This document shows, one piece after another, positions 1 to 64,000 of a stretch of 64,000 bases of DNA. The stretch is from an uncultured Thermodesulfobacteriota bacterium. Lineage in GTDB: Bacteria; Desulfobacterota; Desulfomonilia; UBA1062. The translations under genes and the position numbers were made by a program. Each line of letters starts with the position of its first letter. Position 1 is the stretch's first letter. The stretch lies in contig CALOBW010000055.1 in NCBI GenBank assembly GCA_942491525.1, positions 136,106 to 200,105 on the forward strand, in the 5' to 3' direction. The notes beneath the pieces were generated by a model, which worked only from the letters and a program-made list of their open reading frames with translations, was not told where the DNA came from and did no database searches.

Positions 1-466
1 AATGTAGAAATGTTCCATAGTATAAGGTTGCTGTTACATATACAGGATGGATGCGCTTGATGATGATTTTAGAAATTTTGTGATTAAGGCAATATTTAAG
101 GATATTTCTGAGTAGAGTTGTTCTTTTTATAATTTTTTTTGTACTGAAAAGCATTTGTTGGCAGATATAGAGTGGGGGAAGAGTGAATATAAGCACGGTA
201 ATCGCACTTAAATATAGGATCACCATTCTCGTGCTGTGTTTGATCAATCTAAGGGTATCTAGCAGCAGGGGATATATCCCTGGCAGAATATGCTTCTCCA
301 GAAGAATTGTTTCATAAGACTTTTTGGCTGAGGAATTTGCGTTACTGATTATATCATTGAATCCTACTACCTGAACAAGATAGTTTTTTGAGGCAGATTC
401 TGCCTCCCAATCAATTCTAGGATCTAACGAAGGATGGTGAGCCGCTAACATTTTAATTGTCTGCAT
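1..466 (-). CDS. possible hypothetical CDS with start in window and 3' end beyond left window edge (absent from ORF track because no in-window stop)
   Basis: Reverse-strand ATG at 466..464 preceded by AAGGAA (SD-like). Frame stays open ~155 codons to position 1 (MQTIKMLAAHHPSLDPRIDWEAES...). It lies 57 bp downstream of the wzt stop on the same strand. The AT-rich low-complexity C-terminal stretch lowers confidence. Confidence 0.3.
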   Translation of the reverse strand, partial: MQTIKMLAAHHPSLDPRIDWEAESASKNYLVQVVGFNDIISNANSSAKKSYETILLEKHILPGIYPLLLDTLRLIKHSTRMVILYLSAITVLIFTLPPLYICQQMLFSTKKIIKRTTLLRNILKYCLNHKISKIIIKRIHPVYVTATLYYGTFLH

Positions 467-523
467 TATTATTCCTTATTTATTAATATGTTCTATTAAT
501 TATTTATAGAGGGCGATTGCCTT

Positions 524-1837
524 CTATAATTTGTTTGTACTCCATGATAGTAGTGGTCTCAATGATCCGCTGTATTCACCATGGTAATCACCTTTGAGTA
601 CTCCATCATCCACTGCGTCAAATGAAGCGACGTTTTCAGTGCGGAAGCCATCATTCCAATGATTAATGAAACCAGAGATGCTTATGTTGTATCTTCCTGA
701 GTTAAGTAGATTGCCTGGAATAATACAGGTTGAGTAATAGGTTCCTTTGGTCAGATTGGAACCATAGTCGGGAGATTGATTGTTGAGCGAGCTGAAAACG
801 CTGTTTCCATCCATGTCGAAGAGCATGAGTGAAAATTGAGGAGATGTTTTATTCGTAGTAACTTCGAAGGTTATACGAATGTGTAGTTCATCAGTAAGAT
901 TAAAAATTGATGATTCCTTACCCTCTTTGGTTAGTAGGGTTACTGCAGCTATATTCAATGATTCATTCCCTGGACGGTCTTGGGTCTTCCATGTTGTGGA
1001 GCTTTTTGTGCGACTTCCCAATTCCAGATAGTTATTCACCACTTTTTGTATTTTGTCATCCTGTTCTATTTCTCCGGCACTAATTAAAATGCCTCGGCTA
1101 CAGAATTTGACCACAGCTGGCATGTTATGGCTGATAAATAGGATGGTACGGCCTTCTTGAGAAGATAGTTCATTCATTTTGCCAAGGCATTTTTTTTGAA
1201 AAGCCGCGTCGCCGACGGCTAAGACCTCATCTACAAGTAGTATTTCTGACTCAAGATGGGCGGCCACGGCAAAGGCTAGACGAACATACATACCGCTTGA
1301 GTAACGTTTTACGGGTGTATCAAGAAACCGTTCGATTTCAGAGAATGCTACAATTTCATCAAACTTACGGTTGATCTCAGCCTTGCGCATTCCTAGAATA
1401 GTTCCATTGAGATAAATATTCTCGCGGCCGGTCAACTCAGGGTGAAAGCCTGTGCCAACTTCTAGGAGACTTGCCACTCGTCCATGCAATTTTACTTCGC
1501 CGGATGTCGGTTCGGTGATGCGGCTGAGTATTTTGAGTAAAGTTGATTTGCCTGCACCGTTGCGCCCGATTATACCGACTACTTCTCCGGGGTGAACCTG
1601 GCAACTGATATTTTTTAGTGCCCATATCATATCTTCGCTGGGATTCATTCCGCTCCTTGTTGAATCCTGCTCTTTTGTTGAGAACCGAGTAAGTCTACGC
1701 ATGTTATTTAAGTTTCGAATCGGGGCGGCGAGTATATCGGCCATGGCTTCTCGTAGGTTTTGGCTTGTGTGGTTAGCGGCACCAATGCGATATGCCTTAG
1801 AGATATTGTTTATCTGGATTATTGGATGGGAAGTCAT
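524..1837 (-). CDS. wzt: O-antigen/polysaccharide ABC exporter ATP-binding protein Wzt with C-terminal carbohydrate-binding extension
   Basis: Walker [18 protein letters not shown] signature [14 protein letters not shown], Walker [13 protein letters not shown]. About 180-aa C-terminal beta-rich extension beyond the NBD, as in Wzt_C domains. Confidence 0.9.
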
Positions 1838-1839
1838 TG

Positions 1840-2667
1840 TTAGATTACATCCGCTAAGTGTTTTCTTGTCTGATTGAAATATATGAGTCCGATTATAAGT
1901 AGAATTGTGCTGACAATGCCAGATGTAATTATCATTACGATAGGAAAGTCTACGGTATCGAGTAGTACTGAACGGAAACCTTCTATTATACCAGTCATGG
2001 GGTTAAGTGAATAAACAAATTTCCATTTTTCAGGTACCAGTGAAGTTGGGTAGACAATGGGACTGGCGAACATCCAAAATTGTGTCAAAAAGGGGGTGAG
2101 ATATTGGATGTCGCGGTATCTTGCATTTAATGCTGAGAGAAGTAGTCCAGTACCTGTCGCAGTAATAACCATAAGCATGATCAGTATTGGTAAAAATACT
2201 ATGAAGATAGTGGGTTGGATTTGATAATAAAGAAGCATTCCAATTCCCACTCCGAAAGCGATGATGAAATCTAGTAATCCTGCCACCACAGGGGTAATGG
2301 GGATGAGTATTCGTGGAAAATAAACTTTGGATATTAAATGACTTGATCCGATAATACTGTTGCCGGAACTAGCGATTGCGGTTGAGAAATAGGTCCAGAT
2401 AACCATAGCCGTGTAATTAAAGATCGCATACGGTACTCCATCGGAAGGGATTTTTGCTAGACGGCCTAGGAATATTGTGAAGATCATCATCATGAATAAC
2501 GGGCGGATAACTGCCCACAAAAACCCTAAGATAGTTTGTTTGTATTTGACTTTGATGTCGCGGGCCACGAGAACGTATAGAAGATCTCGATATTGGCTTA
2601 GCTCATGGAAATCAATTAGTTGTAGGCCTTTTTTTACCTTAATGTGTACGTAGGGAGTTTCGTGCAT
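1840..2667 (-). CDS. wzm: ABC-2 type polysaccharide exporter permease Wzm
   Basis: 275 aa, six predicted TM helices, ABC-2 permease-like, immediately upstream of and overlapping wzt. Confidence 0.85.
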
Positions 2668-2696
2668 AATAGTTTAAATAGATGGTGCTATTTGTG

Positions 2697-2720
2697 TATA
2701 TAGCTCCGCCATTCCGGGTG
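2697..2720. repeat. left copy of 24-bp inverted repeat (tatatagctccgccattccgggtg)
   Basis: Matches reverse complement of 5288..5311 at 23/24 positions. Located in wzm-GT4 intergenic spacer. Confidence 0.8.
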
Positions 2721-2797
2721 TATCCGGTTGGAATGAGTATTTATTGTGATCATAGCGCTGCATGGTTTCTATGTTTATCTGAATAAACGATTAAATC

Positions 2798-3913
2798 TTA
2801 AGTCATGGACGTGTATAGATCAACATATCTTTGGGCGATGGTGGTCCATGAAGTGTCACAGCTAACCTGTGTGCGTTTTTTTTCAAGCGTTGAAATCGTT
2901 ATGCGATTGTTAAGGGCATCGATGATTCTGTTGGCCAGCTCAAGGTCATTGCCTGGGGGAAACAGATAGCCGTCTGATCCATGATTGATCCAGGGGTGAT
3001 TAGCTTCGATATCGGTTACTACCGGGATTAAGCCGGCGCTTATGGCTTCCAGCAGGGCGATGGAGGTGCCGTCTTCGGTGGCCGTGGATATAAAAATTTT
3101 GGATTTGGCCATTATCTGGGCAACTTCCTCGTTGGAGACTCGCCCTCTGATTTCGATGAAATCTGAGACGTTGAGTTTGTTGACCAGCGCTCTGAGTATT
3201 TCAAGCATTGATCCATCACCAACCATCAGAAAGCGGGCATCGGGGTGTTTTTTTAAAACATGGGGAATTGATCTGATAAAGGTTGCCGGATCGTATATTT
3301 TTTCCATGCTGCGGGCATAGAGAATTATCGGTGGACGGTTGCCTGGTTCAATTGAGCTGAAGATATCGGCAGATCCTGAAGGAATTATTTCAGCATTTCT
3401 TAATGATGCAATACTCTGCATCTGTCTGGATACAATGACCAATCGGTCTGATAAATTTGTGGCAAGGCGGAAGAGAAGGCCAATGGGGCCTTTTTGTCCG
3501 ATGCGGGTGTCCATGCCGCGGGCGGTATTTATTACCGGTGTTCTTGTTATCTTGCCTACGATGCCGGCAATCAAGCCGGTTGGAACAATCCAGTGTCCAT
3601 GAATGATGTCGGGTCGTTCCTTAATTACTAGAGTTAGGGCTTTGCAGAGGCCGGTTAACATGTAGATTGACATGGCGATGATTGGCACTTTGTTTGTTTG
3701 ATTGAGCGGTTTGTCATCGCTTGGATAGCGGAATCTGTAGACTGGGATATCGTCGTCAAGTTCAAAACGGGGACTTTGACGGAAGACTTGGGGCGTCAGA
3801 ACAATGGTATCGATGCCTTGCGCTTTTAGTGCAAGGCAGAGTTTTTTTATGAAGATTCCACGATAGGATTCAGGAAAGTCGGGGTAGCCGTTTGAAATCA
3901 TAAGAACCTTCAT
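2798..3913 (-). CDS. glycosyltransferase family 4 (GT-B, retaining)
   Basis: C-terminal GT1/GT4 signature region KIFISTATEDGTSIALLEAISAGLIPVVTDI...GYLF. N-terminal Rossmann-like domain. Confidence 0.8.
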   Translation of the reverse strand: MKVLMISNGYPDFPESYRGIFIKKLCLALKAQGIDTIVLTPQVFRQSPRFELDDDIPVYRFRYPSDDKPLNQTNKVPIIAMSIYMLTGLCKALTLVIKERPDIIHGHWIVPTGLIAGIVGKITRTPVINTARGMDTRIGQKGPIGLLFRLATNLSDRLVIVSRQMQSIASLRNAEIIPSGSADIFSSIEPGNRPPIILYARSMEKIYDPATFIRSIPHVLKKHPDARFLMVGDGSMLEILRALVNKLNVSDFIEIRGRVSNEEVAQIMAKSKIFISTATEDGTSIALLEAISAGLIPVVTDIEANHPWINHGSDGYLFPPGNDLELANRIIDALNNRITISTLEKKRTQVSCDTSWTTIAQRYVDLYTSMT

Positions 3914-4046
3914 GCCAGATCTATAGCATGTAAATTGAAAGGCTGAAAGGTTACATGATCAGAATGTTATTCTATGGTTGTACTCGTTTGATTGTTGTTA
4001 TAGAGCTCATAGCAAATACGCTTATGCGCTTGAAAACGGAGGAGAT
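3914..4046. promoter_or_regulatory. divergent intergenic promoter region between GT4 (-) and wbpE-like (+)
   Basis: 133-bp AT-rich spacer between divergently oriented genes. GGAGG SD at 4037..4041 upstream of ATG 4047. No specific -35/-10 assigned. Confidence 0.3.
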
Positions 4047-5210
4047 ATGATCCCATTTATCGATCTTAAGAAACAGCAGGATCTGATTATAGATAAAATT
4101 AACGAAAATATTCAAAAGGTTCTTAGTCATGGCGGCTATATTATGGGTCCAGAGGTTACAGAACTTGAGACGCGGCTAGCTGAGTATGTGGAAGTTAAAC
4201 ATGCCATCTCGTGCTCGTCCGGTACGGATGCTCTGCTAATGGCCCTGATGGCCTACGGTGTTGGCCCGGGCGACGCAATTTTTACAACCCCCTTTACTTT
4301 TGTGGCTACGGCTGAGGTCATTGCACTGCTGGGAGCAACGCCCGTATTTGTAGATATTGATCCGAAGACCTTCAATATCGATCCTGCCCTTTTGCAAAAG
4401 GCAATTGCTGCGCTGAAAGCAAAGGATACATCGATGCATCCTTTGCCTGCCGGTTATGAGAAGTTGACACCGCGTGGGATAATTCCGGTAGACCTGTTCG
4501 GTCAGCCGGCCGATTATGATCGGATCAATGCAATTGCAGCAGAAAACGATCTTTTTGTGATCGAGGACGCCTGTCAGTCATTCGGAGCTGAATATAAGGG
4601 GCGCAAGGCCTGTTCATTGGCAGAGGCGGCTGCGACCTCATTTTTTCCAGCCAAGCCCCTAGGCTGTTATGGTGACGGCGGCATGGTCTTTACCAATGAC
4701 GATGAGTTGGCTGAGAAGATGATTTCTGTGCGTATCCACGGCAAGGGGTCTGACAAGTATGATAATATTCGCATCGGCATTAACGGCCGTCTGGATACCA
4801 TGCAGGCTGCCATTCTCTTGGCCAAGATGGATATCTTCCCGGATGAGGTTGTCAAACGTCAGGCTGTGGCAGGCAGATATTCTGAACTGTTGAAAAATGT
4901 TGTCGAGTGCCCCTATGTTGAGGATGACAACTTGAGCGCCTGGGCTCAGTATTGTGTGCTTTCCGATGACCGGGATGCGATGCAGGAAAAGTTGAAGGCA
5001 GCTGGCGTTCCTAGCGCCATCTACTATCCGATCCCGCTTCATCTACAGAGTGGTTACAGTTATCTAGCGTACAAATCTGGAGATTTTGTGGTTTCTGAAA
5101 ATGCTGCTGAGAACATTTTTGCGTTACCTATGCATCCCTATCTTGATGGGGGCGAACAACAGCAAATAGTGGAGCCCTTAGTGAGTTATGTATCCTTTGG
5201 GATGCCTTGA
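4047..5210 (+). CDS. wbpE: DegT/DnrJ/EryC1/StrS-family PLP sugar aminotransferase, WbpE/WlbC-like (UDP-2-acetamido-2-deoxy-3-oxo-glucuronate aminotransferase type)
   Basis: Start moved to ATG 4047 with GGAGG SD. MIPFIDLKKQQ...GPEVTELE...SCSSGTDAL...DIDPKTFNIDP...SFFPAKPLGCYGDGG (PLP-Lys motif). Strong WbpE-like N-terminus. Confidence 0.8.
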   Translation: MIPFIDLKKQQDLIIDKINENIQKVLSHGGYIMGPEVTELETRLAEYVEVKHAISCSSGTDALLMALMAYGVGPGDAIFTTPFTFVATAEVIALLGATPVFVDIDPKTFNIDPALLQKAIAALKAKDTSMHPLPAGYEKLTPRGIIPVDLFGQPADYDRINAIAAENDLFVIEDACQSFGAEYKGRKACSLAEAAATSFFPAKPLGCYGDGGMVFTNDDELAEKMISVRIHGKGSDKYDNIRIGINGRLDTMQAAILLAKMDIFPDEVVKRQAVAGRYSELLKNVVECPYVEDDNLSAWAQYCVLSDDRDAMQEKLKAAGVPSAIYYPIPLHLQSGYSYLAYKSGDFVVSENAAENIFALPMHPYLDGGEQQQIVEPLVSYVSFGMP

Positions 5211-5287
5211 CGAATTGGTGTTGTTAATATAGCACGTCGATACTTCGGTATGTTTTGATTTACTAAAATATTAGCAGTATGTCCGGT

Positions 5288-5311
5288 CACCCGGAATGGC
5301 GGAGCTGTATA
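5288..5311. repeat. right copy of 24-bp inverted repeat
   Basis: cacccggaatggcggagctgtata is the reverse complement of the 2697..2720 repeat with 1 mismatch. Located in wbpE-wzz spacer just upstream of wzz RBS. Confidence 0.8.
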
Positions 5312-5327
5312 TTCTGTAGGAGATTAG

Positions 5328-6278
5328 ATGATGAGTGTACAAAAAGCACATGAAGTTTATGAAGATGAAATCGATCTGGTAGAAATCGTTGCTGTCTTGT
5401 GGCGTCGCAAATGGCTGATTCTGTCAGTTGCGGTTATTGTATCTCTTGCTTGCGCGCTTCATTCGTTTTCAAAAGAGAAGCTTTATACGGTATCAGCAAC
5501 TGTTATGCCTAACAGTTTGAGCTATGATGAAAGTGGCGACCCTCAATATGTTGATGATGTTAAGAATTTTAAGGCGAAGATTAATGGTGGCTGTTATTGG
5601 GATGAATTAAAGAGCAAGTCATCGGATGGTTGGTTGCCGTCATTTAGCGTCAATGTGAATGAGGTTGCTCGGGAAATAGTGATATCTTCTAATGTGGTCA
5701 AAGAGAGGGTTGATCAGACAAAGATTTTATTGGGTGATCTTAGTCGTTTGGTTAACCGTGATTATGAGAACCGTGTTTTGATTCAGCTGCAAGCTATAGA
5801 GCTTGAACAGGAAAAGTTGGCCATGCTGCTTAAGGAGGAACAAAATATTGTTGCAGAGATGAAAGCTGTCTCGTTAAGTATGTCTGAGCTGGTTGAACGG
5901 CGTGATAACTTTATTAAACAGAATCCATCTGCTTCTGACAGCACAGCCTTGCTTTATGCTACCGCAATCCAGCAGGATAGAGGTTATTTGAATCAGCTTA
6001 GCAATCAGTTGAAATCGGTCCGGGCGCAATTGCTGCTTAATAAGTTTAAATTTCAGAAGATGAAGCTGGCAAATGATTCTGGTGATGGTCAACAGATTGT
6101 GGCGTTGGTTACCATTCATGAACCGGCTGCGACAACCAGTCCGATTTCTCAGCATGGAAAACGTAATGTGTTGCTTTCGTTGATTGTCGGGTTGATTTTG
6201 GGTGTCTTTGTGGCATTTGTGGTGCAGTTTGCCGAGATTGTGCGGCATAGAAAAAGGAACTTTTCTAATCATAATTGA
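5328..6278 (+). CDS. wzz: polysaccharide chain-length determinant (Wzz/PCP-like) protein
   Basis: N-terminal TM after LVEIVAVLWRRKWLIL, long coiled-coil periplasmic region, second TM near C-terminus (LLSLIVGLILGVFVAFVV). Confidence 0.65.
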   Translation: MMSVQKAHEVYEDEIDLVEIVAVLWRRKWLILSVAVIVSLACALHSFSKEKLYTVSATVMPNSLSYDESGDPQYVDDVKNFKAKINGGCYWDELKSKSSDGWLPSFSVNVNEVAREIVISSNVVKERVDQTKILLGDLSRLVNRDYENRVLIQLQAIELEQEKLAMLLKEEQNIVAEMKAVSLSMSELVERRDNFIKQNPSASDSTALLYATAIQQDRGYLNQLSNQLKSVRAQLLLNKFKFQKMKLANDSGDGQQIVALVTIHEPAATTSPISQHGKRNVLLSLIVGLILGVFVAFVVQFAEIVRHRKRNFSNHN

Positions 6279-6287
6279 GAGGTTTAT

Positions 6288-7298
6288 GTGAATATCTCGG
6301 GAAAAAATGTTTTGGTTACAGGTGCAGATGGCTTCATCGGGTCTCATTTGACAGAAACTCTTGTGCGGCAAGGTTATGATGTTCGTGCGTTTGTGATGTA
6401 TAATTCTTTTAATTCTTGGGGATGGTTGGATCAGGCTGATTCTGAAGTGCAGAAAAATATGGATGTATTTGCTGGTGACATCAGAGATCCCCATGGAGTG
6501 CGTCAGGCCATGCAGGGTTGTGATATTGTAATGCATCTGGCTGCCCTGATTGCTATCCCATATTCATATCACTCTCCTGACACCTATGTGGATACAAATG
6601 TTAAGGGCACATTGAATGTTGTGCAGGCTGCTCGTGATTTGGGCGTCGAAAAAGTGGTACATACATCTACTAGCGAAGTGTATGGCACGGCTAGATTTGT
6701 GCCGATTACAGAGGAACATCCCCTGCAGGGGCAGTCGCCGTACTCGGCATCCAAGATTGGCGCAGATCAGATGGCATTGTCTTTTTATCAGTCATTTGAT
6801 ACGCCTGTGGCAGTGATTCGTCCATTCAATACTTACGGCCCCAGGCAGTCTGCTCGGGCTGTTATTCCTACAATTATTGGGCAGATCGCTAATGGTAAGC
6901 GAAAGATCAAGTTGGGATCGTTGCATCCGACCCGAGACTTTAATTATGTCAAGGATACTGTTAGGGGATTTTTAGCAGTTGCCGAGGCTGATTCTTCTGT
7001 TGGTGAAGTGATTAATATCGGTAGTAACTATGAGATTTCTATCGGTGATACCGTTGAGCTGATATCAGAGGTGATGGGGGTTAATATTGAAATTGAAACT
7101 GATGATCAGCGTCTGCGACCTGAAAAGAGTGAAGTTGAACGTCTCTGGGCTGACAATGCCAAAGCTAAAGAGTTGGTTGGTTGGGCTCCTGAATATGGTG
7201 AGCGTGATGGTTTTAAACGAGGATTAGCTGAAACGGTAGAGTGGTTTACCAATTCGGATAATTTGAAACAGTATAAAACTTCAATTTATAATATTTAA
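6288..7298 (+). CDS. NAD-dependent NDP-sugar 4,6-dehydratase, LegB-like (nonulosonate pathway)
   Basis: VLVTGADGFIGSHL Rossmann motif, YSASK catalytic motif, YNSFNSWGWLD segment typical of the LegB-like dehydratase subgroup. Confidence 0.7.
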   Translation: MNISGKNVLVTGADGFIGSHLTETLVRQGYDVRAFVMYNSFNSWGWLDQADSEVQKNMDVFAGDIRDPHGVRQAMQGCDIVMHLAALIAIPYSYHSPDTYVDTNVKGTLNVVQAARDLGVEKVVHTSTSEVYGTARFVPITEEHPLQGQSPYSASKIGADQMALSFYQSFDTPVAVIRPFNTYGPRQSARAVIPTIIGQIANGKRKIKLGSLHPTRDFNYVKDTVRGFLAVAEADSSVGEVINIGSNYEISIGDTVELISEVMGVNIEIETDDQRLRPEKSEVERLWADNAKAKELVGWAPEYGERDGFKRGLAETVEWFTNSDNLKQYKTSIYNI

Positions 7299-7314
7299 AA
7301 GTAAGTTAATTGGA

Positions 7315-8469
7315 ATGAACGAAAAATTTAGAAAGATAGTCAGCTGTATTCGGGAGCAATATAACTGTCCTGATGAATTTATTCCACTGCATGCGCCAGT
7401 ATTTAATGGGAATGAGAAAAAATATCTGATTGACTGTATTGATTCAACGTTTGTTTCTAGCGTTGGTAAGTTTGTTGATCGGTTTGAGGAGATGGTTGCT
7501 GACTATACCGGTGCTGAATATGCAATTGCCACTGTAAATGGTACCGCTGCATTGCATATAGCATTACTTTTGGTTGGAGTTGAACCGGAAGATGAAGTGC
7601 TAACTCAGGCTCTTACTTTTGTAGCAACTCCCAATGCAGTCAGTTATTGTGGAGCAACTCCTGTTTTCCTTGATAGTGATCGAATGACTTTAGGGTTGAG
7701 TCCGGAAGCTTTACGTACTTTTTTATCTGAAAATGCTGAAAAGCGTGCTGATGAATATACTTATAACCGAAAGTCGGGGAAACGGATCAAGGCTTGTGTT
7801 CCAATGCATGTGTTTGGCCATCCTGTCAGGGTTCTTGAACTGAAATCTATCTGTGATAGTTATAATATTACGCTAGTTGAGGATGCCGCGGAGTCATTAG
7901 GTAGTTTTTATGGTGAGCAACATACAGGAACCTTTGGTAAGTTAGGTGTTCTAAGTTTTAATGGTAATAAGACTCTTACTACCGGCGGTGGTGGGATGAT
8001 TCTTACTAATGATGAAAAGTTGGCCCGGCAGGCAAAACATTTGACCACTACTGCTAAACAGCCTCATGCCTGGGAGTATGTTCATGATCAGGTTGGTTAT
8101 AACTATCGGCTTCCCAATCTGAATGCAGCTTTGGGTTGTGCTCAGATGGAACAGTTGGATACTTTTCTTGAATATAAGCGTCATCTGGCCGGTAATTATT
8201 GGCAATGCTTTGATGTATTGGGTGTGAAGTTTATTTCCGTTCCGGATGGATGTATTTCAAATTATTGGTTGAATGCGATTGTTTTGGAAGATCGAAATGA
8301 ACGCGATAAGTTTCTTGAATACTCTAATGCCAATGGTGTTATGACAAGACCATTGTGGATGCTGGCATCATCTCTTAAGATGTATCATGAGTGTGAAACG
8401 GATGGGCTTGATAATGCAAGGTGGTTTGAGGAGAGAGTTGTTAATATTCCGAGTGGTGTAATGGTATGA
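7315..8469 (+). CDS. DegT-family aminotransferase, LegC/PseC-like
   Basis: DegT fold with LSFNGNKTLTTGGGG PLP-Lys motif. Adjacent to the dehydratase and NeuD-like acetyltransferase. Confidence 0.8.
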   Translation: MNEKFRKIVSCIREQYNCPDEFIPLHAPVFNGNEKKYLIDCIDSTFVSSVGKFVDRFEEMVADYTGAEYAIATVNGTAALHIALLLVGVEPEDEVLTQALTFVATPNAVSYCGATPVFLDSDRMTLGLSPEALRTFLSENAEKRADEYTYNRKSGKRIKACVPMHVFGHPVRVLELKSICDSYNITLVEDAAESLGSFYGEQHTGTFGKLGVLSFNGNKTLTTGGGGMILTNDEKLARQAKHLTTTAKQPHAWEYVHDQVGYNYRLPNLNAALGCAQMEQLDTFLEYKRHLAGNYWQCFDVLGVKFISVPDGCISNYWLNAIVLEDRNERDKFLEYSNANGVMTRPLWMLASSLKMYHECETDGLDNARWFEERVVNIPSGVMV

Positions 8470-9080
8470 AGCCCGAGATTATTCTTATTGGTGGCGGTGG
8501 CCACTGTAAATCTTGCATTGATGTTATTGAGCAGCAAGATAAATTTAAGATATCTGGTATTGTTGATGTGAAGGATAAATTGCACCGAAGATTATTAGGT
8601 TATGAAATAATTGCTACTGATGATGACTTACCTGCACTTGTTAAAGAATATAGAAATTTTCATATTGCTATTGGACAGATCAAAGATCCAGCCCCCAGAA
8701 TTAAGTTGTTTCAAATTTTAAAGAGATTATCTGTTAATATTCCAGAAATTATATCACCCAAGGCTCATGTTTCACCCCATGCCATAGTTGGGGAAGGATC
8801 AATAATAATGCATCATGCGCTTGTTAATGCAGGTGCAAAGATCGGCAATAATTGTATCGTAAATACAAAGACTTTAATTGAGCATGATGCTACTATTGAA
8901 GATTATTGTCATGTTGCTACGGCGGCGGTGATAAATGGCGGATGCAGTATCGGCAAGGGGGCCTTTATAGGCAGTAATGTTGTTTGCCGAGAATCAATAT
9001 CTATCGGAGAGTTTTCTGTTGTTGGATGTGGAGTTAAGTTGGTTGAAAATGTAGATTCATATTCGTTGGTTGTGAAGTAG
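8466..9080 (+). CDS. NeuD/PglD-family hexapeptide-repeat sugar N-acetyltransferase (LegH-like)
   Basis: MKPEIILIGGGGHCKSCIDVI N-terminal NeuD-type domain followed by left-handed beta-helix hexapeptide repeats. Confidence 0.75.
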   Translation: MKPEIILIGGGGHCKSCIDVIEQQDKFKISGIVDVKDKLHRRLLGYEIIATDDDLPALVKEYRNFHIAIGQIKDPAPRIKLFQILKRLSVNIPEIISPKAHVSPHAIVGEGSIIMHHALVNAGAKIGNNCIVNTKTLIEHDATIEDYCHVATAAVINGGCSIGKGAFIGSNVVCRESISIGEFSVVGCGVKLVENVDSYSLVVK

Positions 9081-9116
9081 TTATTTGACTTATCGAATAT
9101 TGATTTTGTTGATTAA

Positions 9117-9992
9117 TTGAAAAATAAAGTAGTTTTTTTTACAGTTGTATATCCTGGCGTCGAGAAGTTTCTTGATGATTTCTTTAACTCTTTATGCAGG
9201 CAAACATTTCAAGAATTTGATGTTCTAGTATTTAATGATGGTGTTCGTGGTCTTTGGGATTACTGCAGGCCGTATAATGAGCTTAAGGTAATAGAAATTA
9301 GTGCAACTGGCACGCCGTCAAAGATAAGAGAGCAGGGCATTTGTTATTTGCTCTCAAATACTGAATATGAGTATATTGTTTTCGGAGACAGTGACGACTG
9401 TTTTCCAGATGAAAGGTTACATGTCGTCTTAGAGTTGCTTAATGAGTATGATATCGTTGTCAATGATTTAGATCTTTTTAATGATGATGATGTCTTAAGT
9501 AGAGGCTATATTTCACAACGTATTGCAAGTGGTACAGAGATTAATGCTGAAATGCTGATGCGTAGTAATATTATGGGATTGTCAAATACCTCGGTTCGTC
9601 GAGAATGTCTAACGCTTGAAGCGTTGCCTGGTAATTTGATAGCTGTTGATTGGTATCTATTTAGTCGCATGTTGCATCAAGGATTTTGCGCTGTTTTTAC
9701 AGATGAAACTAAAACTGACTATAGGCAGTATGAGGATAACACTGTGGGTATTGGAACAATATCCAAGGAAAAATTGTTACGGCTAATTACAGTAAAGAAT
9801 TTGCATTATCAAGAGATGGCGAAAGATTATCCAGAGTACATGAGTCTCGTTGAAACATATTCTCAAATGCGATCACTTGTTGAAGAAAATAAAGATATGT
9901 TAACGTTATTTCTTGATAAAATTGAAAATGCAAAGATTGCCAATCCGCTATGGTGGGAAGAGACTACGGTGCTGGAGGATATAGTTTTATGA
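9117..9992 (+). CDS. GT-A-like (glycosyltransferase family 2-like) protein of unclear role sitting where a hydrolysing 2-epimerase would be expected
   Basis: VVFFTVVYPGVEKF...DVLVFNDG...IVFGDSDD (DxD-like) resembles a GT-A fold. No NeuC/LegG-like motifs. Confidence 0.4.
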   Translation: MKNKVVFFTVVYPGVEKFLDDFFNSLCRQTFQEFDVLVFNDGVRGLWDYCRPYNELKVIEISATGTPSKIREQGICYLLSNTEYEYIVFGDSDDCFPDERLHVVLELLNEYDIVVNDLDLFNDDDVLSRGYISQRIASGTEINAEMLMRSNIMGLSNTSVRRECLTLEALPGNLIAVDWYLFSRMLHQGFCAVFTDETKTDYRQYEDNTVGIGTISKEKLLRLITVKNLHYQEMAKDYPEYMSLVETYSQMRSLVEENKDMLTLFLDKIENAKIANPLWWEETTVLEDIVL

Positions 9993-11047
9993 AGGTTAAT
10001 TTGACCGCAAATAAATATGTATATAATTTTGGTAAACCATATATTATTGCCGAGCTAGCTTCAAATCATAATGGTGATATGGAAATCGCTAAGCAGTTGA
10101 TATTGGCTGCAAAAGAAGCTGGGGCTGATTGTGTTAAGTTTCAGAGTTGGAGTAAGAATACCATTTTTTCTAAGCAGAAATATCTAGATAATTGTTTTAT
10201 AGGCGATGATTATAGAGGGCGTGATGATTATACTCTTGAAGAAATTGTAGAGGAGTTCTCCGTTTCTGAAGAGCAGCTTCTTATAATGAAAAAGTATGCA
10301 GACTCGTTAGAAATAGACTTCACATCTACTCCCTTCTCAAACCGTGAAGCAGATTTTTTAGTAGATGACCTTGATGCCCCCTTTATCAAAGTAGCGTCAA
10401 TGGATCTGAATAATTACCCTTTTCTGGATTATGTTGCTCGTAAAGGTCGGCCTGTGATGATTTCTACAGGATTGAGTCAACTTTACGAAATTGATAAGGC
10501 CATTCGTACCATTGAAAATGCTGGTAATAATGAGATTGTTATTTTGCATTGTGTAGCGTTGTATCCGCCTCAGGATGAAGATATTAATTTGAATAATATT
10601 GTTTCATTACGCAATTTGTATCCATATCCTATTGGTTTTTCTGATCATACATTAGGATATTCTGTGCCATTAGCAGCTACTGCTTTAGGCGCAAGTGTAA
10701 TTGAGAAGCATATTACTTTGGATAAAGAGATGTTTGGCTGGGATCATAAAGTTTCGGCAATGCCAGATGAGATGAAGATTATTGTCAATGAATCATTGCG
10801 GATATCTAAAGCCTTGGGTAGTCATCGTATTAGTTGTGTAGAAGATGCCTCCAGAAGGAATGAGTTTCGGAGAAGTATTGTAGTCACTCGCGATTTAAAG
10901 GTTGGAGATGTGATCAGTCGTGAAGATTGTGACTTTAAAAGACCTGGAACAGGTATTCAGCCAGGGGAAATTGGTTATGTTGTTGGTCGAAAATTGAAGC
11001 GGGATATAGAAAGTGATCAGATTCTAAGTTGGAATGATTTCATATAG
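9989..11047 (+). CDS. neuB: N-acylneuraminate/nonulosonate synthase (NeuB/LegI/PseI family)
   Basis: KPYIIAELASNHNGDMEIAKQLILAAKEAGADCVKFQ is a classical NeuB motif. C-terminal SAF/antifreeze-like domain. Start set to ATG 9989 with GGAGGA SD (ATGA overlap with upstream gene). Confidence 0.9.
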   Translation: MKVNLTANKYVYNFGKPYIIAELASNHNGDMEIAKQLILAAKEAGADCVKFQSWSKNTIFSKQKYLDNCFIGDDYRGRDDYTLEEIVEEFSVSEEQLLIMKKYADSLEIDFTSTPFSNREADFLVDDLDAPFIKVASMDLNNYPFLDYVARKGRPVMISTGLSQLYEIDKAIRTIENAGNNEIVILHCVALYPPQDEDINLNNIVSLRNLYPYPIGFSDHTLGYSVPLAATALGASVIEKHITLDKEMFGWDHKVSAMPDEMKIIVNESLRISKALGSHRISCVEDASRRNEFRRSIVVTRDLKVGDVISREDCDFKRPGTGIQPGEIGYVVGRKLKRDIESDQILSWNDFI

Positions 11048-12102
11048 TGGGGGACGCCTTGGATAATTTAATTGTTAATCCTGATCTGAAAGTGGTGGAT
11101 GCATTGAGGGTTCTTGATCAGGGTGGACAGCGGATTCTGCTGGTATGTGATTCAAATCGTCGATTGGAAGGTGTTCTTACTGATGGTGATTTCCGTAGAC
11201 ACTTATTATCAAACAAATCATTAGAGATCTCAATATTTGATATAATGAATCGTGATTTTATTTCTCTTGGGATTAATGAAAGATCTAAGGCCCACGATAT
11301 TCTGGAGACGAGCTGTTTGGATCATATACCGATTCTTGATGAATCAGGTTGTGTTGTCGAACTTGTAACAGTTGCTGGTTTCTTTAAAAAAAATAAGAAT
11401 GAATTCAAAAATTCTGTTGTTATTATGGCTGGGGGTAAAGGGACACGGCTCTCACCGTTAACAAAAATTATTCCTAAACCATTGGTTCCTGTTGGCGATA
11501 AAACCATGATTGAGATGATCATGGATGAATTTAAAAGAAGTGGATTTAAAGATTTTAAGGTAATAGTTAATTATAAAAAAGAGCTTATTAAATCTTATTT
11601 CCAAGAGAATGGGCTTGTAGAGGAAGTGGATTTCATTGATGAAGAGAAGTTTTTAGGAACAGCCGGTGGTTTACGTCTTTTATCTGGTGTGATTGAGGAT
11701 ACATTTATTCTATCTAATTGTGATGTGGCAGCGCAGATAAACTATCTGAATTTGATGGATTGGCACAAGGAGCATGCTGCAGACTTGACCATTTTAGGTG
11801 TTAGAAAGAGTTTTGATGTTCCCTATGGGGTAGTCAATATTGATAGTGATCATTATGTGACCCATGTAACTGAGAAGCCCAATTATGATTTTACCATTAT
11901 GAGCGGGATATATGTCTTGGAACCATCGATTTTTGAGTATATTCCAGATAATGAATTCTTTGGCATGGATGATCTGATAAGTTCGATGATTTCTGGAGGT
12001 AAGCGGGTTTCGTGTTATCCTATCGAAGACGGTTGGTTTGATGTTGGTGAATTTGATGAGTATAAAAAACTTTTGAAGCATTTCGGGGTATTGAGTGCAT
12101 AA
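11047..12102 (+). CDS. CBS-domain nucleotidyltransferase (PtmE-like sugar-1-phosphate nucleotidyltransferase)
   Basis: Two N-terminal CBS repeats followed by MAGGKGTRLSPLTKIIPKPL nucleotidyltransferase motif. Same architecture as Campylobacter PtmE. Confidence 0.8.
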   Translation: MGDALDNLIVNPDLKVVDALRVLDQGGQRILLVCDSNRRLEGVLTDGDFRRHLLSNKSLEISIFDIMNRDFISLGINERSKAHDILETSCLDHIPILDESGCVVELVTVAGFFKKNKNEFKNSVVIMAGGKGTRLSPLTKIIPKPLVPVGDKTMIEMIMDEFKRSGFKDFKVIVNYKKELIKSYFQENGLVEEVDFIDEEKFLGTAGGLRLLSGVIEDTFILSNCDVAAQINYLNLMDWHKEHAADLTILGVRKSFDVPYGVVNIDSDHYVTHVTEKPNYDFTIMSGIYVLEPSIFEYIPDNEFFGMDDLISSMISGGKRVSCYPIEDGWFDVGEFDEYKKLLKHFGVLSA

Positions 12103-12889
12103 ACGCTATCGTGATTTGTTCTATTTGGGTGGCAGAAAAGTTGTCGTTACAGGTGGTTGTGGTAGGTTGGGTTCTGAAATTGCAAAATGTTTTGGAGAGT
12201 TTGGTGCCCATGTTGTAGTTGCGGATATTGATGAAAAGAGTGCCAATTGTCTTGTGGATGAGATGGTAATGGCTAATCAATGTGCCGATGTGTTTTTGTT
12301 TGATCAATCAGATGTGGATTCGATTCCTGCACAAATTTCACGCTTAATAGATACGTTTGGACCAATTGATGTATGGGTCAATAATGCTTACCCGAGAACA
12401 GAAGATTGGGGAAATAAACTTGAAGCTGTTTCTGTAGAAAGTTGGCAGCAAAATGTTGATATGCATTTAAATGGATATTGTATTGCTTCAAATGAGATTG
12501 CAAAGAATATGGCAACTAGAGGCGGAGGATCGATTATCAATATTGCATCAATACAGGCCTTAGTTGCACCCGATTTTGCCGTCTATGAGGGTACTGAGAT
12601 GACGTCTCCACCCGCATACATGGCGATTAAAGGGGGTATAATGGCGTATTCAAAATATTTAGCCAGCTATTTTGGTAAAGATGGTGTTCGGGTTAACGTC
12701 GTGTGTCCAGGAGGAATTGCCAATAATCAGCCTGATTTTTTTGTAGAACGCTATAGCAGTAGAACGATGCTGGGACGTATGGCCGAAGCTCAGGACATTG
12801 CGCCGGCAGTTATGTTTCTTGCGTCAGAAGCTGCTTCATATATTACAGGAGCCGTGTTTGCCGTAGATGGTGGGCTCACCGCTTTATAA
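12095..12889 (+). CDS. short-chain dehydrogenase/reductase (SDR), PtmA-like
   Basis: VVVTGGCGRLGSEIA Rossmann motif, NNAY, YMAIKGG (YxxxK). 264 aa. Confidence 0.8.
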   Translation: MHKRYRDLFYLGGRKVVVTGGCGRLGSEIAKCFGEFGAHVVVADIDEKSANCLVDEMVMANQCADVFLFDQSDVDSIPAQISRLIDTFGPIDVWVNNAYPRTEDWGNKLEAVSVESWQQNVDMHLNGYCIASNEIAKNMATRGGGSIINIASIQALVAPDFAVYEGTEMTSPPAYMAIKGGIMAYSKYLASYFGKDGVRVNVVCPGGIANNQPDFFVERYSSRTMLGRMAEAQDIAPAVMFLASEAASYITGAVFAVDGGLTAL

Positions 12890-12903
12890 TAGGGAGATTT
12901 TAA

Positions 12904-14100
12904 ATGAATAATACTTGGCGGTTTAGTGGAAATGAATTGAATTATGTTAGAGAAGTGATTGATTCAGGTTTTGGATCAGGTACTTCAGGTGGCATGAATA
13001 ATAGGTTTGAAAATGCATTTGCTGAAAAAGTGGGAGCAAAATATGCGGTCACTTTTAATTCCGGGACATCGACTTTGCATGCTGCATTGCACGCGTTGGA
13101 TGTAAATGCAGGGGATGAAGTAATAATTCCACCACTGACAGTTATTAGCAATGTTGCAGTTATTCTTGCGCAAAATGCCATTCCAGTATTTGCTGATATA
13201 GATCCGAATACATTTAATATAGATCCGGACGATATTAAGAGAAAGATTACAGACAAGACTAAAGCAATCATGCCTGTATCTCTTTATGGGCTTAGCTGTG
13301 ATTTGGATCCCATCATGGAGATTGCTCGTGAGCGTAATATTGGTGTGATTAATGATGCTGCCGAGGCTCATGGTGCAACCTATAAAGGTGTACCTATCGC
13401 TAAGCTTGCTGATATTACCAGTTACAGCACTGAAAATTCAAAGCATTTGGCTACTGGTGATGGTGGAATTGTTGTTACTGACAATGAAGAGTATGCCATT
13501 GCGATGAGAAAATTTAATAGCCTTGGGTATGCTGCAATGACTTCGGGTGATGGTCGAATCAGGGTAAATAAAAAAATCTTTCAAGATCCTCAATATAAGA
13601 GGCATGATTCCCTTGCGCTTAATTATCGGATGCCAGAAGTGGCCGCAGCGTTGGGGCTAGCGCAGACGGAACGGTTGGATCATTTTGTTGATCTGCGGGT
13701 TAAGATTGCTGCGATGTACAGTGATGTAATAAAAGATTGTGATTTCTTAGTGCCTCAGTATACACCGGCAAATTGTAGAAACACGTATTGGACATTTGTA
13801 GTTAAGTTTGAACATAAAGATGTGTCCTGGTACGAATTCCGCGATAAATGCATTGAATTTGGTGGAGATGGCATTTATGCAGCCTGGGCACTTAGTTATG
13901 AGGAAACCCTCATATCATCAGGCGTCTATAAAAAGAGGGCTCCCTATTACTTTGATGAGCTGGAGTATCCTAAAGGGATTTGTCCTGTGGCTGAGGAAAT
14001 ACAGCCGAAGCTAATGCAGTTTGTTACTAATTATGGCAGTACTGAAGAGGCTCAGCCGATGGCGGATGCACTTAGGAAGACTATAGAGTATTACAGCTAG
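12904..14100 (+). CDS. DegT/DnrJ-family PLP-dependent enzyme (additional aminotransferase-like protein)
   Basis: DegT-like N-terminus (FENAFAEKVGAKYAVTFNSGTSTLHAALHAL), DIDPNTFNIDP, and Lys motif TSYSTENSKHLATGDGG. Confidence 0.7.
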   Translation: MNNTWRFSGNELNYVREVIDSGFGSGTSGGMNNRFENAFAEKVGAKYAVTFNSGTSTLHAALHALDVNAGDEVIIPPLTVISNVAVILAQNAIPVFADIDPNTFNIDPDDIKRKITDKTKAIMPVSLYGLSCDLDPIMEIARERNIGVINDAAEAHGATYKGVPIAKLADITSYSTENSKHLATGDGGIVVTDNEEYAIAMRKFNSLGYAAMTSGDGRIRVNKKIFQDPQYKRHDSLALNYRMPEVAAALGLAQTERLDHFVDLRVKIAAMYSDVIKDCDFLVPQYTPANCRNTYWTFVVKFEHKDVSWYEFRDKCIEFGGDGIYAAWALSYEETLISSGVYKKRAPYYFDELEYPKGICPVAEEIQPKLMQFVTNYGSTEEAQPMADALRKTIEYYS

Positions 14101-14108
14101 AGGACGAA

Positions 14109-14858
14109 GTGGAACGTAATATGAATCAATATGGTGTGATTGTGCAAGCTAGGATGAGTTCATCCAGGCTTCCTGGTAAAGTGTTAATGGATGTAGATGG
14201 GAAACCAATGCTTAGGCGTCAGCTGGAGCGTTTGCGTAACGGTTTGAAATGTGAAACGCTTGTGGTCGCAACTTCCGATGATTCATCAGACGATCCCATT
14301 CAAGATCTTTGTGATGAAATTGGTATAGGATGTTTTCGCGGTCCGTTAAATGATGTGATGAGTAGATTTATACTGTGTGCGAAGCATTACGGCATAGACT
14401 ATCTTATAAGAGTCGGTGGCGATGATCCTCTGGTTGATTGGGATTGTTGCAATACGTTAATTGAAACTCATCAGGAGCATCAGTATGATTTTATGTATGC
14501 AAGTAATCGTGATGGGTGGCCATATGGATGTGCCGCTGAGCTGATTTCTAGAAGGTCTTTGGAGGAGATTAGATCAAAGACCGAAGAATCGATTTATTTG
14601 GAACACACTATTCCATATTTTTTTGATCATGGAAATGATTTTGATATGCTCAGGGTTGAGGCTCCTAATGAGCTGCACCGTCCAAATTATTATTTTACCG
14701 TAGATTTTCCTGAAGATTTTGAGTTGGTTAAGCTGCTTTTTAAAGAACTCAATGTGAAGGGAGAGTGTTTTTCCTTAAAGGAGATGATATCTTATATTGA
14801 TCAACATCCTGAAGTGTTAAAGCTTAATTCTGAGTTGCATGTTGGCTTTGAACGATAA
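14109..14858 (+). CDS. cytidylyltransferase of the SpsF/PseF/NeuA (CMP-nonulosonate synthetase) family
   Basis: GVIVQARMSSSRLPGKVLMDVDGKPM N-terminal motif typical of SpsF-like CMP-sugar synthetases. Confidence 0.75.
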   Translation: MERNMNQYGVIVQARMSSSRLPGKVLMDVDGKPMLRRQLERLRNGLKCETLVVATSDDSSDDPIQDLCDEIGIGCFRGPLNDVMSRFILCAKHYGIDYLIRVGGDDPLVDWDCCNTLIETHQEHQYDFMYASNRDGWPYGCAAELISRRSLEEIRSKTEESIYLEHTIPYFFDHGNDFDMLRVEAPNELHRPNYYFTVDFPEDFELVKLLFKELNVKGECFSLKEMISYIDQHPEVLKLNSELHVGFER

Positions 14859-14883
14859 CATGTGCTCGATTGGTAAGTAATTT

Positions 14884-15573
14884 ATGAAAAAAGTCGCTAT
14901 TCTGCAGTCAAATTATATTCCTTGGAAGGGATATTTGGATTTAATTAATATGGTGGATGAGTTCATCCTTTATGATGATTGTCAGTATACGAAGAATGAT
15001 TGGCGTAATAGAAATAAAATATTTACGAGAGATGGACTTCAATGGCTAACGATACCTGTGAGGTATTCATTCCCTCAATTAATAAAAGATACGGTGGTTA
15101 GTTATGATGGTTGGAATAAAAAACACTGGAAAACGATAGAGCAAAATTATTCTAAGGCTCGATTCTTTCATGACTATAAGACCATCTTTGAGGAGTTATA
15201 CTTAGGAAGTGAAGATAATTATTTAAGTCAGATTAATTATAAATTTTTGAGTCAGATTTGTGATATTTTGGGGATTAATACTAAGATTACATGGTCAATG
15301 GATTATAACTTAATTGAGGGTAAAACTGAAAGGTTAGTGGATTTGTGTCGTCAATCATGTGCAGCTGAATATATATCAGGACCTGCAGCTAGAAATTATA
15401 TAGATGATGAGTTGTTCTGTCAGGAAGGAATTAAACTTACATACATAGACTATACTGGTTATAGAGAATATACCCAAATGCATCTGCCTTTTGAGCATGG
15501 AGTATCTATACTGGATTTAATATTTAACGAAGGGGCAGATGCTCCAAAATTTATGAAGAGTTTTGTTGAATGA
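14884..15573 (+). CDS. wbqC: WbqC-family protein (function unknown, polysaccharide-cluster associated)
   Basis: MKKVAILQSNYIPWKGYLDLINMVDEFILYDDCQYTKNDWRNRNKI matches the WbqC-like family signature. Confidence 0.7.
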   Translation: MKKVAILQSNYIPWKGYLDLINMVDEFILYDDCQYTKNDWRNRNKIFTRDGLQWLTIPVRYSFPQLIKDTVVSYDGWNKKHWKTIEQNYSKARFFHDYKTIFEELYLGSEDNYLSQINYKFLSQICDILGINTKITWSMDYNLIEGKTERLVDLCRQSCAAEYISGPAARNYIDDELFCQEGIKLTYIDYTGYREYTQMHLPFEHGVSILDLIFNEGADAPKFMKSFVE

Positions 15574-16511
15574 AACTGTCAATAGTCACAACAATGTATT
15601 GTTCTGAAGCTTATATAGTTGAGTTTTATGAACGAATTTCGTCTGCTGCGGAAATGATTACAGAAGATTATGAGCTTATCTTTGTTAATGATGGATCGCC
15701 GGATAAATCGCTCGAGATTGCAATTTCATTACATAAAAAGGATTTGAAAGTCCGTGTTATTGATCTTTCACGGAATTTTGGACACCATAAAGCGATCATG
15801 ACTGGTTTGGCGCATGCGTCTGGTGATCAAATTTTTTTAATAGATTGTGATTTGGAAGAGGATCCAAGCTGGCTTAATTTGTTCATGCAGGAATTGAACG
15901 ATTCACCGGGAGTTGATGTTGTATATGGAGTACAGCGACAAAGGAAAGGTGAGTATTTTGAGAAGATCAGCGGGGCTTTATTTTTTGATTTTTTCAATCT
16001 GTTATCAGATGTAAAGGTACCGAAAAATCAGACAGTCGCGCGCTTAATGACTAAAAGATATGTGAATAGTTTACTGCAATTCTCTGAAAGGGAACTTGTC
16101 TTTGTTGGATTGTGTGAGCTGGCAGGATATTCTCAAAAGCGAGTTTATGTAAACAAAGGTCATAAGAATTGTTCCACTTATAACCTTTCACGTAAAATTG
16201 ATATGGCTATTAATTTTGTTGTCTCATTTAGTAGCAGGCCTCTGGTGTTAATTTTTTATTTGGGGCTTTTCGTTACAATGATATCAGCTGTTTGCGCCGT
16301 ATATATTGTTTGTTCAAAAGTATTATTTGGTATACCCGTTGATGGATGGGCATCTATTGTTACATCAATTTGGTTTATTGGTGGACTGCTAATGTTTAGT
16401 GTGGGGATAGTTGGAATATATTTATCTAAGATTTTTATTGAGGTTAAAAATCGACCATTTACAGTCATTCGTAATATCTACAGCTCTAGTAATGATGAGG
16501 AACTGTTATGA
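15570..16511 (+). CDS. polyprenyl-phosphate glycosyltransferase, GT2 (ArnC/GtrB-like) with C-terminal TM helices
   Basis: LSIVTTMYCSEAYI...IFVNDGSPD...DCDLEED GT2 catalytic domain plus two C-terminal TM helices, as in ArnC/GtrB/DPM synthases. Confidence 0.8.
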   Translation: MKLSIVTTMYCSEAYIVEFYERISSAAEMITEDYELIFVNDGSPDKSLEIAISLHKKDLKVRVIDLSRNFGHHKAIMTGLAHASGDQIFLIDCDLEEDPSWLNLFMQELNDSPGVDVVYGVQRQRKGEYFEKISGALFFDFFNLLSDVKVPKNQTVARLMTKRYVNSLLQFSERELVFVGLCELAGYSQKRVYVNKGHKNCSTYNLSRKIDMAINFVVSFSSRPLVLIFYLGLFVTMISAVCAVYIVCSKVLFGIPVDGWASIVTSIWFIGGLLMFSVGIVGIYLSKIFIEVKNRPFTVIRNIYSSSNDEELL

Positions 16512-17167
16512 AGAAGCTTGTTATATTTGGGGCTGCGGACCAAGCAGAAGTTGCGAGTTTTCTTTTTAAGCATGACTCTGAGTATGAACCGGTAGCGTTT
16601 ACAGTGAATGCTGATTATATTCAATCTAATACATTCAATGGGCTGCCAGTTGTTCCTTTTGAGAATGTTGAGCAGAATTATCCTCCATCAGAGTATGCAA
16701 TGTTTGTTGCATTGGGATATACTCAAATGAATAAAATTAGAGCTGACAAATGTAGTGAGGCAAAGGGAAAAGGCTATATTTTGGCTAGCTACATAAGTAG
16801 CAGAGCTGTAATATGGCCTGATTTCTCCTGTGGTGAAAATTGCTTGATTTTAGAGCACAACAACATTCAACCATATGTTTCTATTGGCAATAATGTGACT
16901 TTGTGGAGTGGAAACCATCTTGGACATCATTCTTCTATAGGTGATAATACGTTTTTAACATCTCATGTAGTTGTGTCGGGGCGTGTAACTGTCGGTAAAA
17001 ATTGTTTCTTGGGAGTCAATTCGACGGTGCGTGATAAGTTAGTTGTTGCAGACAATACTTTAGTTGCTGCAGGTAGTTTGCTTGTTAAAGATACACAATC
17101 ATATGGTGTATACATGGGGAGCCCTGCTAAGATGCTAGAAAAAAGTAGTAAAGATATAATTATATAG
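16508..17167 (+). CDS. NeuD/PglD-family hexapeptide-repeat sugar N-acyltransferase
   Basis: MKKLVIFGAADQAEVASFLF N-terminal domain plus hexapeptide repeats (IGNNVTLWSGNHLGHHSSIGDNTFL). Confidence 0.75.
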   Translation: MKKLVIFGAADQAEVASFLFKHDSEYEPVAFTVNADYIQSNTFNGLPVVPFENVEQNYPPSEYAMFVALGYTQMNKIRADKCSEAKGKGYILASYISSRAVIWPDFSCGENCLILEHNNIQPYVSIGNNVTLWSGNHLGHHSSIGDNTFLTSHVVVSGRVTVGKNCFLGVNSTVRDKLVVADNTLVAAGSLLVKDTQSYGVYMGSPAKMLEKSSKDIII

Positions 17168-17175
17168 GAATTGAA

Positions 17176-18102
17176 ATGAAGTGGGAAAAGATCGGTCATA
17201 TTTTTTGTGCTACTAATCAAAATGATTGGATGTATTCACATGCAATGATTCCTATTGCAGAGAATATTGAAGGTGATCTATTTCGAATATATTTTTCGCC
17301 GCGTGATAAATATAATAGAGGACATGGAGCATTTATAGAAATTGACATCAATGAACCTGAGAAAATTTTAAGAGTATCTGAGACTCCCATACTATCTCCA
17401 GGAGCGTTGGGGTGTTTTGATGATAGTGGTGCCTTGCCTAATTCAATTATCTGGGTTGGTGGTGAAAAATATCTTTACTATACGGGGATAAATTTAGGTG
17501 TAACTGTAAAAATTAGGAATTCAATTGGAATTGCGAAATGGGATGAGGAATTAGAGGTTTTTGAGAAATTATTTGAAGGCCCCATAATTGATAGAACCAG
17601 AAATCAACCCCATTTTGTGGCTACACCGGAAGTTCATTATCATAAAGGAATATACAAAGCCTGGTTTACTTCATGTGTTAGATGGAAGCAGGAGGGAGAT
17701 GATGTACGCCATTATTATAACCTTGAGTATGCTGAATCTAATAACGGAATTGATTGGGAACGAAATGGGACTATTGCTATAGATTTTGCGGATGATTATG
17801 AATATGCCCTCGGCGTTCCTCGTGTAATTGAAGATTCCGATTGCTATCGGATGTGGTTTTGTTCTAGGGCAACGAAATTTGTGGACACGTATAGAATACG
17901 ATATGCTGAATCTTTTGATGGTTATAATTGGCTTAGAAAAGATAATGAGGTAGGCATCGATGTGTCTGAATCTGGATGGGATAGTGAGATGATTTGTTAT
18001 CCTTTTGTTTTTGATCACAATGGGAAGCGATATATGCTTTATAATGGCAATGGCTATGGTAGCACAGGGTTTGGTTTAGCTATATTGGTTGATGATGAGT
18101 AA
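17176..18102 (+). CDS. predicted beta-propeller glycoside-hydrolase-like protein (GH43/GH130-like fold), function uncertain
   Basis: 308 aa soluble protein. Repeated hydrophobic/aromatic blade-like segments. Domain call is by pattern only. Confidence 0.35.
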   Translation: MKWEKIGHIFCATNQNDWMYSHAMIPIAENIEGDLFRIYFSPRDKYNRGHGAFIEIDINEPEKILRVSETPILSPGALGCFDDSGALPNSIIWVGGEKYLYYTGINLGVTVKIRNSIGIAKWDEELEVFEKLFEGPIIDRTRNQPHFVATPEVHYHKGIYKAWFTSCVRWKQEGDDVRHYYNLEYAESNNGIDWERNGTIAIDFADDYEYALGVPRVIEDSDCYRMWFCSRATKFVDTYRIRYAESFDGYNWLRKDNEVGIDVSESGWDSEMICYPFVFDHNGKRYMLYNGNGYGSTGFGLAILVDDE

Positions 18103-18108
18103 TAGCTA

Positions 18109-18501
18109 GTGAGTATGACTGCTGAATTTATAAATAAATTAGTTGCACATATATATATAGCAGGAACAATAGTTTTTACTCTTTATGGTCAGCTGATTAT
18201 TAAATGGAAAATGTCACAAGTTGGGAATTTGCCAGATCACTTTATCGAGAAAACAACCTTTTTGTTTATGCAATTTTTAAATCCCTGGATAATCTCTGGC
18301 TTTATATCGGCTTTTATTGCATCTCTTTGCTGGATGGCAGCAATGACAAAGTTTGAGCTTAGTTATGCCTATCCATATATGGGATTGTCATTTATTCTAA
18401 TTATGATTTCTAGTGCATTACTATTTCATGAACCAATTTCAGTATATAAGCTTGCCGGGCTTATATTAGTTGTGAGTGGAATTGTAGTTGGGGCGCAATG
18501 A
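18109..18501 (+). CDS. small 4-TM membrane protein, ArnE/ArnF- or GtrA-like flippase subunit candidate
   Basis: 130 aa, four predicted TM helices, SMR/DMT-like size. Sits next to the GT2 polyprenyl-P glycosyltransferase. Confidence 0.5.
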   Translation: MSMTAEFINKLVAHIYIAGTIVFTLYGQLIIKWKMSQVGNLPDHFIEKTTFLFMQFLNPWIISGFISAFIASLCWMAAMTKFELSYAYPYMGLSFILIMISSALLFHEPISVYKLAGLILVVSGIVVGAQ

Positions 18502-19376
18502 ACTATTGCTGTAACTGTCAGAGTTACTTGGTCAATGATGTTGCAATGTGTTCAGTATGTGGATATCAGCCAAAAGTTGTGAATGATATTCCTGTTTATG
18601 CCTCAGAACTTGCTGACGATAATGATGGATTCAGTTCAGATGACCATGTTTTCTTAACAGAAGTTGAAAATGGGCATTTTTGGTTTGAAAATAGAAACCT
18701 TGTCTTAAGGTGGATATTGCAGAAGTTTTTTCCGCAAATGGGATCATTTTGCGAAGTAGGTTGTGGTACCGGTTTTGTCTTAAGGGAGATTGCTAAATCT
18801 TTTCCTGACGTGAAATTGTTTGCAAGTGACATTTATGTGAATGCTCTTTCTTTTGTTCAGAAGAAGGTTCCTAATGCAAAATTGTTTCAGTCTGATCTTA
18901 TGCAATTTCCGTATATTGAGAAATTTGATGTTGTAGGAGCATTTGATGTTATCGAGCATATTGATGATGATGTCGGTGCACTTGAGAGTATCTATCGGTC
19001 GTTAGTAGTTGGCGGTGGTGTCGTTATTACGATTCCGCAACACAAGTGGCTGTGGTCTGTTCAGGATATCAGTAGTTGTCATAAGCGACGGTATTATCGC
19101 AAAGATATCATTGATAAGATGGAGTCGGTAGGGTTTCGTGTTCTTAAGGTAACCTCATTCGTAAGCTTATTGCTACCACTTATGATTGTTTCGCGCCTTT
19201 TATTTCTAAAAAGAGTTGATTCAAATTCTAGAAATGAATTCGAATTGTCTACTATTGTTAATAAATTATTGGGGGCAATCTGTCGGATTGAAAGAGTAAT
19301 CATTAAATTAGGGCTAGATTTTAGCGTGGGGGGATCACTTTTGGTTGTCGCGGTGAAGGATGAAAATACCGTTTAA
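18498..19376 (+). CDS. class I SAM-dependent methyltransferase with N-terminal Cys4 zinc-ribbon (Trm112-like)
   Basis: N-terminus CCNCQSYL...CSVCGYQPKVVNDIPVY, then MTase motif I EVGCGTGFVL and post-I acidic DIYVN. Confidence 0.75.
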   Translation: MNYCCNCQSYLVNDVAMCSVCGYQPKVVNDIPVYASELADDNDGFSSDDHVFLTEVENGHFWFENRNLVLRWILQKFFPQMGSFCEVGCGTGFVLREIAKSFPDVKLFASDIYVNALSFVQKKVPNAKLFQSDLMQFPYIEKFDVVGAFDVIEHIDDDVGALESIYRSLVVGGGVVITIPQHKWLWSVQDISSCHKRRYYRKDIIDKMESVGFRVLKVTSFVSLLLPLMIVSRLLFLKRVDSNSRNEFELSTIVNKLLGAICRIERVIIKLGLDFSVGGSLLVVAVKDENTV

Positions 19377-20496
19377 CAAGCCGTTTATTGTTGGTGACGA
19401 GATTGAAAATATCGTCCATGCCGTAAATGCCAATGGCTGGCTCGCCGGTGATGGTGATTTTACAAATAAGTGCCACACTTGGCTCGAATCATATTTGGGG
19501 TGTACAAAAGCTCTTCTCACCCATTCCTGTACCTCTGCGTTAGAGATGGCAGCTATTCTTTGTGATATACAGCCGGGTGATGAAGTAATAATGCCGTCAT
19601 ACACGTTTGTCTCCACGGCAAATGCTTTTGTATTGCGGGGTGGTGTACCTGTATTTGTTGATATCAGACCAGATACTTTGAATATAGATGAATCATTAAT
19701 CGTACCAGCAATAACAGAGAAGGCTAAAGCTATTGTGCCAGTTCATTATGCCGGAGTTCCTTGTGCCATGGACGAGATAATGGATATTGCTCGGCAATAT
19801 GATCTTTTTGTTATTGAGGATGCTGCCCAGGCTTTGTTGTCAACTTATAAAGGGCGGCATCTTGGAACGATTGGGGATTTGGGCACCCTAAGTTTTCATG
19901 AAACAAAGAATGTTATCAGCGGAGAGGGAGGGGCTCTGCTGATCAATAATGAAAAGTATATTGAACGTGCAGAAATCATAAGAGAGAAAGGTACAAATCG
20001 TAAACAGTTTTTTCGAGGACATATTGATAAATATACTTGGGTCGATGTGGGATCATCTTATCTGCCAAGTGAAATGATAGCAGCGTTTCTCTACGCGCAA
20101 CTTCAACAGTCAGAGAAGATTATTAAAAAGCGTTGTGCGCTATATAATCGATATGATGAGATGTTAAGACCTCTAGAGTCCCAGGGGAAGATTCGCTTGG
20201 CACGTTCTCATGCGCAAGATATAAAAAATAATGGGCATATTTTTTATATTATTACTAACAATCCAGAAGAGCGGAGTCAGTTAATAAGCTATTTAAATAA
20301 TAGATCAATAAATTCGGTCTTCCATTATGTCCCTTTGCATTCATCGCCAGCCGGAAAGAAATACGGGCGTGCTGTAGGGACGATGCAGTGTACAGATGAC
20401 TTGAGTGATCGAATATTACGTTTGCCGCTCTATTATGAGATGCAGGATAATGATGTCTGCAAAGTATCGTTAGCTGTTATTGATTTTTTCAGTTAG
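19360..20496 (+). CDS. DegT-family NDP-4-keto-6-deoxyhexose 4-aminotransferase (WecE/ArnB-like)
   Basis: MKIPFNKPFIVGDEIENIV...SCTSALEMAA...LSFHETKNVISGEGG (PLP-Lys). Confidence 0.85.
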   Translation: MKIPFNKPFIVGDEIENIVHAVNANGWLAGDGDFTNKCHTWLESYLGCTKALLTHSCTSALEMAAILCDIQPGDEVIMPSYTFVSTANAFVLRGGVPVFVDIRPDTLNIDESLIVPAITEKAKAIVPVHYAGVPCAMDEIMDIARQYDLFVIEDAAQALLSTYKGRHLGTIGDLGTLSFHETKNVISGEGGALLINNEKYIERAEIIREKGTNRKQFFRGHIDKYTWVDVGSSYLPSEMIAAFLYAQLQQSEKIIKKRCALYNRYDEMLRPLESQGKIRLARSHAQDIKNNGHIFYIITNNPEERSQLISYLNNRSINSVFHYVPLHSSPAGKKYGRAVGTMQCTDDLSDRILRLPLYYEMQDNDVCKVSLAVIDFFS

Positions 20497-20508
20497 GAAA
20501 TATTATTT

Positions 20509-21327
20509 ATGGATTTAAAATTAGAGAAAATTGATAAGATCATTCCGTCAGATAGAGAATTTTCTATTCAGAATAATGCACGTAGTTATTTGTCTGGAAA
20601 TCGTATCCCCTGTGGCAGTGCTGGGGCTGGACTTATGGCAAAGGTCCAGGATCTCACTAAAAAGCATGGAAAAGTTTATTATTGGTTAATAAAACTGTTT
20701 GCACCAGTGTTGGTAAGTGCGGCATATCAGAAAAATATAGCTAATTTATTGGGTAATAATGGAAGAGACAAGGTCATTATCAATTTGGGAAGTGGGCCTA
20801 ACATATTTATGAACCGTAAAGATATTATCAATGTAGATATCTTCGCCTTTGATGAAGTTGATATTGTGGCTGATGCGTCAAATCTTCCTATAGAAGATGG
20901 TACTGTAGATTTAATAATTAATGCAGCAATGATGGAACATGTATCTAATCCTCAGAAAATTGTAAGTGAGATGTACAGGATCTTAAATTCAGAAGGAAAG
21001 ATTTTCTCATATTTGCCATATATAGTTCCATATCACGCAGCTCCACATGATTATCAGAGGTGGTCTAAATCTGGTGTAGAAGAACTTTTTTCTGGTTTTA
21101 GTAATGTAGAGGTAGGCATTGGTGCTGGCCCAACATCAGGTATGCTATGGGTTCTCCAGGAGTGGTTGGCAATTCTCTTCTCACTTGGGAATAAGACCCT
21201 GCACGACCTGCTCTTCATGATATTAATGTTATTAACCTCTCCAATTAAACTATTTGATATTGTTCTGGAGAAATTTCCTTATGCTGAAAAGATTGCAAGT
21301 GGCTTTTATATAGTTGCAGAAAAATAG
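20509..21327 (+). CDS. class I SAM-dependent methyltransferase (Methyltransf_11-like)
   Basis: INLGSGPN glycine-rich motif I, VDLIINAAMMEHVSNPQKIVSEMYRILNSEGKIF. Confidence 0.7.
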   Translation: MDLKLEKIDKIIPSDREFSIQNNARSYLSGNRIPCGSAGAGLMAKVQDLTKKHGKVYYWLIKLFAPVLVSAAYQKNIANLLGNNGRDKVIINLGSGPNIFMNRKDIINVDIFAFDEVDIVADASNLPIEDGTVDLIINAAMMEHVSNPQKIVSEMYRILNSEGKIFSYLPYIVPYHAAPHDYQRWSKSGVEELFSGFSNVEVGIGAGPTSGMLWVLQEWLAILFSLGNKTLHDLLFMILMLLTSPIKLFDIVLEKFPYAEKIASGFYIVAEK

Positions 21328-23260
21328 ACTAATAATGGTAGACAAGTCAAAGGGTATTAGTTTCGTTGGCCATCAACTGGTAGATGGTATAAAGGTTTCA
21401 GATGAATCTTTAAATTTTCTATTTGGGGCACTTTTATTAACCTCTTTTGGAGTTTTTGTTGCAGGGAATATACTGCTTTGGGACTTTGTAATTTTTGCAC
21501 GTTCTGCGCAGATAGCACTACCTTGTTTTATTCTGCTTTTAATATTCTATTCATTATCTAGACAGTTATGCCCCATCTGGGGGTTAGTGCTGACTTATCT
21601 CATGATTTGGGCAGGAGTCTATAGCTCTTTGCCTGGATTACGGTATGTTTTCTATGTCTTGGGTTTTTTTGCGGTGCTATATTCGGCCCGTTTTTTGCGT
21701 GTTGCGCAAAAAGATTGGCTGTCACTAGCCTTAATGGCTATGATTGGGACTGCGACTATACTCGGCGTTGAACGAGCTTACACATCGTTTGACATGTTGC
21801 CACGCCTTTATATGGGGGCTGTCCATCAGGATACTTTGTTTCATGCAAGTATCGCTGGGATGATTAAAAACTATGGTGTGGTATCTACTGGATTGCATGG
21901 TTTGGTTGAAATTGCATATCACACCTTTTCACATGTCTTGATGGCGGGTGTCAGTGTGATGTCGGGCTTGGGTGTTGTAGAGGTGTATGGAGTTGCCCCG
22001 TGGGTCTTGTTTGCGCCAATCCTGATATTTAGTTCTACCGTATTTGTAGCAATGCTGGATAGGCAAGAGCAGATGTCAATGCCCTTAGTGTGGGCAGTGA
22101 CGGCATTGATTCTTTCAGTGGCGCCATATTTACTCTCAAATTGGGCGGTGTGGCAATCATATTTTATTTCCGAGTCATATATGGTTTCACTTGGGCTATT
22201 TTTGTTGGGGATGGGACTACTCTTTAAGCGTACATTGCGTCTTCAGGATTTGCTGCTTGTTTTTCTGTTGACTGCACTGATGGCGAAGGCAAAGTCTTCA
22301 GTGGGTGTTATCTATATGGGGCTCTGGTTTTCACGAGTTCTTTTTATTTCCGGTGGGCGTCGGATGTTTGATTTGGGAGTATTAATGATGTCCGCGGTTG
22401 CAGTTGGTTGGGTGACCTTTGATGCCGCTGCATGGTTTGTGACATATGCAGAACCCTTACGCATTTTCGGTTTCATAGAGAAGAACGGATTGTTGGGTGG
22501 TCATCTTGTCATGGTAATGGATGGATTACTTGGTGATTCGGCTTTGTCAGTCGGTATGATGTCCATGGCAGTGGTGGCCATCATAAGCTTTTTTATTCTG
22601 CACTTTCTTCCTTCATGGGTAGTGATTTGTCGAGCTTGCTGGGTTGATGGTGTAAGAAATATTTTTCGTAATCCGTTGGCTGTATATTCAATGGCAGCTT
22701 TGTTTGCTGGAATGATTGTTGTCACTTCGGACTATTTTGGTGGTGCTACCTTTTATTTTTCAAATGTAGCGTTCTTTGTGGCACTGCCTGGTGTGGTTAT
22801 GATAATCGTTGCCTGTTGTCAGCGTCTGTCGTTGAATAATTGCGCGTTAATCGCTGTAACAATCGTTATTATCGGCATTATTCATTATCCGGCATATTAT
22901 GGTAAAAGTATATTTGATCGTCAGCGTAATGGTTTGCGGGGGGCTTCTACTATTCATCTACAAGAGACGTCAGATACTTTAATTGATCGGCTGTTGATAA
23001 TACGTCAGACTTCACCTAAGGATGTGGCATTGCGAGCTAATGATGATATATTACGTGATAATCCAATGCGTTCTTGCACAGCCCAGCCATTTCTTTTTCC
23101 GGCTGTTTCAGAGCGGCCATGGGTTGGTGTGATTCAAAGAGGTGGTAGTTGTCAGTATCGTGCATATGGATATGATTCATATGGGGTAACGATTGATGAT
23201 CCAGAAGTTAAAGTGCTGCCTCAATTGCATCCTTCTATGCAGATTCAGGATGTATGGTAA
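21314..23260 (+). CDS. large polytopic membrane protein (about 14+ TM) with C-terminal soluble domain; GT-C-like glycosyltransferase candidate
   Basis: 648 aa, hydrophobic helices throughout the first ~520 aa, ~100-aa hydrophilic C-terminus. Architecture like ArnT/GtrC/AftD-type GT-C enzymes. Confidence 0.45.
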   Translation: MQKNRLIMVDKSKGISFVGHQLVDGIKVSDESLNFLFGALLLTSFGVFVAGNILLWDFVIFARSAQIALPCFILLLIFYSLSRQLCPIWGLVLTYLMIWAGVYSSLPGLRYVFYVLGFFAVLYSARFLRVAQKDWLSLALMAMIGTATILGVERAYTSFDMLPRLYMGAVHQDTLFHASIAGMIKNYGVVSTGLHGLVEIAYHTFSHVLMAGVSVMSGLGVVEVYGVAPWVLFAPILIFSSTVFVAMLDRQEQMSMPLVWAVTALILSVAPYLLSNWAVWQSYFISESYMVSLGLFLLGMGLLFKRTLRLQDLLLVFLLTALMAKAKSSVGVIYMGLWFSRVLFISGGRRMFDLGVLMMSAVAVGWVTFDAAAWFVTYAEPLRIFGFIEKNGLLGGHLVMVMDGLLGDSALSVGMMSMAVVAIISFFILHFLPSWVVICRACWVDGVRNIFRNPLAVYSMAALFAGMIVVTSDYFGGATFYFSNVAFFVALPGVVMIIVACCQRLSLNNCALIAVTIVIIGIIHYPAYYGKSIFDRQRNGLRGASTIHLQETSDTLIDRLLIIRQTSPKDVALRANDDILRDNPMRSCTAQPFLFPAVSERPWVGVIQRGGSCQYRAYGYDSYGVTIDDPEVKVLPQLHPSMQIQDVW

Positions 23261-23328
23261 TGAAATTTGAAATATCTACCATTTAGTAATCAAATTGTTT
23301 TAGTGTCAGATGTAAGGATATCTTAGTA

Positions 23329-24612
23329 ATGTCAAAAAAAGTTTTATTCTGGGATTCATGGACAAGGGGTATTCATAACTTTATCCCGATTGCTGATAAG
23401 TTGAGAAAAAATGACGACTCTTGTCTTCTGGTACATAGAGGATCCTGGGGGAGTGAAGAAGGTAGGCCTACTGAAGAGTATATTGAAGGTCTGCTTGTCC
23501 GTGATATCTCTTATTACAATACAAGCTTTGTTTATAAAGTAATAAAAGAAGAGAAGCCGGATTGTGTTCTTATTTTAACTACCTCCTACTTTATGGATAG
23601 AGCTATAATACTGGCCTGCAGGGCTTTAGGGGTGAAAAGTTTTTTTCTGATGCATGGAATTCGTGCTGTTGGAGATAATTTATCTGAGAGTGTGACAGTA
23701 CTTGAAGATGATTTGCGGAAGAAAAGATGGAGCAGAGGTTGGAAATATTTGCGTTATACGCTTCCAAATTATTTTGTTTCAGGAACCTTTAGTGATGCCT
23801 TTTTCCCCTTTCGTATTTCACCTTATAAATTGATATTGGGAACATTCCTGAATCCTGCCAAGTATTTGTTTATGCCCCCGCCAAGTAGTGAGATGTATTG
23901 TGACGTTGGTTTGATCTGGGCCAATGAATATGTATCTCTTTTTAGAGATCAGTTTGGTTATCCTGAAGAAAGGCTTAAGGTTGTTGGGCATCCACCATTG
24001 GATGATGTTTTTGGGAAGAAGAACGGGCCGTTAAATCCAACAGAGCGAGAAACCTTGTTGGAATCCATAGGACTAACTGTCGATTGTGATTATACACTAT
24101 ATCTTGAAGATGCCTTTGTTGAGTCAGGGTTTGAGGGTTGGACAGATGAATCCCGACGGCAACATTTATCAGAGATTGCAATCGCAGTAAAAAAAGCAGG
24201 TAAAAGTTTAGTCATCAAGGTTCATCCTGGCACTAAAGATGATAGGCTTGAATCCATATTTGATAATGATGACCATGTTGCTGTTGTTAGAAAGGGCGAA
24301 TTGCCCCTGTACATTAAAAATGCAGAATCATGTATTGCACATATTTCATCTACTGTTAACTTGGCGATCTGCTTCGAGAAGATGGTTTTAGTTCCAACGT
24401 GGGGAATCTCTTGTAGTGTTCCGGATTATTTTGTTAAATCGGGAGTAGCTGTTGGCTGTGATAATCCCGGTGAACTAGAATTTAATCTTTGTAACTTACA
24501 AGACCAGCAAGAGACACTCCATAAAACAAGACAAGATTATATTGATCGATTCATCACTTATACTGACGGCAAGGCCGTTGATCGTATTGTAGGTGCGATT
24601 GTCGGTGACTAA
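23329..24612 (+). CDS. hypothetical GT-B-like protein; candidate CMP-nonulosonate (Leg/Pse/Kdo-type) glycosyltransferase
   Basis: 427 aa soluble. LVIKVHPGTKDD (K-x-HP motif recurrent in CMP-sugar dependent GT-B transferases and capsule polymerases). No other family signature recognised. Confidence 0.3.
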   Translation: MSKKVLFWDSWTRGIHNFIPIADKLRKNDDSCLLVHRGSWGSEEGRPTEEYIEGLLVRDISYYNTSFVYKVIKEEKPDCVLILTTSYFMDRAIILACRALGVKSFFLMHGIRAVGDNLSESVTVLEDDLRKKRWSRGWKYLRYTLPNYFVSGTFSDAFFPFRISPYKLILGTFLNPAKYLFMPPPSSEMYCDVGLIWANEYVSLFRDQFGYPEERLKVVGHPPLDDVFGKKNGPLNPTERETLLESIGLTVDCDYTLYLEDAFVESGFEGWTDESRRQHLSEIAIAVKKAGKSLVIKVHPGTKDDRLESIFDNDDHVAVVRKGELPLYIKNAESCIAHISSTVNLAICFEKMVLVPTWGISCSVPDYFVKSGVAVGCDNPGELEFNLCNLQDQQETLHKTRQDYIDRFITYTDGKAVDRIVGAIVGD

Positions 24613-25873
24613 TCGAGGTAAGTTTCTGTTTTTTGTTACCAGCTATGCCGGGGCCGAACTGTTTGTCAGGATAATTCAGTACTGTATAGTGATGTACTTG
24701 GCCGCTTGTCTCACTAAGAGTGCTTTTGGTGAATTTGGGTTGATGTTTGCCACACTGCAGTTGGTCATATTGATTGGCCTTGGCGGATTTATTGAAGTAA
24801 TCCCGAAAGAGTTTGGATATTATAACGAGCAAAACAATCTTTCTGTTCTGTTTTCCTCTTTAATGATCTTGGTTGTTTTATTTCTCGTGCTGATAGTATT
24901 AATTTTAACACTATTTATATCTATTGAAGAAGTCAGGGTGTTTCTGCATTCGCCGTCCTTTATGGTTGTTGGGTCAATTATTATTGTGGCTACAACCCAG
25001 GTAATATCAAAAATTTGTGAATCATTGTTCCGCCTGCAGAATGATCATAAAGCAACAATTGTATTGAAAACATTGCCGTTGTTATTCTTGTATGTTGGTG
25101 GATTGTTATCATTTGTAGTTGTGGGGCGATCTGTTGAATTGGAATCTTTTTTTGAAGGTATGGCTGTCTCTGCTTTTATGGTTCTAGTTTTCTTGAATAT
25201 GTTTGGCATGAAGAGGCTTGAAATAAAGTTGTCCTCTATAGATTGGATGCTTGCGCGAAAGTTGTTCAGAAGTAGTCTTCCTTATATTTTTGTAGCTTTT
25301 ATTGGTTGGTTCATGGGTTATGGGTTTAATTATCTTATCAAGATCTTTTACTCTGTAGAAGAGGTTGCTGATTATACATTGGTTTTACAGATTGGTACTA
25401 TGATTCTTCTTGTAATGGGGGCTTTGCAGCAGGTTTGGTATCCCAAACTGTTGGAAATATCACAAACTAAAGGGCTAGATGAATTAATTGCAATTAATTC
25501 AATAATGTATAATAAGTTTGGTGTAGTCGTCCTAGTATTTCTTATCCTTCTGTGGAGTGTTCTCTATGTTGTCGTTAATAGTGATGTTGTATTTTTCGCT
25601 AACTACTCAAATATTATATATATTTTGCCGCTTGTCTTTTTTTCATATTTGATCAATTTATTGTTCCGATTGCGATGGTTATTTTTTGTTAACTATATCG
25701 GTGCGGGCAAGGATTACTCTAAGATTATTGCATGCTGTGGTGTGGCTGGGATTGTAGTTGGAGTTGGGTTGATGTCTACGGGAGCGCCAATTATGATCTA
25801 TTGCGCTATGTTGATTAACCAAATCATGATCGCAGCTTCGATGAGCTGGTATGCACATAGACATTGGGTGTAA
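24593..25873 (+). CDS. polytopic membrane protein, Wzx-like (MOP superfamily) flippase candidate
   Basis: 426 aa, about 12 TM helices. N-terminal pattern ...GAELFVRIIQYCIVMYLAACLTKSAFGEFG resembles polysaccharide biosynthesis (Wzx) proteins. Confidence 0.5.
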   Translation: MRLSVTNRGKFLFFVTSYAGAELFVRIIQYCIVMYLAACLTKSAFGEFGLMFATLQLVILIGLGGFIEVIPKEFGYYNEQNNLSVLFSSLMILVVLFLVLIVLILTLFISIEEVRVFLHSPSFMVVGSIIIVATTQVISKICESLFRLQNDHKATIVLKTLPLLFLYVGGLLSFVVVGRSVELESFFEGMAVSAFMVLVFLNMFGMKRLEIKLSSIDWMLARKLFRSSLPYIFVAFIGWFMGYGFNYLIKIFYSVEEVADYTLVLQIGTMILLVMGALQQVWYPKLLEISQTKGLDELIAINSIMYNKFGVVVLVFLILLWSVLYVVVNSDVVFFANYSNIIYILPLVFFSYLINLLFRLRWLFFVNYIGAGKDYSKIIACCGVAGIVVGVGLMSTGAPIMIYCAMLINQIMIAASMSWYAHRHWV

Positions 25874-25918
25874 ATGTAGGTTTCGATTGTGCGTTTGAGT
25901 AAATGAATTGGAGATCAA

Positions 25919-26986
25919 GTGATGAATAAATCGATGTATTACAATTTATGTTGCCCTAATTGTAGAGGTGACTTCAATTTTTTTTGTCTCGCAAATGGTT
26001 GCGATGGCGAAGATGGATTATTGAAATGTGTCTGTTGTGACTCAATTTTCCCTGTTATTGATGACATCCCAATATTATTTAAAGATTCAGTGCGAAATTA
26101 TAGTTATGAAAAGTTATTTTTCCAAAAACTCAGGTGTTATAATATTTCCAAAGAATTATGTTTTCAAATTGATCATCAACTAGTAAAAATGGCAGAGAAT
26201 AATTCAGATGATGTGTGGGAATGGGAAGAGTTTGCGTTTTGGGATAAACAGTACCAGTCCCAATGGGAAAAACTTCTTACTGATGATTTTAATGATGCAG
26301 TATATCAAGAACGAATTTTGCAGCGCGCAAAAGAGATGTCCATTATGACACAACCCAATTTTTTCCCCGATGGTTTCTTTTTAGAGGCTGGAGCAGGTAC
26401 AGCTATATATACTAGATCTATTTTGTCAAGATATCCTAATAATGGATATATTGCAGTTGATATGAGTTTTTTTGCTTTAAAGATAAGGCGAAAATTGTTG
26501 GCGAAGTCTGATGCATTCTTCATAATGGCTTCTGTTGATAATATTCCTCTTAAGAGGAATATTATATCAGGTATGTTTTTGATAGGAATATTGCATCATG
26601 CCGAAAGAAAGGAAAACACTCTGCAAGATTTGGTGCAGTATTTATGTCCTCAGGGGTGTATATATTTGGATGAAGTTTTAGAGCGGCCTTCTTTTTTGAA
26701 GCATGCAGAGATTGTTAAAGGCAAAGATGTTAGTTTACATGAAGAATGGATTCATTATGAATCGCTAATGGCAATACTTAGTAGCAATGGACGGATCATA
26801 TATAATGTCATATTTAATACTCCTTTTTATCAGTTTGCGTTGAAATACTTGAAGGGACTTATGACCCGTAATCAGCGCACTTACAGCATATTTAGATTAT
26901 TCGATGATGTCTTTAGAAAGATGCTTGGGAATATATTGCCTTCATTTCAGGCAGGAGAAATTGCTGTTATTTGGCGGAATGACTAA
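25919..26986 (+). CDS. class I SAM-dependent methyltransferase with N-terminal Cys4 zinc-ribbon (Trm112-like)
   Basis: CCPNCRGDF...CVCCDSIFPVIDDIPILF ribbon, then LEAGAGTAIY motif I and VDNIPL acidic motif. Confidence 0.75.
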   Translation: MMNKSMYYNLCCPNCRGDFNFFCLANGCDGEDGLLKCVCCDSIFPVIDDIPILFKDSVRNYSYEKLFFQKLRCYNISKELCFQIDHQLVKMAENNSDDVWEWEEFAFWDKQYQSQWEKLLTDDFNDAVYQERILQRAKEMSIMTQPNFFPDGFFLEAGAGTAIYTRSILSRYPNNGYIAVDMSFFALKIRRKLLAKSDAFFIMASVDNIPLKRNIISGMFLIGILHHAERKENTLQDLVQYLCPQGCIYLDEVLERPSFLKHAEIVKGKDVSLHEEWIHYESLMAILSSNGRIIYNVIFNTPFYQFALKYLKGLMTRNQRTYSIFRLFDDVFRKMLGNILPSFQAGEIAVIWRND

Positions 26987-27716
26987 TAAGGAGGTAGCTT
27001 TGGGTATTATAACTGATTATTATGATCGAACATCAGATCGCTTTTGGGACCCTCTGGGAGGTTTAGTAGGTCGGGACGCAGTCATTGCTCCATTAATTGA
27101 TGATCGAGCTGGCAACTTTCTGGAATATGGATTTGGCAGTGGCTCATTGCTGTTTAATGTTGCGCAGAACTATAATTTCAAAAAGGTCATTGGTATTGAT
27201 ATTAGTGAAACGGTTGTTAAGAAAGCGAAACTAAGTTTAGCTGATGTTGATGGTGCCTGGAAAGATAATATTGAGTTTTCATTGCCTGTGAATGATACAT
27301 TGCCTGGTTGTGGAGATAAATCCGTAGATGTAATAGTGAGTGTGGCAACGATTGAGCATGTATTGAATCCATATGTTGTATTGGATGAATTAAACCGAAT
27401 TGCCAAAGATGGAGCTCAGCTGATCTGTTCGGTTCCTAATTACGCCTATCTGAAGCATAGAATTTCTTTATTGATTGGAGATTTGCCGAAGACTGGCACT
27501 GATGCACCGGTCTCGGAGTGGCGTGAGGCTGGTTGGGATGGGATGCATCTTCATACATTTACTCAAGATGCATTTGCTACCTTATTACGTGATTGTGGCT
27601 GGGAACCAGTAAGTTGGACAGGTTGGGGTATGCGTGCACCATTACTAAAACCACTAAGGCAAAAATTTCCTCAATTATTTTCCGGTGAGTTAATCGCTTG
27701 TTGTTCAAAGATGTAA
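26979..27716 (+). CDS. class I SAM-dependent methyltransferase
   Basis: Start set to ATG 26979 with AAGGAGG SD (8-nt overlap with upstream stop). LEYGFGSGSL motif I, VIGIDISE, IVSVATIEHVLNP. Confidence 0.7.
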   Translation: MTNKEVALGIITDYYDRTSDRFWDPLGGLVGRDAVIAPLIDDRAGNFLEYGFGSGSLLFNVAQNYNFKKVIGIDISETVVKKAKLSLADVDGAWKDNIEFSLPVNDTLPGCGDKSVDVIVSVATIEHVLNPYVVLDELNRIAKDGAQLICSVPNYAYLKHRISLLIGDLPKTGTDAPVSEWREAGWDGMHLHTFTQDAFATLLRDCGWEPVSWTGWGMRAPLLKPLRQKFPQLFSGELIACCSKM

Positions 27717-28928
27717 TTGTTTCTTGATTTATTAATGAAATATACCCTATCAAAAAAGAAGTTACTATTCATATTGCTGCTTATTTTCTTCCTCCCGATT
27801 TCAACCCCGGGAGGAATTTCTGCAAATTATTTGTATGCTGTACTGTTTCTTATCTGCCCGTTCCTGCCATATCGGCAGATGCCATTGATGGCGATAATGC
27901 TATTAGTAATAAGTTTTTTGTCTTATGGTTTAGGTTATATATTTATTGCTGATTTTGGATTTAACTTTGCAATACGGCAAACTTTTAGTTTCATAGTATT
28001 TATTGTAGGGGTATTGTTACTTCTTATTAATATTCCCTACTCATTGGATGATATATGTCGCGGTGTAGTGATTATTAGTGTTATGTATGCCATATTAGTT
28101 GTAGTGACTGTAGTAGTATATCCGCAATTCTCCCTTTCTGATCCCTATTTAATTAAAGGTGGTTTACGTGAATATGTACCCCACTGGCCTCAACGGTTTA
28201 CCGTTATTGTGGGCTTTGGTTTTTTTTGCGCAATTGTAAAGATGTTTTCAGATTGGCGATATATCGTTGTTGCAGCGGGGTTAATTATCTGTCTTTTTCT
28301 GACATTCAGCAGGGCAATTTATTTGTCAGTTGTCATTGGCGTGTTTGCATTATTAGTTCAACTTCTACTTTACCCTTCTGCATTGGAGATTCCCAATCTG
28401 CGTAGGAAGATCGTTCTGTATTTAGGTGTTGCTGGTATTGGACTGATTCTTGTCTGTATGCTTAATCCAGCCATTCTGACTAATGTCAGTAACATTAGTC
28501 TTCGTACATATAATAGCATAGTCAATTTTGGGGGCGGTGCGCACGTCATGGCGGCTGGTTCTGATTCTGAAAGAATGTATTTCTGGTCAAATATTATAAA
28601 GGTTTGGCGTGACTATCCCGTATTGGGGACTGGATTTGCCAATATCTATCTTTTTAATCCTAAGATAGGATCAGCCCATAACCAATATTTGGATATACTT
28701 TTAAGGACAGGTCTTATCGGTTTGGTTATCTATCTTTCTCTTTGGATGAAGCTGTTTTGTACTTACTGGAAGAGGCGGCCTGATATTTTTTCAGGATTGG
28801 TTATGATTTTTATATTTGGATTTTTTCATGAAACTACAAAGCTAAGCTATACAGGTTTGTTGTTTTTCCTGTTACTGAATAAAGCTTATGAAATGGATCG
28901 CTGTGCAAGAATGCATAAGGGGGCTTAG
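27717..28928 (+). CDS. O-antigen ligase/polymerase family membrane protein (Wzy_C domain)
   Basis: About 10 TM helices. Periplasmic loop with GTGFANIYLF...GSAHNQYLDILLRTGLIGLVIY, typical of the O-antigen ligase/Wzy_C family. Confidence 0.7.
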   Translation: MFLDLLMKYTLSKKKLLFILLLIFFLPISTPGGISANYLYAVLFLICPFLPYRQMPLMAIMLLVISFLSYGLGYIFIADFGFNFAIRQTFSFIVFIVGVLLLLINIPYSLDDICRGVVIISVMYAILVVVTVVVYPQFSLSDPYLIKGGLREYVPHWPQRFTVIVGFGFFCAIVKMFSDWRYIVVAAGLIICLFLTFSRAIYLSVVIGVFALLVQLLLYPSALEIPNLRRKIVLYLGVAGIGLILVCMLNPAILTNVSNISLRTYNSIVNFGGGAHVMAAGSDSERMYFWSNIIKVWRDYPVLGTGFANIYLFNPKIGSAHNQYLDILLRTGLIGLVIYLSLWMKLFCTYWKRRPDIFSGLVMIFIFGFFHETTKLSYTGLLFFLLLNKAYEMDRCARMHKGA

Positions 28929-28934
28929 TGTAGT

Positions 28935-30815
28935 ATGTGTGGTATAGCGGGTGTGTGGTCTAGCAAAAAACCAGTTAGTCAAGGTTTGTTGTATGCAATG
29001 CAGGAACAGATGGCCTCACGTGGACCGGATGCTAATGGTGTATGGATCTCCGATGACAGAATGGTTGGTTTGGCGCATTGTCGTCTCTCAATTATTGACC
29101 TTTCTGAGAATGGCAGCCAACCCATGGTTTATCAAAACAGGTGGTCTATAACTTATAATGGTGAACTATATAATTATCTTGAAATAAAAAAAGAACTTGA
29201 AGATGCTGGTTTCGCTTTTCGTGGTGGAAGTGATACCGAAGTGGTCTTGGTTGCATATGTGAAGTGGGGTGTTGATTGCCTGAGTCGTTTTAACGGGATG
29301 TTTGCCTTTGCCATATATGATCAGCAGGAGCAACGCTTCTTTCTGGCCAGGGATCATCAAGGAATAAAGCCCCTATATTATCATTGTTCAGAAAGATTAT
29401 TTGCCTTTGCGTCAAGGTTGTCGCCTTTGCTGGTGCATTCGGATATTTCACGTGATATTGACGAACAGGCTTTAAGTTATTATCTTGAGGTTGGTTTTGT
29501 TCCGCATGATAATTCAATATTTAAGTCGCTAAAAAAACTATCTCCAGGTCATTTTCTGACTATTGATAGAGATCGGCATGTGTCAGTTGAGCGTTACTAT
29601 CAACCATCGTTAGATGAAGTTTGTGTTGAGCAACGCTCGTCTCATAGTTGGGTGGATGCTTTAGAAGGGAAAATATCGCAATCAGTTAAACGTCAGATGG
29701 TCGCTGATGTGCCCATTGGTGTGTTTTTGTCGGGGGGAATTGATAGTTCGGTTGTTGCTGCTATGATGCAGCAACATAGTTCCGCTCCTATACATTCATT
29801 TTGTGTTGGATTTGATCAAGATGGTTACGATGAATCCTTCCACTCACGTAATGTTGCAGAATATCTTGGTACCAATCATCATGAAATTCGTTTCTCTCCA
29901 GATGCCCTAATAGGGTTGCTGGATGAATATACTCAACACTATGATGAACCCTTTGCTGATTGGTCCGCTTTGCCCATGATGGCTGTCTCTCGATTTGCCA
30001 GGGAAACTGTAACTGTTTGCCTTGGGGGAGATGGTGGAGATGAGTTGTTTGGAGGATATAAATATTATCGATATCTGAAGTTAATGGAACCAATATTAAG
30101 ATTGCCTGTGGGTCTTCGTTCTTGTCTTGTGAATGAGTTTCTGAAGAAGATTAATGTTCGCCATAAGCATAGGTTGCTATTAAAAGCGTTATCAGAGGAG
30201 GATGCTGTAAAATGCTTTGGTTTCATGCGTTCCATGATTAAAGATTATTCATTGACTAGTTTGTTGAATTTTGAAAGTCAGCAAAGACTTGCTGAATTAT
30301 TTGGTGAACGGTTAGAGTTAAGTGCCGGATATGATGTTCTTAGCTGGAGTGGCAGGATTGATAGTGACATTTACCTTGTCGATGATATTCTGCAGAAAGT
30401 TGATGTTGCAAGCATGGCATTCTCTTTGGAATCAAGAGTACCATTATTAGACCGAGAGGTTGTAGATTTTGCAACAGCAGTACCTTCGCAGCTTAAAATT
30501 CGAGGGAATGTAACGAAATGGATCTTAAGAGAAGTCCTTTACCGTCATGTTCCTCGTGCAATAGTTGATCGACCAAAAGCCGGGTTTAATGTTCCCATAC
30601 GAGAGTGGTTCAGAGGTGAGCTGAAAGAGCTTCTGCTGGATGAACTTTCTCAATCTAGAGTTAGACAGTTTGGATATATTGAAACGGATGGTGTTCAGGT
30701 GCTAATCAATAAGCATTTGGATGGGGCTATGGATACTCATCCGATGCTTTGGGTCTTAATGAGTTTGTTGCGATGGCATACGAGCGTAAGAGATGTACCT
30801 CGTTATAATCAATAA
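28935..30815 (+). CDS. asnB: asparagine synthase (glutamine-hydrolysing), polysaccharide-cluster type
   Basis: N-terminal MCGIAG nucleophile, SGGIDSS PP-loop in synthetase domain. Confidence 0.9.
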   Translation: MCGIAGVWSSKKPVSQGLLYAMQEQMASRGPDANGVWISDDRMVGLAHCRLSIIDLSENGSQPMVYQNRWSITYNGELYNYLEIKKELEDAGFAFRGGSDTEVVLVAYVKWGVDCLSRFNGMFAFAIYDQQEQRFFLARDHQGIKPLYYHCSERLFAFASRLSPLLVHSDISRDIDEQALSYYLEVGFVPHDNSIFKSLKKLSPGHFLTIDRDRHVSVERYYQPSLDEVCVEQRSSHSWVDALEGKISQSVKRQMVADVPIGVFLSGGIDSSVVAAMMQQHSSAPIHSFCVGFDQDGYDESFHSRNVAEYLGTNHHEIRFSPDALIGLLDEYTQHYDEPFADWSALPMMAVSRFARETVTVCLGGDGGDELFGGYKYYRYLKLMEPILRLPVGLRSCLVNEFLKKINVRHKHRLLLKALSEEDAVKCFGFMRSMIKDYSLTSLLNFESQQRLAELFGERLELSAGYDVLSWSGRIDSDIYLVDDILQKVDVASMAFSLESRVPLLDREVVDFATAVPSQLKIRGNVTKWILREVLYRHVPRAIVDRPKAGFNVPIREWFRGELKELLLDELSQSRVRQFGYIETDGVQVLINKHLDGAMDTHPMLWVLMSLLRWHTSVRDVPRYNQ

Positions 30816-30838
30816 ATTCTTATTCGGGAGATTCTGTC

Positions 30839-31828
30839 ATGAAAAAATGGTTACTGGATATAATAGTTTGTCCTTCATGTAAGGAAAGCTTGGCAGCTAA
30901 AGGCCCTTGGGTAAATGACGAAATAATTGAGGGAGAGTTGTTCTGTGAGCGATGTCAGATGAAGTGGCCTGTTGTTGGTGGAATCCCGCGCTTTGTTGAT
31001 GTTGGTGATGGATATTGTGAAAATTTTGGACAACAATGGAATCGGTTCAAAAAGACGCAGATTGATTCCTTTAGTGGTAACACCCATTCAAAAGATAGAT
31101 TTTGTGCTGAAACTGGTTGGTCAAAGGATTTTCTAAAGGATGCCTTAGTATTAGATGCAGGATGTGGATCAGGCCGTTTCGCCGATGTGGCTATTGATAT
31201 GGGAGCTCGAGTAATTTGTATTGATATGAGTAGTGCAGTGGATGCCTGCAAGGGTAATTTATCAGAGAATCATGACTCAGATAGATTTGAGGTTGTTCAG
31301 GCATCTATATATGAGTTGCCTTTCGCGGAGTGTATTTTTAAAGGGGTGTACTCTTTGGGGGTTATTCAGCATACCCCTGATCGTAAAGGAGCAGTACAAT
31401 CTCTTATAAAATATGTTGCTAAAGACGGGGAATTGGCTTTGTGGGTATACGAGAAAAGTTGGCGCAGTTTATTGGGGTATAAATATTGGTTTAGATTGAT
31501 TACAAAATATTTACCCTTAATTGTAAATTGGAAGTTGAGCAATATATTAGTAAACATATTTTTCCCAATAGCTTGGTATTTTAATAAACTTCCCAAATTT
31601 GGCCATTATTTGACGCGATTACTGCCTATGGCATTTCGATATACAGGAAGCATGACCAAGATACAGAGTAAAGAATGGTCACTATTGGACACCTTTGATA
31701 ACTTGTCTCCTCGTTATGATTTTCCAATTACAGAAAGATCTCTTCAAGATTGGATCAATGGGTCTGGGTTGATATTTTCAGGAAGGCGCCCAACACCGGG
31801 GTTAGCTGTTACTGCTCGGCGTGGCTGA
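30839..31828 (+). CDS. class I SAM-dependent methyltransferase with N-terminal Cys4 zinc-ribbon (Trm112-like)
   Basis: IVCPSCKESL...CERCQMKWPVVGGIPRFVD ribbon. LDAGCGSGRF motif I. ICIDMS. Confidence 0.75.
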   Translation: MKKWLLDIIVCPSCKESLAAKGPWVNDEIIEGELFCERCQMKWPVVGGIPRFVDVGDGYCENFGQQWNRFKKTQIDSFSGNTHSKDRFCAETGWSKDFLKDALVLDAGCGSGRFADVAIDMGARVICIDMSSAVDACKGNLSENHDSDRFEVVQASIYELPFAECIFKGVYSLGVIQHTPDRKGAVQSLIKYVAKDGELALWVYEKSWRSLLGYKYWFRLITKYLPLIVNWKLSNILVNIFFPIAWYFNKLPKFGHYLTRLLPMAFRYTGSMTKIQSKEWSLLDTFDNLSPRYDFPITERSLQDWINGSGLIFSGRRPTPGLAVTARRG

Positions 31829-31840
31829 GATGATTTAAAT

Positions 31841-32983
31841 ATGAATATTGTTTTGCATTTCCTTGGTTTGCGTGCTGGTGGTGGTCGCACTGATGCGATA
31901 AATTTGTTGAAGGTTCTGCCGACGATCTCGTCTGATGATTTTCTTGCAATTGTACCTAGAGGGTGTGGTTATGAAAATATTTCATTGCCACCTAATTGCC
32001 AACTGCATTTTGAGGCAGTGCGTCGATTTAATGATGTTTGGCGGCTTTATTTTGATAACTACCGCTTGAAAAATCTATGTAAGCAGTTCAATGCGGATGT
32101 ACTTTTTACTATGTGCAATAATGGTCCCTTGAAAATTGGTACTTGTAGACATGTGATTATGCTGAGACGCTCTCAGTTTGTTTATTCAACCATCGAGCTT
32201 AATGGAGCAAAAATTCAGACATCATTTAAGTTGAACTTTCTAAAATGGTATTTTCAGCAATCTCTGAAGTATGCAGACGCATTAATTGTACAAACCAATA
32301 CAATTAAAGATCGGGTTAAACAAAAGTATCATATTGATTGTCCGGTAGAAGTGGTTGGAAAGGCTGTTAGTCAAGAAATTCGAACATCGGAAGATCAAGA
32401 TGCTGTTTCTGAGCAGCCAAAGGCTATTAAGAATCATCCTGCAAAGTTTAAATGTCTCTATCTTTCAAAATATTATCCACATAAAAATATTGAGATGGCA
32501 TGTCAAGCTGTTGCAGAATGTAGAAAGAATGGTTGTAATGTAGCATTGTTCTTGACATTAAATCCGGGGGAATCTCTAGATGGAGACAAGTTAATTGAAA
32601 GAGTTAACAACGGAAGTTACGGTGATAGTGTTGCAAATGTTGGGCATGTTGATTTGGTCGATATAGCGAGTGTTTATGAAGAGTGTGATGCTGTTTTGAT
32701 ACCCAGTCTTTTGGAATCTTATTCCGCTACATACCTTGAAGGGATGAAGTATGGTAAGCCGATTGTTGCAAGTGATCGTGATTTTGCCCGAGATGTCTGT
32801 GGCGCTGCTGCTTTTTATGTTGATCCGTTAAATATTGATTCAATGGTAAGTGCAATTGGACGGTTGGCTGAAGATAGTTCTATGAAATCATCATTAGCGC
32901 AAGAAGGTTTTGTCAGGTACGATGATTATACCAAGGCATGGGATGATATTGCTTTGCAATATTTAGAGATAATCAAAGGGTAG
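31841..32983 (+). CDS. glycosyltransferase family 4 (GT-B)
   Basis: C-terminal ESYSATYLEGMKYGKPIVASD (E-x7-E motif region) of GT1/GT4. Confidence 0.8.
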   Translation: MNIVLHFLGLRAGGGRTDAINLLKVLPTISSDDFLAIVPRGCGYENISLPPNCQLHFEAVRRFNDVWRLYFDNYRLKNLCKQFNADVLFTMCNNGPLKIGTCRHVIMLRRSQFVYSTIELNGAKIQTSFKLNFLKWYFQQSLKYADALIVQTNTIKDRVKQKYHIDCPVEVVGKAVSQEIRTSEDQDAVSEQPKAIKNHPAKFKCLYLSKYYPHKNIEMACQAVAECRKNGCNVALFLTLNPGESLDGDKLIERVNNGSYGDSVANVGHVDLVDIASVYEECDAVLIPSLLESYSATYLEGMKYGKPIVASDRDFARDVCGAAAFYVDPLNIDSMVSAIGRLAEDSSMKSSLAQEGFVRYDDYTKAWDDIALQYLEIIKG

Positions 32984-32988
32984 ATGAT

Positions 32989-35100
32989 TTGAAGCAAGTT
33001 ATACAAAATATATCTAATGGTGAGACGCTATTGATCGATGTGCCATGTCCCCAGAAACAACGAGGCCATCTATTAATTGCGACTCAGGCCAGCCTTGTGT
33101 CTGCTGGTACAGAACGAATGCTTGTAGATTTTGGGAAGGCCAATTGGATTGATAAGGCCAGACAGCAGCCAGATAAAGTTAAAATGGTACTTGATAAGGT
33201 TCGTACAGATGGTCTTATGCCCACAGTAGATGCTGTCCGAAGTAAGTTGGATCAGCCCATTCCCTTGGGATATTGTAATGCCGGGGTTGTAATGGCGGTT
33301 GGTGATACAGTTTTTGGGTTTGAAGTTGGTGATAGAGTAGTCTCCAATGGCCCTCATGCTGGAATAGTTTCTGTGCCACGCAACCTTTGTGCTCGAATTC
33401 CAGCTGGCGTGGATGAAGAGTCTGCCGCCTTTACTGTACTTGGTGCAGTAGGTTTGCAGGGCGTCCGCTTGGCTGAGCCAACTCTTGGCGAAACCTTTGT
33501 GGTTACGGGGCTGGGATTGGTTGGTCTTATGACGGTTCAAATTTTACGGGCAAATGGTTGTCGAGTGCTTGGCATTGATTTTGATGATCGGCGTTTGGAA
33601 CTTGCCCGTAATTTTGGTGCTGAAACCGTTAACCCGGCCAACGGGGAGGATCCATTAAGTGCGGCTGATAAGTTTAGCAGAGGACGTGGCGTTGACGGTG
33701 TATTGATAACAGCTTCAACAAAGAGCAGTGATCCTGTTCATCAGGCAGCCCAGATGTGTCGTAAGCGCGGGCGAATTGTGCTGGTCGGAGTCACAGGTCT
33801 GGAATTGTCCAGGGCTGATTTTTATGAAAAGGAACTCTCCTTTCAGGTTTCATGTTCCTACGGTCCTGGTAGGTATGATATAAATTATGAAGATAAGGGT
33901 CAGGACTACCCTCTGGGTTTTGTTCGCTGGACAGAACAGCGGAATTTTGAAGCGATTTTGGATATGATGGCTGATGGTAGTTTGGATGTTAAATCACTCA
34001 TTAGTCATAGATTTGATATTGAAGATGCTGCTAATGCTTATCATATATTAAGTGAGGACAGTGCTTCCCTTGGGATTCTTTTGGCGTATTCTCCTCAATT
34101 GGATAATTTTAAAAAGAAATGTGTTCAGTTGAACAATGAAGGAATGGTTAATCAATCAGGTGCTCCAATCTGTGGGTTTATCGGCGCCGGAAATTATGCT
34201 TCAAGAATATTGATTCCTGCGTTTAAGAAATCTGGAGCAGTTCTTGAGACAATACTTACACAAAGTGGCATAAATGGTGTTCATCATGGCAAATGTGCTG
34301 GTTTCAGTAAAGCAACAACTGACAGTGCTGATGTTATGCAAAGTGATGTTATTAATACTGTTGTGATCGCATCTCGCCATAATAGTCATGCAGCATTTGT
34401 TATTGATGCCCTGCAAGCCGGAAAAAATGTATTTGTTGAGAAACCCCTTGCCATAACACATGATGAGTTAAATCAGATTGAGTCTGTTTATCGTGATCTA
34501 TATACAAAAGGAAATGCCCCGCATTTGATGGTCGGTTTTAATCGCCGCTTTGCTCCTCATGTAATTAAGATGAAAAAGCTGTTATTAACCGACAATCAGC
34601 CAAAGTCTTTCGTTGTTACTGTTAATGCCGGCAATATTCCGGCTGAGCATTGGACGCAGGATAGTGAGATGGGTGGTGGAAGGATTATTGGCGAAAGCTG
34701 TCATTTTGTAGATCTTCTAAGGTTTCTGTCAGGTAGTCAGATTGTATCGGCAGAGTCGACTGTAATGGAATCAGTATGTGGTGATACAGCCTCGATTCAA
34801 TTGAGATTTGAAGATGGTTCCATTGGTTCAATTCACTATTTTGCAAATGGTAATAAAGGTTTTCCAAAAGAAAGGGTTGAGGTTTTTTGTGGCGGACGTA
34901 CGTTACAGCTTGATAACTTTCGCAGTCTTAAAGGTTGGGGCTGGGATGGTTTTAGAAAAATGAATCTAATTCGACAAGATAAGGGGCAGGTAGCCTGTGT
35001 TCAGGCATTTCTTGAGACTGTTTGTCATGGAGGTCAGGCCCCAATCTCATTTGAAGAGCTGCTAGAAGTTAGCAGGACCTCGATAGATATTGCTAATTGA
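32989..35100 (+). CDS. bi-domain oxidoreductase: N-terminal zinc-type alcohol dehydrogenase (MDR) fused to C-terminal Gfo/Idh/MocA oxidoreductase
   Basis: MDR NAD-binding VVTGLGLVGLMTVQ. Second Rossmann ICGFIGAGNYASRILIP with EKPLA Gfo/Idh/MocA motif. 703 aa single frame. Confidence 0.8.
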   Translation: MKQVIQNISNGETLLIDVPCPQKQRGHLLIATQASLVSAGTERMLVDFGKANWIDKARQQPDKVKMVLDKVRTDGLMPTVDAVRSKLDQPIPLGYCNAGVVMAVGDTVFGFEVGDRVVSNGPHAGIVSVPRNLCARIPAGVDEESAAFTVLGAVGLQGVRLAEPTLGETFVVTGLGLVGLMTVQILRANGCRVLGIDFDDRRLELARNFGAETVNPANGEDPLSAADKFSRGRGVDGVLITASTKSSDPVHQAAQMCRKRGRIVLVGVTGLELSRADFYEKELSFQVSCSYGPGRYDINYEDKGQDYPLGFVRWTEQRNFEAILDMMADGSLDVKSLISHRFDIEDAANAYHILSEDSASLGILLAYSPQLDNFKKKCVQLNNEGMVNQSGAPICGFIGAGNYASRILIPAFKKSGAVLETILTQSGINGVHHGKCAGFSKATTDSADVMQSDVINTVVIASRHNSHAAFVIDALQAGKNVFVEKPLAITHDELNQIESVYRDLYTKGNAPHLMVGFNRRFAPHVIKMKKLLLTDNQPKSFVVTVNAGNIPAEHWTQDSEMGGGRIIGESCHFVDLLRFLSGSQIVSAESTVMESVCGDTASIQLRFEDGSIGSIHYFANGNKGFPKERVEVFCGGRTLQLDNFRSLKGWGWDGFRKMNLIRQDKGQVACVQAFLETVCHGGQAPISFEELLEVSRTSIDIAN

Positions 35101-35132
35101 AGTTGTGATGATGTCATTCCTGGGATTAATTT

Positions 35133-36782
35133 GTGAATATTAGGTTGTTTTGGAATACAGTAAGGTATCTTAGGCCGATTCAGGTTTATTGGCGTCTTTT
35201 TCTAAAGTTTAGTAATCCTCGCATTAACTTCGATTCTACACCTGAACTGCGTGCTCATGGTAGAAAATGGACAGCAGCTATACTTAAAGAACAGTCGTAT
35301 TTTCCACCAAATACCTTCAAATTTCTCAATTATGAGGATTCTATTGTAGGGGTTAATGATTGGAATAATCATGAGCACGAAAAGCTTTGGCTCTATAATT
35401 TGCATTATTTTGATGATTTAAATGCCGAGGGTAGAGAAAAGAGGGCCGAGAAACATTCTATACTTATTGATAGGTGGATTGCGGATAACCCTCCTATGGA
35501 AGGGAATGGTTGGGAACCGTATCCGACTTCTTTACGTATTGTTAACTGGATAAAATGGTCATTATTTGGAAACCTTTTGTCTGAAAATCAAGTACAGAGT
35601 CTTGCGCTACAGATCCGGTGGTTGGCAAAACGGTTAGAGTATCATTTGTTGGGTAATCATTTAATTGCCAATGCGAAGGCCTTGGTTTTTGCCGGCTGCT
35701 TTTTTGAGGGGCGAGAGGCTCAGCGGTGGTTGTTGAAAGGCCTAAAGATATTAACTGAAGAATTGCCAGAGCAGGTTCTCCCGGATGGTGGTCATTTTGA
35801 ACGTTCGCCGATGTATCATGCAATCATTTTAGAAGATTTGCTGGATTTGTTAAATGTGGCTAATGTCTATTGTCATGCGATAAAAAAAGATACTACTGAT
35901 TATTGGGCTGTTACTGCTCAGAAAATGCTGCAGGCATATACATGCCTATGTCATCCAGATGATGAAATAGCCTTTTTTAATGATGCTTCTATAGGTATTG
36001 CATCTTCCTTATCTACTGTCCAACAATATGCAGATAGGCTCGGTGTAGGGTATAGTTTTGAGAATAGTCGGATTGGAGAACTTTCAGAAACTGGCTATTA
36101 TTCCGTCAGGAGGAAAGAGTGGGCTCTTTTGGTTGATTGCGCTCCAGTTGGTCCAGATTATCTTCCTGGGCATGCCCATGCAGATACGCTTTCATTTGAA
36201 TTATCTAAGGGGAGCCAACGTGTTCTGGTAAATAGTGGTACCTCTTGTTATGGAATAAATCAGGAACGGTTAAGACAGCGAGGGACTGCAGCGCATAATG
36301 CAGTTACCGTTGATGGAGAGAATTCATCGGAAGTATGGAGTGGGTTTAGAGTTGCTCGGCGTGCAAGGATAGTTGATAAGTGTATTTCGTCTTCTGATAC
36401 TGTTGACAGTATTTTCGCCACGCATGATGGCTTCAGACGATTACCCAATGTCTGGGAACATCGCCGGGATTGGGTGATTTCTGAGGACAGAATGGTGATA
36501 AAGGATCGTCTAGGTGGCAAAGGGATGCATAATGTTGCCGTTTTCTACCATTTCCATCCTGCTATCGATGTTAAATTAGAAGATGGTAATCGACTATGTA
36601 TAGCTATTAATGATGGGAGGCTTGCTGAGATGCTGCTAGATGAATCTCTTAGCTGGAGATTGTACCGTGGGTCATATCATCCTGAATTTGGCGTTAGTAT
36701 TGATAATTGGGAATTGGTTGGTGAACAAGAGCTAGAATTTCCAGTGGCTATCACGAACAACATATTATTTATAGAGGATTAA
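35133..36782 (+). CDS. heparinase II/III-like family protein
   Basis: N-terminus NTVRYLRPIQVYWRLFLKF and overall length/pattern typical of heparinase II/III-like proteins found beside WecB/GT4 genes in O-antigen loci. Confidence 0.65.
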   Translation: MNIRLFWNTVRYLRPIQVYWRLFLKFSNPRINFDSTPELRAHGRKWTAAILKEQSYFPPNTFKFLNYEDSIVGVNDWNNHEHEKLWLYNLHYFDDLNAEGREKRAEKHSILIDRWIADNPPMEGNGWEPYPTSLRIVNWIKWSLFGNLLSENQVQSLALQIRWLAKRLEYHLLGNHLIANAKALVFAGCFFEGREAQRWLLKGLKILTEELPEQVLPDGGHFERSPMYHAIILEDLLDLLNVANVYCHAIKKDTTDYWAVTAQKMLQAYTCLCHPDDEIAFFNDASIGIASSLSTVQQYADRLGVGYSFENSRIGELSETGYYSVRRKEWALLVDCAPVGPDYLPGHAHADTLSFELSKGSQRVLVNSGTSCYGINQERLRQRGTAAHNAVTVDGENSSEVWSGFRVARRARIVDKCISSSDTVDSIFATHDGFRRLPNVWEHRRDWVISEDRMVIKDRLGGKGMHNVAVFYHFHPAIDVKLEDGNRLCIAINDGRLAEMLLDESLSWRLYRGSYHPEFGVSIDNWELVGEQELEFPVAITNNILFIED

Positions 36783-37928
36783 ATGTATAAGATTGTTTTG
36801 GTGGCCGGCGCTCGGCCTAATTTTATGAAGATTGCCCCTATTATGCGGGAAATAGATATACGAAAAGATTTCGAGGCTGTATTGGTTCATACAGGTCAGC
36901 ACTATGATGATAATATGTCTGAAACTTTTTTTTCAGGCCTAGGTATTCGTCGGCCTGACTATTTTTTGTCTGTTGGATCAGGATCTCACGCCGTTCAGAC
37001 GGCTAATATTATGGTTGAATTTGAAAGGGTTTGCATTACTGAAAAACCAGATATGGTGGTTGTTGTAGGGGATGTTAATTCAACTGTTGCAGCAGGTTTG
37101 GTTGCAAAAAAACTTGATATAACGTTGGCTCATGTGGAAGCTGGTTTACGGTCGAGAGATAGACGGATGCCTGAGGAGATTAATCGTCTAGCAACTGATT
37201 CTATTAGTGATCTCTTCTATGTAACGGAGCCTGATGGTGTTGTTAATTTACAGAAAGAGGGGCAAAGTCTGGATAAAGTTCATTTTGTTGGTCATGTTAT
37301 GATCGATAACTTGTTCTTTCAACTAAATAAAATTAATGATGAAGAGGTAGTATCAAAATCAATTCGGGATTTTAAGCAGAAGTTGCCAGCAACGTATATA
37401 TGCATGACTCTTCACCGGCCATCAAATGTTGATAGTAAGGAAGAGTTGTCATTATTGCTTAGTTCAATCGCAGAGATTGCCAGTAGTATTCCGGTAGTCT
37501 TCCCTTGTCATCCTCGTACTAAGTCTCGAATTTTAGAGTTTGGTCTTGAAGGTTTCGTGAAATTGTTTGATCAGAATAATTTTGCAGTGGATCAAGGTAT
37601 ATTGTTATTGGCTCCTCTTGGGTATGATGACTTTCTCTATCTGTGGAGAGATTCAGTTCTGGTGTTAACTGATAGTGGTGGTTTGCAAGAAGAGACCACT
37701 GCACTCAGGATACCATGCCTTACTCTTAGGGAAAATACAGAGAGGCCTATTACTGTTGATGTTGGATCTAATCAATTGGTCGGGCGGGATATGGAAAAGA
37801 TGAAACGTGAGATCCAAAAAATATTAACTGGCAATAATTCTAAAGGTCAAATTCCTGATTTGTGGGATGGCAGTGCTAGTGTGAGAATTGTTGATAGTTT
37901 TCTAAGTTTCTTGGAGAATATGAATTGA
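36783..37928 (+). CDS. wecB: UDP-N-acetylglucosamine 2-epimerase, non-hydrolysing (WecB/WbpI-type)
   Basis: VAGARPNFMKIAPI, HTGQHYD, HVEAGLRS, PEEINR motifs of Epimerase_2. RPNF rather than hydrolysing-type RAEY. Confidence 0.85.
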   Translation: MYKIVLVAGARPNFMKIAPIMREIDIRKDFEAVLVHTGQHYDDNMSETFFSGLGIRRPDYFLSVGSGSHAVQTANIMVEFERVCITEKPDMVVVVGDVNSTVAAGLVAKKLDITLAHVEAGLRSRDRRMPEEINRLATDSISDLFYVTEPDGVVNLQKEGQSLDKVHFVGHVMIDNLFFQLNKINDEEVVSKSIRDFKQKLPATYICMTLHRPSNVDSKEELSLLLSSIAEIASSIPVVFPCHPRTKSRILEFGLEGFVKLFDQNNFAVDQGILLLAPLGYDDFLYLWRDSVLVLTDSGGLQEETTALRIPCLTLRENTERPITVDVGSNQLVGRDMEKMKREIQKILTGNNSKGQIPDLWDGSASVRIVDSFLSFLENMN

Positions 37929-39091
37929 GAATACTTGTTCTTTCTTTTTATTATCAGCCAGATTTGTGTGCGGGGTCATTTAGAACAACTGCCTTTGTTA
38001 AGGCTTTGAAGTCACATCTTTCAGATGATGATTCAATTGATATATTGACGACTATGCCTAATCGCTATAAATCATTCCGTCGTGGTGCTGAAACTGTTGA
38101 GCGTGATGGCAATGTTACTGTTACGCGCATACAACTTCCTTGTCATAAGAGTGGTTTTGTAGATCAGGCATGTGCGTTTTCTCGTTATATGATAGAAGTC
38201 ATACGAAATGTGCGTGGTAAAAAATATGATGTAGTATTTGCAACGTCATCACGACTTTTTACGGCTTTTTTAGGCGCGTTGGTTGCTAAAGTGAAACATG
38301 CTAAGCTGTATCTTGATTTGCGTGATATTTTTACAGACACTATGTACTCATTATTACCAGCAAGATTTTCAATAATTGTTTTGCCTTTCTTTAAACTTAT
38401 AGAAAAATTTACAGTTAAGTCTGCTAATAGGATAAATCTGGTTTCAGAAGGATTCCGGGACTATTTTCAACAAGTAGCTCCAACCCAGAAGTATTCCTTT
38501 TTTACAAATGGAATCGACCAAGAGTTTGTCGGTCAATCATTTGAAAAAAGTACAAATGAATCAGTGAAGATAATTACATATGCTGGAAATATTGGACAGG
38601 GACAAGGCCTTGAACAAGTTGTGCCAGATATGGCAGAATATTTGGGAGATGCTTTTAAGATTTGCATAATTGGTGATGGCGGTATGAGAGCGATTCTAGA
38701 AAATGAGCTGGTTAGAAGGAAAATACGTAATGTAGAGATATTCGACCCAGTAGGACGAGTTGAGTTGATGGAGTATTATCGTCAGAGCGATTATTTGTTT
38801 TTGCACTTGAATGATTGTGATGCATTTAAAAAAGTTTTACCTTCCAAAATATTTGAGTACGCCGCTACCGGTAAGCCAATGATTGCTGGTGTTAATGGCT
38901 ATGCTCGCGATTTTATAAAAGATAATATTGAGGGGGCTATGGTTTTTAATCCCTGTGATGTAGTCGATTTCTCGAATAGTTTTGTTAATTGGTCCTATGA
39001 TTATTTTCAGCGTGACGGATTTGTGTCAAAGTATCGTCGGGATTATATTATGTACCAAATGGCGCTGGATTTTGCAGGAATTATGGTTTGA
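37925..39091 (+). CDS. wbuB: glycosyltransferase family 4, WbuB-like
   Basis: MRILVLSFYYQPDLCAGSFRTTAF N-terminus and GT4 C-terminal domain (EYAATGKPMIAG). Confidence 0.75.
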   Translation: MRILVLSFYYQPDLCAGSFRTTAFVKALKSHLSDDDSIDILTTMPNRYKSFRRGAETVERDGNVTVTRIQLPCHKSGFVDQACAFSRYMIEVIRNVRGKKYDVVFATSSRLFTAFLGALVAKVKHAKLYLDLRDIFTDTMYSLLPARFSIIVLPFFKLIEKFTVKSANRINLVSEGFRDYFQQVAPTQKYSFFTNGIDQEFVGQSFEKSTNESVKIITYAGNIGQGQGLEQVVPDMAEYLGDAFKICIIGDGGMRAILENELVRRKIRNVEIFDPVGRVELMEYYRQSDYLFLHLNDCDAFKKVLPSKIFEYAATGKPMIAGVNGYARDFIKDNIEGAMVFNPCDVVDFSNSFVNWSYDYFQRDGFVSKYRRDYIMYQMALDFAGIMV

Positions 39092-40080
39092 GTTGTTATC
39101 TTAAACCAAGAGTTCTGATTACGGGAGCAGGAGGTTTTCTCGGCAGTTCTATTTGTTGTAGGCTTTCTAGTGAGATGGTCGTAATAGGCCAATATTTGAC
39201 CAGGAAGCCTGTTTTTCCTGAAAGTGTGATCCTTGAATCGTTTGATATAAATGACTCTGAGTCAGTAGGTAAGATCGTTCGGAAGCATTGTCCTGATATT
39301 GTTATTCATTGTGCAGGAATTGCACATCAGAAAGCTGGTTTATGTCCGATGGATACATACATGCGGGTAAATAGCCTTGCTACAGAAGATTTAGCCCGGA
39401 AAGTAGTAGATGTTAATCCTGATGTTAAGTTTGTTTTTTTATCATCGGTTAGTGTTTATGGAGAACATCACATTGTATCTAATGGTAATGGGGTCAATGA
39501 AGATAGTAAATGTTATCCCTCTGGGGCTTATGCGCAAAGCAAAGCTGATGCAGAGAAACGGTTGGTTTATCTTTATGATAAAGGGATACTGAAAAGTCTG
39601 GATATTTTCAGGCTTGCGCCGGTTTATGACAAGGAGTGGAGTTTTAATCTTGAGCGTAGAGTTTTTGCTCCGAATAGGCTTGTATATCTTCGCTTTGGTA
39701 GTGGTACCCAGAGAATGTCTGCATTGGCAAGGCCAAATCTTGTGGAATTTATCCTCTATATGATTAATGATATTGGTTCCATTCGGGATCGAAACTTGCG
39801 GATTATTAATGTAAGTGATTTGCAACCCTATATGTTTAATCAAATTATCAGTGTTTTCAGGGATTCAGGTGTTCGTTCCGGTCGGCCAGTTATACCATTG
39901 GCGTTATCTCCTATCTGGGTTGCAACTCGTTTGATAGGGTTTGTTTTATTTTGGAATCGTCAGTGGTGGCATGCCTGTTATGATAAGCTTGCTGGTGATG
40001 TGGTGTTTGATAATAGTAGAATGTTGCAAACTGGGTTTTATCCTAGGCGGTCTTTGGAAAATATTTTTAGGGTTATTTAA
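39088..40080 (+). CDS. NAD-dependent epimerase/dehydratase family protein (UDP-sugar 4-epimerase-like)
   Basis: VLITGAGGFLGSSI Rossmann motif, YAQSK catalytic YxxxK. Confidence 0.75.
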   Translation: MSCYLKPRVLITGAGGFLGSSICCRLSSEMVVIGQYLTRKPVFPESVILESFDINDSESVGKIVRKHCPDIVIHCAGIAHQKAGLCPMDTYMRVNSLATEDLARKVVDVNPDVKFVFLSSVSVYGEHHIVSNGNGVNEDSKCYPSGAYAQSKADAEKRLVYLYDKGILKSLDIFRLAPVYDKEWSFNLERRVFAPNRLVYLRFGSGTQRMSALARPNLVEFILYMINDIGSIRDRNLRIINVSDLQPYMFNQIISVFRDSGVRSGRPVIPLALSPIWVATRLIGFVLFWNRQWWHACYDKLAGDVVFDNSRMLQTGFYPRRSLENIFRVI

Positions 40081-40081
40081 T

Positions 40082-41092
40082 ATGTTTGAGTGTGAATGGT
40101 TAATTTACATATTTTCTTTAATATTAGGTGCTAGTGGGGCTCAGCTTGTAGCTGATTATGGAAATTGTTTGGGTTTAGTGGATTTGCCGACAGCTAGGAG
40201 TTCGCATGTTAATCCAACGCCCAAAGGTGGAGCAGTTGGTGTTGTGGCAGCCTTTATTGTGTTTGCTGTTGTGTTGAAGATATCTGGTTTGTTTTGGTTT
40301 CCATGTGTGGTTTTGGCTATGGTGAGTTTGTTAGGTGATAGGCGAGATATTTCCCCCAGGATTCGTTTGGCGGTACAGTTTGGGGCTGTCTTTTTTGTGT
40401 TATGTGGGTTTGTAATGGTTGATGGGATGGTGTTGCTCGGAGAATTATCATTGCAAACAATTCCACTGTTCTTGTTTTTTTCGGTATTTATAGTTGGTAC
40501 AGCTAATTTCTACAACTTTATGGATGGTATTAATGGTATAGCTGCCATAACGGGTGTTGTGGGGTTTGGGTTGTTGGCTGGTTTTGCATACAGTAGAGGA
40601 AACCAGATGGCTTCTGGTTTGAGTCTTGGGTTGTTGTTTGCTTGTCTTGGTTTTCTTCCCTTTAATATTCCGTCTGCAAAAGTTTTTATGGGGGATGTAG
40701 GTAGTATTCTGTTGGGATTTGTTTTTGCTTGCCTGGTAACGCTCTTGTCAGAAAGCTGGCTAGATTTCATGTGTCTTGCGGCATGCCTCTTTCCTTTCTA
40801 TGCGGATGAAATTTCGACAATGGCCTTTCGTATAATGGATCGGGAATCTCTTGGTAGGCCCCATCGTCGTCATTTGTACCAGTTGTTGGCAAATGAATTG
40901 AGAATTCCTCATTGGAAGATATCTATAGGTTATGGATTATTGCAATTGTTAATGGGTGTTAGTGTTTTATATGTTACTAATATAGGGAGGGGGGTTTTGC
41001 TATTATTGTTAAGTGTCTATGTAGTTTGTTTTTCTTTGTTTTCGGTTGTTGTTCGACATAAAGTGGCTGCTATTGATGTCAATTTGATATAA
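40082..41092 (+). CDS. wecA: undecaprenyl-phosphate N-acetylhexosamine-1-phosphate transferase (WecA/WbpL, MraY family)
   Basis: Start moved to ATG 40082, directly after the upstream stop. DLPTARSSH, NFYNFMDGINGIA, VFMGDVGS motifs of MraY/WecA family. About 10 TM. Confidence 0.85.
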   Translation: MFECEWLIYIFSLILGASGAQLVADYGNCLGLVDLPTARSSHVNPTPKGGAVGVVAAFIVFAVVLKISGLFWFPCVVLAMVSLLGDRRDISPRIRLAVQFGAVFFVLCGFVMVDGMVLLGELSLQTIPLFLFFSVFIVGTANFYNFMDGINGIAAITGVVGFGLLAGFAYSRGNQMASGLSLGLLFACLGFLPFNIPSAKVFMGDVGSILLGFVFACLVTLLSESWLDFMCLAACLFPFYADEISTMAFRIMDRESLGRPHRRHLYQLLANELRIPHWKISIGYGLLQLLMGVSVLYVTNIGRGVLLLLLSVYVVCFSLFSVVVRHKVAAIDVNLI

Positions 41093-41158
41093 GTATTGAG
41101 GGGTAGTTTGCTAAAGATAGTATTAGTTGGATGGCTGATGTTAAGAGGACGATAATAG

Positions 41159-43084
41159 ATGCACCTATTAAAATATAAAAATTTCTGGTTTATTTTGTTT
41201 CTAGACATCTGTGCCGTGGTTTTGTGTTTTATTCTTGCCTTTGGGTTGAGGTTTGGCGGTGATGTTGGGCAGCTTGATGGGCAGATTACTTCAGTTGTAT
41301 TGCCTCTGGTTGGTTTGAAGATGATAGCATTCTTTACTTTTGATCTTTATAGAGGGATGTGGCGTTATGCTGGGGTTAATGATCTAATTAATGTCATCAA
41401 AGCATCTGTTGTTGGAAGCTTCCTTTTTGTAGTCTATATGGCGATGTTTCACCATTTTGAGGGTATGTCTCGCTCGGTATTGATTGCTGATTGTATTTTT
41501 ACAATTGTTGCTGTTGGAGGTATTCGTCTGGGTGTACGGGTCTATTATCAGCGTGATCCCAAATTTCTGGAAGATATTGTGTTTTGGCGGCGGTCAATGC
41601 GTGAAGAACATCGGGTATTGATTTTAGGTACTGGTGCCCTGGCTGAGCAGCTCTATCGCGAATTATGCCATAGTACTGTTAAGTTTTATAAGATCGTAGG
41701 TTTTGTCGATGAAGGTGGCTTTCATAAAGGTCTTAAGATTCACGGAGTTCCAATCGCCGGTAATTTAAAAGATATTCCTCGTTTGATTGGATATTATTCT
41801 GTTAATGAAGTCATGGTTGCCTCAACTTCCTTGATGCCTGAAATTGTATCGAAATTGGTAGATGTGTGCTCGGCCGCTGGTGTTGAGCTTAAGACCGTTG
41901 AGCCGCTTGGTGATCGCTCGGTTGATAATATTGCTAATAATTTGAGATCAATTAAAGTAGAGGATCTACTTGATCGTGAACCTGTTCGTCTTGATATGGA
42001 CTTGGTGCGCCAGGAGATTGAAGGTAAATGTGTTCTTGTAACAGGTGCGGGTGGGTCAATTGGCTCTGAATTGGCAAGACAGATTTTGAGTTATCGACCG
42101 AGTACGTTGGTACTATTGGATAATGCAGAAACCCCATTGTATCGGATTGATATGGAGCTTCAGAATCTGGAGGCTCAGACTGTCGTGATTCCCTGCATAG
42201 GTGACGTGCGTAGCTCTAGAAATTTGGAGCGTATTTTTAAGAAGTTTAAGCCTGAATATGTCTATCATGCTGCAGCCTATAAACACGTGCCTATGATGGA
42301 GATGGCACCACTTGATGCGGTTAATAATAACATTATGGGCACCTATAAGCTTGCTATGGTTGCCTGTAAATATCACGTAAATAAATTTGTCATGATTTCA
42401 ACTGATAAGGCCGTGCGTCCCACATCTGTAATGGGTACAACAAAACGGGTGGCAGAGATGGTTGTCCAGAGCATGAATGGTAATGGCACTCGTTTTGCTG
42501 TTGTGCGATTTGGAAATGTCTTGGGTAGTAATGGAAGTGTGGTCCCTTTATTTGAACGTCAGATTGCTGAGGGGGGGCCGGTGACTGTCACCCATCCTGA
42601 TGTGACCAGATATTTTATGACCATCCCTGAGGCTGTACAGTTAGTTTTGCAGGCAGGGTCGATTGGTCAGGGGGGGGAATTATTTCTGCTTGATATGGGT
42701 AGTCCTGTAAAAATTATCGATCTGGCTCGCAAAATGATTCGGTTGGCTGGAAAGGTTCCTGAACGGGATATTGAGATCGAGTGTGTCGGTTTGCGGCCAG
42801 GTGAAAAATTGTATGAAGAACTTTTGATAGACGATGAGGGTGTTGTTGACACGGCGTATGATAAGATAAAGATTTGTAATAGTAGTTGTGGTGTGGATGA
42901 GGAGAAACTTTATGCGGCGATTGAAAAGTTTAAGTTGTTAATCGAGAGTTCTGGTGATCAAAGTTTAGCAGTCAGTCTACTTTACAAATTAGTGCCAGCC
43001 TATGAAGAGCAGGTTCGTATGATGGATGATCGGTTAGTTTTGGCTCCTCAGCCTCTGATAGAACGAGAGGAAATTACGGATTAG
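41159..43084 (+). CDS. wbpM: membrane-anchored NDP-sugar 4,6-dehydratase/epimerase (WbpM/PglF/CapD family)
   Basis: Four N-terminal TM helices, two Rossmann domains (ILGTGALAEQ, VLVTGAGGSIGSEL), YKHVPMME, VMGTTKRVAE. Confidence 0.9.
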   Translation: MHLLKYKNFWFILFLDICAVVLCFILAFGLRFGGDVGQLDGQITSVVLPLVGLKMIAFFTFDLYRGMWRYAGVNDLINVIKASVVGSFLFVVYMAMFHHFEGMSRSVLIADCIFTIVAVGGIRLGVRVYYQRDPKFLEDIVFWRRSMREEHRVLILGTGALAEQLYRELCHSTVKFYKIVGFVDEGGFHKGLKIHGVPIAGNLKDIPRLIGYYSVNEVMVASTSLMPEIVSKLVDVCSAAGVELKTVEPLGDRSVDNIANNLRSIKVEDLLDREPVRLDMDLVRQEIEGKCVLVTGAGGSIGSELARQILSYRPSTLVLLDNAETPLYRIDMELQNLEAQTVVIPCIGDVRSSRNLERIFKKFKPEYVYHAAAYKHVPMMEMAPLDAVNNNIMGTYKLAMVACKYHVNKFVMISTDKAVRPTSVMGTTKRVAEMVVQSMNGNGTRFAVVRFGNVLGSNGSVVPLFERQIAEGGPVTVTHPDVTRYFMTIPEAVQLVLQAGSIGQGGELFLLDMGSPVKIIDLARKMIRLAGKVPERDIEIECVGLRPGEKLYEELLIDDEGVVDTAYDKIKICNSSCGVDEEKLYAAIEKFKLLIESSGDQSLAVSLLYKLVPAYEEQVRMMDDRLVLAPQPLIEREEITD

Positions 43085-43205
43085 TTTGATCTAAACGATG
43101 CGTAACTTGAGGCTCTCTGCGTCAGTAGGGGGCTTTTCTTGTATGTGAAGTTGCGTATCGTAGGGGGCTATGTTAATCACAAATAAAGTTTTATGAGGAG
43201 CTTGT

Positions 43206-44786
43206 ATGAACAATTCAGCGTCTGCAGATATAATGCCCAAGGTTGCTGTCGTTGGCAGCGGATATTGGGGTAAGAATTTAATACGCAATCACCATGAATT
43301 AGGCTCACTTTGGGCTATTTGTGATACAAATCAGGATGTTTTGGATGGATTTGCTGTTCAGTATCCAGGGGTTCGGTGTGAAGCTAATTATCAGCAGTTA
43401 CTGGCAGAACCTGAATTAGATGCCGTAGTGTTGGCTGCCCCGGCCGCTATGCATTTTTCACTAGCTCGTGAAGCCTTAACCGCAGGTAAGGATGTCTTTG
43501 TTGAGAAGCCCTTAGCGCTGGATGTGGTGGAGGCTCAGGAACTGTCAGATCTGGCAATAGAAAATAACTGTATCCTTATGGTTGGCCATTTGCTGCAGTA
43601 TCATAGTGCTTTTATAAAGTTGAAAGAGCTGGTGGCCGGCGGTGAGCTTGGTCGAATTAACTATATCTATTCCAATCGGTTGAGTCTCGGGAAGATCAGG
43701 CGTGAGGAGGATATTCTTTGGAGTTTCGCTCCGCACGATATTTCTATGATTTTGTCTCTGGCAAAGGATCTGCCCGAGTCGGTGGCGGCGATCGGCGGCA
43801 ACTACCTGCATAAAAAGATTGCTGATGTAACAACTACTCATTTGGAATTTTCCAGCGGCTTGAAAGCCCATGTGTTTGTCTCCTGGTTGCATCCATTCAA
43901 GGAGCAAGTACTGGTTGTGGTTGGCGACAAGAACATGGCCGTATTCAATGACACCCTGCCTTGGGATCAGAAACTGCAGCTATATCCTCATGATATCGCT
44001 TGGGATAACGGAGTGCCGGTGCCCAATAAGAAAGATGCGGTTAAGGTTGAATTAAAAGAGAGTGAGCCTCTCAAGGATGAGTGTCGGCATTTTCTTGATT
44101 GCGTTAGTGAACGTCGTAAGCCAGTAACCGATTCGTTGGAGGGCATGGCTGTACTTAAGGTTCTGAGGGCCAGTCAGGAATCATTGGAGCAGAACGGAAA
44201 ACGAATTTTCCTGCAATCTGAGTTGCAGAACGAGCCAGAATATTTTGCACACGAAAGCGCTGAGATTGATGCCGATGTTTCTATTGGTAAGGGAACTAAG
44301 ATTTGGCATTTTTCACATGTACTTGGACACTCTGTAATTGGTGAAAATTGTAACATAGGTCAGAATGTTGTGATTGGACCAAACGTGAATATTGGTCGGA
44401 ACTGCAAAATTCAGAACAATGTCAGCGTCTATAAAGGCGTGACCCTTGAAGACGGTGTTTTCTGTGGACCGTCGATGGTCTTTACCAACATTTATAATCC
44501 ACGGGCCGAAATCGTCAAAATGGATCAGGTGCGGCCGACTCTGGTTAAGAAAGGGGCCAGTATCGGGGCCAATGCCACAATAGTTTGTGGCGTGACTCTC
44601 GGCAGCTACTCATTTATCGGTGCCGGAGCGGTTGTTACAAAGGACGTACCGGACTATGCATTGATGGTCGGCAATCCGGCAAAGCAGAGCGGTTGGGTGT
44701 GTCGTTGTGGTGAAAAACTATCTGATTTGAAGTGTTGTCAGTGCGGTATTCAATATTATCTGGAAAAAGATGAATTGAAGTGCTGA
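43206..44786 (+). CDS. fusion of WbpB/WlbA-like Gfo/Idh/MocA UDP-sugar 3-dehydrogenase with WbpD/WlbB-like left-handed beta-helix N-acetyltransferase, plus C-terminal Cys-rich zinc-ribbon tail
   Basis: N-terminus [12 protein letters not shown]...EKPLA (Gfo/Idh/MocA). Residues ~350-500 hexapeptide repeats [31 protein letters not shown]. Tail [16 protein letters not shown]. Confidence 0.8.
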
Positions 44787-44801
44787 TGTCTGAGGGCTGA
44801 G

Positions 44802-46259
44802 ATGGACAGACGACCAGCCGCATCGTTTATGAAGAATGCCTTTAAGCTTGCCTTCGGCAGTAGCTTTGCGCAGCTGCTGGGGCTGTTGGTTCTTCCGATT
44901 CTTACGAGAATATTTGCACCTGATGATTTTGGGATTTTTGCAATCTTTATATCGTTGACTGGTTTGCTGGGTGTTGTGGCGTGTTTGCGGTATGAGATGG
45001 CCATAATGTTACCTGAGCGTGATGAGGATGCTGCCAATATTGGGGTACTTTGTATCGGTCTCTCTTTGGTAGTTTCTCTTGTTCTTGGCGGTATCTTGGC
45101 GTTTTTTAAAGAACCACTCTTTGTTGCGATTAAGGCTGAGTCTTTTTTGCCCTATGTTGCATTAATACCTGTCAGCGTGTTCTTTTTCGGACTCTATCTC
45201 TCCTTGAACTATTGGAATACTCGATTTAAACGGTTTGGTGGCCTGGCAAAGGCTAGGATTGTACAGTCTTCGGCCAGTCAATTGGGTAAACTGTTGTTTG
45301 GTCTGTCTGGAATGGTTGCCGGTATCTTTTTGGTTATACCGCATCTGTTTGGGCAGGTACTTTGTGTCGGTTATCTGTTTTGGGATACCATAAAATCCGG
45401 CAGATTGAGTCTACTGAAGAGTGTAAGTTTTGAGAAAATATTTGAGAATGCCAAACGGTATAGGCATTTACCTCTCTACGGTACATGGTCTGCTTTGCTG
45501 AATACCGCATCCAATCAGGTGCCGCTTTTGATTTTGGCATATTACTTTACAACTCAGGTTGTCGGGTATTTCTCTCTCAGTTTTCAGGTACTGAGCTTGC
45601 CGATGCTTTTGTTGGGCACGGCAGTCGGTCAAGTTTTTTTTCAGAGAGCTACAGAAGCGCTCAGGGAAGGCGCTTTAGCGGTAACAGTTGAAAAGCTCTT
45701 GGTAGCTTTAGTTACATTGAGTATTGTGCCATTTTTTGTGTTGGGCATTGCAGGTGGTGATCTTTTCAGCATTGTGTTTGGCCCACAATGGACCGCCGCC
45801 GGATTATATGTGCAGCTATTGAGTGCCTGGGTGTTCCTCGTCTTTGTATCAACCCCATTGAGTACTATCTTTGATGTATTGGAAAAACAGAGAGTATTTT
45901 TGGGGTGGAATATCTTGCTTTTTGTTACGCGTGTGGCAGCTATGTTGGTGGGCGGCATTGCCGGCAGTCCTAAACTGTCTGTTGCGTTATTCGGCTTTGT
46001 AGGGGTGTTGGATTATACGTTGTTGATTGGCTTGATTGTCTATTATAGTTGTGCCGATATTTCCAGGATTTTGGCAGCTTTCAGTAAGCCAGTTCTAGTT
46101 GCAGCCCCTTTTTGTATATTGCTGTATATTATTGGACTTTTGCCTTTAGCTGGAGTGCAATTATTGTTATTGTTAGGAATTATGTTGCTAATATACTATG
46201 GGGTTTTGTTTAAGGTTACAGGATTAGAAAACTTAATGCGACAGGTCGTTCTTAGGTAG
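44802..46259 (+). CDS. wzx: O-unit flippase Wzx (MOP superfamily polysaccharide biosynthesis protein)
   Basis: KLAFGSSFAQLLGLLVLPILTRIFAPDDFG N-terminal signature of Wzx-type flippases. About 12-14 TM. 485 aa. Confidence 0.7.
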   Translation: MDRRPAASFMKNAFKLAFGSSFAQLLGLLVLPILTRIFAPDDFGIFAIFISLTGLLGVVACLRYEMAIMLPERDEDAANIGVLCIGLSLVVSLVLGGILAFFKEPLFVAIKAESFLPYVALIPVSVFFFGLYLSLNYWNTRFKRFGGLAKARIVQSSASQLGKLLFGLSGMVAGIFLVIPHLFGQVLCVGYLFWDTIKSGRLSLLKSVSFEKIFENAKRYRHLPLYGTWSALLNTASNQVPLLILAYYFTTQVVGYFSLSFQVLSLPMLLLGTAVGQVFFQRATEALREGALAVTVEKLLVALVTLSIVPFFVLGIAGGDLFSIVFGPQWTAAGLYVQLLSAWVFLVFVSTPLSTIFDVLEKQRVFLGWNILLFVTRVAAMLVGGIAGSPKLSVALFGFVGVLDYTLLIGLIVYYSCADISRILAAFSKPVLVAAPFCILLYIIGLLPLAGVQLLLLLGIMLLIYYGVLFKVTGLENLMRQVVLR

Positions 46260-46267
46260 GGGTGTAA

Positions 46268-47506
46268 GTGATTAGATTGAAAAGCCAACAGGATCTGAAG
46301 AGCGGTGTTATGCAGGCACTGATCTTTATGAATTTACCTTTTTTGATGTTTATGATTGTGGCCATGATGTTTCAGCTTGTTAGACTAGAGACATATGATT
46401 CCGTCAAAATGGTTGTTCAGTTGCTCTCTTGTGGTGGGATATTGGTTCTACTTGCTATGAGTCTTGGTGATATTTACAAGAATTGGCAGTTCTTTTCATA
46501 TTTCTATGTGTTTGTTTTGATGTTGATATGGTTGTCCATTGTGACCCTGGTTCATTCTGCTGTACAAAGTGGCTCAGTCTTGCGGTTGAATTTGTATGTA
46601 ATCTATCTGTATATTGTTTATTTTATAGTTGGTTGTGGGGTTCTGAGCGAGAGAAGTCGAGCTTTAGATTTGCTGGCTGGTGGGCTGTGGATTGTAGCTG
46701 CTTTCTTGATTTGTCAGCATGTCGATTGGAGTAACCTTCGTATTAATATGTCACTGGTCAGAATTGATGCGCGGGCCATACATCTATATCTGGGAGATAT
46801 GTTTGCTGTTGTTTCTCTTTACTTGATCTGTTCACGAGACCGATTTTGGCAGCGATATCTGTTGTGGGTTGCTGCTGTTGTGATGGTATTCATAATTGGC
46901 TCTCGTACATCTTTTTATGCCCTGGTGGCTGTCTTGCCGCTGACAATTGTTTTCGGGCGGGATTGGAAGGCTTTCGCAGGATTTGCCTTGACGTTGGCTG
47001 TTGTTGGTGTGCTGGGGATGGTATTTCTTGGCGATGATTACCTCAAGAGTCATCGGATGCTCTCGTTTGTCTTTACCGGTTCAGATCATAACTTTGCAGC
47101 GAGGGGGGATTATTTTGTTGAAGGTATGCGCCAGCTGTGGAGTAACTGGTTCTGGGGTGATTATGCAGGTCAGCTACATCAAGGACGAGGTATTGGCTTT
47201 TATATTCATAATTACTTTTCAATTTGGCGTCAGTTTGGACTGATTCCCTTTGTGCTGTTTTTGTACATGGTTGGAGTATCTTTGAGAATAATTGCCGAAG
47301 GTATTAGAACATTCAATGATGGTCGTTTTAAACTGTTTGTCCTGTTAATGGCTTTTTGTTTGATTGAGGTGGCCTTTTCAAGGGCATATATGTTTCCGTT
47401 TATATTTATACCGCTGGGAATGGGTGGGCGTTTTTTGATTGAGAAGTACAGAGATGATTCTGTGAGTGGGGGAGCCGTTGCAGCGGATACTTTATCTGAC
47501 GTTTAA
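46268..47506 (+). CDS. polytopic membrane protein, O-antigen polymerase (Wzy)/ligase-like candidate
   Basis: 412 aa, 10-11 TM helices with a larger loop near residues 270-320 (FFWGDYAGQLHQGRGIGFYIHNYF), Wzy-like organisation. No strong family motif. Confidence 0.5.
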   Translation: MIRLKSQQDLKSGVMQALIFMNLPFLMFMIVAMMFQLVRLETYDSVKMVVQLLSCGGILVLLAMSLGDIYKNWQFFSYFYVFVLMLIWLSIVTLVHSAVQSGSVLRLNLYVIYLYIVYFIVGCGVLSERSRALDLLAGGLWIVAAFLICQHVDWSNLRINMSLVRIDARAIHLYLGDMFAVVSLYLICSRDRFWQRYLLWVAAVVMVFIIGSRTSFYALVAVLPLTIVFGRDWKAFAGFALTLAVVGVLGMVFLGDDYLKSHRMLSFVFTGSDHNFAARGDYFVEGMRQLWSNWFWGDYAGQLHQGRGIGFYIHNYFSIWRQFGLIPFVLFLYMVGVSLRIIAEGIRTFNDGRFKLFVLLMAFCLIEVAFSRAYMFPFIFIPLGMGGRFLIEKYRDDSVSGGAVAADTLSDV

Positions 47507-48677
47507 TGATCCATATGCCTCGCCCGGTGTTAACCGTAAGGAACGGGAGTTCTGTGCGCGCATGGGCAGTGTCTGTGCTGAGCATGGCATTGAATTTAAG
47601 GGTGTTGATGTATTTACTCCTGAGTATTCCAATGGCAAGTCGCGTCAGGATTCTGAGTTCTTTGAACATCATGAGGTGACCAATTGGTTGCACAGGATTT
47701 TTATGCATGTGCGTTTTGTGAGGGCGCTTTTCAGGGTTCGACCACTGGTTGATGCCGCCTATAGGTTGATTGATGAGTATGATCCGGATGTTTTGATCTG
47801 GCGTTATGACATTATTAATCTGCCGGGAGTTTTCTATCCCAAGAGATATAAAAGGGATCTGGTGCTGATTAGCGAACATCAGACAAAGGAGCCGGAGGAG
47901 TTGGCCCTTAATCTGATCGGCCGGATTAAGATGCCGCTTTTGCGTCGTTATGAGCAGCAGTTTGCCCAGACAGTGGATGCGGTTGTGGGTGTGACGTCTG
48001 AGATTGCAACCTATGAAGTTGAACGCTTCAGGCCGGATTTGCCGAGTCATGTTCATACCAATGGCATCAATGTGGCGAGCTGTAAGGTTGCGGATTATTC
48101 TGATTTTGACGGCAAAGTGTTGCGTATTATCTTTGTGGGCTCGGCCACTGCGCCGTGGCATGGAGTGGATCGCCTGCTGCAGGGGCTGGCTGGTTACAGT
48201 GGAGATGTTAGGGTTGAGTTGCACATGGTCGGTGTTGCGACAGACGAGACAGTTGCTTTGGTGGATTCGCTCGGGCTCAATGATATGGTCGTCTATCATG
48301 GGGTTCAGTATGGCGCGGATCTGGATGCAATTTTTAATCAGGCCCATCTCGCTGTAGGTGCCCTGGGTTTGCATCGTCAGAACCTTAAGTATGGTTCTAC
48401 CCTTAAGGTCAGAGAGTATATGGCGCGCGGCGTACCCATTGTGATTTCGCATATTGATGAGGATATTGCTCAGGACTTCCCGCTGTGCCATATTGCGCCG
48501 GCGGATGAGTCGCCCCTCGATATAGAGCGTCTTGTGGAGTTTGCCCGGTCCGCCTATTCAGATGTTGGTGCGGCGATTCCGCAAATTATGCACCGCTATG
48601 CTTCAGAAAATATGGACTATGAGGGCAAGGCCAGCCGTCTGCTGGATTTTGTCAAAGAGGTCGTGGGAGAGAGCTGA
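47466..48677 (+). CDS. glycosyltransferase family 4 (GT-B); intermediate-GC gene at the compositional junction
   Basis: GT4 C-terminal STLKVREYMARGVPIVISH region. Start uncertain (ATG 47466 overlaps upstream gene by 41 nt). The antisense 361-aa ORF over the same DNA was judged a shadow ORF. Confidence 0.7.
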   Translation: MGEPLQRILYLTFNDPYASPGVNRKEREFCARMGSVCAEHGIEFKGVDVFTPEYSNGKSRQDSEFFEHHEVTNWLHRIFMHVRFVRALFRVRPLVDAAYRLIDEYDPDVLIWRYDIINLPGVFYPKRYKRDLVLISEHQTKEPEELALNLIGRIKMPLLRRYEQQFAQTVDAVVGVTSEIATYEVERFRPDLPSHVHTNGINVASCKVADYSDFDGKVLRIIFVGSATAPWHGVDRLLQGLAGYSGDVRVELHMVGVATDETVALVDSLGLNDMVVYHGVQYGADLDAIFNQAHLAVGALGLHRQNLKYGSTLKVREYMARGVPIVISHIDEDIAQDFPLCHIAPADESPLDIERLVEFARSAYSDVGAAIPQIMHRYASENMDYEGKASRLLDFVKEVVGES

Positions 48678-48680
48678 GTC

Positions 48681-49514
48681 ATGCTTTTTGTCGTTGTGCT
48701 CTATACTGATGATCTTGGTTCCTGTACGACGATCGCATCGTTGGGTAGACTTGCCTTCACGCGTCAGATTCATCTCCACTTTCAGATAAACGGCACCCGA
48801 GATTTTAGTTCCGAGTTGCATGAGTTGTTTGATGCTGATTATGGCCGGGTGAGCTGTGCATATGATGGCTGCAATCGGGGGATTGTGCATGCCTATCGCG
48901 AAGCCGTCCGCATATATGGCGGTGGCAGTGAGTGGGTTACCCTGCTGGATCAGGACAGTGATTTTGATGTAACCTGGCTTGATACGCTCAATGCCGGTTT
49001 GTCAAATATGCAGCCGGATGATGTGGCCCTGGTGCCTCGTATCGTCTCATCTGGTGCGCAGATCTCACCATTCAGGCTGAGTCTGGGTAGGGTGATCCCT
49101 TTTGATAGCGATGGCGGCTTTCCGGTCTGCATCAACTCCTTGACCACCTTCCGGGCGGGCTATCTGCAGAAGCTGGCTGACGACTTTCCGGTCAGCTTCT
49201 TCCTGGACGCCTTCGATGTCTGGCTGTTTCATCGGATGCATAAGGCTGGGCTAAGTTTCAAGCTGCTGGATGTAACGGTCAAGCATGAGCTCTCCCTGAG
49301 CAGTGGTGCAGTCAGTGAAACCATGCTGGCGCGCGAGTTGATGTCACTGATTAATATGACTCGGATTTCCCTGACGCTTATGCCCATGAGTCTGCTGCGT
49401 TTTATATTTAGGCAGCTAAAGCTGGCAGCGCGTATGCGCAGCCTGCGGCCCTTTAATTTGATTGCAACTTATAGAAGATACAGATATCTGATTAAGGATA
49501 TTGGAGCAGCATGA
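48681..49514 (+). CDS. GT2-like (rhamnosyltransferase-like) protein, divergent
   Basis: MLFVVVLYTDD, LLDQDSDF acidic motif. Weak GT-A resemblance only. Confidence 0.45.
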   Translation: MLFVVVLYTDDLGSCTTIASLGRLAFTRQIHLHFQINGTRDFSSELHELFDADYGRVSCAYDGCNRGIVHAYREAVRIYGGGSEWVTLLDQDSDFDVTWLDTLNAGLSNMQPDDVALVPRIVSSGAQISPFRLSLGRVIPFDSDGGFPVCINSLTTFRAGYLQKLADDFPVSFFLDAFDVWLFHRMHKAGLSFKLLDVTVKHELSLSSGAVSETMLARELMSLINMTRISLTLMPMSLLRFIFRQLKLAARMRSLRPFNLIATYRRYRYLIKDIGAA

Positions 49515-50501
49515 ATGGATATCTCAATAATAATTGTTAATTACAACACGCGGGATGATCTGCGCAACGCACTGGCTTCCATCCGTACGGCCGGCAACAA
49601 CCTTGATGTGCAGACCATCGTGGTCGATAATCAGTCCAAAGATGGCTCGCTCGAGATGATTAGGTCCGAGTTTTCTGAGGTGACTCTGATCGCCAACCAG
49701 GACAACAAAGGCTTTGCTGCGGCCAACAATCAGGGTATTGAAATCGCAAGCGGGCGCTACGTCCTGTTGCTTAATCCCGACACCATTCTCTATGAAGACA
49801 CTCTCGATAAATGCGCTGCATATATGGAGCAGCATCAGGATATCGGCTGCCTGGGCATCAAGTCTCTGACCCGCTCGGGCAATGTCTTTCCCAACGGCAA
49901 CTCATTTCCGTCCGAGATCAAGACGCTGGCGCGTCTGCTGATGCTGCGCGAGATTTTGCCCAACAAGCTGATTCGCAAATATCTGGCGCCGGTGGCCGGC
50001 AAACTGGCCACGACCTATGCGGACCGTGAAGTTGAACAGGATGTCGACATGGTGGGCGGCTTCTACCTCTTCATGCGCGGCGCAGCCGTCAAACAGGTTG
50101 GCATGCTCGAGGAGGCCTACTGGGCCGACATTGAGGACAGCGACTACTGCGCGCGCCTCTGGCGGGCCGGCTGGCGGGTGGTCTACTGGCCCGGGGCAAG
50201 CATGGTCCATCTGATTGGTGCCAGCATTGAGCGCAGACTCTATTCGCTTAATACGGTACTCAGGGTCAATGAGAATACCATGCTTTTCTTTAAGCGACAC
50301 TATGCACCGTGGAGGCTGACGGCCCTGCGTTTGATCTATATTTTGAGTGCACCGGTCCAGACGGTCATGGCCTGCATTTTGCCCGTCTGCATGGGGCGCG
50401 AGAAGGCCCAGGTGGGCGAACGCATTCGCGGCGCCTGGGGGCTTGCCGGGAAAGCTTTATTCCTTCCGTCTAAGGTGCGCAGTGCAGAGGTGATGAGATG
50501 A
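49515..50501 (+). CDS. glycosyltransferase family 2
   Basis: ISIIIVNYNTRDDL...VVDNQSKDGS...LLLNPDT classic GT2 N-terminal motifs. Confidence 0.8.
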   Translation: MDISIIIVNYNTRDDLRNALASIRTAGNNLDVQTIVVDNQSKDGSLEMIRSEFSEVTLIANQDNKGFAAANNQGIEIASGRYVLLLNPDTILYEDTLDKCAAYMEQHQDIGCLGIKSLTRSGNVFPNGNSFPSEIKTLARLLMLREILPNKLIRKYLAPVAGKLATTYADREVEQDVDMVGGFYLFMRGAAVKQVGMLEEAYWADIEDSDYCARLWRAGWRVVYWPGASMVHLIGASIERRLYSLNTVLRVNENTMLFFKRHYAPWRLTALRLIYILSAPVQTVMACILPVCMGREKAQVGERIRGAWGLAGKALFLPSKVRSAEVMR

Positions 50502-51067
50502 AAGAGCTGATATGGGGGGACATGACCCGCTACTACGGGCATGAACCTTCGCTTAAAGAGCAAATTATTTACTGGATACATCCTAGGACTCAGGCAACGG
50601 CGACCTACAGGTTGTCGCAGTGGTGCAGCCGCAACGGGTTGAGCCCCATTGCCAAGGTGATCGAACTTGTGAATATGATCCTCTGGAGCTGTGAGCTCTC
50701 CCCCAAGATGGAGATCGGCAAGGGGCTCCTGATTGAACACACCATCGGCGTCGGCATGGCCTTTTATAAGGCCGGTGAAAATCTCAGCGTCAATATGGGC
50801 GTGGTGATTGCCGGTGCCGGCCATGATCCGGAGTTTGATGTTACCAAGCGGCCCAGCTTCGGCGATGATGTGACCATCAATATTGGCGCCAAAGTTTTCG
50901 GCGGGATCACGATCGGGGATAATGTCATTATCGGTGCCAATGCGGTTGTGAACCGTAGTGTGCCTTCAAACTGTGTGGTTGCCGGCGTGCCGGGTCGCAT
51001 CATCAGGCATCTGCCCGGCTATGTGGCGCCGGCCGATCCCGAGAACTACTGCAAGGATGTTACGTGA
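50498..51067 (+). CDS. hexapeptide-repeat O-acetyltransferase, serine acetyltransferase-like (WcaB/CysE family)
   Basis: YRLSQWCSRNG... N-terminal helix region then LbH repeats (IGDNVIIGANAVV). Confidence 0.7.
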   Translation: MKELIWGDMTRYYGHEPSLKEQIIYWIHPRTQATATYRLSQWCSRNGLSPIAKVIELVNMILWSCELSPKMEIGKGLLIEHTIGVGMAFYKAGENLSVNMGVVIAGAGHDPEFDVTKRPSFGDDVTINIGAKVFGGITIGDNVIIGANAVVNRSVPSNCVVAGVPGRIIRHLPGYVAPADPENYCKDVT

Positions 51068-51969
51068 AAGTCTCGCTGATCATTCCCACCCTGAACGCGG
51101 CGAGCTATCTGGCTGATCTGCTTGGCAAGCTGAATGACCAGAGTCGGCCGGCCGACGAGATCATCATTATCGACTCTGAGTCCGATGATGCCACGGCCGC
51201 TATCGCCCGGCAGCATGGCGCGACTGTCATCAACCAGCCCCGCGAAACCTTCAACCATGGCGGCACCCGCAACCGGGCCGCGGAAGCGTCCGGCGGCGAT
51301 ATCCTGATTTTTCTGACTCAGGATGTGATTCCGGCTGACAGTGACCTGATCGCCAATCTGATCGCGCCATTTAATGATCAGAGTGTGGCGGCGGCCTATG
51401 GCCGCCAGATCGCCTTCAGCACGGCGCGGCCCAGCGAGAAGTATGTGCGCACCTTCAACTATCCGGCCGTCTCGCGCATCAAGAGCAAGTCAGATCTGCC
51501 GGCCCTGGGCGTCAAGACCTTCTTCTGCAGCAATGCCTGCGCTGCCTACCGCCGCTCTGTGCATGAAGAGCTGGGCGGTTTTCGCAGTGATACCATCATG
51601 AATGAGGATATGGAGTTCGCCTACCGCCTGATCATGCATGACCAGCGAATCGCCTACACGGCCGGCGCGGTCGTTGAGCACTCCCACGACTACAGCTTCA
51701 TGCAGCAGCTGGGGCGCTACGTCGATATCGGCGTCTTCTTTCGGGATAATCCAGAGCTGGCGGCCTGCGCCGGTAATGAGGGCGAGGGGCTGCGCTACAT
51801 TCTGAACGCCGTCAGACATCTGATCTCCATTGGCGAGTATCTGGAGATCGTGCACCTCATCACCGACGCCGGGGCGCGCTTCATCGGCTACCGCCTGGGC
51901 TACCGTTACAAATCAATTCCCACATCCATTATCCGCCGCTTCTCCATGCATAGGGGCTACTGGGCCTAG
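51064..51969 (+). CDS. glycosyltransferase family 2
   Basis: VSLIIPTLNAASYL...IIIIDSESDD...LTQDVIP GT2 motifs. Confidence 0.8.
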   Translation: MKVSLIIPTLNAASYLADLLGKLNDQSRPADEIIIIDSESDDATAAIARQHGATVINQPRETFNHGGTRNRAAEASGGDILIFLTQDVIPADSDLIANLIAPFNDQSVAAAYGRQIAFSTARPSEKYVRTFNYPAVSRIKSKSDLPALGVKTFFCSNACAAYRRSVHEELGGFRSDTIMNEDMEFAYRLIMHDQRIAYTAGAVVEHSHDYSFMQQLGRYVDIGVFFRDNPELAACAGNEGEGLRYILNAVRHLISIGEYLEIVHLITDAGARFIGYRLGYRYKSIPTSIIRRFSMHRGYWA

Positions 51970-52032
51970 ATTCGGCCGACTGGACAGGCGCCTGATCATA
52001 TTGTATAGAGCCATCACTAAGGGGTAAGGGAT

Positions 52033-53454
52033 ATGAAAAATGTCAATCTGGCCATGAAGTGGCTCGTAATGGTGATCGGTCTGATTCTGGCCGATGTCTT
52101 CGCGCTTGTCATTAGCTTTTTGCTGGCCTATTGGTTCAGGGCCGACTTTCTGGTCGAGGCGCTGCCCCTTTTCGGGTCCATTCAGCACTCTCTGCAGATC
52201 TACGCCGAATCCTGGCCGATTCTGCTGCTCTGGCCCCTGATGTTTCTCTATGAGGGTATCTATCCCTCGGTGGGTATGAACTTCTGGGAGGAGAACAAAT
52301 CGCTGGTCAAGGGCAACCTGATCGCCTTCATCTTTGTGATCCTGCTGACCTTCATCACCCGCCGCTCCTTCCACTACTCGCGTTTCGTCATTGCGCTGGG
52401 CTTCATGATTTCGCTCTTTGCCCTGCCGCTGGCCAGAATTCTGGCGCGCAAACTTCTGCGGCTGCTGGGCGTCTGGCGCCGCGACATCGTGCTGGTGGGC
52501 AGCGCCGCCGGCGTTGGCCAGGTTATGAATAATCTGAATAAGCATCCGGACTGGGGTTTCAATGCCCTGGGCGCCGTGCTGCCGGCCGGCGAAAGTTTGG
52601 CGCTGCCGGTCTTGGGCGAGCTGGAGCATCTGGAAAATGTCAAGGTGCGCTGCAGTGAGGTGATCGTGGCCATGCCCGGCATCTCCTCCAAAGAGCTCTC
52701 CATGATCGTGGAGAAGGCCGCCACGATTGCGCCGGTGGTCAAGGTTTTGCCCGATCTCTACGGGCTGGCCTCGGCCGGGGTGCGCACCCATGATCTGGAC
52801 GGCATGCTGCTGCTGGAGGTTGAAGACCGCCTGGCGCTGCGCAAGAACATCATCACCAAGCGCTTCTTTGACGTGGTCTGCGCGGTGATCGGTCTGATCC
52901 TGCTTTCACCCTTCTTCCTGATTACTGCCATGCTGGTGCGCCTGAGCTCCAGGGGGCCAGTCTTCTTCGGCCATACCCGGGTCGGGCAGGGCGGCAAGCC
53001 CTTCAAATGCTACAAGTTCCGCACCATGGTGGCCAATGCCCAGGAGGTGCTTGAGGAGCTGCTGGCGAACGACCCCGAGGCCCGCGCCCAGTGGGAGGCC
53101 GAGTTCAAGCTCAAGAACGATCCGCGCATCACCCGGATCGGCGGCTTCCTGCGCAAGACCTCGCTGGATGAGTTTCCGCAGCTCTGGAACGTCATCCGCG
53201 GCGACATGTCGCTGGTGGGGCCGCGGCCGATCGTCTCCGACGAGGTCGATCTCTACGGCGACAAGGCGCGCTACTTCTTCAAGGTCACCCCGGGCATCAC
53301 CGGCCTCTGGCAGGTTTCGGGCCGTAACGACATCGATTATGATGAGCGCGTCATGCTGGATGAGTACTATGCCAAGAACTGGTCGCTCTGGCTCGATATC
53401 GAGATTCTGATCCGCACCTTCGGTGTGGTGCTTAATCGCTCCGGAGCCTATTAG
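52033..53454 (+). CDS. wbaP: undecaprenyl-phosphate hexose-1-phosphate transferase (WbaP/bacterial sugar transferase family; polyprenyl glycosylphosphotransferase)
   Basis: Five N-terminal TM helices. C-terminal catalytic domain with KFRTM and EFPQLWNVIRGDMSLVGPRP motifs. Confidence 0.85.
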   Translation: MKNVNLAMKWLVMVIGLILADVFALVISFLLAYWFRADFLVEALPLFGSIQHSLQIYAESWPILLLWPLMFLYEGIYPSVGMNFWEENKSLVKGNLIAFIFVILLTFITRRSFHYSRFVIALGFMISLFALPLARILARKLLRLLGVWRRDIVLVGSAAGVGQVMNNLNKHPDWGFNALGAVLPAGESLALPVLGELEHLENVKVRCSEVIVAMPGISSKELSMIVEKAATIAPVVKVLPDLYGLASAGVRTHDLDGMLLLEVEDRLALRKNIITKRFFDVVCAVIGLILLSPFFLITAMLVRLSSRGPVFFGHTRVGQGGKPFKCYKFRTMVANAQEVLEELLANDPEARAQWEAEFKLKNDPRITRIGGFLRKTSLDEFPQLWNVIRGDMSLVGPRPIVSDEVDLYGDKARYFFKVTPGITGLWQVSGRNDIDYDERVMLDEYYAKNWSLWLDIEILIRTFGVVLNRSGAY

Positions 53455-53463
53455 GGAGGCGGT

Positions 53464-54933
53464 TTGCTCTTTAACTCATACGTATTTATCTTCATCTTTC
53501 TGCCGCTGACCCTGCTGGGCTTTTTCGCCCTGGGCCGGCGCGGTCATAGGGAGCTGGCCATCGCCTGGCTGGTGCTGGCATCTTTGTTCTTCTACGGCTG
53601 GTGGAATCCGGTCTACCTGCTGCTGCTGCTGGCTTCGATTGTGGTCAACTACAGCCTGGGGCGCAGCCTCAGCCACAGGAGCTCGAAGCCGCTGCTGGGC
53701 CTGGGCATCGCCTTCAACCTGGGGCTGCTGGGCTACTTCAAGTATGCCAACTTCTTCGTCGAGAACATAAATCTGCTGCTGAACAGCAACATCTATCTCG
53801 ACCGCATCGTGCTGCCGCTGGCCATCTCATTCTTCACCTTCCAGCAGATCTCCTACCTGGTTGACGCTTTCAAGGGCTACACCAAGGAGTACAGCTTCCT
53901 GCACTACTGCCTCTTTGTCTCCTTCTTCCCGCAGCTGATCGCCGGGCCCATCGTGCACCACAAGGAGATGTTGCCCCAGTTCGGCGCCGAGAGCGTCTAC
54001 CGCTTCAATCCCAAGACCTTTGCCGTCGGCTTGACCGCCTTCCTGATCGGCCTCTTCAAGAAGGTTGTGCTGGCCGACGAGGTTGCCAAGTTCAGCACGC
54101 CGGTCTTTGCGGCGGCCGCCAAAGGGGTTGACCTGAGCTTTGCCGAGGCCTGGACCGCGGGGCTGGCCTACAGCTTCCAGATCTACTTTGACTTTTCGGG
54201 TTATTCCGACATGGCCATCGGCCTGGCGCTGCTCTTCGGCATCAGGCTGCCGCTCAACTTCTACTCGCCCTACAAGTCCACCAGCATCATCGAGGTCTGG
54301 CGCCGCTGGCACATCACTCTGGGCCGCTTCCTGATGCAGTACATCTACATTCCGCTGGGCGGCGGGCGCTGCAGCACCGTGCGTAAATATTTTAACCTGT
54401 CGGTCACCTTTATCCTGGCCGGCATCTGGCACGGTGCGGGCTGGAACTACATCCTCTGGGGCGTGGTCCAGAGCGTCTATCTGGTCAGCAACAACCTCTG
54501 GCGTGACCTTAAGAAGGTCCTCGGCATCAGCGGCGAGTCCTGGTGGCGCATCATCCTGGCCGGCAGTTTCACCTATCTGCTCTGGGTGGTGTCGCTGATC
54601 GTTTTCCGCTCCGAATCCTTGAGCGGCATGCAGGTCATGCTATCCAGCGCCTTTGGTCTGAACGGCTTTGATTTGAGCGCCAGTCTGATTAAGCTGGAGC
54701 GTGCCTGGTACATTTTCATTCCGTTGGCTCTGATCGTCTGGGGTCTGCCCAATACCCAGCAGCTCCTGAGCGAGCATGAGCCCACCATCGACACCTACCG
54801 TGGGCAGCAGGCGCCGCCGCGGCTGCTGCAGTGGAAGCCGAGCGCCGCCTGGGCCTGCTACGTCGGCGTGGTCGGCCTGCTGGCTGTGCTCTACTGCACC
54901 CAGCCCAGCGAGTTTCTCTACTTCCAGTTCTGA
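53464..54933 (+). CDS. MBOAT family membrane-bound O-acyltransferase (AlgI/DltB-like)
   Basis: N-terminus MLFNSYVFIFIFLPLTLLGFF, FQQISYLVDAFKG, conserved His region GIWHGAGWNYILWG. Confidence 0.85.
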   Translation: MLFNSYVFIFIFLPLTLLGFFALGRRGHRELAIAWLVLASLFFYGWWNPVYLLLLLASIVVNYSLGRSLSHRSSKPLLGLGIAFNLGLLGYFKYANFFVENINLLLNSNIYLDRIVLPLAISFFTFQQISYLVDAFKGYTKEYSFLHYCLFVSFFPQLIAGPIVHHKEMLPQFGAESVYRFNPKTFAVGLTAFLIGLFKKVVLADEVAKFSTPVFAAAAKGVDLSFAEAWTAGLAYSFQIYFDFSGYSDMAIGLALLFGIRLPLNFYSPYKSTSIIEVWRRWHITLGRFLMQYIYIPLGGGRCSTVRKYFNLSVTFILAGIWHGAGWNYILWGVVQSVYLVSNNLWRDLKKVLGISGESWWRIILAGSFTYLLWVVSLIVFRSESLSGMQVMLSSAFGLNGFDLSASLIKLERAWYIFIPLALIVWGLPNTQQLLSEHEPTIDTYRGQQAPPRLLQWKPSAAWACYVGVVGLLAVLYCTQPSEFLYFQF

Positions 54934-54940
54934 GGTCTGA

Positions 54941-55978
54941 ATGTATAAACGTTATCTAGCCATTATCACTGCTATCTTCGTCATTGGCCTGCTCGGCCAT
55001 GTGGCTATAGTTATCCATTATGATCCCTACCGGGTCTTCGGTCTCAATGACTACAATCGGGTTAACTTTGAGCCCAATACTCGTTTTCTGAAGGTCGAGC
55101 AGATCAAGCAGCATCCGGAGTATGAGGCCTTTATTCTGGGCTCCTCACGGGCCGGCATCTACAGCACCGCAACCATCAGCCAGCTCAGCGGGCTCAACTA
55201 CTACAACTACGGCGTCTCGGCCGCCAGCATCGAGGGCGTCATCCGGCGCATCTACTGGCTGACCGGGAACCGCGATGTCAAGCAGATCTTTCTGGCCCTG
55301 GACTACGATGTCATGTGCCTCAATCATACCATCGGCGAGTACGACCTGCTGCGCCAGGAGCATTATGAGCTCAGCGGCGAGAACCCGCTCAGGTTCTACT
55401 ACAAGTATCTGCTCTTTCAGCCCCAGAAGATCAGGCGTGTCATCCGCGAGAATGAGAAGCCGGTCTGGTATGAGTTTGACCTGGCCAGCGGCCAGCACAG
55501 CCTGCCGCTGCAGGCCGCCATGCTCAAGGCCGACCCCGAGGCCTATACCCGCAACGGTTTTGACGCGCTGGGCTACAGCCTGGACGGCGTGCTGCCGGCC
55601 GAGCGGCTGCACGCCCTGGTGGAGGCCATCCAGTACCTCAAAGCACAGGATGTGGAGCTGATCTGCGTGATCAATCCCTACCACCACCTCTTCATGCGCG
55701 AGTATGATCTGGATGACTATGCCCTCTGGCTCAGAACGCTGGTGGAGCAGGGCGTGCCCGTCTGGGACTTTTCGGGCTTCAATACGGTTACGGCGGATAA
55801 CGCCAACTACTATGATGTGCTGCACTTTACCGAAGAGGTGGGCGACATGGTGTTGCAGCGGGTCTATGGCGGCAGTTCCGGGTTCGGAGTGCTGCTGACC
55901 GCTGAGAATGTTGAGCAGAGGGTTGAGCAGATAATGACCGAGAAGCGATCTTATGAGTTAGCGCACCGCAATCTTTAA
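54941..55978 (+). CDS. DltD/AlgJ-like accessory protein to the MBOAT (N-terminally anchored, SGNH-like), tentative
   Basis: Single N-terminal TM, FILGSSRAG serine motif, position immediately after MBOAT as in dltB-dltD/algI-algJ pairs. Confidence 0.4.
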   Translation: MYKRYLAIITAIFVIGLLGHVAIVIHYDPYRVFGLNDYNRVNFEPNTRFLKVEQIKQHPEYEAFILGSSRAGIYSTATISQLSGLNYYNYGVSAASIEGVIRRIYWLTGNRDVKQIFLALDYDVMCLNHTIGEYDLLRQEHYELSGENPLRFYYKYLLFQPQKIRRVIRENEKPVWYEFDLASGQHSLPLQAAMLKADPEAYTRNGFDALGYSLDGVLPAERLHALVEAIQYLKAQDVELICVINPYHHLFMREYDLDDYALWLRTLVEQGVPVWDFSGFNTVTADNANYYDVLHFTEEVGDMVLQRVYGGSSGFGVLLTAENVEQRVEQIMTEKRSYELAHRNL

Positions 55979-56013
55979 TTGCTCTGATGCGTTGGATCGG
56001 TTAATAAGCCGAT

Positions 56014-57381
56014 ATGTCGGATAATAAGGTTACAGAGCGTAGGCTTGATCAAATTCCACTGACAATGATCTATTTGTTGTTATTGGTCTTTGCTTTTTTT
56101 GTGCTCCTTCCGTCATGGTTGCATTATGATATAATCTCCATGGATGGTGCATTTCAATATATTCCAGTGGCAAAGCTGTTTGCGGCCGGTAGTCTTGGTG
56201 AGGCCCTCTCCCAGTTTCAGATGCCGCTATTCCCGGCCCTGATTGCCTCTGTTGCCAATTTTGTGGCCGGTGACTTTGAGCTGGCCGGTCGCTTGGTTGC
56301 CGTGATTGGCTTCATGCTGCTTTTGTGTGGGGTCTTTGCCCTGACGTTTGCGCTTTTTGATAGACGGCTGACGGCGCTGCTGGCTGTGGTTTTTACCGCC
56401 TGCACGCCGATTCTGTTGAAGAGTTCGGTTGACTGCCTGAAGGAGTCCGTCTTCCTGGCCCTCTTGGTCTGGGGCACTCTGTTTGTGCTGCGGGCAATCA
56501 ATGGATCTGGCAGAACCAGATTTTGCTGGGGCGTTCTGGCGGGAGTTTTTTTGCTGTTGGCCACGTTGTTGCGCTCAATGGCGCTCTTTGTGGTGGTCGC
56601 CTGGATGTTGTCGGGGATCATCTACGCTCCGCTGCAGAGGCGCCACAAGGTTATGATCATCTTAACGCCGCTCTTGCTGGCGCTGCTGTGCGCCTTGATC
56701 TTTCCCGCCCTCCTGACGGTGGAGCGCAAGGGTTTTTATCTGGCGCCGCTGATTGCAATCTATCCCGGAACAGCCAAACTCCTGCTCAATGCCCTGGGGG
56801 TTCTGGGGCAGATCCTGCTGCTGGGCAACCCGCTGGTGCTGCTGCTGGCGATCAGGGTGTTGCTGGGCAGGGAGTATAGTCGTTACTATGTATACAGTCT
56901 CGGCTTGATTGTCCTGACGCTGCCGATCTTTGCCCTCTTGGGTGACTGGGTTTCTGGCCGTTACCTCCTGATGGTCGTGGTTGGACTCTATCCGATCGCA
57001 GCCAATGTCGCGGTTAAGTTTATGGATGCCGGCTCAAGGCGCGGCATCGTTGTCGCCATTGTGTTGGTCAGTTGTCTGGGAGCTTGGCTCTACCAGTCCA
57101 CCAGGCTGCCCAATGCGGATTATCTGGATCGCCGCGCGGCCGGAATCTGGCTGAAGGAGCAGGATTGCAGTGTGATAATGACCAATCGTCCCCGCATCGC
57201 ATTTTATGCTGGTGCCGAGGTGCTGGAGTGGGATGTGGCGGCTTTGAATAGTAGTTGCGTAGCCGTTGATTTGAGTCTCATGGGCGAAAAACCGGATCGG
57301 CCTGCAGCGGCTAGTTTCGGTTCAATTAATATCTATATGCCAGGAAAAGAGATTGAAGATAGAAAAGAATCAGACGATTAA
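56014..57381 (+). CDS. GT-C family glycosyltransferase (ArnT/PMT, GT39/GT83-like)
   Basis: 455 aa, about 11 TM. N-terminal region LPSWLHYDIISMDGAFQYIPVAKLF resembles the first periplasmic loop of ArnT/PMT_2 proteins. Confidence 0.5.
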   Translation: MSDNKVTERRLDQIPLTMIYLLLLVFAFFVLLPSWLHYDIISMDGAFQYIPVAKLFAAGSLGEALSQFQMPLFPALIASVANFVAGDFELAGRLVAVIGFMLLLCGVFALTFALFDRRLTALLAVVFTACTPILLKSSVDCLKESVFLALLVWGTLFVLRAINGSGRTRFCWGVLAGVFLLLATLLRSMALFVVVAWMLSGIIYAPLQRRHKVMIILTPLLLALLCALIFPALLTVERKGFYLAPLIAIYPGTAKLLLNALGVLGQILLLGNPLVLLLAIRVLLGREYSRYYVYSLGLIVLTLPIFALLGDWVSGRYLLMVVVGLYPIAANVAVKFMDAGSRRGIVVAIVLVSCLGAWLYQSTRLPNADYLDRRAAGIWLKEQDCSVIMTNRPRIAFYAGAEVLEWDVAALNSSCVAVDLSLMGEKPDRPAAASFGSINIYMPGKEIEDRKESDD

Positions 57382-58375
57382 CGGCCTGCGTGGTTTTGCG
57401 ATACTGCTGGTGTTCTCCCTGCACGCCTTGGGGGGGGCGATAACTGGCGGCTGGTTCCGGCTGCTTGAGGATGTCAACCTGGCGGAGTCCGTCTGGATCT
57501 GGGGCGGGATCGGGGTGGAGATCTTCTTCATGCTTACCGGTTATCTGATGATTGGCAGTCTGCAGCGGGCGCGCTCATTGAAAGAGTTTCTGGTTAAGCG
57601 GGTGGTCCGGATCTACCCTGTCTTTCTGGTTCTGCATCTCTTTGTGTTCTCGGTAGGGATTGTGCTGGGGGAACCTGAGTGGTTTGCGGGCATGTCGGCC
57701 GCGATGCTGGCGCTTAATTTTGTTTCCAACTTGCTGTTTCTGCCCGGAATATTTGACCTGCCCATTGCGCAGCCGGTCACCTGGATGATGGGGTTCATCT
57801 TTTACTCCTATATCGTTGCCGGTTGTGTCCATTTCCTTTTCAGGAGGGGCCGCCGCTGGGGTGTGATGGCCGCGCTTGTGTTGGCAGCTCCGGTGATTGC
57901 GGTGGTTGTCCATCATCCCAGATCTATCTTTATTGGGGTCGGCATGGTCGTCTGCTTCCTGGAGCAGAGGTTCGGGCGTCATGAGCTGTGCTTCCCGGGG
58001 ATCTCGCTGATCAGTGTCTGTTCGCTGGCGGCGCTGGCGTATTGCACCTTCAATCTGCATCAGAGTTACTGGGCCACTGGCTGGGGAGGGATCTTTTTGA
58101 TCTCCTGCCTTTGGGGTCGTGGCTGGTGGATACGCCTGCTGAATTGGCGTTTCTTTACCAGGTTTGGCACCATAAGTTACAGCTTCTACCTGGTGCATAC
58201 GTTTGTGATGTTCCCGCTGAAGAGGATCATGGCCCTGGTGCCTTCAATTCTGGAGCATCAGCTGCTGGGGTTGCTGGTGTTCTCGCTCTGTTCATTTGCC
58301 CTGAGCTATGTCATATCAATCTTCACGCATAAATATATCGAAGAGCTGGCTATGCAGAAGATACTCCGACTCTAG
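57353..58375 (+). CDS. acyltransferase family 3 (OatA/OafA-like) membrane O-acyltransferase
   Basis: NGLRGFAILLVFSLH N-terminal motif, about 10 TM, 340 aa. Confidence 0.8.
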   Translation: MKIEKNQTINGLRGFAILLVFSLHALGGAITGGWFRLLEDVNLAESVWIWGGIGVEIFFMLTGYLMIGSLQRARSLKEFLVKRVVRIYPVFLVLHLFVFSVGIVLGEPEWFAGMSAAMLALNFVSNLLFLPGIFDLPIAQPVTWMMGFIFYSYIVAGCVHFLFRRGRRWGVMAALVLAAPVIAVVVHHPRSIFIGVGMVVCFLEQRFGRHELCFPGISLISVCSLAALAYCTFNLHQSYWATGWGGIFLISCLWGRGWWIRLLNWRFFTRFGTISYSFYLVHTFVMFPLKRIMALVPSILEHQLLGLLVFSLCSFALSYVISIFTHKYIEELAMQKILRL

Positions 58376-58377
58376 GC

Positions 58378-59409
58378 TTGGTTAATATGTCGCATAAATC
58401 TAAAAATTCAGTCATTCAGGAGTGGCGCGGCATTGCCGTGCTGCTGGTGTTTTTTTCGCACATCTACTCCAGTGCGGCCGAGTCGGCCGGCTGGCTGAGC
58501 GTTGACGCGCAGCTGGGCGCCGCCATGATCAACATGGGCGCCGTGGGCGTGCATCTCTTCTTCATGCTGAGCGGCTACTTCGTGCTGAAGAGTCTGCAGG
58601 GTTCGAAATCTCTCTGGCACTACATGAAGAAGCGCCTGGCGCGCATCTATCCGCTCTTCGTCATCCTGACGCTGTGCGTCTTCGCCTTCGGGCCCCTGAT
58701 CCATTCGCCCAAGTGGATGGCCGGGCTGACGCCCGCCAGCTACCTGCTCAACCTTATCAGCAACCTGCTGCTGCTGCCGGGCATCTTCGAGCTGCCCATT
58801 GCCCAGCCGGTGACCTGGGCCATCAGCTACATCTTCGCCTTCTACATCCTGGCCGGCTCGATCTACTTCAGCTATCAGAAGATCCGCGACTACAGCTGGG
58901 CCTATCTGCCGCTCTGTCTGGCGATCGTGCTGACGGCGCTCTTTATGACCGTCCACCCGCGGGCCATCTTCTTTATCTTTGGGGTGGCCATCTACCTCTT
59001 CAATCAGCAGCTGCCGCCGCATTTTAACATCAGGGCGGCCGTGCTGCTGGAAATTGCCCTGCTGGCCGGCTGGATCGCCAAGGTGCCGTCGGCCGGTTCG
59101 CTGCTGGGCTGGGGCTTCGGCATCCTGCTCTTCACCTTGGCCACGCGCCGCGAGCGCGCGCTGCCGCTCAGCCGCGGCCGGCTGGAGTTGATCGGCGACA
59201 TGGGCTTCAGCATCTACCTGGTGCACCCCTTCATCATGACTCCCCTGGGCAAGCTCTGGGGCAAGCTGGTCTTTGATAACCCCTGGTTGGGGCTGGCGGC
59301 CTTTACGCTGGTGGCCTTCACGCTGACCATGCTGGTGGCCTTTGGCGCCTACCGGCTGATCGAGCAGCGCTTCACCGAACGCTATCTGCAGCGCTTCCTA
59401 AATGCTTGA
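58378..59409 (+). CDS. acyltransferase family 3 membrane O-acyltransferase, tandem paralog of the preceding gene
   Basis: WRGIAVLLVFFSH. Shares LLLLPGIFELPIAQPVTW with LLFLPGIFDLPIAQPVTW of the upstream paralog. Confidence 0.8.
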   Translation: MVNMSHKSKNSVIQEWRGIAVLLVFFSHIYSSAAESAGWLSVDAQLGAAMINMGAVGVHLFFMLSGYFVLKSLQGSKSLWHYMKKRLARIYPLFVILTLCVFAFGPLIHSPKWMAGLTPASYLLNLISNLLLLPGIFELPIAQPVTWAISYIFAFYILAGSIYFSYQKIRDYSWAYLPLCLAIVLTALFMTVHPRAIFFIFGVAIYLFNQQLPPHFNIRAAVLLEIALLAGWIAKVPSAGSLLGWGFGILLFTLATRRERALPLSRGRLELIGDMGFSIYLVHPFIMTPLGKLWGKLVFDNPWLGLAAFTLVAFTLTMLVAFGAYRLIEQRFTERYLQRFLNA

Positions 59410-59425
59410 CGAAAAGGGTCTGGCG

Positions 59426-59869
59426 ATGTTAGATGCGACAACGTACATGCAGTTGGCACTCGAAGAGGCTGAACGGGCCGCCGAGTGCGGCGAGGTTCCG
59501 GTGGGAGCCGTGCTGGTGATGGGAGATCAGATCTTCCGCGGTCATAACCGTATGATCATGGATAGTGATCCCAGCGCCCATGCCGAGGTTGTGGTCATGC
59601 GCGCGGCCGCTCACGAGACGGGCAACTACCGTCTGCTGGGTGGGGTGCTCTATGTGACCCTGGAACCCTGCATCATGTGCACCGGCACGATTGTGCAGGC
59701 CAGAATTGAGCGGCTTGTCTACGGTGCCAGCGACCCGCGTTACGGCGCGGTTGAATCAATGCTCAAAACCTTTGAGTTCGGCGTCAATCATAAGCCGGAG
59801 ATCGAAGGCGGAGTACTTGGGGAAGAGGCTGGTCGAATCCTCAAGCAGTTTTTCAAGGCCAGACGTTAG
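59426..59869 (+). CDS. tadA: tRNA-specific adenosine(34) deaminase
   Basis: CMP/dCMP deaminase zinc motifs HAEVVVMR and TLEPCIMCTG. Start chosen at ATG 59426 (ORF-track start 59402 overlaps upstream gene). Confidence 0.85.
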   Translation: MLDATTYMQLALEEAERAAECGEVPVGAVLVMGDQIFRGHNRMIMDSDPSAHAEVVVMRAAAHETGNYRLLGGVLYVTLEPCIMCTGTIVQARIERLVYGASDPRYGAVESMLKTFEFGVNHKPEIEGGVLGEEAGRILKQFFKARR

Positions 59870-59962
59870 GGAGGAGTACCGAAGTGGTCGTAACGGGGCC
59901 GACTCGAAATCGGTTGTCCTTAGAAATAGGGACCGGGGGTTCGAATCCCTCCTCCTCCGCCA
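59870..59962 (+). tRNA. tRNA-Ser (anticodon CGA), class II with long variable arm
   Basis: Acceptor GGAGGAG/CTCCTCC, anticodon loop CTCGAAA, TTCGAAT T-loop, 3' GCCA. Starts 1 nt after tadA stop. Confidence 0.85.
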
Positions 59963-60065
59963 TTTCTTTAATTTAATATTATGTAGTTGTTCTAAGATAT
60001 GCGTGTTGGATGTGAGTGCAAGGCATGTGTATTTTTGTAGTTTAATGATTGCGAGTAGGTGAAAA

Positions 60066-60848
60066 ATGAAACCAAGAGAGCTCGTTCTAATTTCAATTTT
60101 AATACTCCTAATTCCATTTGCATTGTATTTTTGGATGGGTGGCAATGGGGTTGGTGATTTAGGGTCATTGTTAGGTGCAGCGTCTGGATTATTGGCGGTA
60201 ATTTGGTTCTATCGTAGCCTACGCCTTCAATCTATTCAGATAAAAGAACAAAAAGAACAGTTTATTAAACAACATCATATTCAACTTCAAGATTCGCTTC
60301 TTACTTTTTTGGACAAATCCTCTGAACGAATGGAAGAGTATCATTCGGATCTGATCAAGTCTTTGGGTATTTCCGAACCTTCACATTTAGTCGGCACATA
60401 TATTGACAACGTTCAGTATTTTAAAGACGCACTTGAAAGCACTGACCCCGAGGAGGTCATGTCCAAATTCCAATCATGGATGAAGATAGAAGGGCCTTGT
60501 GTGAAGTTCATGTCTGCTGTTCGGGATATAATTATTCTTCACGACAAACGGCTAGGAATTAGCAAGGATTCTGACGGAGTAGATCCAGCAGATTTTGTCT
60601 TTATAAATGGTGCACATCTCATGGAGCAGCCCTTTATGTCTGCCTATCAAGTCTCAGTAAATTTATTGTCTGAACAGATGATGTTAATAACTCCGGGAAG
60701 GAATGCCATGATACTTGCTTCAATGGCGGCTGCGGCGCAAATCTATCCTGAGGGTTATATGAAAACAGATAAGATTATTGAGGATATTAAAAAAGCCAAG
60801 TCCAATGGTTTATTGGTACCCAGAATATGTGATGTGCTATATTGCTAA
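60066..60848 (+). CDS. hypothetical membrane-anchored protein (two N-terminal TM helices) in low-GC islet
   Basis: 260 aa, AT-rich coding sequence unlike flanking high-GC DNA. N-terminus LVLISILILLIPFALYFWMGG...LLAVIWFY. No recognised domain. Confidence 0.5.
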   Translation: MKPRELVLISILILLIPFALYFWMGGNGVGDLGSLLGAASGLLAVIWFYRSLRLQSIQIKEQKEQFIKQHHIQLQDSLLTFLDKSSERMEEYHSDLIKSLGISEPSHLVGTYIDNVQYFKDALESTDPEEVMSKFQSWMKIEGPCVKFMSAVRDIIILHDKRLGISKDSDGVDPADFVFINGAHLMEQPFMSAYQVSVNLLSEQMMLITPGRNAMILASMAAAAQIYPEGYMKTDKIIEDIKKAKSNGLLVPRICDVLYC

Positions 60849-61005
60849 TCGGGATTTTGCGTAATCCGAGAGTCATGTCTTGCATTCAGCCATACCTCGC
60901 ACTAGCAAGCTGCACTAATCTAGTGGCACTCCAATCTTCAGCTCATAGAACGCCTCTTAATGAAAACCCCCATAACATCCGATAATTACCTGCAAGATAA
61001 TCAAA

Positions 61006-62202
61006 TTGAACTTAGAGGAGGCAATCATGGAAGTTAAGGTAGAGCGTTGGAAGAGTGAAAGAGCCTGGTTTGCGCTTGTTTTAGTTATCTCGCTGGTTTT
61101 ATGGGGTCTGCTGACCATATCGGTGGTGGGACTTGTCTATGCGCTGATGATTGCCCTCTTCTTTGTGATCTCGCATATCGCCTTCATTGCCCATATCCGC
61201 GGCAGCGCCGTGCGTATAAGCGAGACCCAGTTCCCGGAGCTCCATGAGCGCATTCGGCAGCTGTCGCAGGCGGCGGGGCTGGCGAAGGCTCCTGAGGCTT
61301 ATATCATGCAGGCCGGCGGCTCTCTGAATGCGCTGGCGACCAAGCTCTTCGGTTCAAAGTTCATCATTCTCTACTCCGACCTGCTGGAGGCCTGCGGCGA
61401 TAATGACGCGGCGCGCGACATGATCATCGGCCATGAGCTGGGTCACATCAAGGCCGGCCATCTGCGCATGCTCTGGCTGCTGCTGCCGGGGCTCTTCTTC
61501 CCCTTTGTGGGGTCGGCCTATTCGCGGGCGCGTGAATTTACCTGTGACCGTTATGGCGCGGCCCTGTGCGGCGATCAGAAGGCGGCCCTGCAGGGCCTGG
61601 CCATTCTGTCGGCCGGCGCCCAGTACGGACCCAAGGTCAACATGGAGGCCTTTATGGCCCAGCGCCATGATCTGAACAGCGGTCTGATGACCATCGGCAA
61701 GTGGTTTGGTAGCCATCCGCCGCTGAGCGAGCGGGTGGCGGCCCTGGAACCCGCTGCGGCCAGTGTCTCGCTGACCAAGGGGCATCTGCGGGCCGCGCTG
61801 GTGCTTTTCATCCTGTTTGTGATGCCGGCCGTTGCGGCTGCCGTGGGCTGGAACTCCTTTAAGGGCATGCTGGATGAGGCGGCGGACTTTGATGGGGGCT
61901 ATCAGATGCAGCTGAGCGCCGAGGAGGCCCAGCTGAAGGTTGTTTCAGACCTGGATCTTCTGGTTGCGCTGGTTGCTGAGATTCAGGCGCAGAGCGGCCA
62001 GCTGCCGGATGATGAGAATGAGACGCTCTCGGCTCTCTGGCGGACGCATCGCGCGGAGATGGCTGAGCCCCTGGATCCGTTCGACGGCCAGCCCTATGGC
62101 TATTATCTGGTGGAGGGGGGCTATGTCATCTGGAGCATCGGCCCGGATGGTGAAGTCTACACGGATGATGACATTATTTATGATTCGACCAAGGTTGAGT
62201 AA
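61006..62202 (+). CDS. M48-family (HtpX/Ste24-like) zinc metalloprotease fused to a C-terminal type II secretion pseudopilin-like domain
   Basis: IIGHELGHIKAGH HExxH motif after two N-terminal TM. C-terminus DPFDGQPYGYYLVEGGYVIWSIGPDGEVYTDDDIIYD resembles GspG/pilin C-terminal DPWG...SxGxDG...DDI motif. Confidence 0.6.
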   Translation: MNLEEAIMEVKVERWKSERAWFALVLVISLVLWGLLTISVVGLVYALMIALFFVISHIAFIAHIRGSAVRISETQFPELHERIRQLSQAAGLAKAPEAYIMQAGGSLNALATKLFGSKFIILYSDLLEACGDNDAARDMIIGHELGHIKAGHLRMLWLLLPGLFFPFVGSAYSRAREFTCDRYGAALCGDQKAALQGLAILSAGAQYGPKVNMEAFMAQRHDLNSGLMTIGKWFGSHPPLSERVAALEPAAASVSLTKGHLRAALVLFILFVMPAVAAAVGWNSFKGMLDEAADFDGGYQMQLSAEEAQLKVVSDLDLLVALVAEIQAQSGQLPDDENETLSALWRTHRAEMAEPLDPFDGQPYGYYLVEGGYVIWSIGPDGEVYTDDDIIYDSTKVE

Positions 62203-62251
62203 TGCTTGACAAGCTAAAGTGTCCCAGCTATTACGGAAAAGCTTTTAGTGT

Positions 62252-62341
<90 letters not shown>

Positions 62342-62355
62342 AAGATTTTCACGAA

Positions 62356-62475
62356 GGCCCTGAAGGGGGCCGGGTCTCATGCAATACAGCGCTGTGAACT
62401 CCGCCAGGCCCGGGAGGGAGCAACGGTAAGCAGTCCGCTGTATGTGTATGTTAAGGCCTGGCCCCCTTCAGGGCC
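62356..62475 (+). ncRNA. ffs: signal recognition particle RNA (small/4.5S-type SRP RNA)
   Basis: Terminal helix GGCCCUGAAGGGGGCC...GGCCUGGCCCCCUUCAGGGCC encloses the conserved domain IV core CAGGCCCGGGAGGGAGCAACGGUAAGCAG. Followed by a U-tract. Classic location just upstream of dnaX. Confidence 0.7.
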
Positions 62476-62538
62476 TTTCTTTGTGGAGCTCAATTTTACT
62501 CTTGATCCTGCCCCGGTTCTCAGTGCTATGATGCGGCC

Positions 62539-64000
62539 ATGAGTTATCAGGTAATTGCGCGAAAATTCAGGCCTCAGAGATTTGAAGATGTTGTCGGGCA
62601 GGAGCATGTCACCCGCGTCATCAAGAACGCCATCGACATGGACCGCATCCCGCACGCCTTCGTCTTTTCGGGCCCGCGCGGTGTCGGCAAGACTTCGATC
62701 GCGCGCATTCTGGCCAAGGCCCTCAGCTGCGCCGAGGGGCTCTCAAGCGTGCCCTGTAACAGCTGCGCCATCTGTGAGGATATCACGGCCAGCCGCGCCG
62801 TGGATGTCTTTGAGATCGACGCCGCCTCGCACACCGGCGTCGACAACATCCGTGAACTGATCGAGAATGCGCGCTACGCCCCGAGTGTGGCGCGCTACAA
62901 GACCTTCATCATCGATGAGGTCCATATGCTCTCCAAGAGCGCCTTCAACGCCCTGCTCAAGACCCTGGAGGAGCCGCCGCCGCATGTGATCTTCATCATG
63001 GCCACTACCGAGCTCAACAAGATCCCGGTGACCGTGCTCTCGCGCTGCCAGCGCTACGACTTCAGGCGCATCGGCGTCGATGAGATCGTTAAGCACCTGC
63101 AGAGCATCGCGACGCAGGAGCAGATCGATATCAGCGATGACGCTTTGATGCTGATCGCCCTGCAGGCCGACGGCGGCATGCGCGATGCCCAGGGTATGCT
63201 GGAACGGGTCGCGGCCAGCGGTGTGGCCAAGGTTGATGTGGATGTGATCTCCGAGATGCTCGGCATGGTCGGCCGCACCATCATGCGCGATCTGCTGGTC
63301 AGCATCATGAGTAAGGATGCGGTAGGCGCCCTGAGCGTGATCGACAGGGTCTACCAGTACGGCCACGATCTGGCGCAGGTCTACCGCTCGTTGCTGGAGC
63401 AGTTCCGCAACATGATGGTGCTCAAGAGCGGCTATCAGAGCGTGGCCCTGCCCAAGGATGAGAAAGATTTTCTGAGCGATCTGATCAAGGAGATCTCCTT
63501 TGAGGATATTCATCGCTCCCTGAGTGTGCTGATCCGGGCCGAGGAGGACTTTAAGTACTCGTCCCTGCCCAAGATCACCCTTGAGACCATCGTCCTGCGC
63601 ATCATTGCGGCGCCGGCCCTGGCTGATATCCGCGAGCTGCTGCAGAATCCCGGTGCGCGCAGCAGTGCTGCGCCCAGCCCGCCCAAGCGGCCACCGACTT
63701 TTAAGCGGCCCCTTTCGGATCTGCCCAAGTCCTGGGAGGGGTTTATAACTTATCTTAAGGGGCATGATCAGCCGCTCTATGCGCTGCTCTCCAAGACCAA
63801 CCTGGCCGAGGAGGGCGACGGTGCGGTCAAGATATTTGCCTCCGGCAGATTTCTGGCCGATCAGCTGAATGCCGCCCAGTCCGACATGCTCAAGAAGGCC
63901 AGCGCCTTTTTCGGCAAAGAGGTGCGGGTTGAGGTTGAGGTTCTGAGCTCCGGCAGTCAGGCCGTCCGCAAGCCCCGGCCGTCTGAGGTTCGCCATCAGC
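62539..64000 (+). CDS. dnaX: DNA polymerase III subunit gamma/tau, 3' end beyond window
   Basis: MSYQVIARKFRPQRFEDVVGQEHV...FSGPRGVGKTSIARILAKAL Walker A, CxxC zinc module, FIIDEVHMLS Walker B. Open frame to window end. Not in ORF track because no stop. Confidence 0.9.
   Translation, partial: MSYQVIARKFRPQRFEDVVGQEHVTRVIKNAIDMDRIPHAFVFSGPRGVGKTSIARILAKALSCAEGLSSVPCNSCAICEDITASRAVDVFEIDAASHTGVDNIRELIENARYAPSVARYKTFIIDEVHMLSKSAFNALLKTLEEPPPHVIFIMATTELNKIPVTVLSRCQRYDFRRIGVDEIVKHLQSIATQEQIDISDDALMLIALQADGGMRDAQGMLERVAASGVAKVDVDVISEMLGMVGRTIMRDLLVSIMSKDAVGALSVIDRVYQYGHDLAQVYRSLLEQFRNMMVLKSGYQSVALPKDEKDFLSDLIKEISFEDIHRSLSVLIRAEEDFKYSSLPKITLETIVLRIIAAPALADIRELLQNPGARSSAAPSPPKRPPTFKRPLSDLPKSWEGFITYLKGHDQPLYALLSKTNLAEEGDGAVKIFASGRFLADQLNAAQSDMLKKASAFFGKEVRVEVEVLSSGSQAVRKPRPSEVRHQ

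What the first reader, a model, noticed from the sequence alone, without database searches (positions are those of the whole stretch)
18498..31828. Five SAM methyltransferases, three sharing an N-terminal Cys4 zinc-ribbon, in a locus whose ABC exporter has a terminal-cap binding domain
Methyltransferase genes sit at 18498, 20509, 25919, 26979 and 30839. Three begin with a Trm112-like ribbon C-x2-C-x15-20-C-x2-C followed by I-P: CCNCQ...CSVCG, CCPNCRG...CVCCD, CPSCKE...CERCQ. They appear to be paralogs. In ABC-transporter-dependent O-antigen pathways, chain length is set by a terminal methyl or phosphomethyl cap that the Wzt C-terminal module recognises. The Wzt here (524..1837) has a roughly 180-aa extension of that type. 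The methyltransferase density suggests either multiple O-methylated sugars or a non-canonical capping system. The zinc-ribbon plus methyltransferase architecture is not the WbdD kinase-methyltransferase type.
Basis: partly seen in the sequence, partly recalled or inferred. Interest (0 to 1): 0.65.

Follow-up and report, generated by a model that had tools for sequence, protein, structure and literature searches.

The report
Sugar methyltransferases in polysaccharide gene cassettes
The five methyltransferase genes are real, but they sit in two gene cassettes that recur in other bacteria alongside a flippase and polymerase, so they most likely methylate sugars of a surface polysaccharide rather than cap the separate polymer exported by the neighbouring ABC transporter.

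Summary
The sequence features are real. All five genes encode class I SAM methyltransferases. Three carry an N-terminal Cys4 ribbon. The Wzt ATPase carries a Pfam Wzt_C domain.

The proposed link between the methyltransferases and Wzt capping is not supported:
- wzm/wzt lie in a divergent minus-strand operon. An identical contig extends it 7.7 kb beyond the window and shows glycosyltransferases, epimerases and an amidotransferase, but no methyltransferase.
- The methyltransferases sit in a plus-strand run of genes with Wzz, Wzx, Wzy and legionaminic-acid genes.
- They fall into two conserved cassettes. MT1 and MT2 travel with WbqC, an ArnC-like GT2, a VioB-like acetyltransferase, an ArnF-like protein, WecE and a 648-aa membrane protein. 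MT3, MT4 and MT5 travel with Wzx, Wzy, an AsnB-like amidotransferase and a GT4. In three other loci the genes are 40-62% identical, Wzy included.
- A true Wzm/Wzt pair lies near an MT5 relative in 1 of 47 loci. An AsnB-like gene lies nearby in 40 of 47.

The five are not recent paralogs (about 20-25% core identity). The MT3 and MT5 ribbons are Trm112-type. The MT1 ribbon is shorter, with four invariant cysteines. Fusion of Trm112 to a methyltransferase is already described, though its function in bacteria is unstudied. The substrates remain unknown. Overall this is an ordinary finding of modest interest.

The parts
524..1837 (-). Wzt: ABC ATPase with a C-terminal Wzt_C carbohydrate-binding domain. 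It belongs to a separate divergent operon.
   Evidence: Pfam ABC_tran 83.5 bits and Wzt_C 44.2 bits. Matches full-length Aquifex Wzt 8dku at E 3.5e-69. The C-terminal domain alone has no PDB sequence match.
1840..2667 (-). Wzm: ABC-2 permease.
   Evidence: Pfam ABC2_membrane 70.2 bits.
2798..3913 (-). GT4 glycosyltransferase, first visible gene of the ABC operon.
   Evidence: Pfam Glycos_transf_1. The operon continues in L004.
5328..6278 (+). Wzz chain-length determinant, at the head of the plus-strand gene run.
   Evidence: Pfam Wzz 49.1 bits.
6288..14858 (+). Legionaminic-acid-type nonulosonic acid genes: LegB, LegC, a PglD-like acetyltransferase, a NeuB-type synthase, an NTP-transferase with a CBS domain, an SDR, an aminotransferase and a CMP-sugar synthetase.
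   Evidence: NCBIfam LegB 553.9 bits (cut-off 475) and LegC 551.5 bits (cut-off 420). Pfam NeuB, CTP_transf_3 and NTP_transferase+CBS.
14884..18501 (+). Upstream half of cassette 1: WbqC, an ArnC/PgfS-like GT2, a NeuD/PglB/VioB acetyltransferase, a GH130-like 308-aa protein and an ArnF-like small EamA protein.
   Evidence: The same gene order occurs in L009, L010 and L011.
18498..19376 (+). MT1: short Cys4 ribbon (CxxC-x10-CxxC), a class I methyltransferase domain and a hydrophobic C-terminal segment.
   Evidence: Pfam. C4, C7, C18 and C21 are invariant in 79 homologs. Family of 3855 hits. AF2 pLDDT 91.7. Hydrophobic segment at residues 218-236.
19360..20496 (+). WecE-type dTDP-4-amino-4,6-dideoxyhexose transaminase.
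   Evidence: NCBIfam NF008687 595.8 bits, cut-off 375.
20509..21327 (+). MT2: class I methyltransferase with a hydrophobic C-terminal segment and no ribbon.
   Evidence: Pfam Methyltransf_11 42.5 bits. Hydrophobic segment at residues 235-253. A similar gene follows the DegT gene in L010 and L011.
21314..23260 (+). 648-aa polytopic membrane protein (about 11 hydrophobic segments), a candidate GT-C-like transferase for cassette 1.
   Evidence: No Pfam or NCBIfam match. Hydrophobic-segment count. A 665-aa protein with no Pfam match occupies the same position in L010 and L011.
23329..24612 (+). 427-aa TagF-like (Glyphos_transf) protein, first gene of cassette 2.
   Evidence: 34-37% identical to proteins in L003 and L006 that carry PF04464.
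24593..25873 (+). Wzx flippase.
   Evidence: Pfam Polysacc_synt 53.8 bits.
25919..26986 (+). MT3: divergent Trm112-like ribbon plus a class I methyltransferase domain. Member of a small family.
   Evidence: hhalign to the MT5 ribbon gives 99.1% probability. The word-indexed search finds 12 hits. The full HMMER search finds 450 representatives.
26979..27716 (+). MT4: MetW-like class I methyltransferase with no ribbon.
   Evidence: Pfam Methyltransf_23 60.6 bits and MetW. 60-62% identical orthologs in L003 and L005.
27717..28928 (+). Wzy polymerase.
   Evidence: Pfam Wzy_C 64.2 bits. 40-42% identical in L003, L005 and L006.
28935..30815 (+). AsnB-like glutamine amidotransferase, directly upstream of MT5.
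   Evidence: Pfam Asn_synthase 337.9 bits. An AsnB-like gene is found within 10 kb of 40 of 47 MT5-family loci and is directly upstream in 26-28 of 68.
30839..31828 (+). MT5: Trm112p zinc knuckle fused to a class I methyltransferase domain.
   Evidence: Pfam Trm112p 32.1 bits. Residues 1-51 match Haloferax Trm112 6zxw_H at E 4.9e-7. AF2 pLDDT 95.8, pTM 0.93. Family of 2576 hits.
31841..39091 (+). Remainder of cassette 2: GT4, a bi-domain ADH/GFO oxidoreductase, a heparinase II/III-like protein, UDP-GlcNAc 2-epimerase and a second GT4.
   Evidence: Orthologs 43-62% identical in L003, L005 and L006.
39941..43084 (+). WbpL-like initiating transferase and WbpM-like dehydratase, closing the plus-strand cluster.
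   Evidence: Pfam Glycos_transf_4 and Polysacc_synt_2 (401 bits).

Best explanation
The window is most of a polysaccharide super-locus of at least 60 kb. It holds at least three assembly systems, and the five methyltransferases belong to one of them, not to the ABC system.

The plus-strand run from wzz (5328) to the wbpM-like gene (43084) encodes a Wzx/Wzy-dependent heteropolysaccharide that is chain-length regulated by Wzz and contains a legionaminic-acid-type sugar. Two conserved cassettes within it supply the methyltransferases.

Cassette 2 (23329-39091) contains MT3, MT4 and MT5. It is inherited as a unit with Wzx, Wzy, an AsnB-like amidotransferase, a GT4, a bi-domain oxidoreductase and a heparinase-like protein. 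I infer that these three soluble enzymes methylate sugars of the repeat unit on the cytoplasmic side. The substrate could be a nucleotide sugar or the undecaprenyl-PP-linked unit, and methylation would occur before Wzx flips the unit and Wzy polymerises it. MT5 is probably coupled to the AsnB-amidated sugar and to the downstream GT4.

Cassette 1 (14884-23260) contains MT1 and MT2. Its genes resemble a three-component side-branch system. WecE and a VioB-like acetyltransferase would make a 4-acylamino-4,6-dideoxyhexose. An ArnC-like GT2 would load it onto polyprenyl phosphate. An ArnF-like protein would flip it. The 648-aa membrane protein would transfer it in the periplasm. MT1 and MT2 each have one hydrophobic C-terminal segment, so I infer they act at the membrane on this sugar or its lipid-linked form.

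The Cys4 ribbon is a Trm112-type zinc knuckle fused in cis. By analogy with Trm112-methyltransferase complexes, it most likely stabilises or activates the catalytic domain. It is not a Wzt-related feature.

Shown: domain identities, gene order and the conservation of both cassettes. Inferred: substrates, methylated positions, timing and the role of the ribbon.
For: - Gene map and domains. Plus-strand genes from 3978 to 48677 are separated by at most 121 nt or overlap. No intergenic terminator stands out.
- Cassette 2 recurs in L003, L005 and L006. Identities to the window are Wzy 40-42%, MT4 60-62%, MT3 about 50%, MT5 48-60%, GT4 53-56% and ADH/GFO 61-62%.
- MT5-family neighbourhoods in 47 loci from many phyla: an AsnB-like gene in 40; only L051 carries both a Wzt and a Wzm match. 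Pfam on the neighbouring membrane proteins gives Polysacc_synt 18, Wzy_C 12 and ABC_tran 1.
- Cassette 1 recurs in Cupriavidus basilensis (L009) and in metagenome loci L010 and L011. In metagenome contigs, MT1 relatives have the ArnC-like GT2 upstream in 24 of 35 and WecE downstream in 11 of 21. A Wzt-like hit occurs in 2 of 18.
- Family assignments for WecE, the VioB-like acetyltransferase, the ArnC/PgfS-like GT2, the ArnF-like protein, LegB and LegC.
- The ABC operon, extended 7.7 kb by the identical contig L004, contains no methyltransferase or kinase.
- Ribbons. In the MT5 model, pLDDT is about 98 over residues 1-50 and whole-chain pTM is 0.93, which suggests the ribbon docks on the catalytic domain.
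Against: - No substrate is identified. Fold searches return only generic class I methyltransferases: TM 0.4-0.55, with the glucose O-methyltransferases AtmM and RebM on top for MT5.
- The Wzt domain implies a terminal cap, yet no terminator gene is visible in its operon, so a trans-acting enzyme cannot be excluded.
- One Acidobacteriota locus (L051) has the same layout as the window. It carries very similar wzm/wzt genes (286 and 363 bits) lying divergently 8 kb from an MT5 homolog.
- The GT-C assignment of the 648-aa protein rests only on its topology and position.
- Detection of Wzx, Wzy and small flippases by phmmer is insensitive. The Pfam census covers 84 ORFs chosen by a crude hydrophobicity filter.
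Confidence: 0.7

Rival explanations
1. One or more of the ribbon methyltransferases acts in trans as the chain terminator of the ABC-dependent glycan. It would add the terminal methyl cap that the Wzt C-terminal domain recognises.
For: - Wzt has a Wzt_C domain, and such domains bind terminal caps, including 3-O-methyl sugars (PMC9445017).
- No methyltransferase or kinase is seen in 7.7 kb of the ABC operon downstream of wzt.
- L051 repeats the wzm/wzt and MT5-homolog neighbourhood.
Against: - The methyltransferases are on the opposite strand, 16-30 kb away, packed among Wzx, Wzy and Wzz.
- Their orthologs co-occur with Wzx and Wzy, and both Wzt and Wzm were matched near an MT5 relative in 1 of 47 loci; a Wzt-like ATPase near an MT1 relative in 2 of 18.
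- In the alignment to Aquifex Wzt, the tryptophan I take to be the Trp362 methyl-pocket lid falls in a gap (residue numbering from PMC9445017).
- The cap could be a distinct sugar added by one of the operon's four glycosyltransferase-like proteins, as with Kdo caps (PMC9445017).
Confidence: 0.08
2. MT3, MT4 and MT5 tailor the legionaminic acid residue itself. For example, they could N-methylate an acetimidoyl group made by the amidotransferase, as proposed for Campylobacter PtmG/PtmH (from my own knowledge, not checked here). In this model they do not act on other repeat-unit sugars.
For: All four close loci (L001/L002, L003, L005, L006) carry NeuB and CMP-sugar synthetase genes next to the methyltransferases and the AsnB-like gene. 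MT1 weakly matches the pseudaminic-acid-associated methylase model TIGR03587 (34 bits, cut-off 112).
Against: In the wider MT5 family, a NeuB-like gene is nearby in only 4 of 47 loci, whereas AsnB is nearby in 40 of 47. The amidotransferase is the full glutamine-dependent AsnB/WbpS type, not the PseA/WbpG type.
Confidence: 0.15
3. Some of the methyltransferases do not act on glycans. They could modify a lipid carrier, a protein of the assembly machinery or a small molecule, and are carried in the locus for regulatory or unrelated reasons.
For: Sequence and fold matches are generic. They include BioC, UbiG, phosphoethanolamine N-methyltransferases, FPP methyltransferases and a partner of archaeal Trm112. 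Classical Trm112 partners modify the translation apparatus (PMC5372719).
Against: Both cassettes keep the methyltransferases between sugar-nucleotide enzymes, glycosyltransferases, Wzx and Wzy across phyla. No translation-related neighbours were seen.
Confidence: 0.07

Closest known systems
Trm112-methyltransferase holoenzymes of eukaryotes and archaea, and the N-terminal Trm112-methyltransferase fusions noted in archaea and some bacteria (Bourgeois et al. 2017, PMC5372719)
   Same: MT5 residues 1-51 match Pfam Trm112p and the solved Haloferax Trm112. MT3 shares the same ribbon. As in the fusions described in the review, the ribbon sits at the N-terminus of a class I methyltransferase domain.
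   Different: Classical partners methylate tRNA, rRNA or release factors. Here the fusions sit in polysaccharide clusters beside AsnB-like and GT4 genes. Activation by the ribbon is inferred, not tested. The review states that the function of bacterial Trm112 proteins is unknown.
WbdD chain terminators (E. coli O9a kinase-methyltransferase, O8 methyltransferase) acting with a Wzt that carries a carbohydrate-binding domain
   Same: A Wzt with a Wzt_C domain is present in the window, and SAM methyltransferases lie within the same super-locus.
   Different: There is no kinase domain, and the proteins are 245-355 aa. They lie on the other strand in a Wzx/Wzy gene run, and their families are not co-inherited with wzm/wzt.
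Three-component extracytoplasmic glycosylation systems (GtrA/GtrB/Gtr*, ArnC/ArnE-F/ArnT, Citrobacter ORF12-15; Kelly et al. 2024, PMC11127046)
   Same: Cassette 1 has an ArnC/PgfS-like GT2, an ArnF-like small EamA protein and a large polytopic membrane protein. It also has the enzymes needed to make the donor sugar.
   Different: It carries two methyltransferases, WbqC and a GH130-like protein, none of which belong to the described systems. The matches to ArnC and ArnF are below the NCBIfam cut-offs. The 648-aa protein matches no GT-C family model.
Sugar O-methyltransferases AtmM and RebM (indolocarbazole glucose 4'-O-methyltransferases)
   Same: They are the best sequence and fold matches for the MT5 catalytic domain (6uv6 at E 2.1e-8; Foldseek rank 1-4).
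   Different: Identity is only 16-17% and TM 0.4-0.5. They have no ribbon and lack the MT5-specific C-terminal region. The resemblance is at the level of the general class I fold.

Membership tests
Class I SAM-dependent methyltransferases | Rossmann-like methyltransferase domain with the glycine-rich SAM-binding motif I | tested here: met
   All five score above Pfam gathering cut-offs: Methyltransf_11, _23, _25, _12 or _31. Motif I reads VGCGTG, LGSGPN, AGAGTA, YGFGSG and AGCGSG in MT1 to MT5 (translations).
Trm112p-like zinc knuckle (PF03966) | Profile match to the Trm112p domain, for MT5 | tested here: met
   32.1 bits against a cut-off of 22, residues 3-48. NCBIfam Trm112_arch E 1.3e-12. 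PDB 6zxw_H E 4.9e-7.
Trm112p-like zinc knuckle (PF03966) | Profile match to the Trm112p domain, for MT3 | tested here: inconclusive
   No Pfam hit at E <= 0.01. Trm112_arch E 2.6e-5, 24 bits, below its cut-off of 77. However, hhalign of the family ribbon to the MT5 ribbon gives 99.1% probability, E 6.9e-19. Four of its 11 homologs carry a precomputed PF03966 hit.
Trm112p-like zinc knuckle (PF03966) | Profile match to the Trm112p domain, for MT1 | tested here: inconclusive
   No Pfam or NCBIfam Trm112 hit. hhalign to the MT5 and MT3 ribbons gives 95% and 93% probability, with an 11-residue deletion. The Cys4 site is invariant with a 10-residue spacer. It is best described as a shorter zinc ribbon that may be related.
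Wzt with a carbohydrate-binding domain (PF14524) | ABC nucleotide-binding domain followed by a Wzt_C domain | tested here: met
   ABC_tran 83.5 bits and Wzt_C 44.2 bits (cut-off 30.4), residues 286-389. The beta-sandwich fold itself was not modelled. The domain alone finds no PDB chain by phmmer.
Wzt with a carbohydrate-binding domain (PF14524) | Methyl-cap pocket as in Aquifex Wzt (Leu300, Thr346, Ala348, Trp362; PMC9445017) | tested here: inconclusive
   The phmmer alignment to 8dku runs into the domain at low identity. The tryptophan I take to be Trp362 falls in a gap. The alignment is too weak there to decide.
WbdD-type terminator of ABC-dependent O-antigen synthesis | Kinase and/or methyltransferase module on a large multidomain protein, encoded with wzm/wzt and the polymerising glycosyltransferases | tested here: not met
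   No kinase domain. Sizes are 245-355 aa. The genes lie in the Wzx/Wzy gene run on the opposite strand. A wzm/wzt pair was matched near 1 of 47 MT5-family loci, and a Wzt-like ATPase near 2 of 18 MT1-family loci.
Wzx/Wzy-dependent polysaccharide cluster | Wzx flippase, Wzy polymerase, Wzz co-polymerase and an initiating transferase in one co-oriented cluster | tested here: met
   Polysacc_synt (24593), Wzy_C (27717), Wzz (5328) and Glycos_transf_4 (39941).
Three-component extracytoplasmic glycosylation system | Polyprenyl-phosphate sugar synthase (GT2), small flippase and a GT-C transferase | tested here: inconclusive
   The GT2 resembles PgfS (183 bits) and ArnC (110 bits), both below their cut-offs. 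The small EamA protein resembles ArnF (50 bits, cut-off 99). The 648-aa protein has about 11 hydrophobic segments but no family match.
Legionaminic acid biosynthesis | LegB dehydratase, LegC aminotransferase, NeuB-type synthase and CMP-sugar synthetase | tested here: met
   LegB 553.9 bits (cut-off 475) and LegC 551.5 bits (cut-off 420). Pfam NeuB 259.5 bits and CTP_transf_3 110 bits. The synthase is below the NCBIfam equivalog cut-offs, so the exact sugar is inferred.

The most novel reading that the evidence does not exclude
The AsnB-like amidotransferase, the Trm112-fused methyltransferase and the downstream GT4 may form a conserved three-gene glycan-tailoring unit found in many bacterial phyla. 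In this unit the methyltransferase would act on, or together with, the amidated sugar, for example a methylated uronamide. If so, this would assign a first function to a large family of bacterial Trm112-domain proteins: glycan modification rather than modification of the translation apparatus.
Probability: 0.25. Interest if true: 0.55.

Novelty: new member of a known kind. Interest (0 to 1): 0.3.

Why it matters
The result corrects a tempting misreading. A Wzt cap-binding domain and a dense set of methyltransferases lie in one window but belong to different assembly pathways.

It also gives a modest lead. Reviews state that the function of bacterial Trm112-like proteins is unknown and note only that some are fused to methyltransferases (PMC5372719). 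Here two large families of ribbon-methyltransferase fusions (2576 and 3855 database hits) are shown to sit in polysaccharide loci with fixed partners: AsnB plus GT4 for one, and ArnC-like GT2 plus WecE for the other. That makes their substrates testable. Heavily methylated, legionaminic-acid-containing surface glycans are also relevant to serotyping and phage or immune recognition.

Tried and rejected
- **Window proteins in the contig index.** Exact-sequence look-ups for MT5 and Wzt found nothing. The 90%-cluster representative of Wzt did work and gave L004.
- **Organism identity.** This failed. All window proteins checked are singletons or near-singletons without names. The best genome contigs relative of MT5 is 44% identical.
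- **Wzt C-terminal domain against PDB sequences.** No hit at E <= 1. The cap pocket could not be assessed.
- **Fold searches of the MT5 and MT1 models.** Only generic class I methyltransferases came back, with no clue to substrate. The afdb50 library was unavailable.
- **ops/JUMPStart motif GGCGGTAG.** There are three copies, all inside a GT2 gene at 51.5-51.9 kb on the minus strand. They arise from a repeated coding motif and are not regulatory.
- **Promoter and terminator scan of 14-33.5 kb.** Counts were not above shuffled expectation in any useful way.
- **Literature.** Searches for Trm112 with O-antigen or polysaccharide, and for WbqC with methyltransferase, found no relevant paper.
- **Recent paralogy of the five methyltransferases.** Rejected on BLASTP.
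- **MT3 as an orphan.** Rejected. It has 450 representative relatives at E <= 1e-3.

Full report
**Layout of the window.** Positions 1 to about 48,000 have 37-45% G+C, against about 58% further right. Nearly every gene up to about 59.4 kb is a polysaccharide gene.

On the minus strand at the left edge lie a GT4 (2798-3913), Wzm (1840-2667) and Wzt (524-1837). Everything from 3978 onward is on the plus strand, with intergenic gaps of at most 121 nt or overlaps. In order, the plus-strand genes are:
- a DegT aminotransferase and Wzz (5328);
- a legionaminic-acid gene set, with LegB and LegC above the NCBIfam cut-offs, a NeuB-type synthase and a CMP-sugar synthetase;
- WbqC, an ArnC/PgfS-like GT2, a NeuD/PglB/VioB acetyltransferase, a GH130-like protein and an ArnF-like small EamA protein;
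- MT1, WecE, MT2 and a 648-aa polytopic membrane protein;
- a TagF-like 427-aa protein, Wzx, MT3, MT4, Wzy, an AsnB-like amidotransferase and MT5;
- a GT4, a bi-domain ADH/GFO oxidoreductase, a heparinase II/III-like protein, UDP-GlcNAc 2-epimerase, a second GT4 and an epimerase;
- a WbpL-like initiating transferase and a WbpM-like dehydratase.

**Check of the observation.** All five methyltransferase ORFs match class I SAM methyltransferase models above the gathering thresholds.

MT1, MT3 and MT5 each open with two CxxC pairs, with spacers of 10, 21 and 21 residues.
- MT5 is a bona fide Trm112p domain. It scores 32.1 bits in Pfam against a cut-off of 22. It matches NCBIfam Trm112_arch at E 1.3e-12. 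Residues 1-51 match the solved Haloferax Trm112 chain 6zxw_H at E 4.9e-7.
- MT3 is a divergent copy of the same domain. Its direct matches are weak, but profile-profile comparison of the two family N-termini gives 99.1% probability.
- The MT1 ribbon is shorter. It aligns to the other two at 93-95% probability with an 11-residue deletion. Its four cysteines are invariant in 79 homologs.
- In the MT5 family the full Cys4 pattern is present in 84 of 120 members. In the MT3 family it is present in 10 of 12.

The five proteins are not recent paralogs. BLASTP finds only 20-33% identity over parts of the Rossmann core. MT1, MT3 and MT5 are nevertheless collinear over the ribbon and core at the profile level, with 97-99% probability.

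Wzt carries Wzt_C (PF14524, 44.2 bits, residues 286-389). Its whole length aligns to full-length Aquifex Wzt (8dku, E 3.5e-69). The C-terminal 163 aa alone finds no PDB chain. The tryptophan I take to be the Aquifex Trp362 methyl-pocket lid is not aligned (residues from PMC9445017). A cap-binding domain is therefore present, but the nature of its cap cannot be read from the sequence.

**The ABC operon.** The Logan contig L004 is 100% identical to window 1-4757 and extends 7.7 kb to the left. After wzt come a 468-aa GT4, a 443-aa protein and an epimerase/dehydratase. These are followed by a second AsnB-like amidotransferase, another epimerase and a 405-aa CgeB-like (Glyco_trans_1_2) protein. 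By eye the 443-aa protein appears related to the 405-aa one. No methyltransferase or kinase is present. The terminator of this pathway is therefore not visible. It could be one of these glycosyltransferase-like proteins adding a distinct terminal sugar (inference), or it could lie further left.

**Cassette 2 (MT3, MT4, MT5).** The closest MT5 and MT3 homologs sit in loci L003, L005 and L006, which share the window's gene set and nearly its order. That set comprises a TagF-like protein, a MetW-like methyltransferase, an MT3-like gene, Wzx, Wzy, AsnB, an MT5-like gene, GT4, ADH/GFO and a heparinase-like protein. Nonulosonic-acid genes lie next to it.

Identities to the window proteins are as follows.

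| Protein | Identity to window |
|---|---|
| MT4 | 60-62% |
| MT3 | about 50% |
| MT5 | 48-60% |
| GT4 | 53-56% |
| ADH/GFO | 61-62% |
| Wzy | 40-42% |

From general knowledge, Wzy polymerases are normally very divergent and specific for their repeat unit. Such conservation therefore argues that these loci build closely related repeat units and that the methyltransferases are part of that chemistry. L001 and L002 carry an MT5 ortholog (59% identity) among about seven methyltransferase-type genes, so loci with many methyltransferases recur.

**Wider MT5 family.** The word-indexed search returns 2576 hits. A genome scan finds at least 460 relatives across Acidobacteriota, Planctomycetota, Proteobacteria, Leptospira and other groups. 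In 47 loci of at least 18 kb:
- an AsnB-like gene lies within 10 kb in 40, and only L051 carries both a Wzt and a Wzm match;
- AsnB is directly upstream in 26-28 of 68 loci, and a GT4 is directly downstream in roughly 33 of 73;
- Pfam on 84 neighbouring membrane ORFs gives Polysacc_synt 18, Wzy_C 12, Polysacc_synt_3 11, PMT_2 10 and ABC_tran 1, and ABC2_membrane is not among the top 25 families.

The exception, L051, is an Acidobacteriota MAG. Its wzm/wzt genes are very similar to the window's (286 and 363 bits) and lie divergently 8 kb from the MT5 homolog. This keeps the trans-capping idea formally alive.

The MT3 family is small. It has 12 word-indexed hits and 450 representatives at E <= 1e-3 in the full search.

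**Cassette 1 (MT1, MT2).** The MT1 family has 3855 hits.
- In Cupriavidus basilensis (L009) an MT1 homolog follows WbqC, GT2, another methyltransferase, a hexapeptide transferase, a 301-aa protein and GtrA, and precedes a DegT gene.
- In metagenome loci L010 and L011 the order is WbqC, GT2, hexapeptide transferase, a 305-aa protein, a small EamA protein, an MT1-like gene, DegT, an MT2-like gene and a 665-aa protein with no Pfam match. This is identical to window 14884-23260.
- In 80 metagenome contigs, MT1 relatives have the GT2 upstream in 24 of 35. The VioB-like gene is upstream in 14, WbqC in 12 and the GH130-like gene in 11. WecE is downstream in 11 of 21, and a Wzt-like hit occurs in 2 of 18.

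WecE scores 596 bits (cut-off 375) and the acetyltransferase meets the NeuD/PglB/VioB model. The GT2 and the small protein resemble ArnC/PgfS and ArnF below their cut-offs. This matches the logic of three-component periplasmic glycosylation (PMC11127046), with added tailoring enzymes. MT1 and MT2 each have one strongly hydrophobic C-terminal segment, whereas MT3, MT4 and MT5 have none. This fits action at the membrane, but that is inference.

**Structure.** AF2 models are confident: MT5 has pLDDT 95.8 and pTM 0.93, and MT1 has pLDDT 91.7. High confidence over the MT5 ribbon (pLDDT about 98 for residues 1-50), together with the high whole-chain pTM, suggests the ribbon is docked on the catalytic domain. 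I could not inspect the interface. Foldseek against the PDB returns generic class I methyltransferases. For MT5 the top hits are AtmM and RebM. For MT1 they include phosphoethanolamine N-methyltransferases, an archaeal Trm112 partner and FPP methyltransferases. All have TM scores of 0.4-0.55. This gives no handle on substrate.

**Comparison with known systems.** N-terminal fusion of Trm112 to a methyltransferase is described for archaea and noted for 'some bacteria'. [quoted passage not shown] JGI annotations of MT5 homologs already read 'YbaR (Trm112 family)/SAM-dependent methyltransferase'. I found no paper linking such fusions to glycan clusters. The enzymes are not WbdD-like.

**Verdict.** The sequence observations hold, with two corrections: the ribbon spacing differs in MT1, and the five are not recent paralogs. 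The interpretation that ties the methyltransferases to Wzt capping is not supported. The methyltransferase density is explained by two conserved cassettes lying side by side in a Wzx/Wzy-dependent, legionaminic-acid-type polysaccharide locus. The mildly novel residue is that large, uncharacterised families of ribbon-methyltransferase fusions have fixed glycan-pathway partners, notably the AsnB, Trm112-methyltransferase and GT4 arrangement.

Noticed in passing
L004:4758-12460 (left of window position 1): A Logan contig is 100% identical to window 1-4757 and extends the wzm/wzt operon by 7.7 kb. It adds a GT4, two related CgeB-like proteins (443 and 405 aa), two epimerases and a second AsnB-like amidotransferase. 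No methyltransferase or kinase terminator is present despite the Wzt cap-binding domain.
   Followed up: partly
window 28935-32983; loci L012-L091: The gene order AsnB-like amidotransferase, Trm112-fused methyltransferase, GT4 recurs across many phyla. AsnB lies within 10 kb in 40 of 47 loci and directly upstream in 26-28 of 68. A GT4 lies directly downstream in about 33 of 73. The function of this unit is unknown.
   Followed up: partly
window 14884-23260; L009, L010, L011: A conserved nine-gene cassette: WbqC, ArnC-like GT2, VioB-like acetyltransferase, a GH130-like protein, an ArnF-like protein, MT1, WecE, MT2 and a membrane protein of about 650 aa with no family match. It looks like a three-component periplasmic glycosylation system for a 4-acylamino-4,6-dideoxyhexose. 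The large membrane protein may represent an unclassified GT-C-like family.
   Followed up: partly
L051:3-1949 and 9986-10984: An Acidobacteriota MAG carries wzm/wzt genes very similar to the window's (286 and 363 bits). They lie divergently 8 kb from an MT5 homolog, the same layout as the window. It is the only such case among 47 loci. It could reflect horizontal transfer of a larger block.
   Followed up: partly
window 27717-28928: The Wzy polymerase is 40-42% identical to Wzy proteins in three unrelated metagenome loci. This is unusually high for Wzy and implies nearly the same repeat unit in different organisms.
   Followed up: partly
window 1-48000 versus 48000-64000: G+C is 37-45% across the first 48 kb of polysaccharide genes and about 58% to the right. 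This suggests horizontal acquisition of the left-hand clusters. All window proteins checked are singletons or near-singletons at 90% identity, so the host lineage is poorly sampled and I could not identify it.
   Followed up: partly
window 43206-59409: A further polysaccharide region at higher G+C. It contains a GFO/hexapeptide fusion, a second Wzx (44802) and a 412-aa ten-segment membrane protein that may be a second Wzy (46268). It continues with a GT4, two GT2s and a Bac_transf initiating transferase (52033). It ends with an MBOAT (53464) and two Acyl_transf_3 O-acyltransferases (57353, 58378). A tadA-like deaminase follows at 59402.
   Followed up: partly
window 18498-19376 and 20509-21327: MT1 (residues 218-236) and MT2 (residues 235-253) each have one strongly hydrophobic C-terminal segment, with Kyte-Doolittle mean about 2.0 over 19 residues. 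The motif TSFVSLLLPLM is nearly invariant in the MT1 family. It may be a membrane anchor.
   Followed up: no
window 51546-51895 (minus strand): Three exact copies of the ops-like octamer GGCGGTAG occur within 350 nt, against 0.7 expected. They lie inside a GT2 coding region and come from a repeated coding motif on the plus strand, so they are probably not regulatory.
   Followed up: yes
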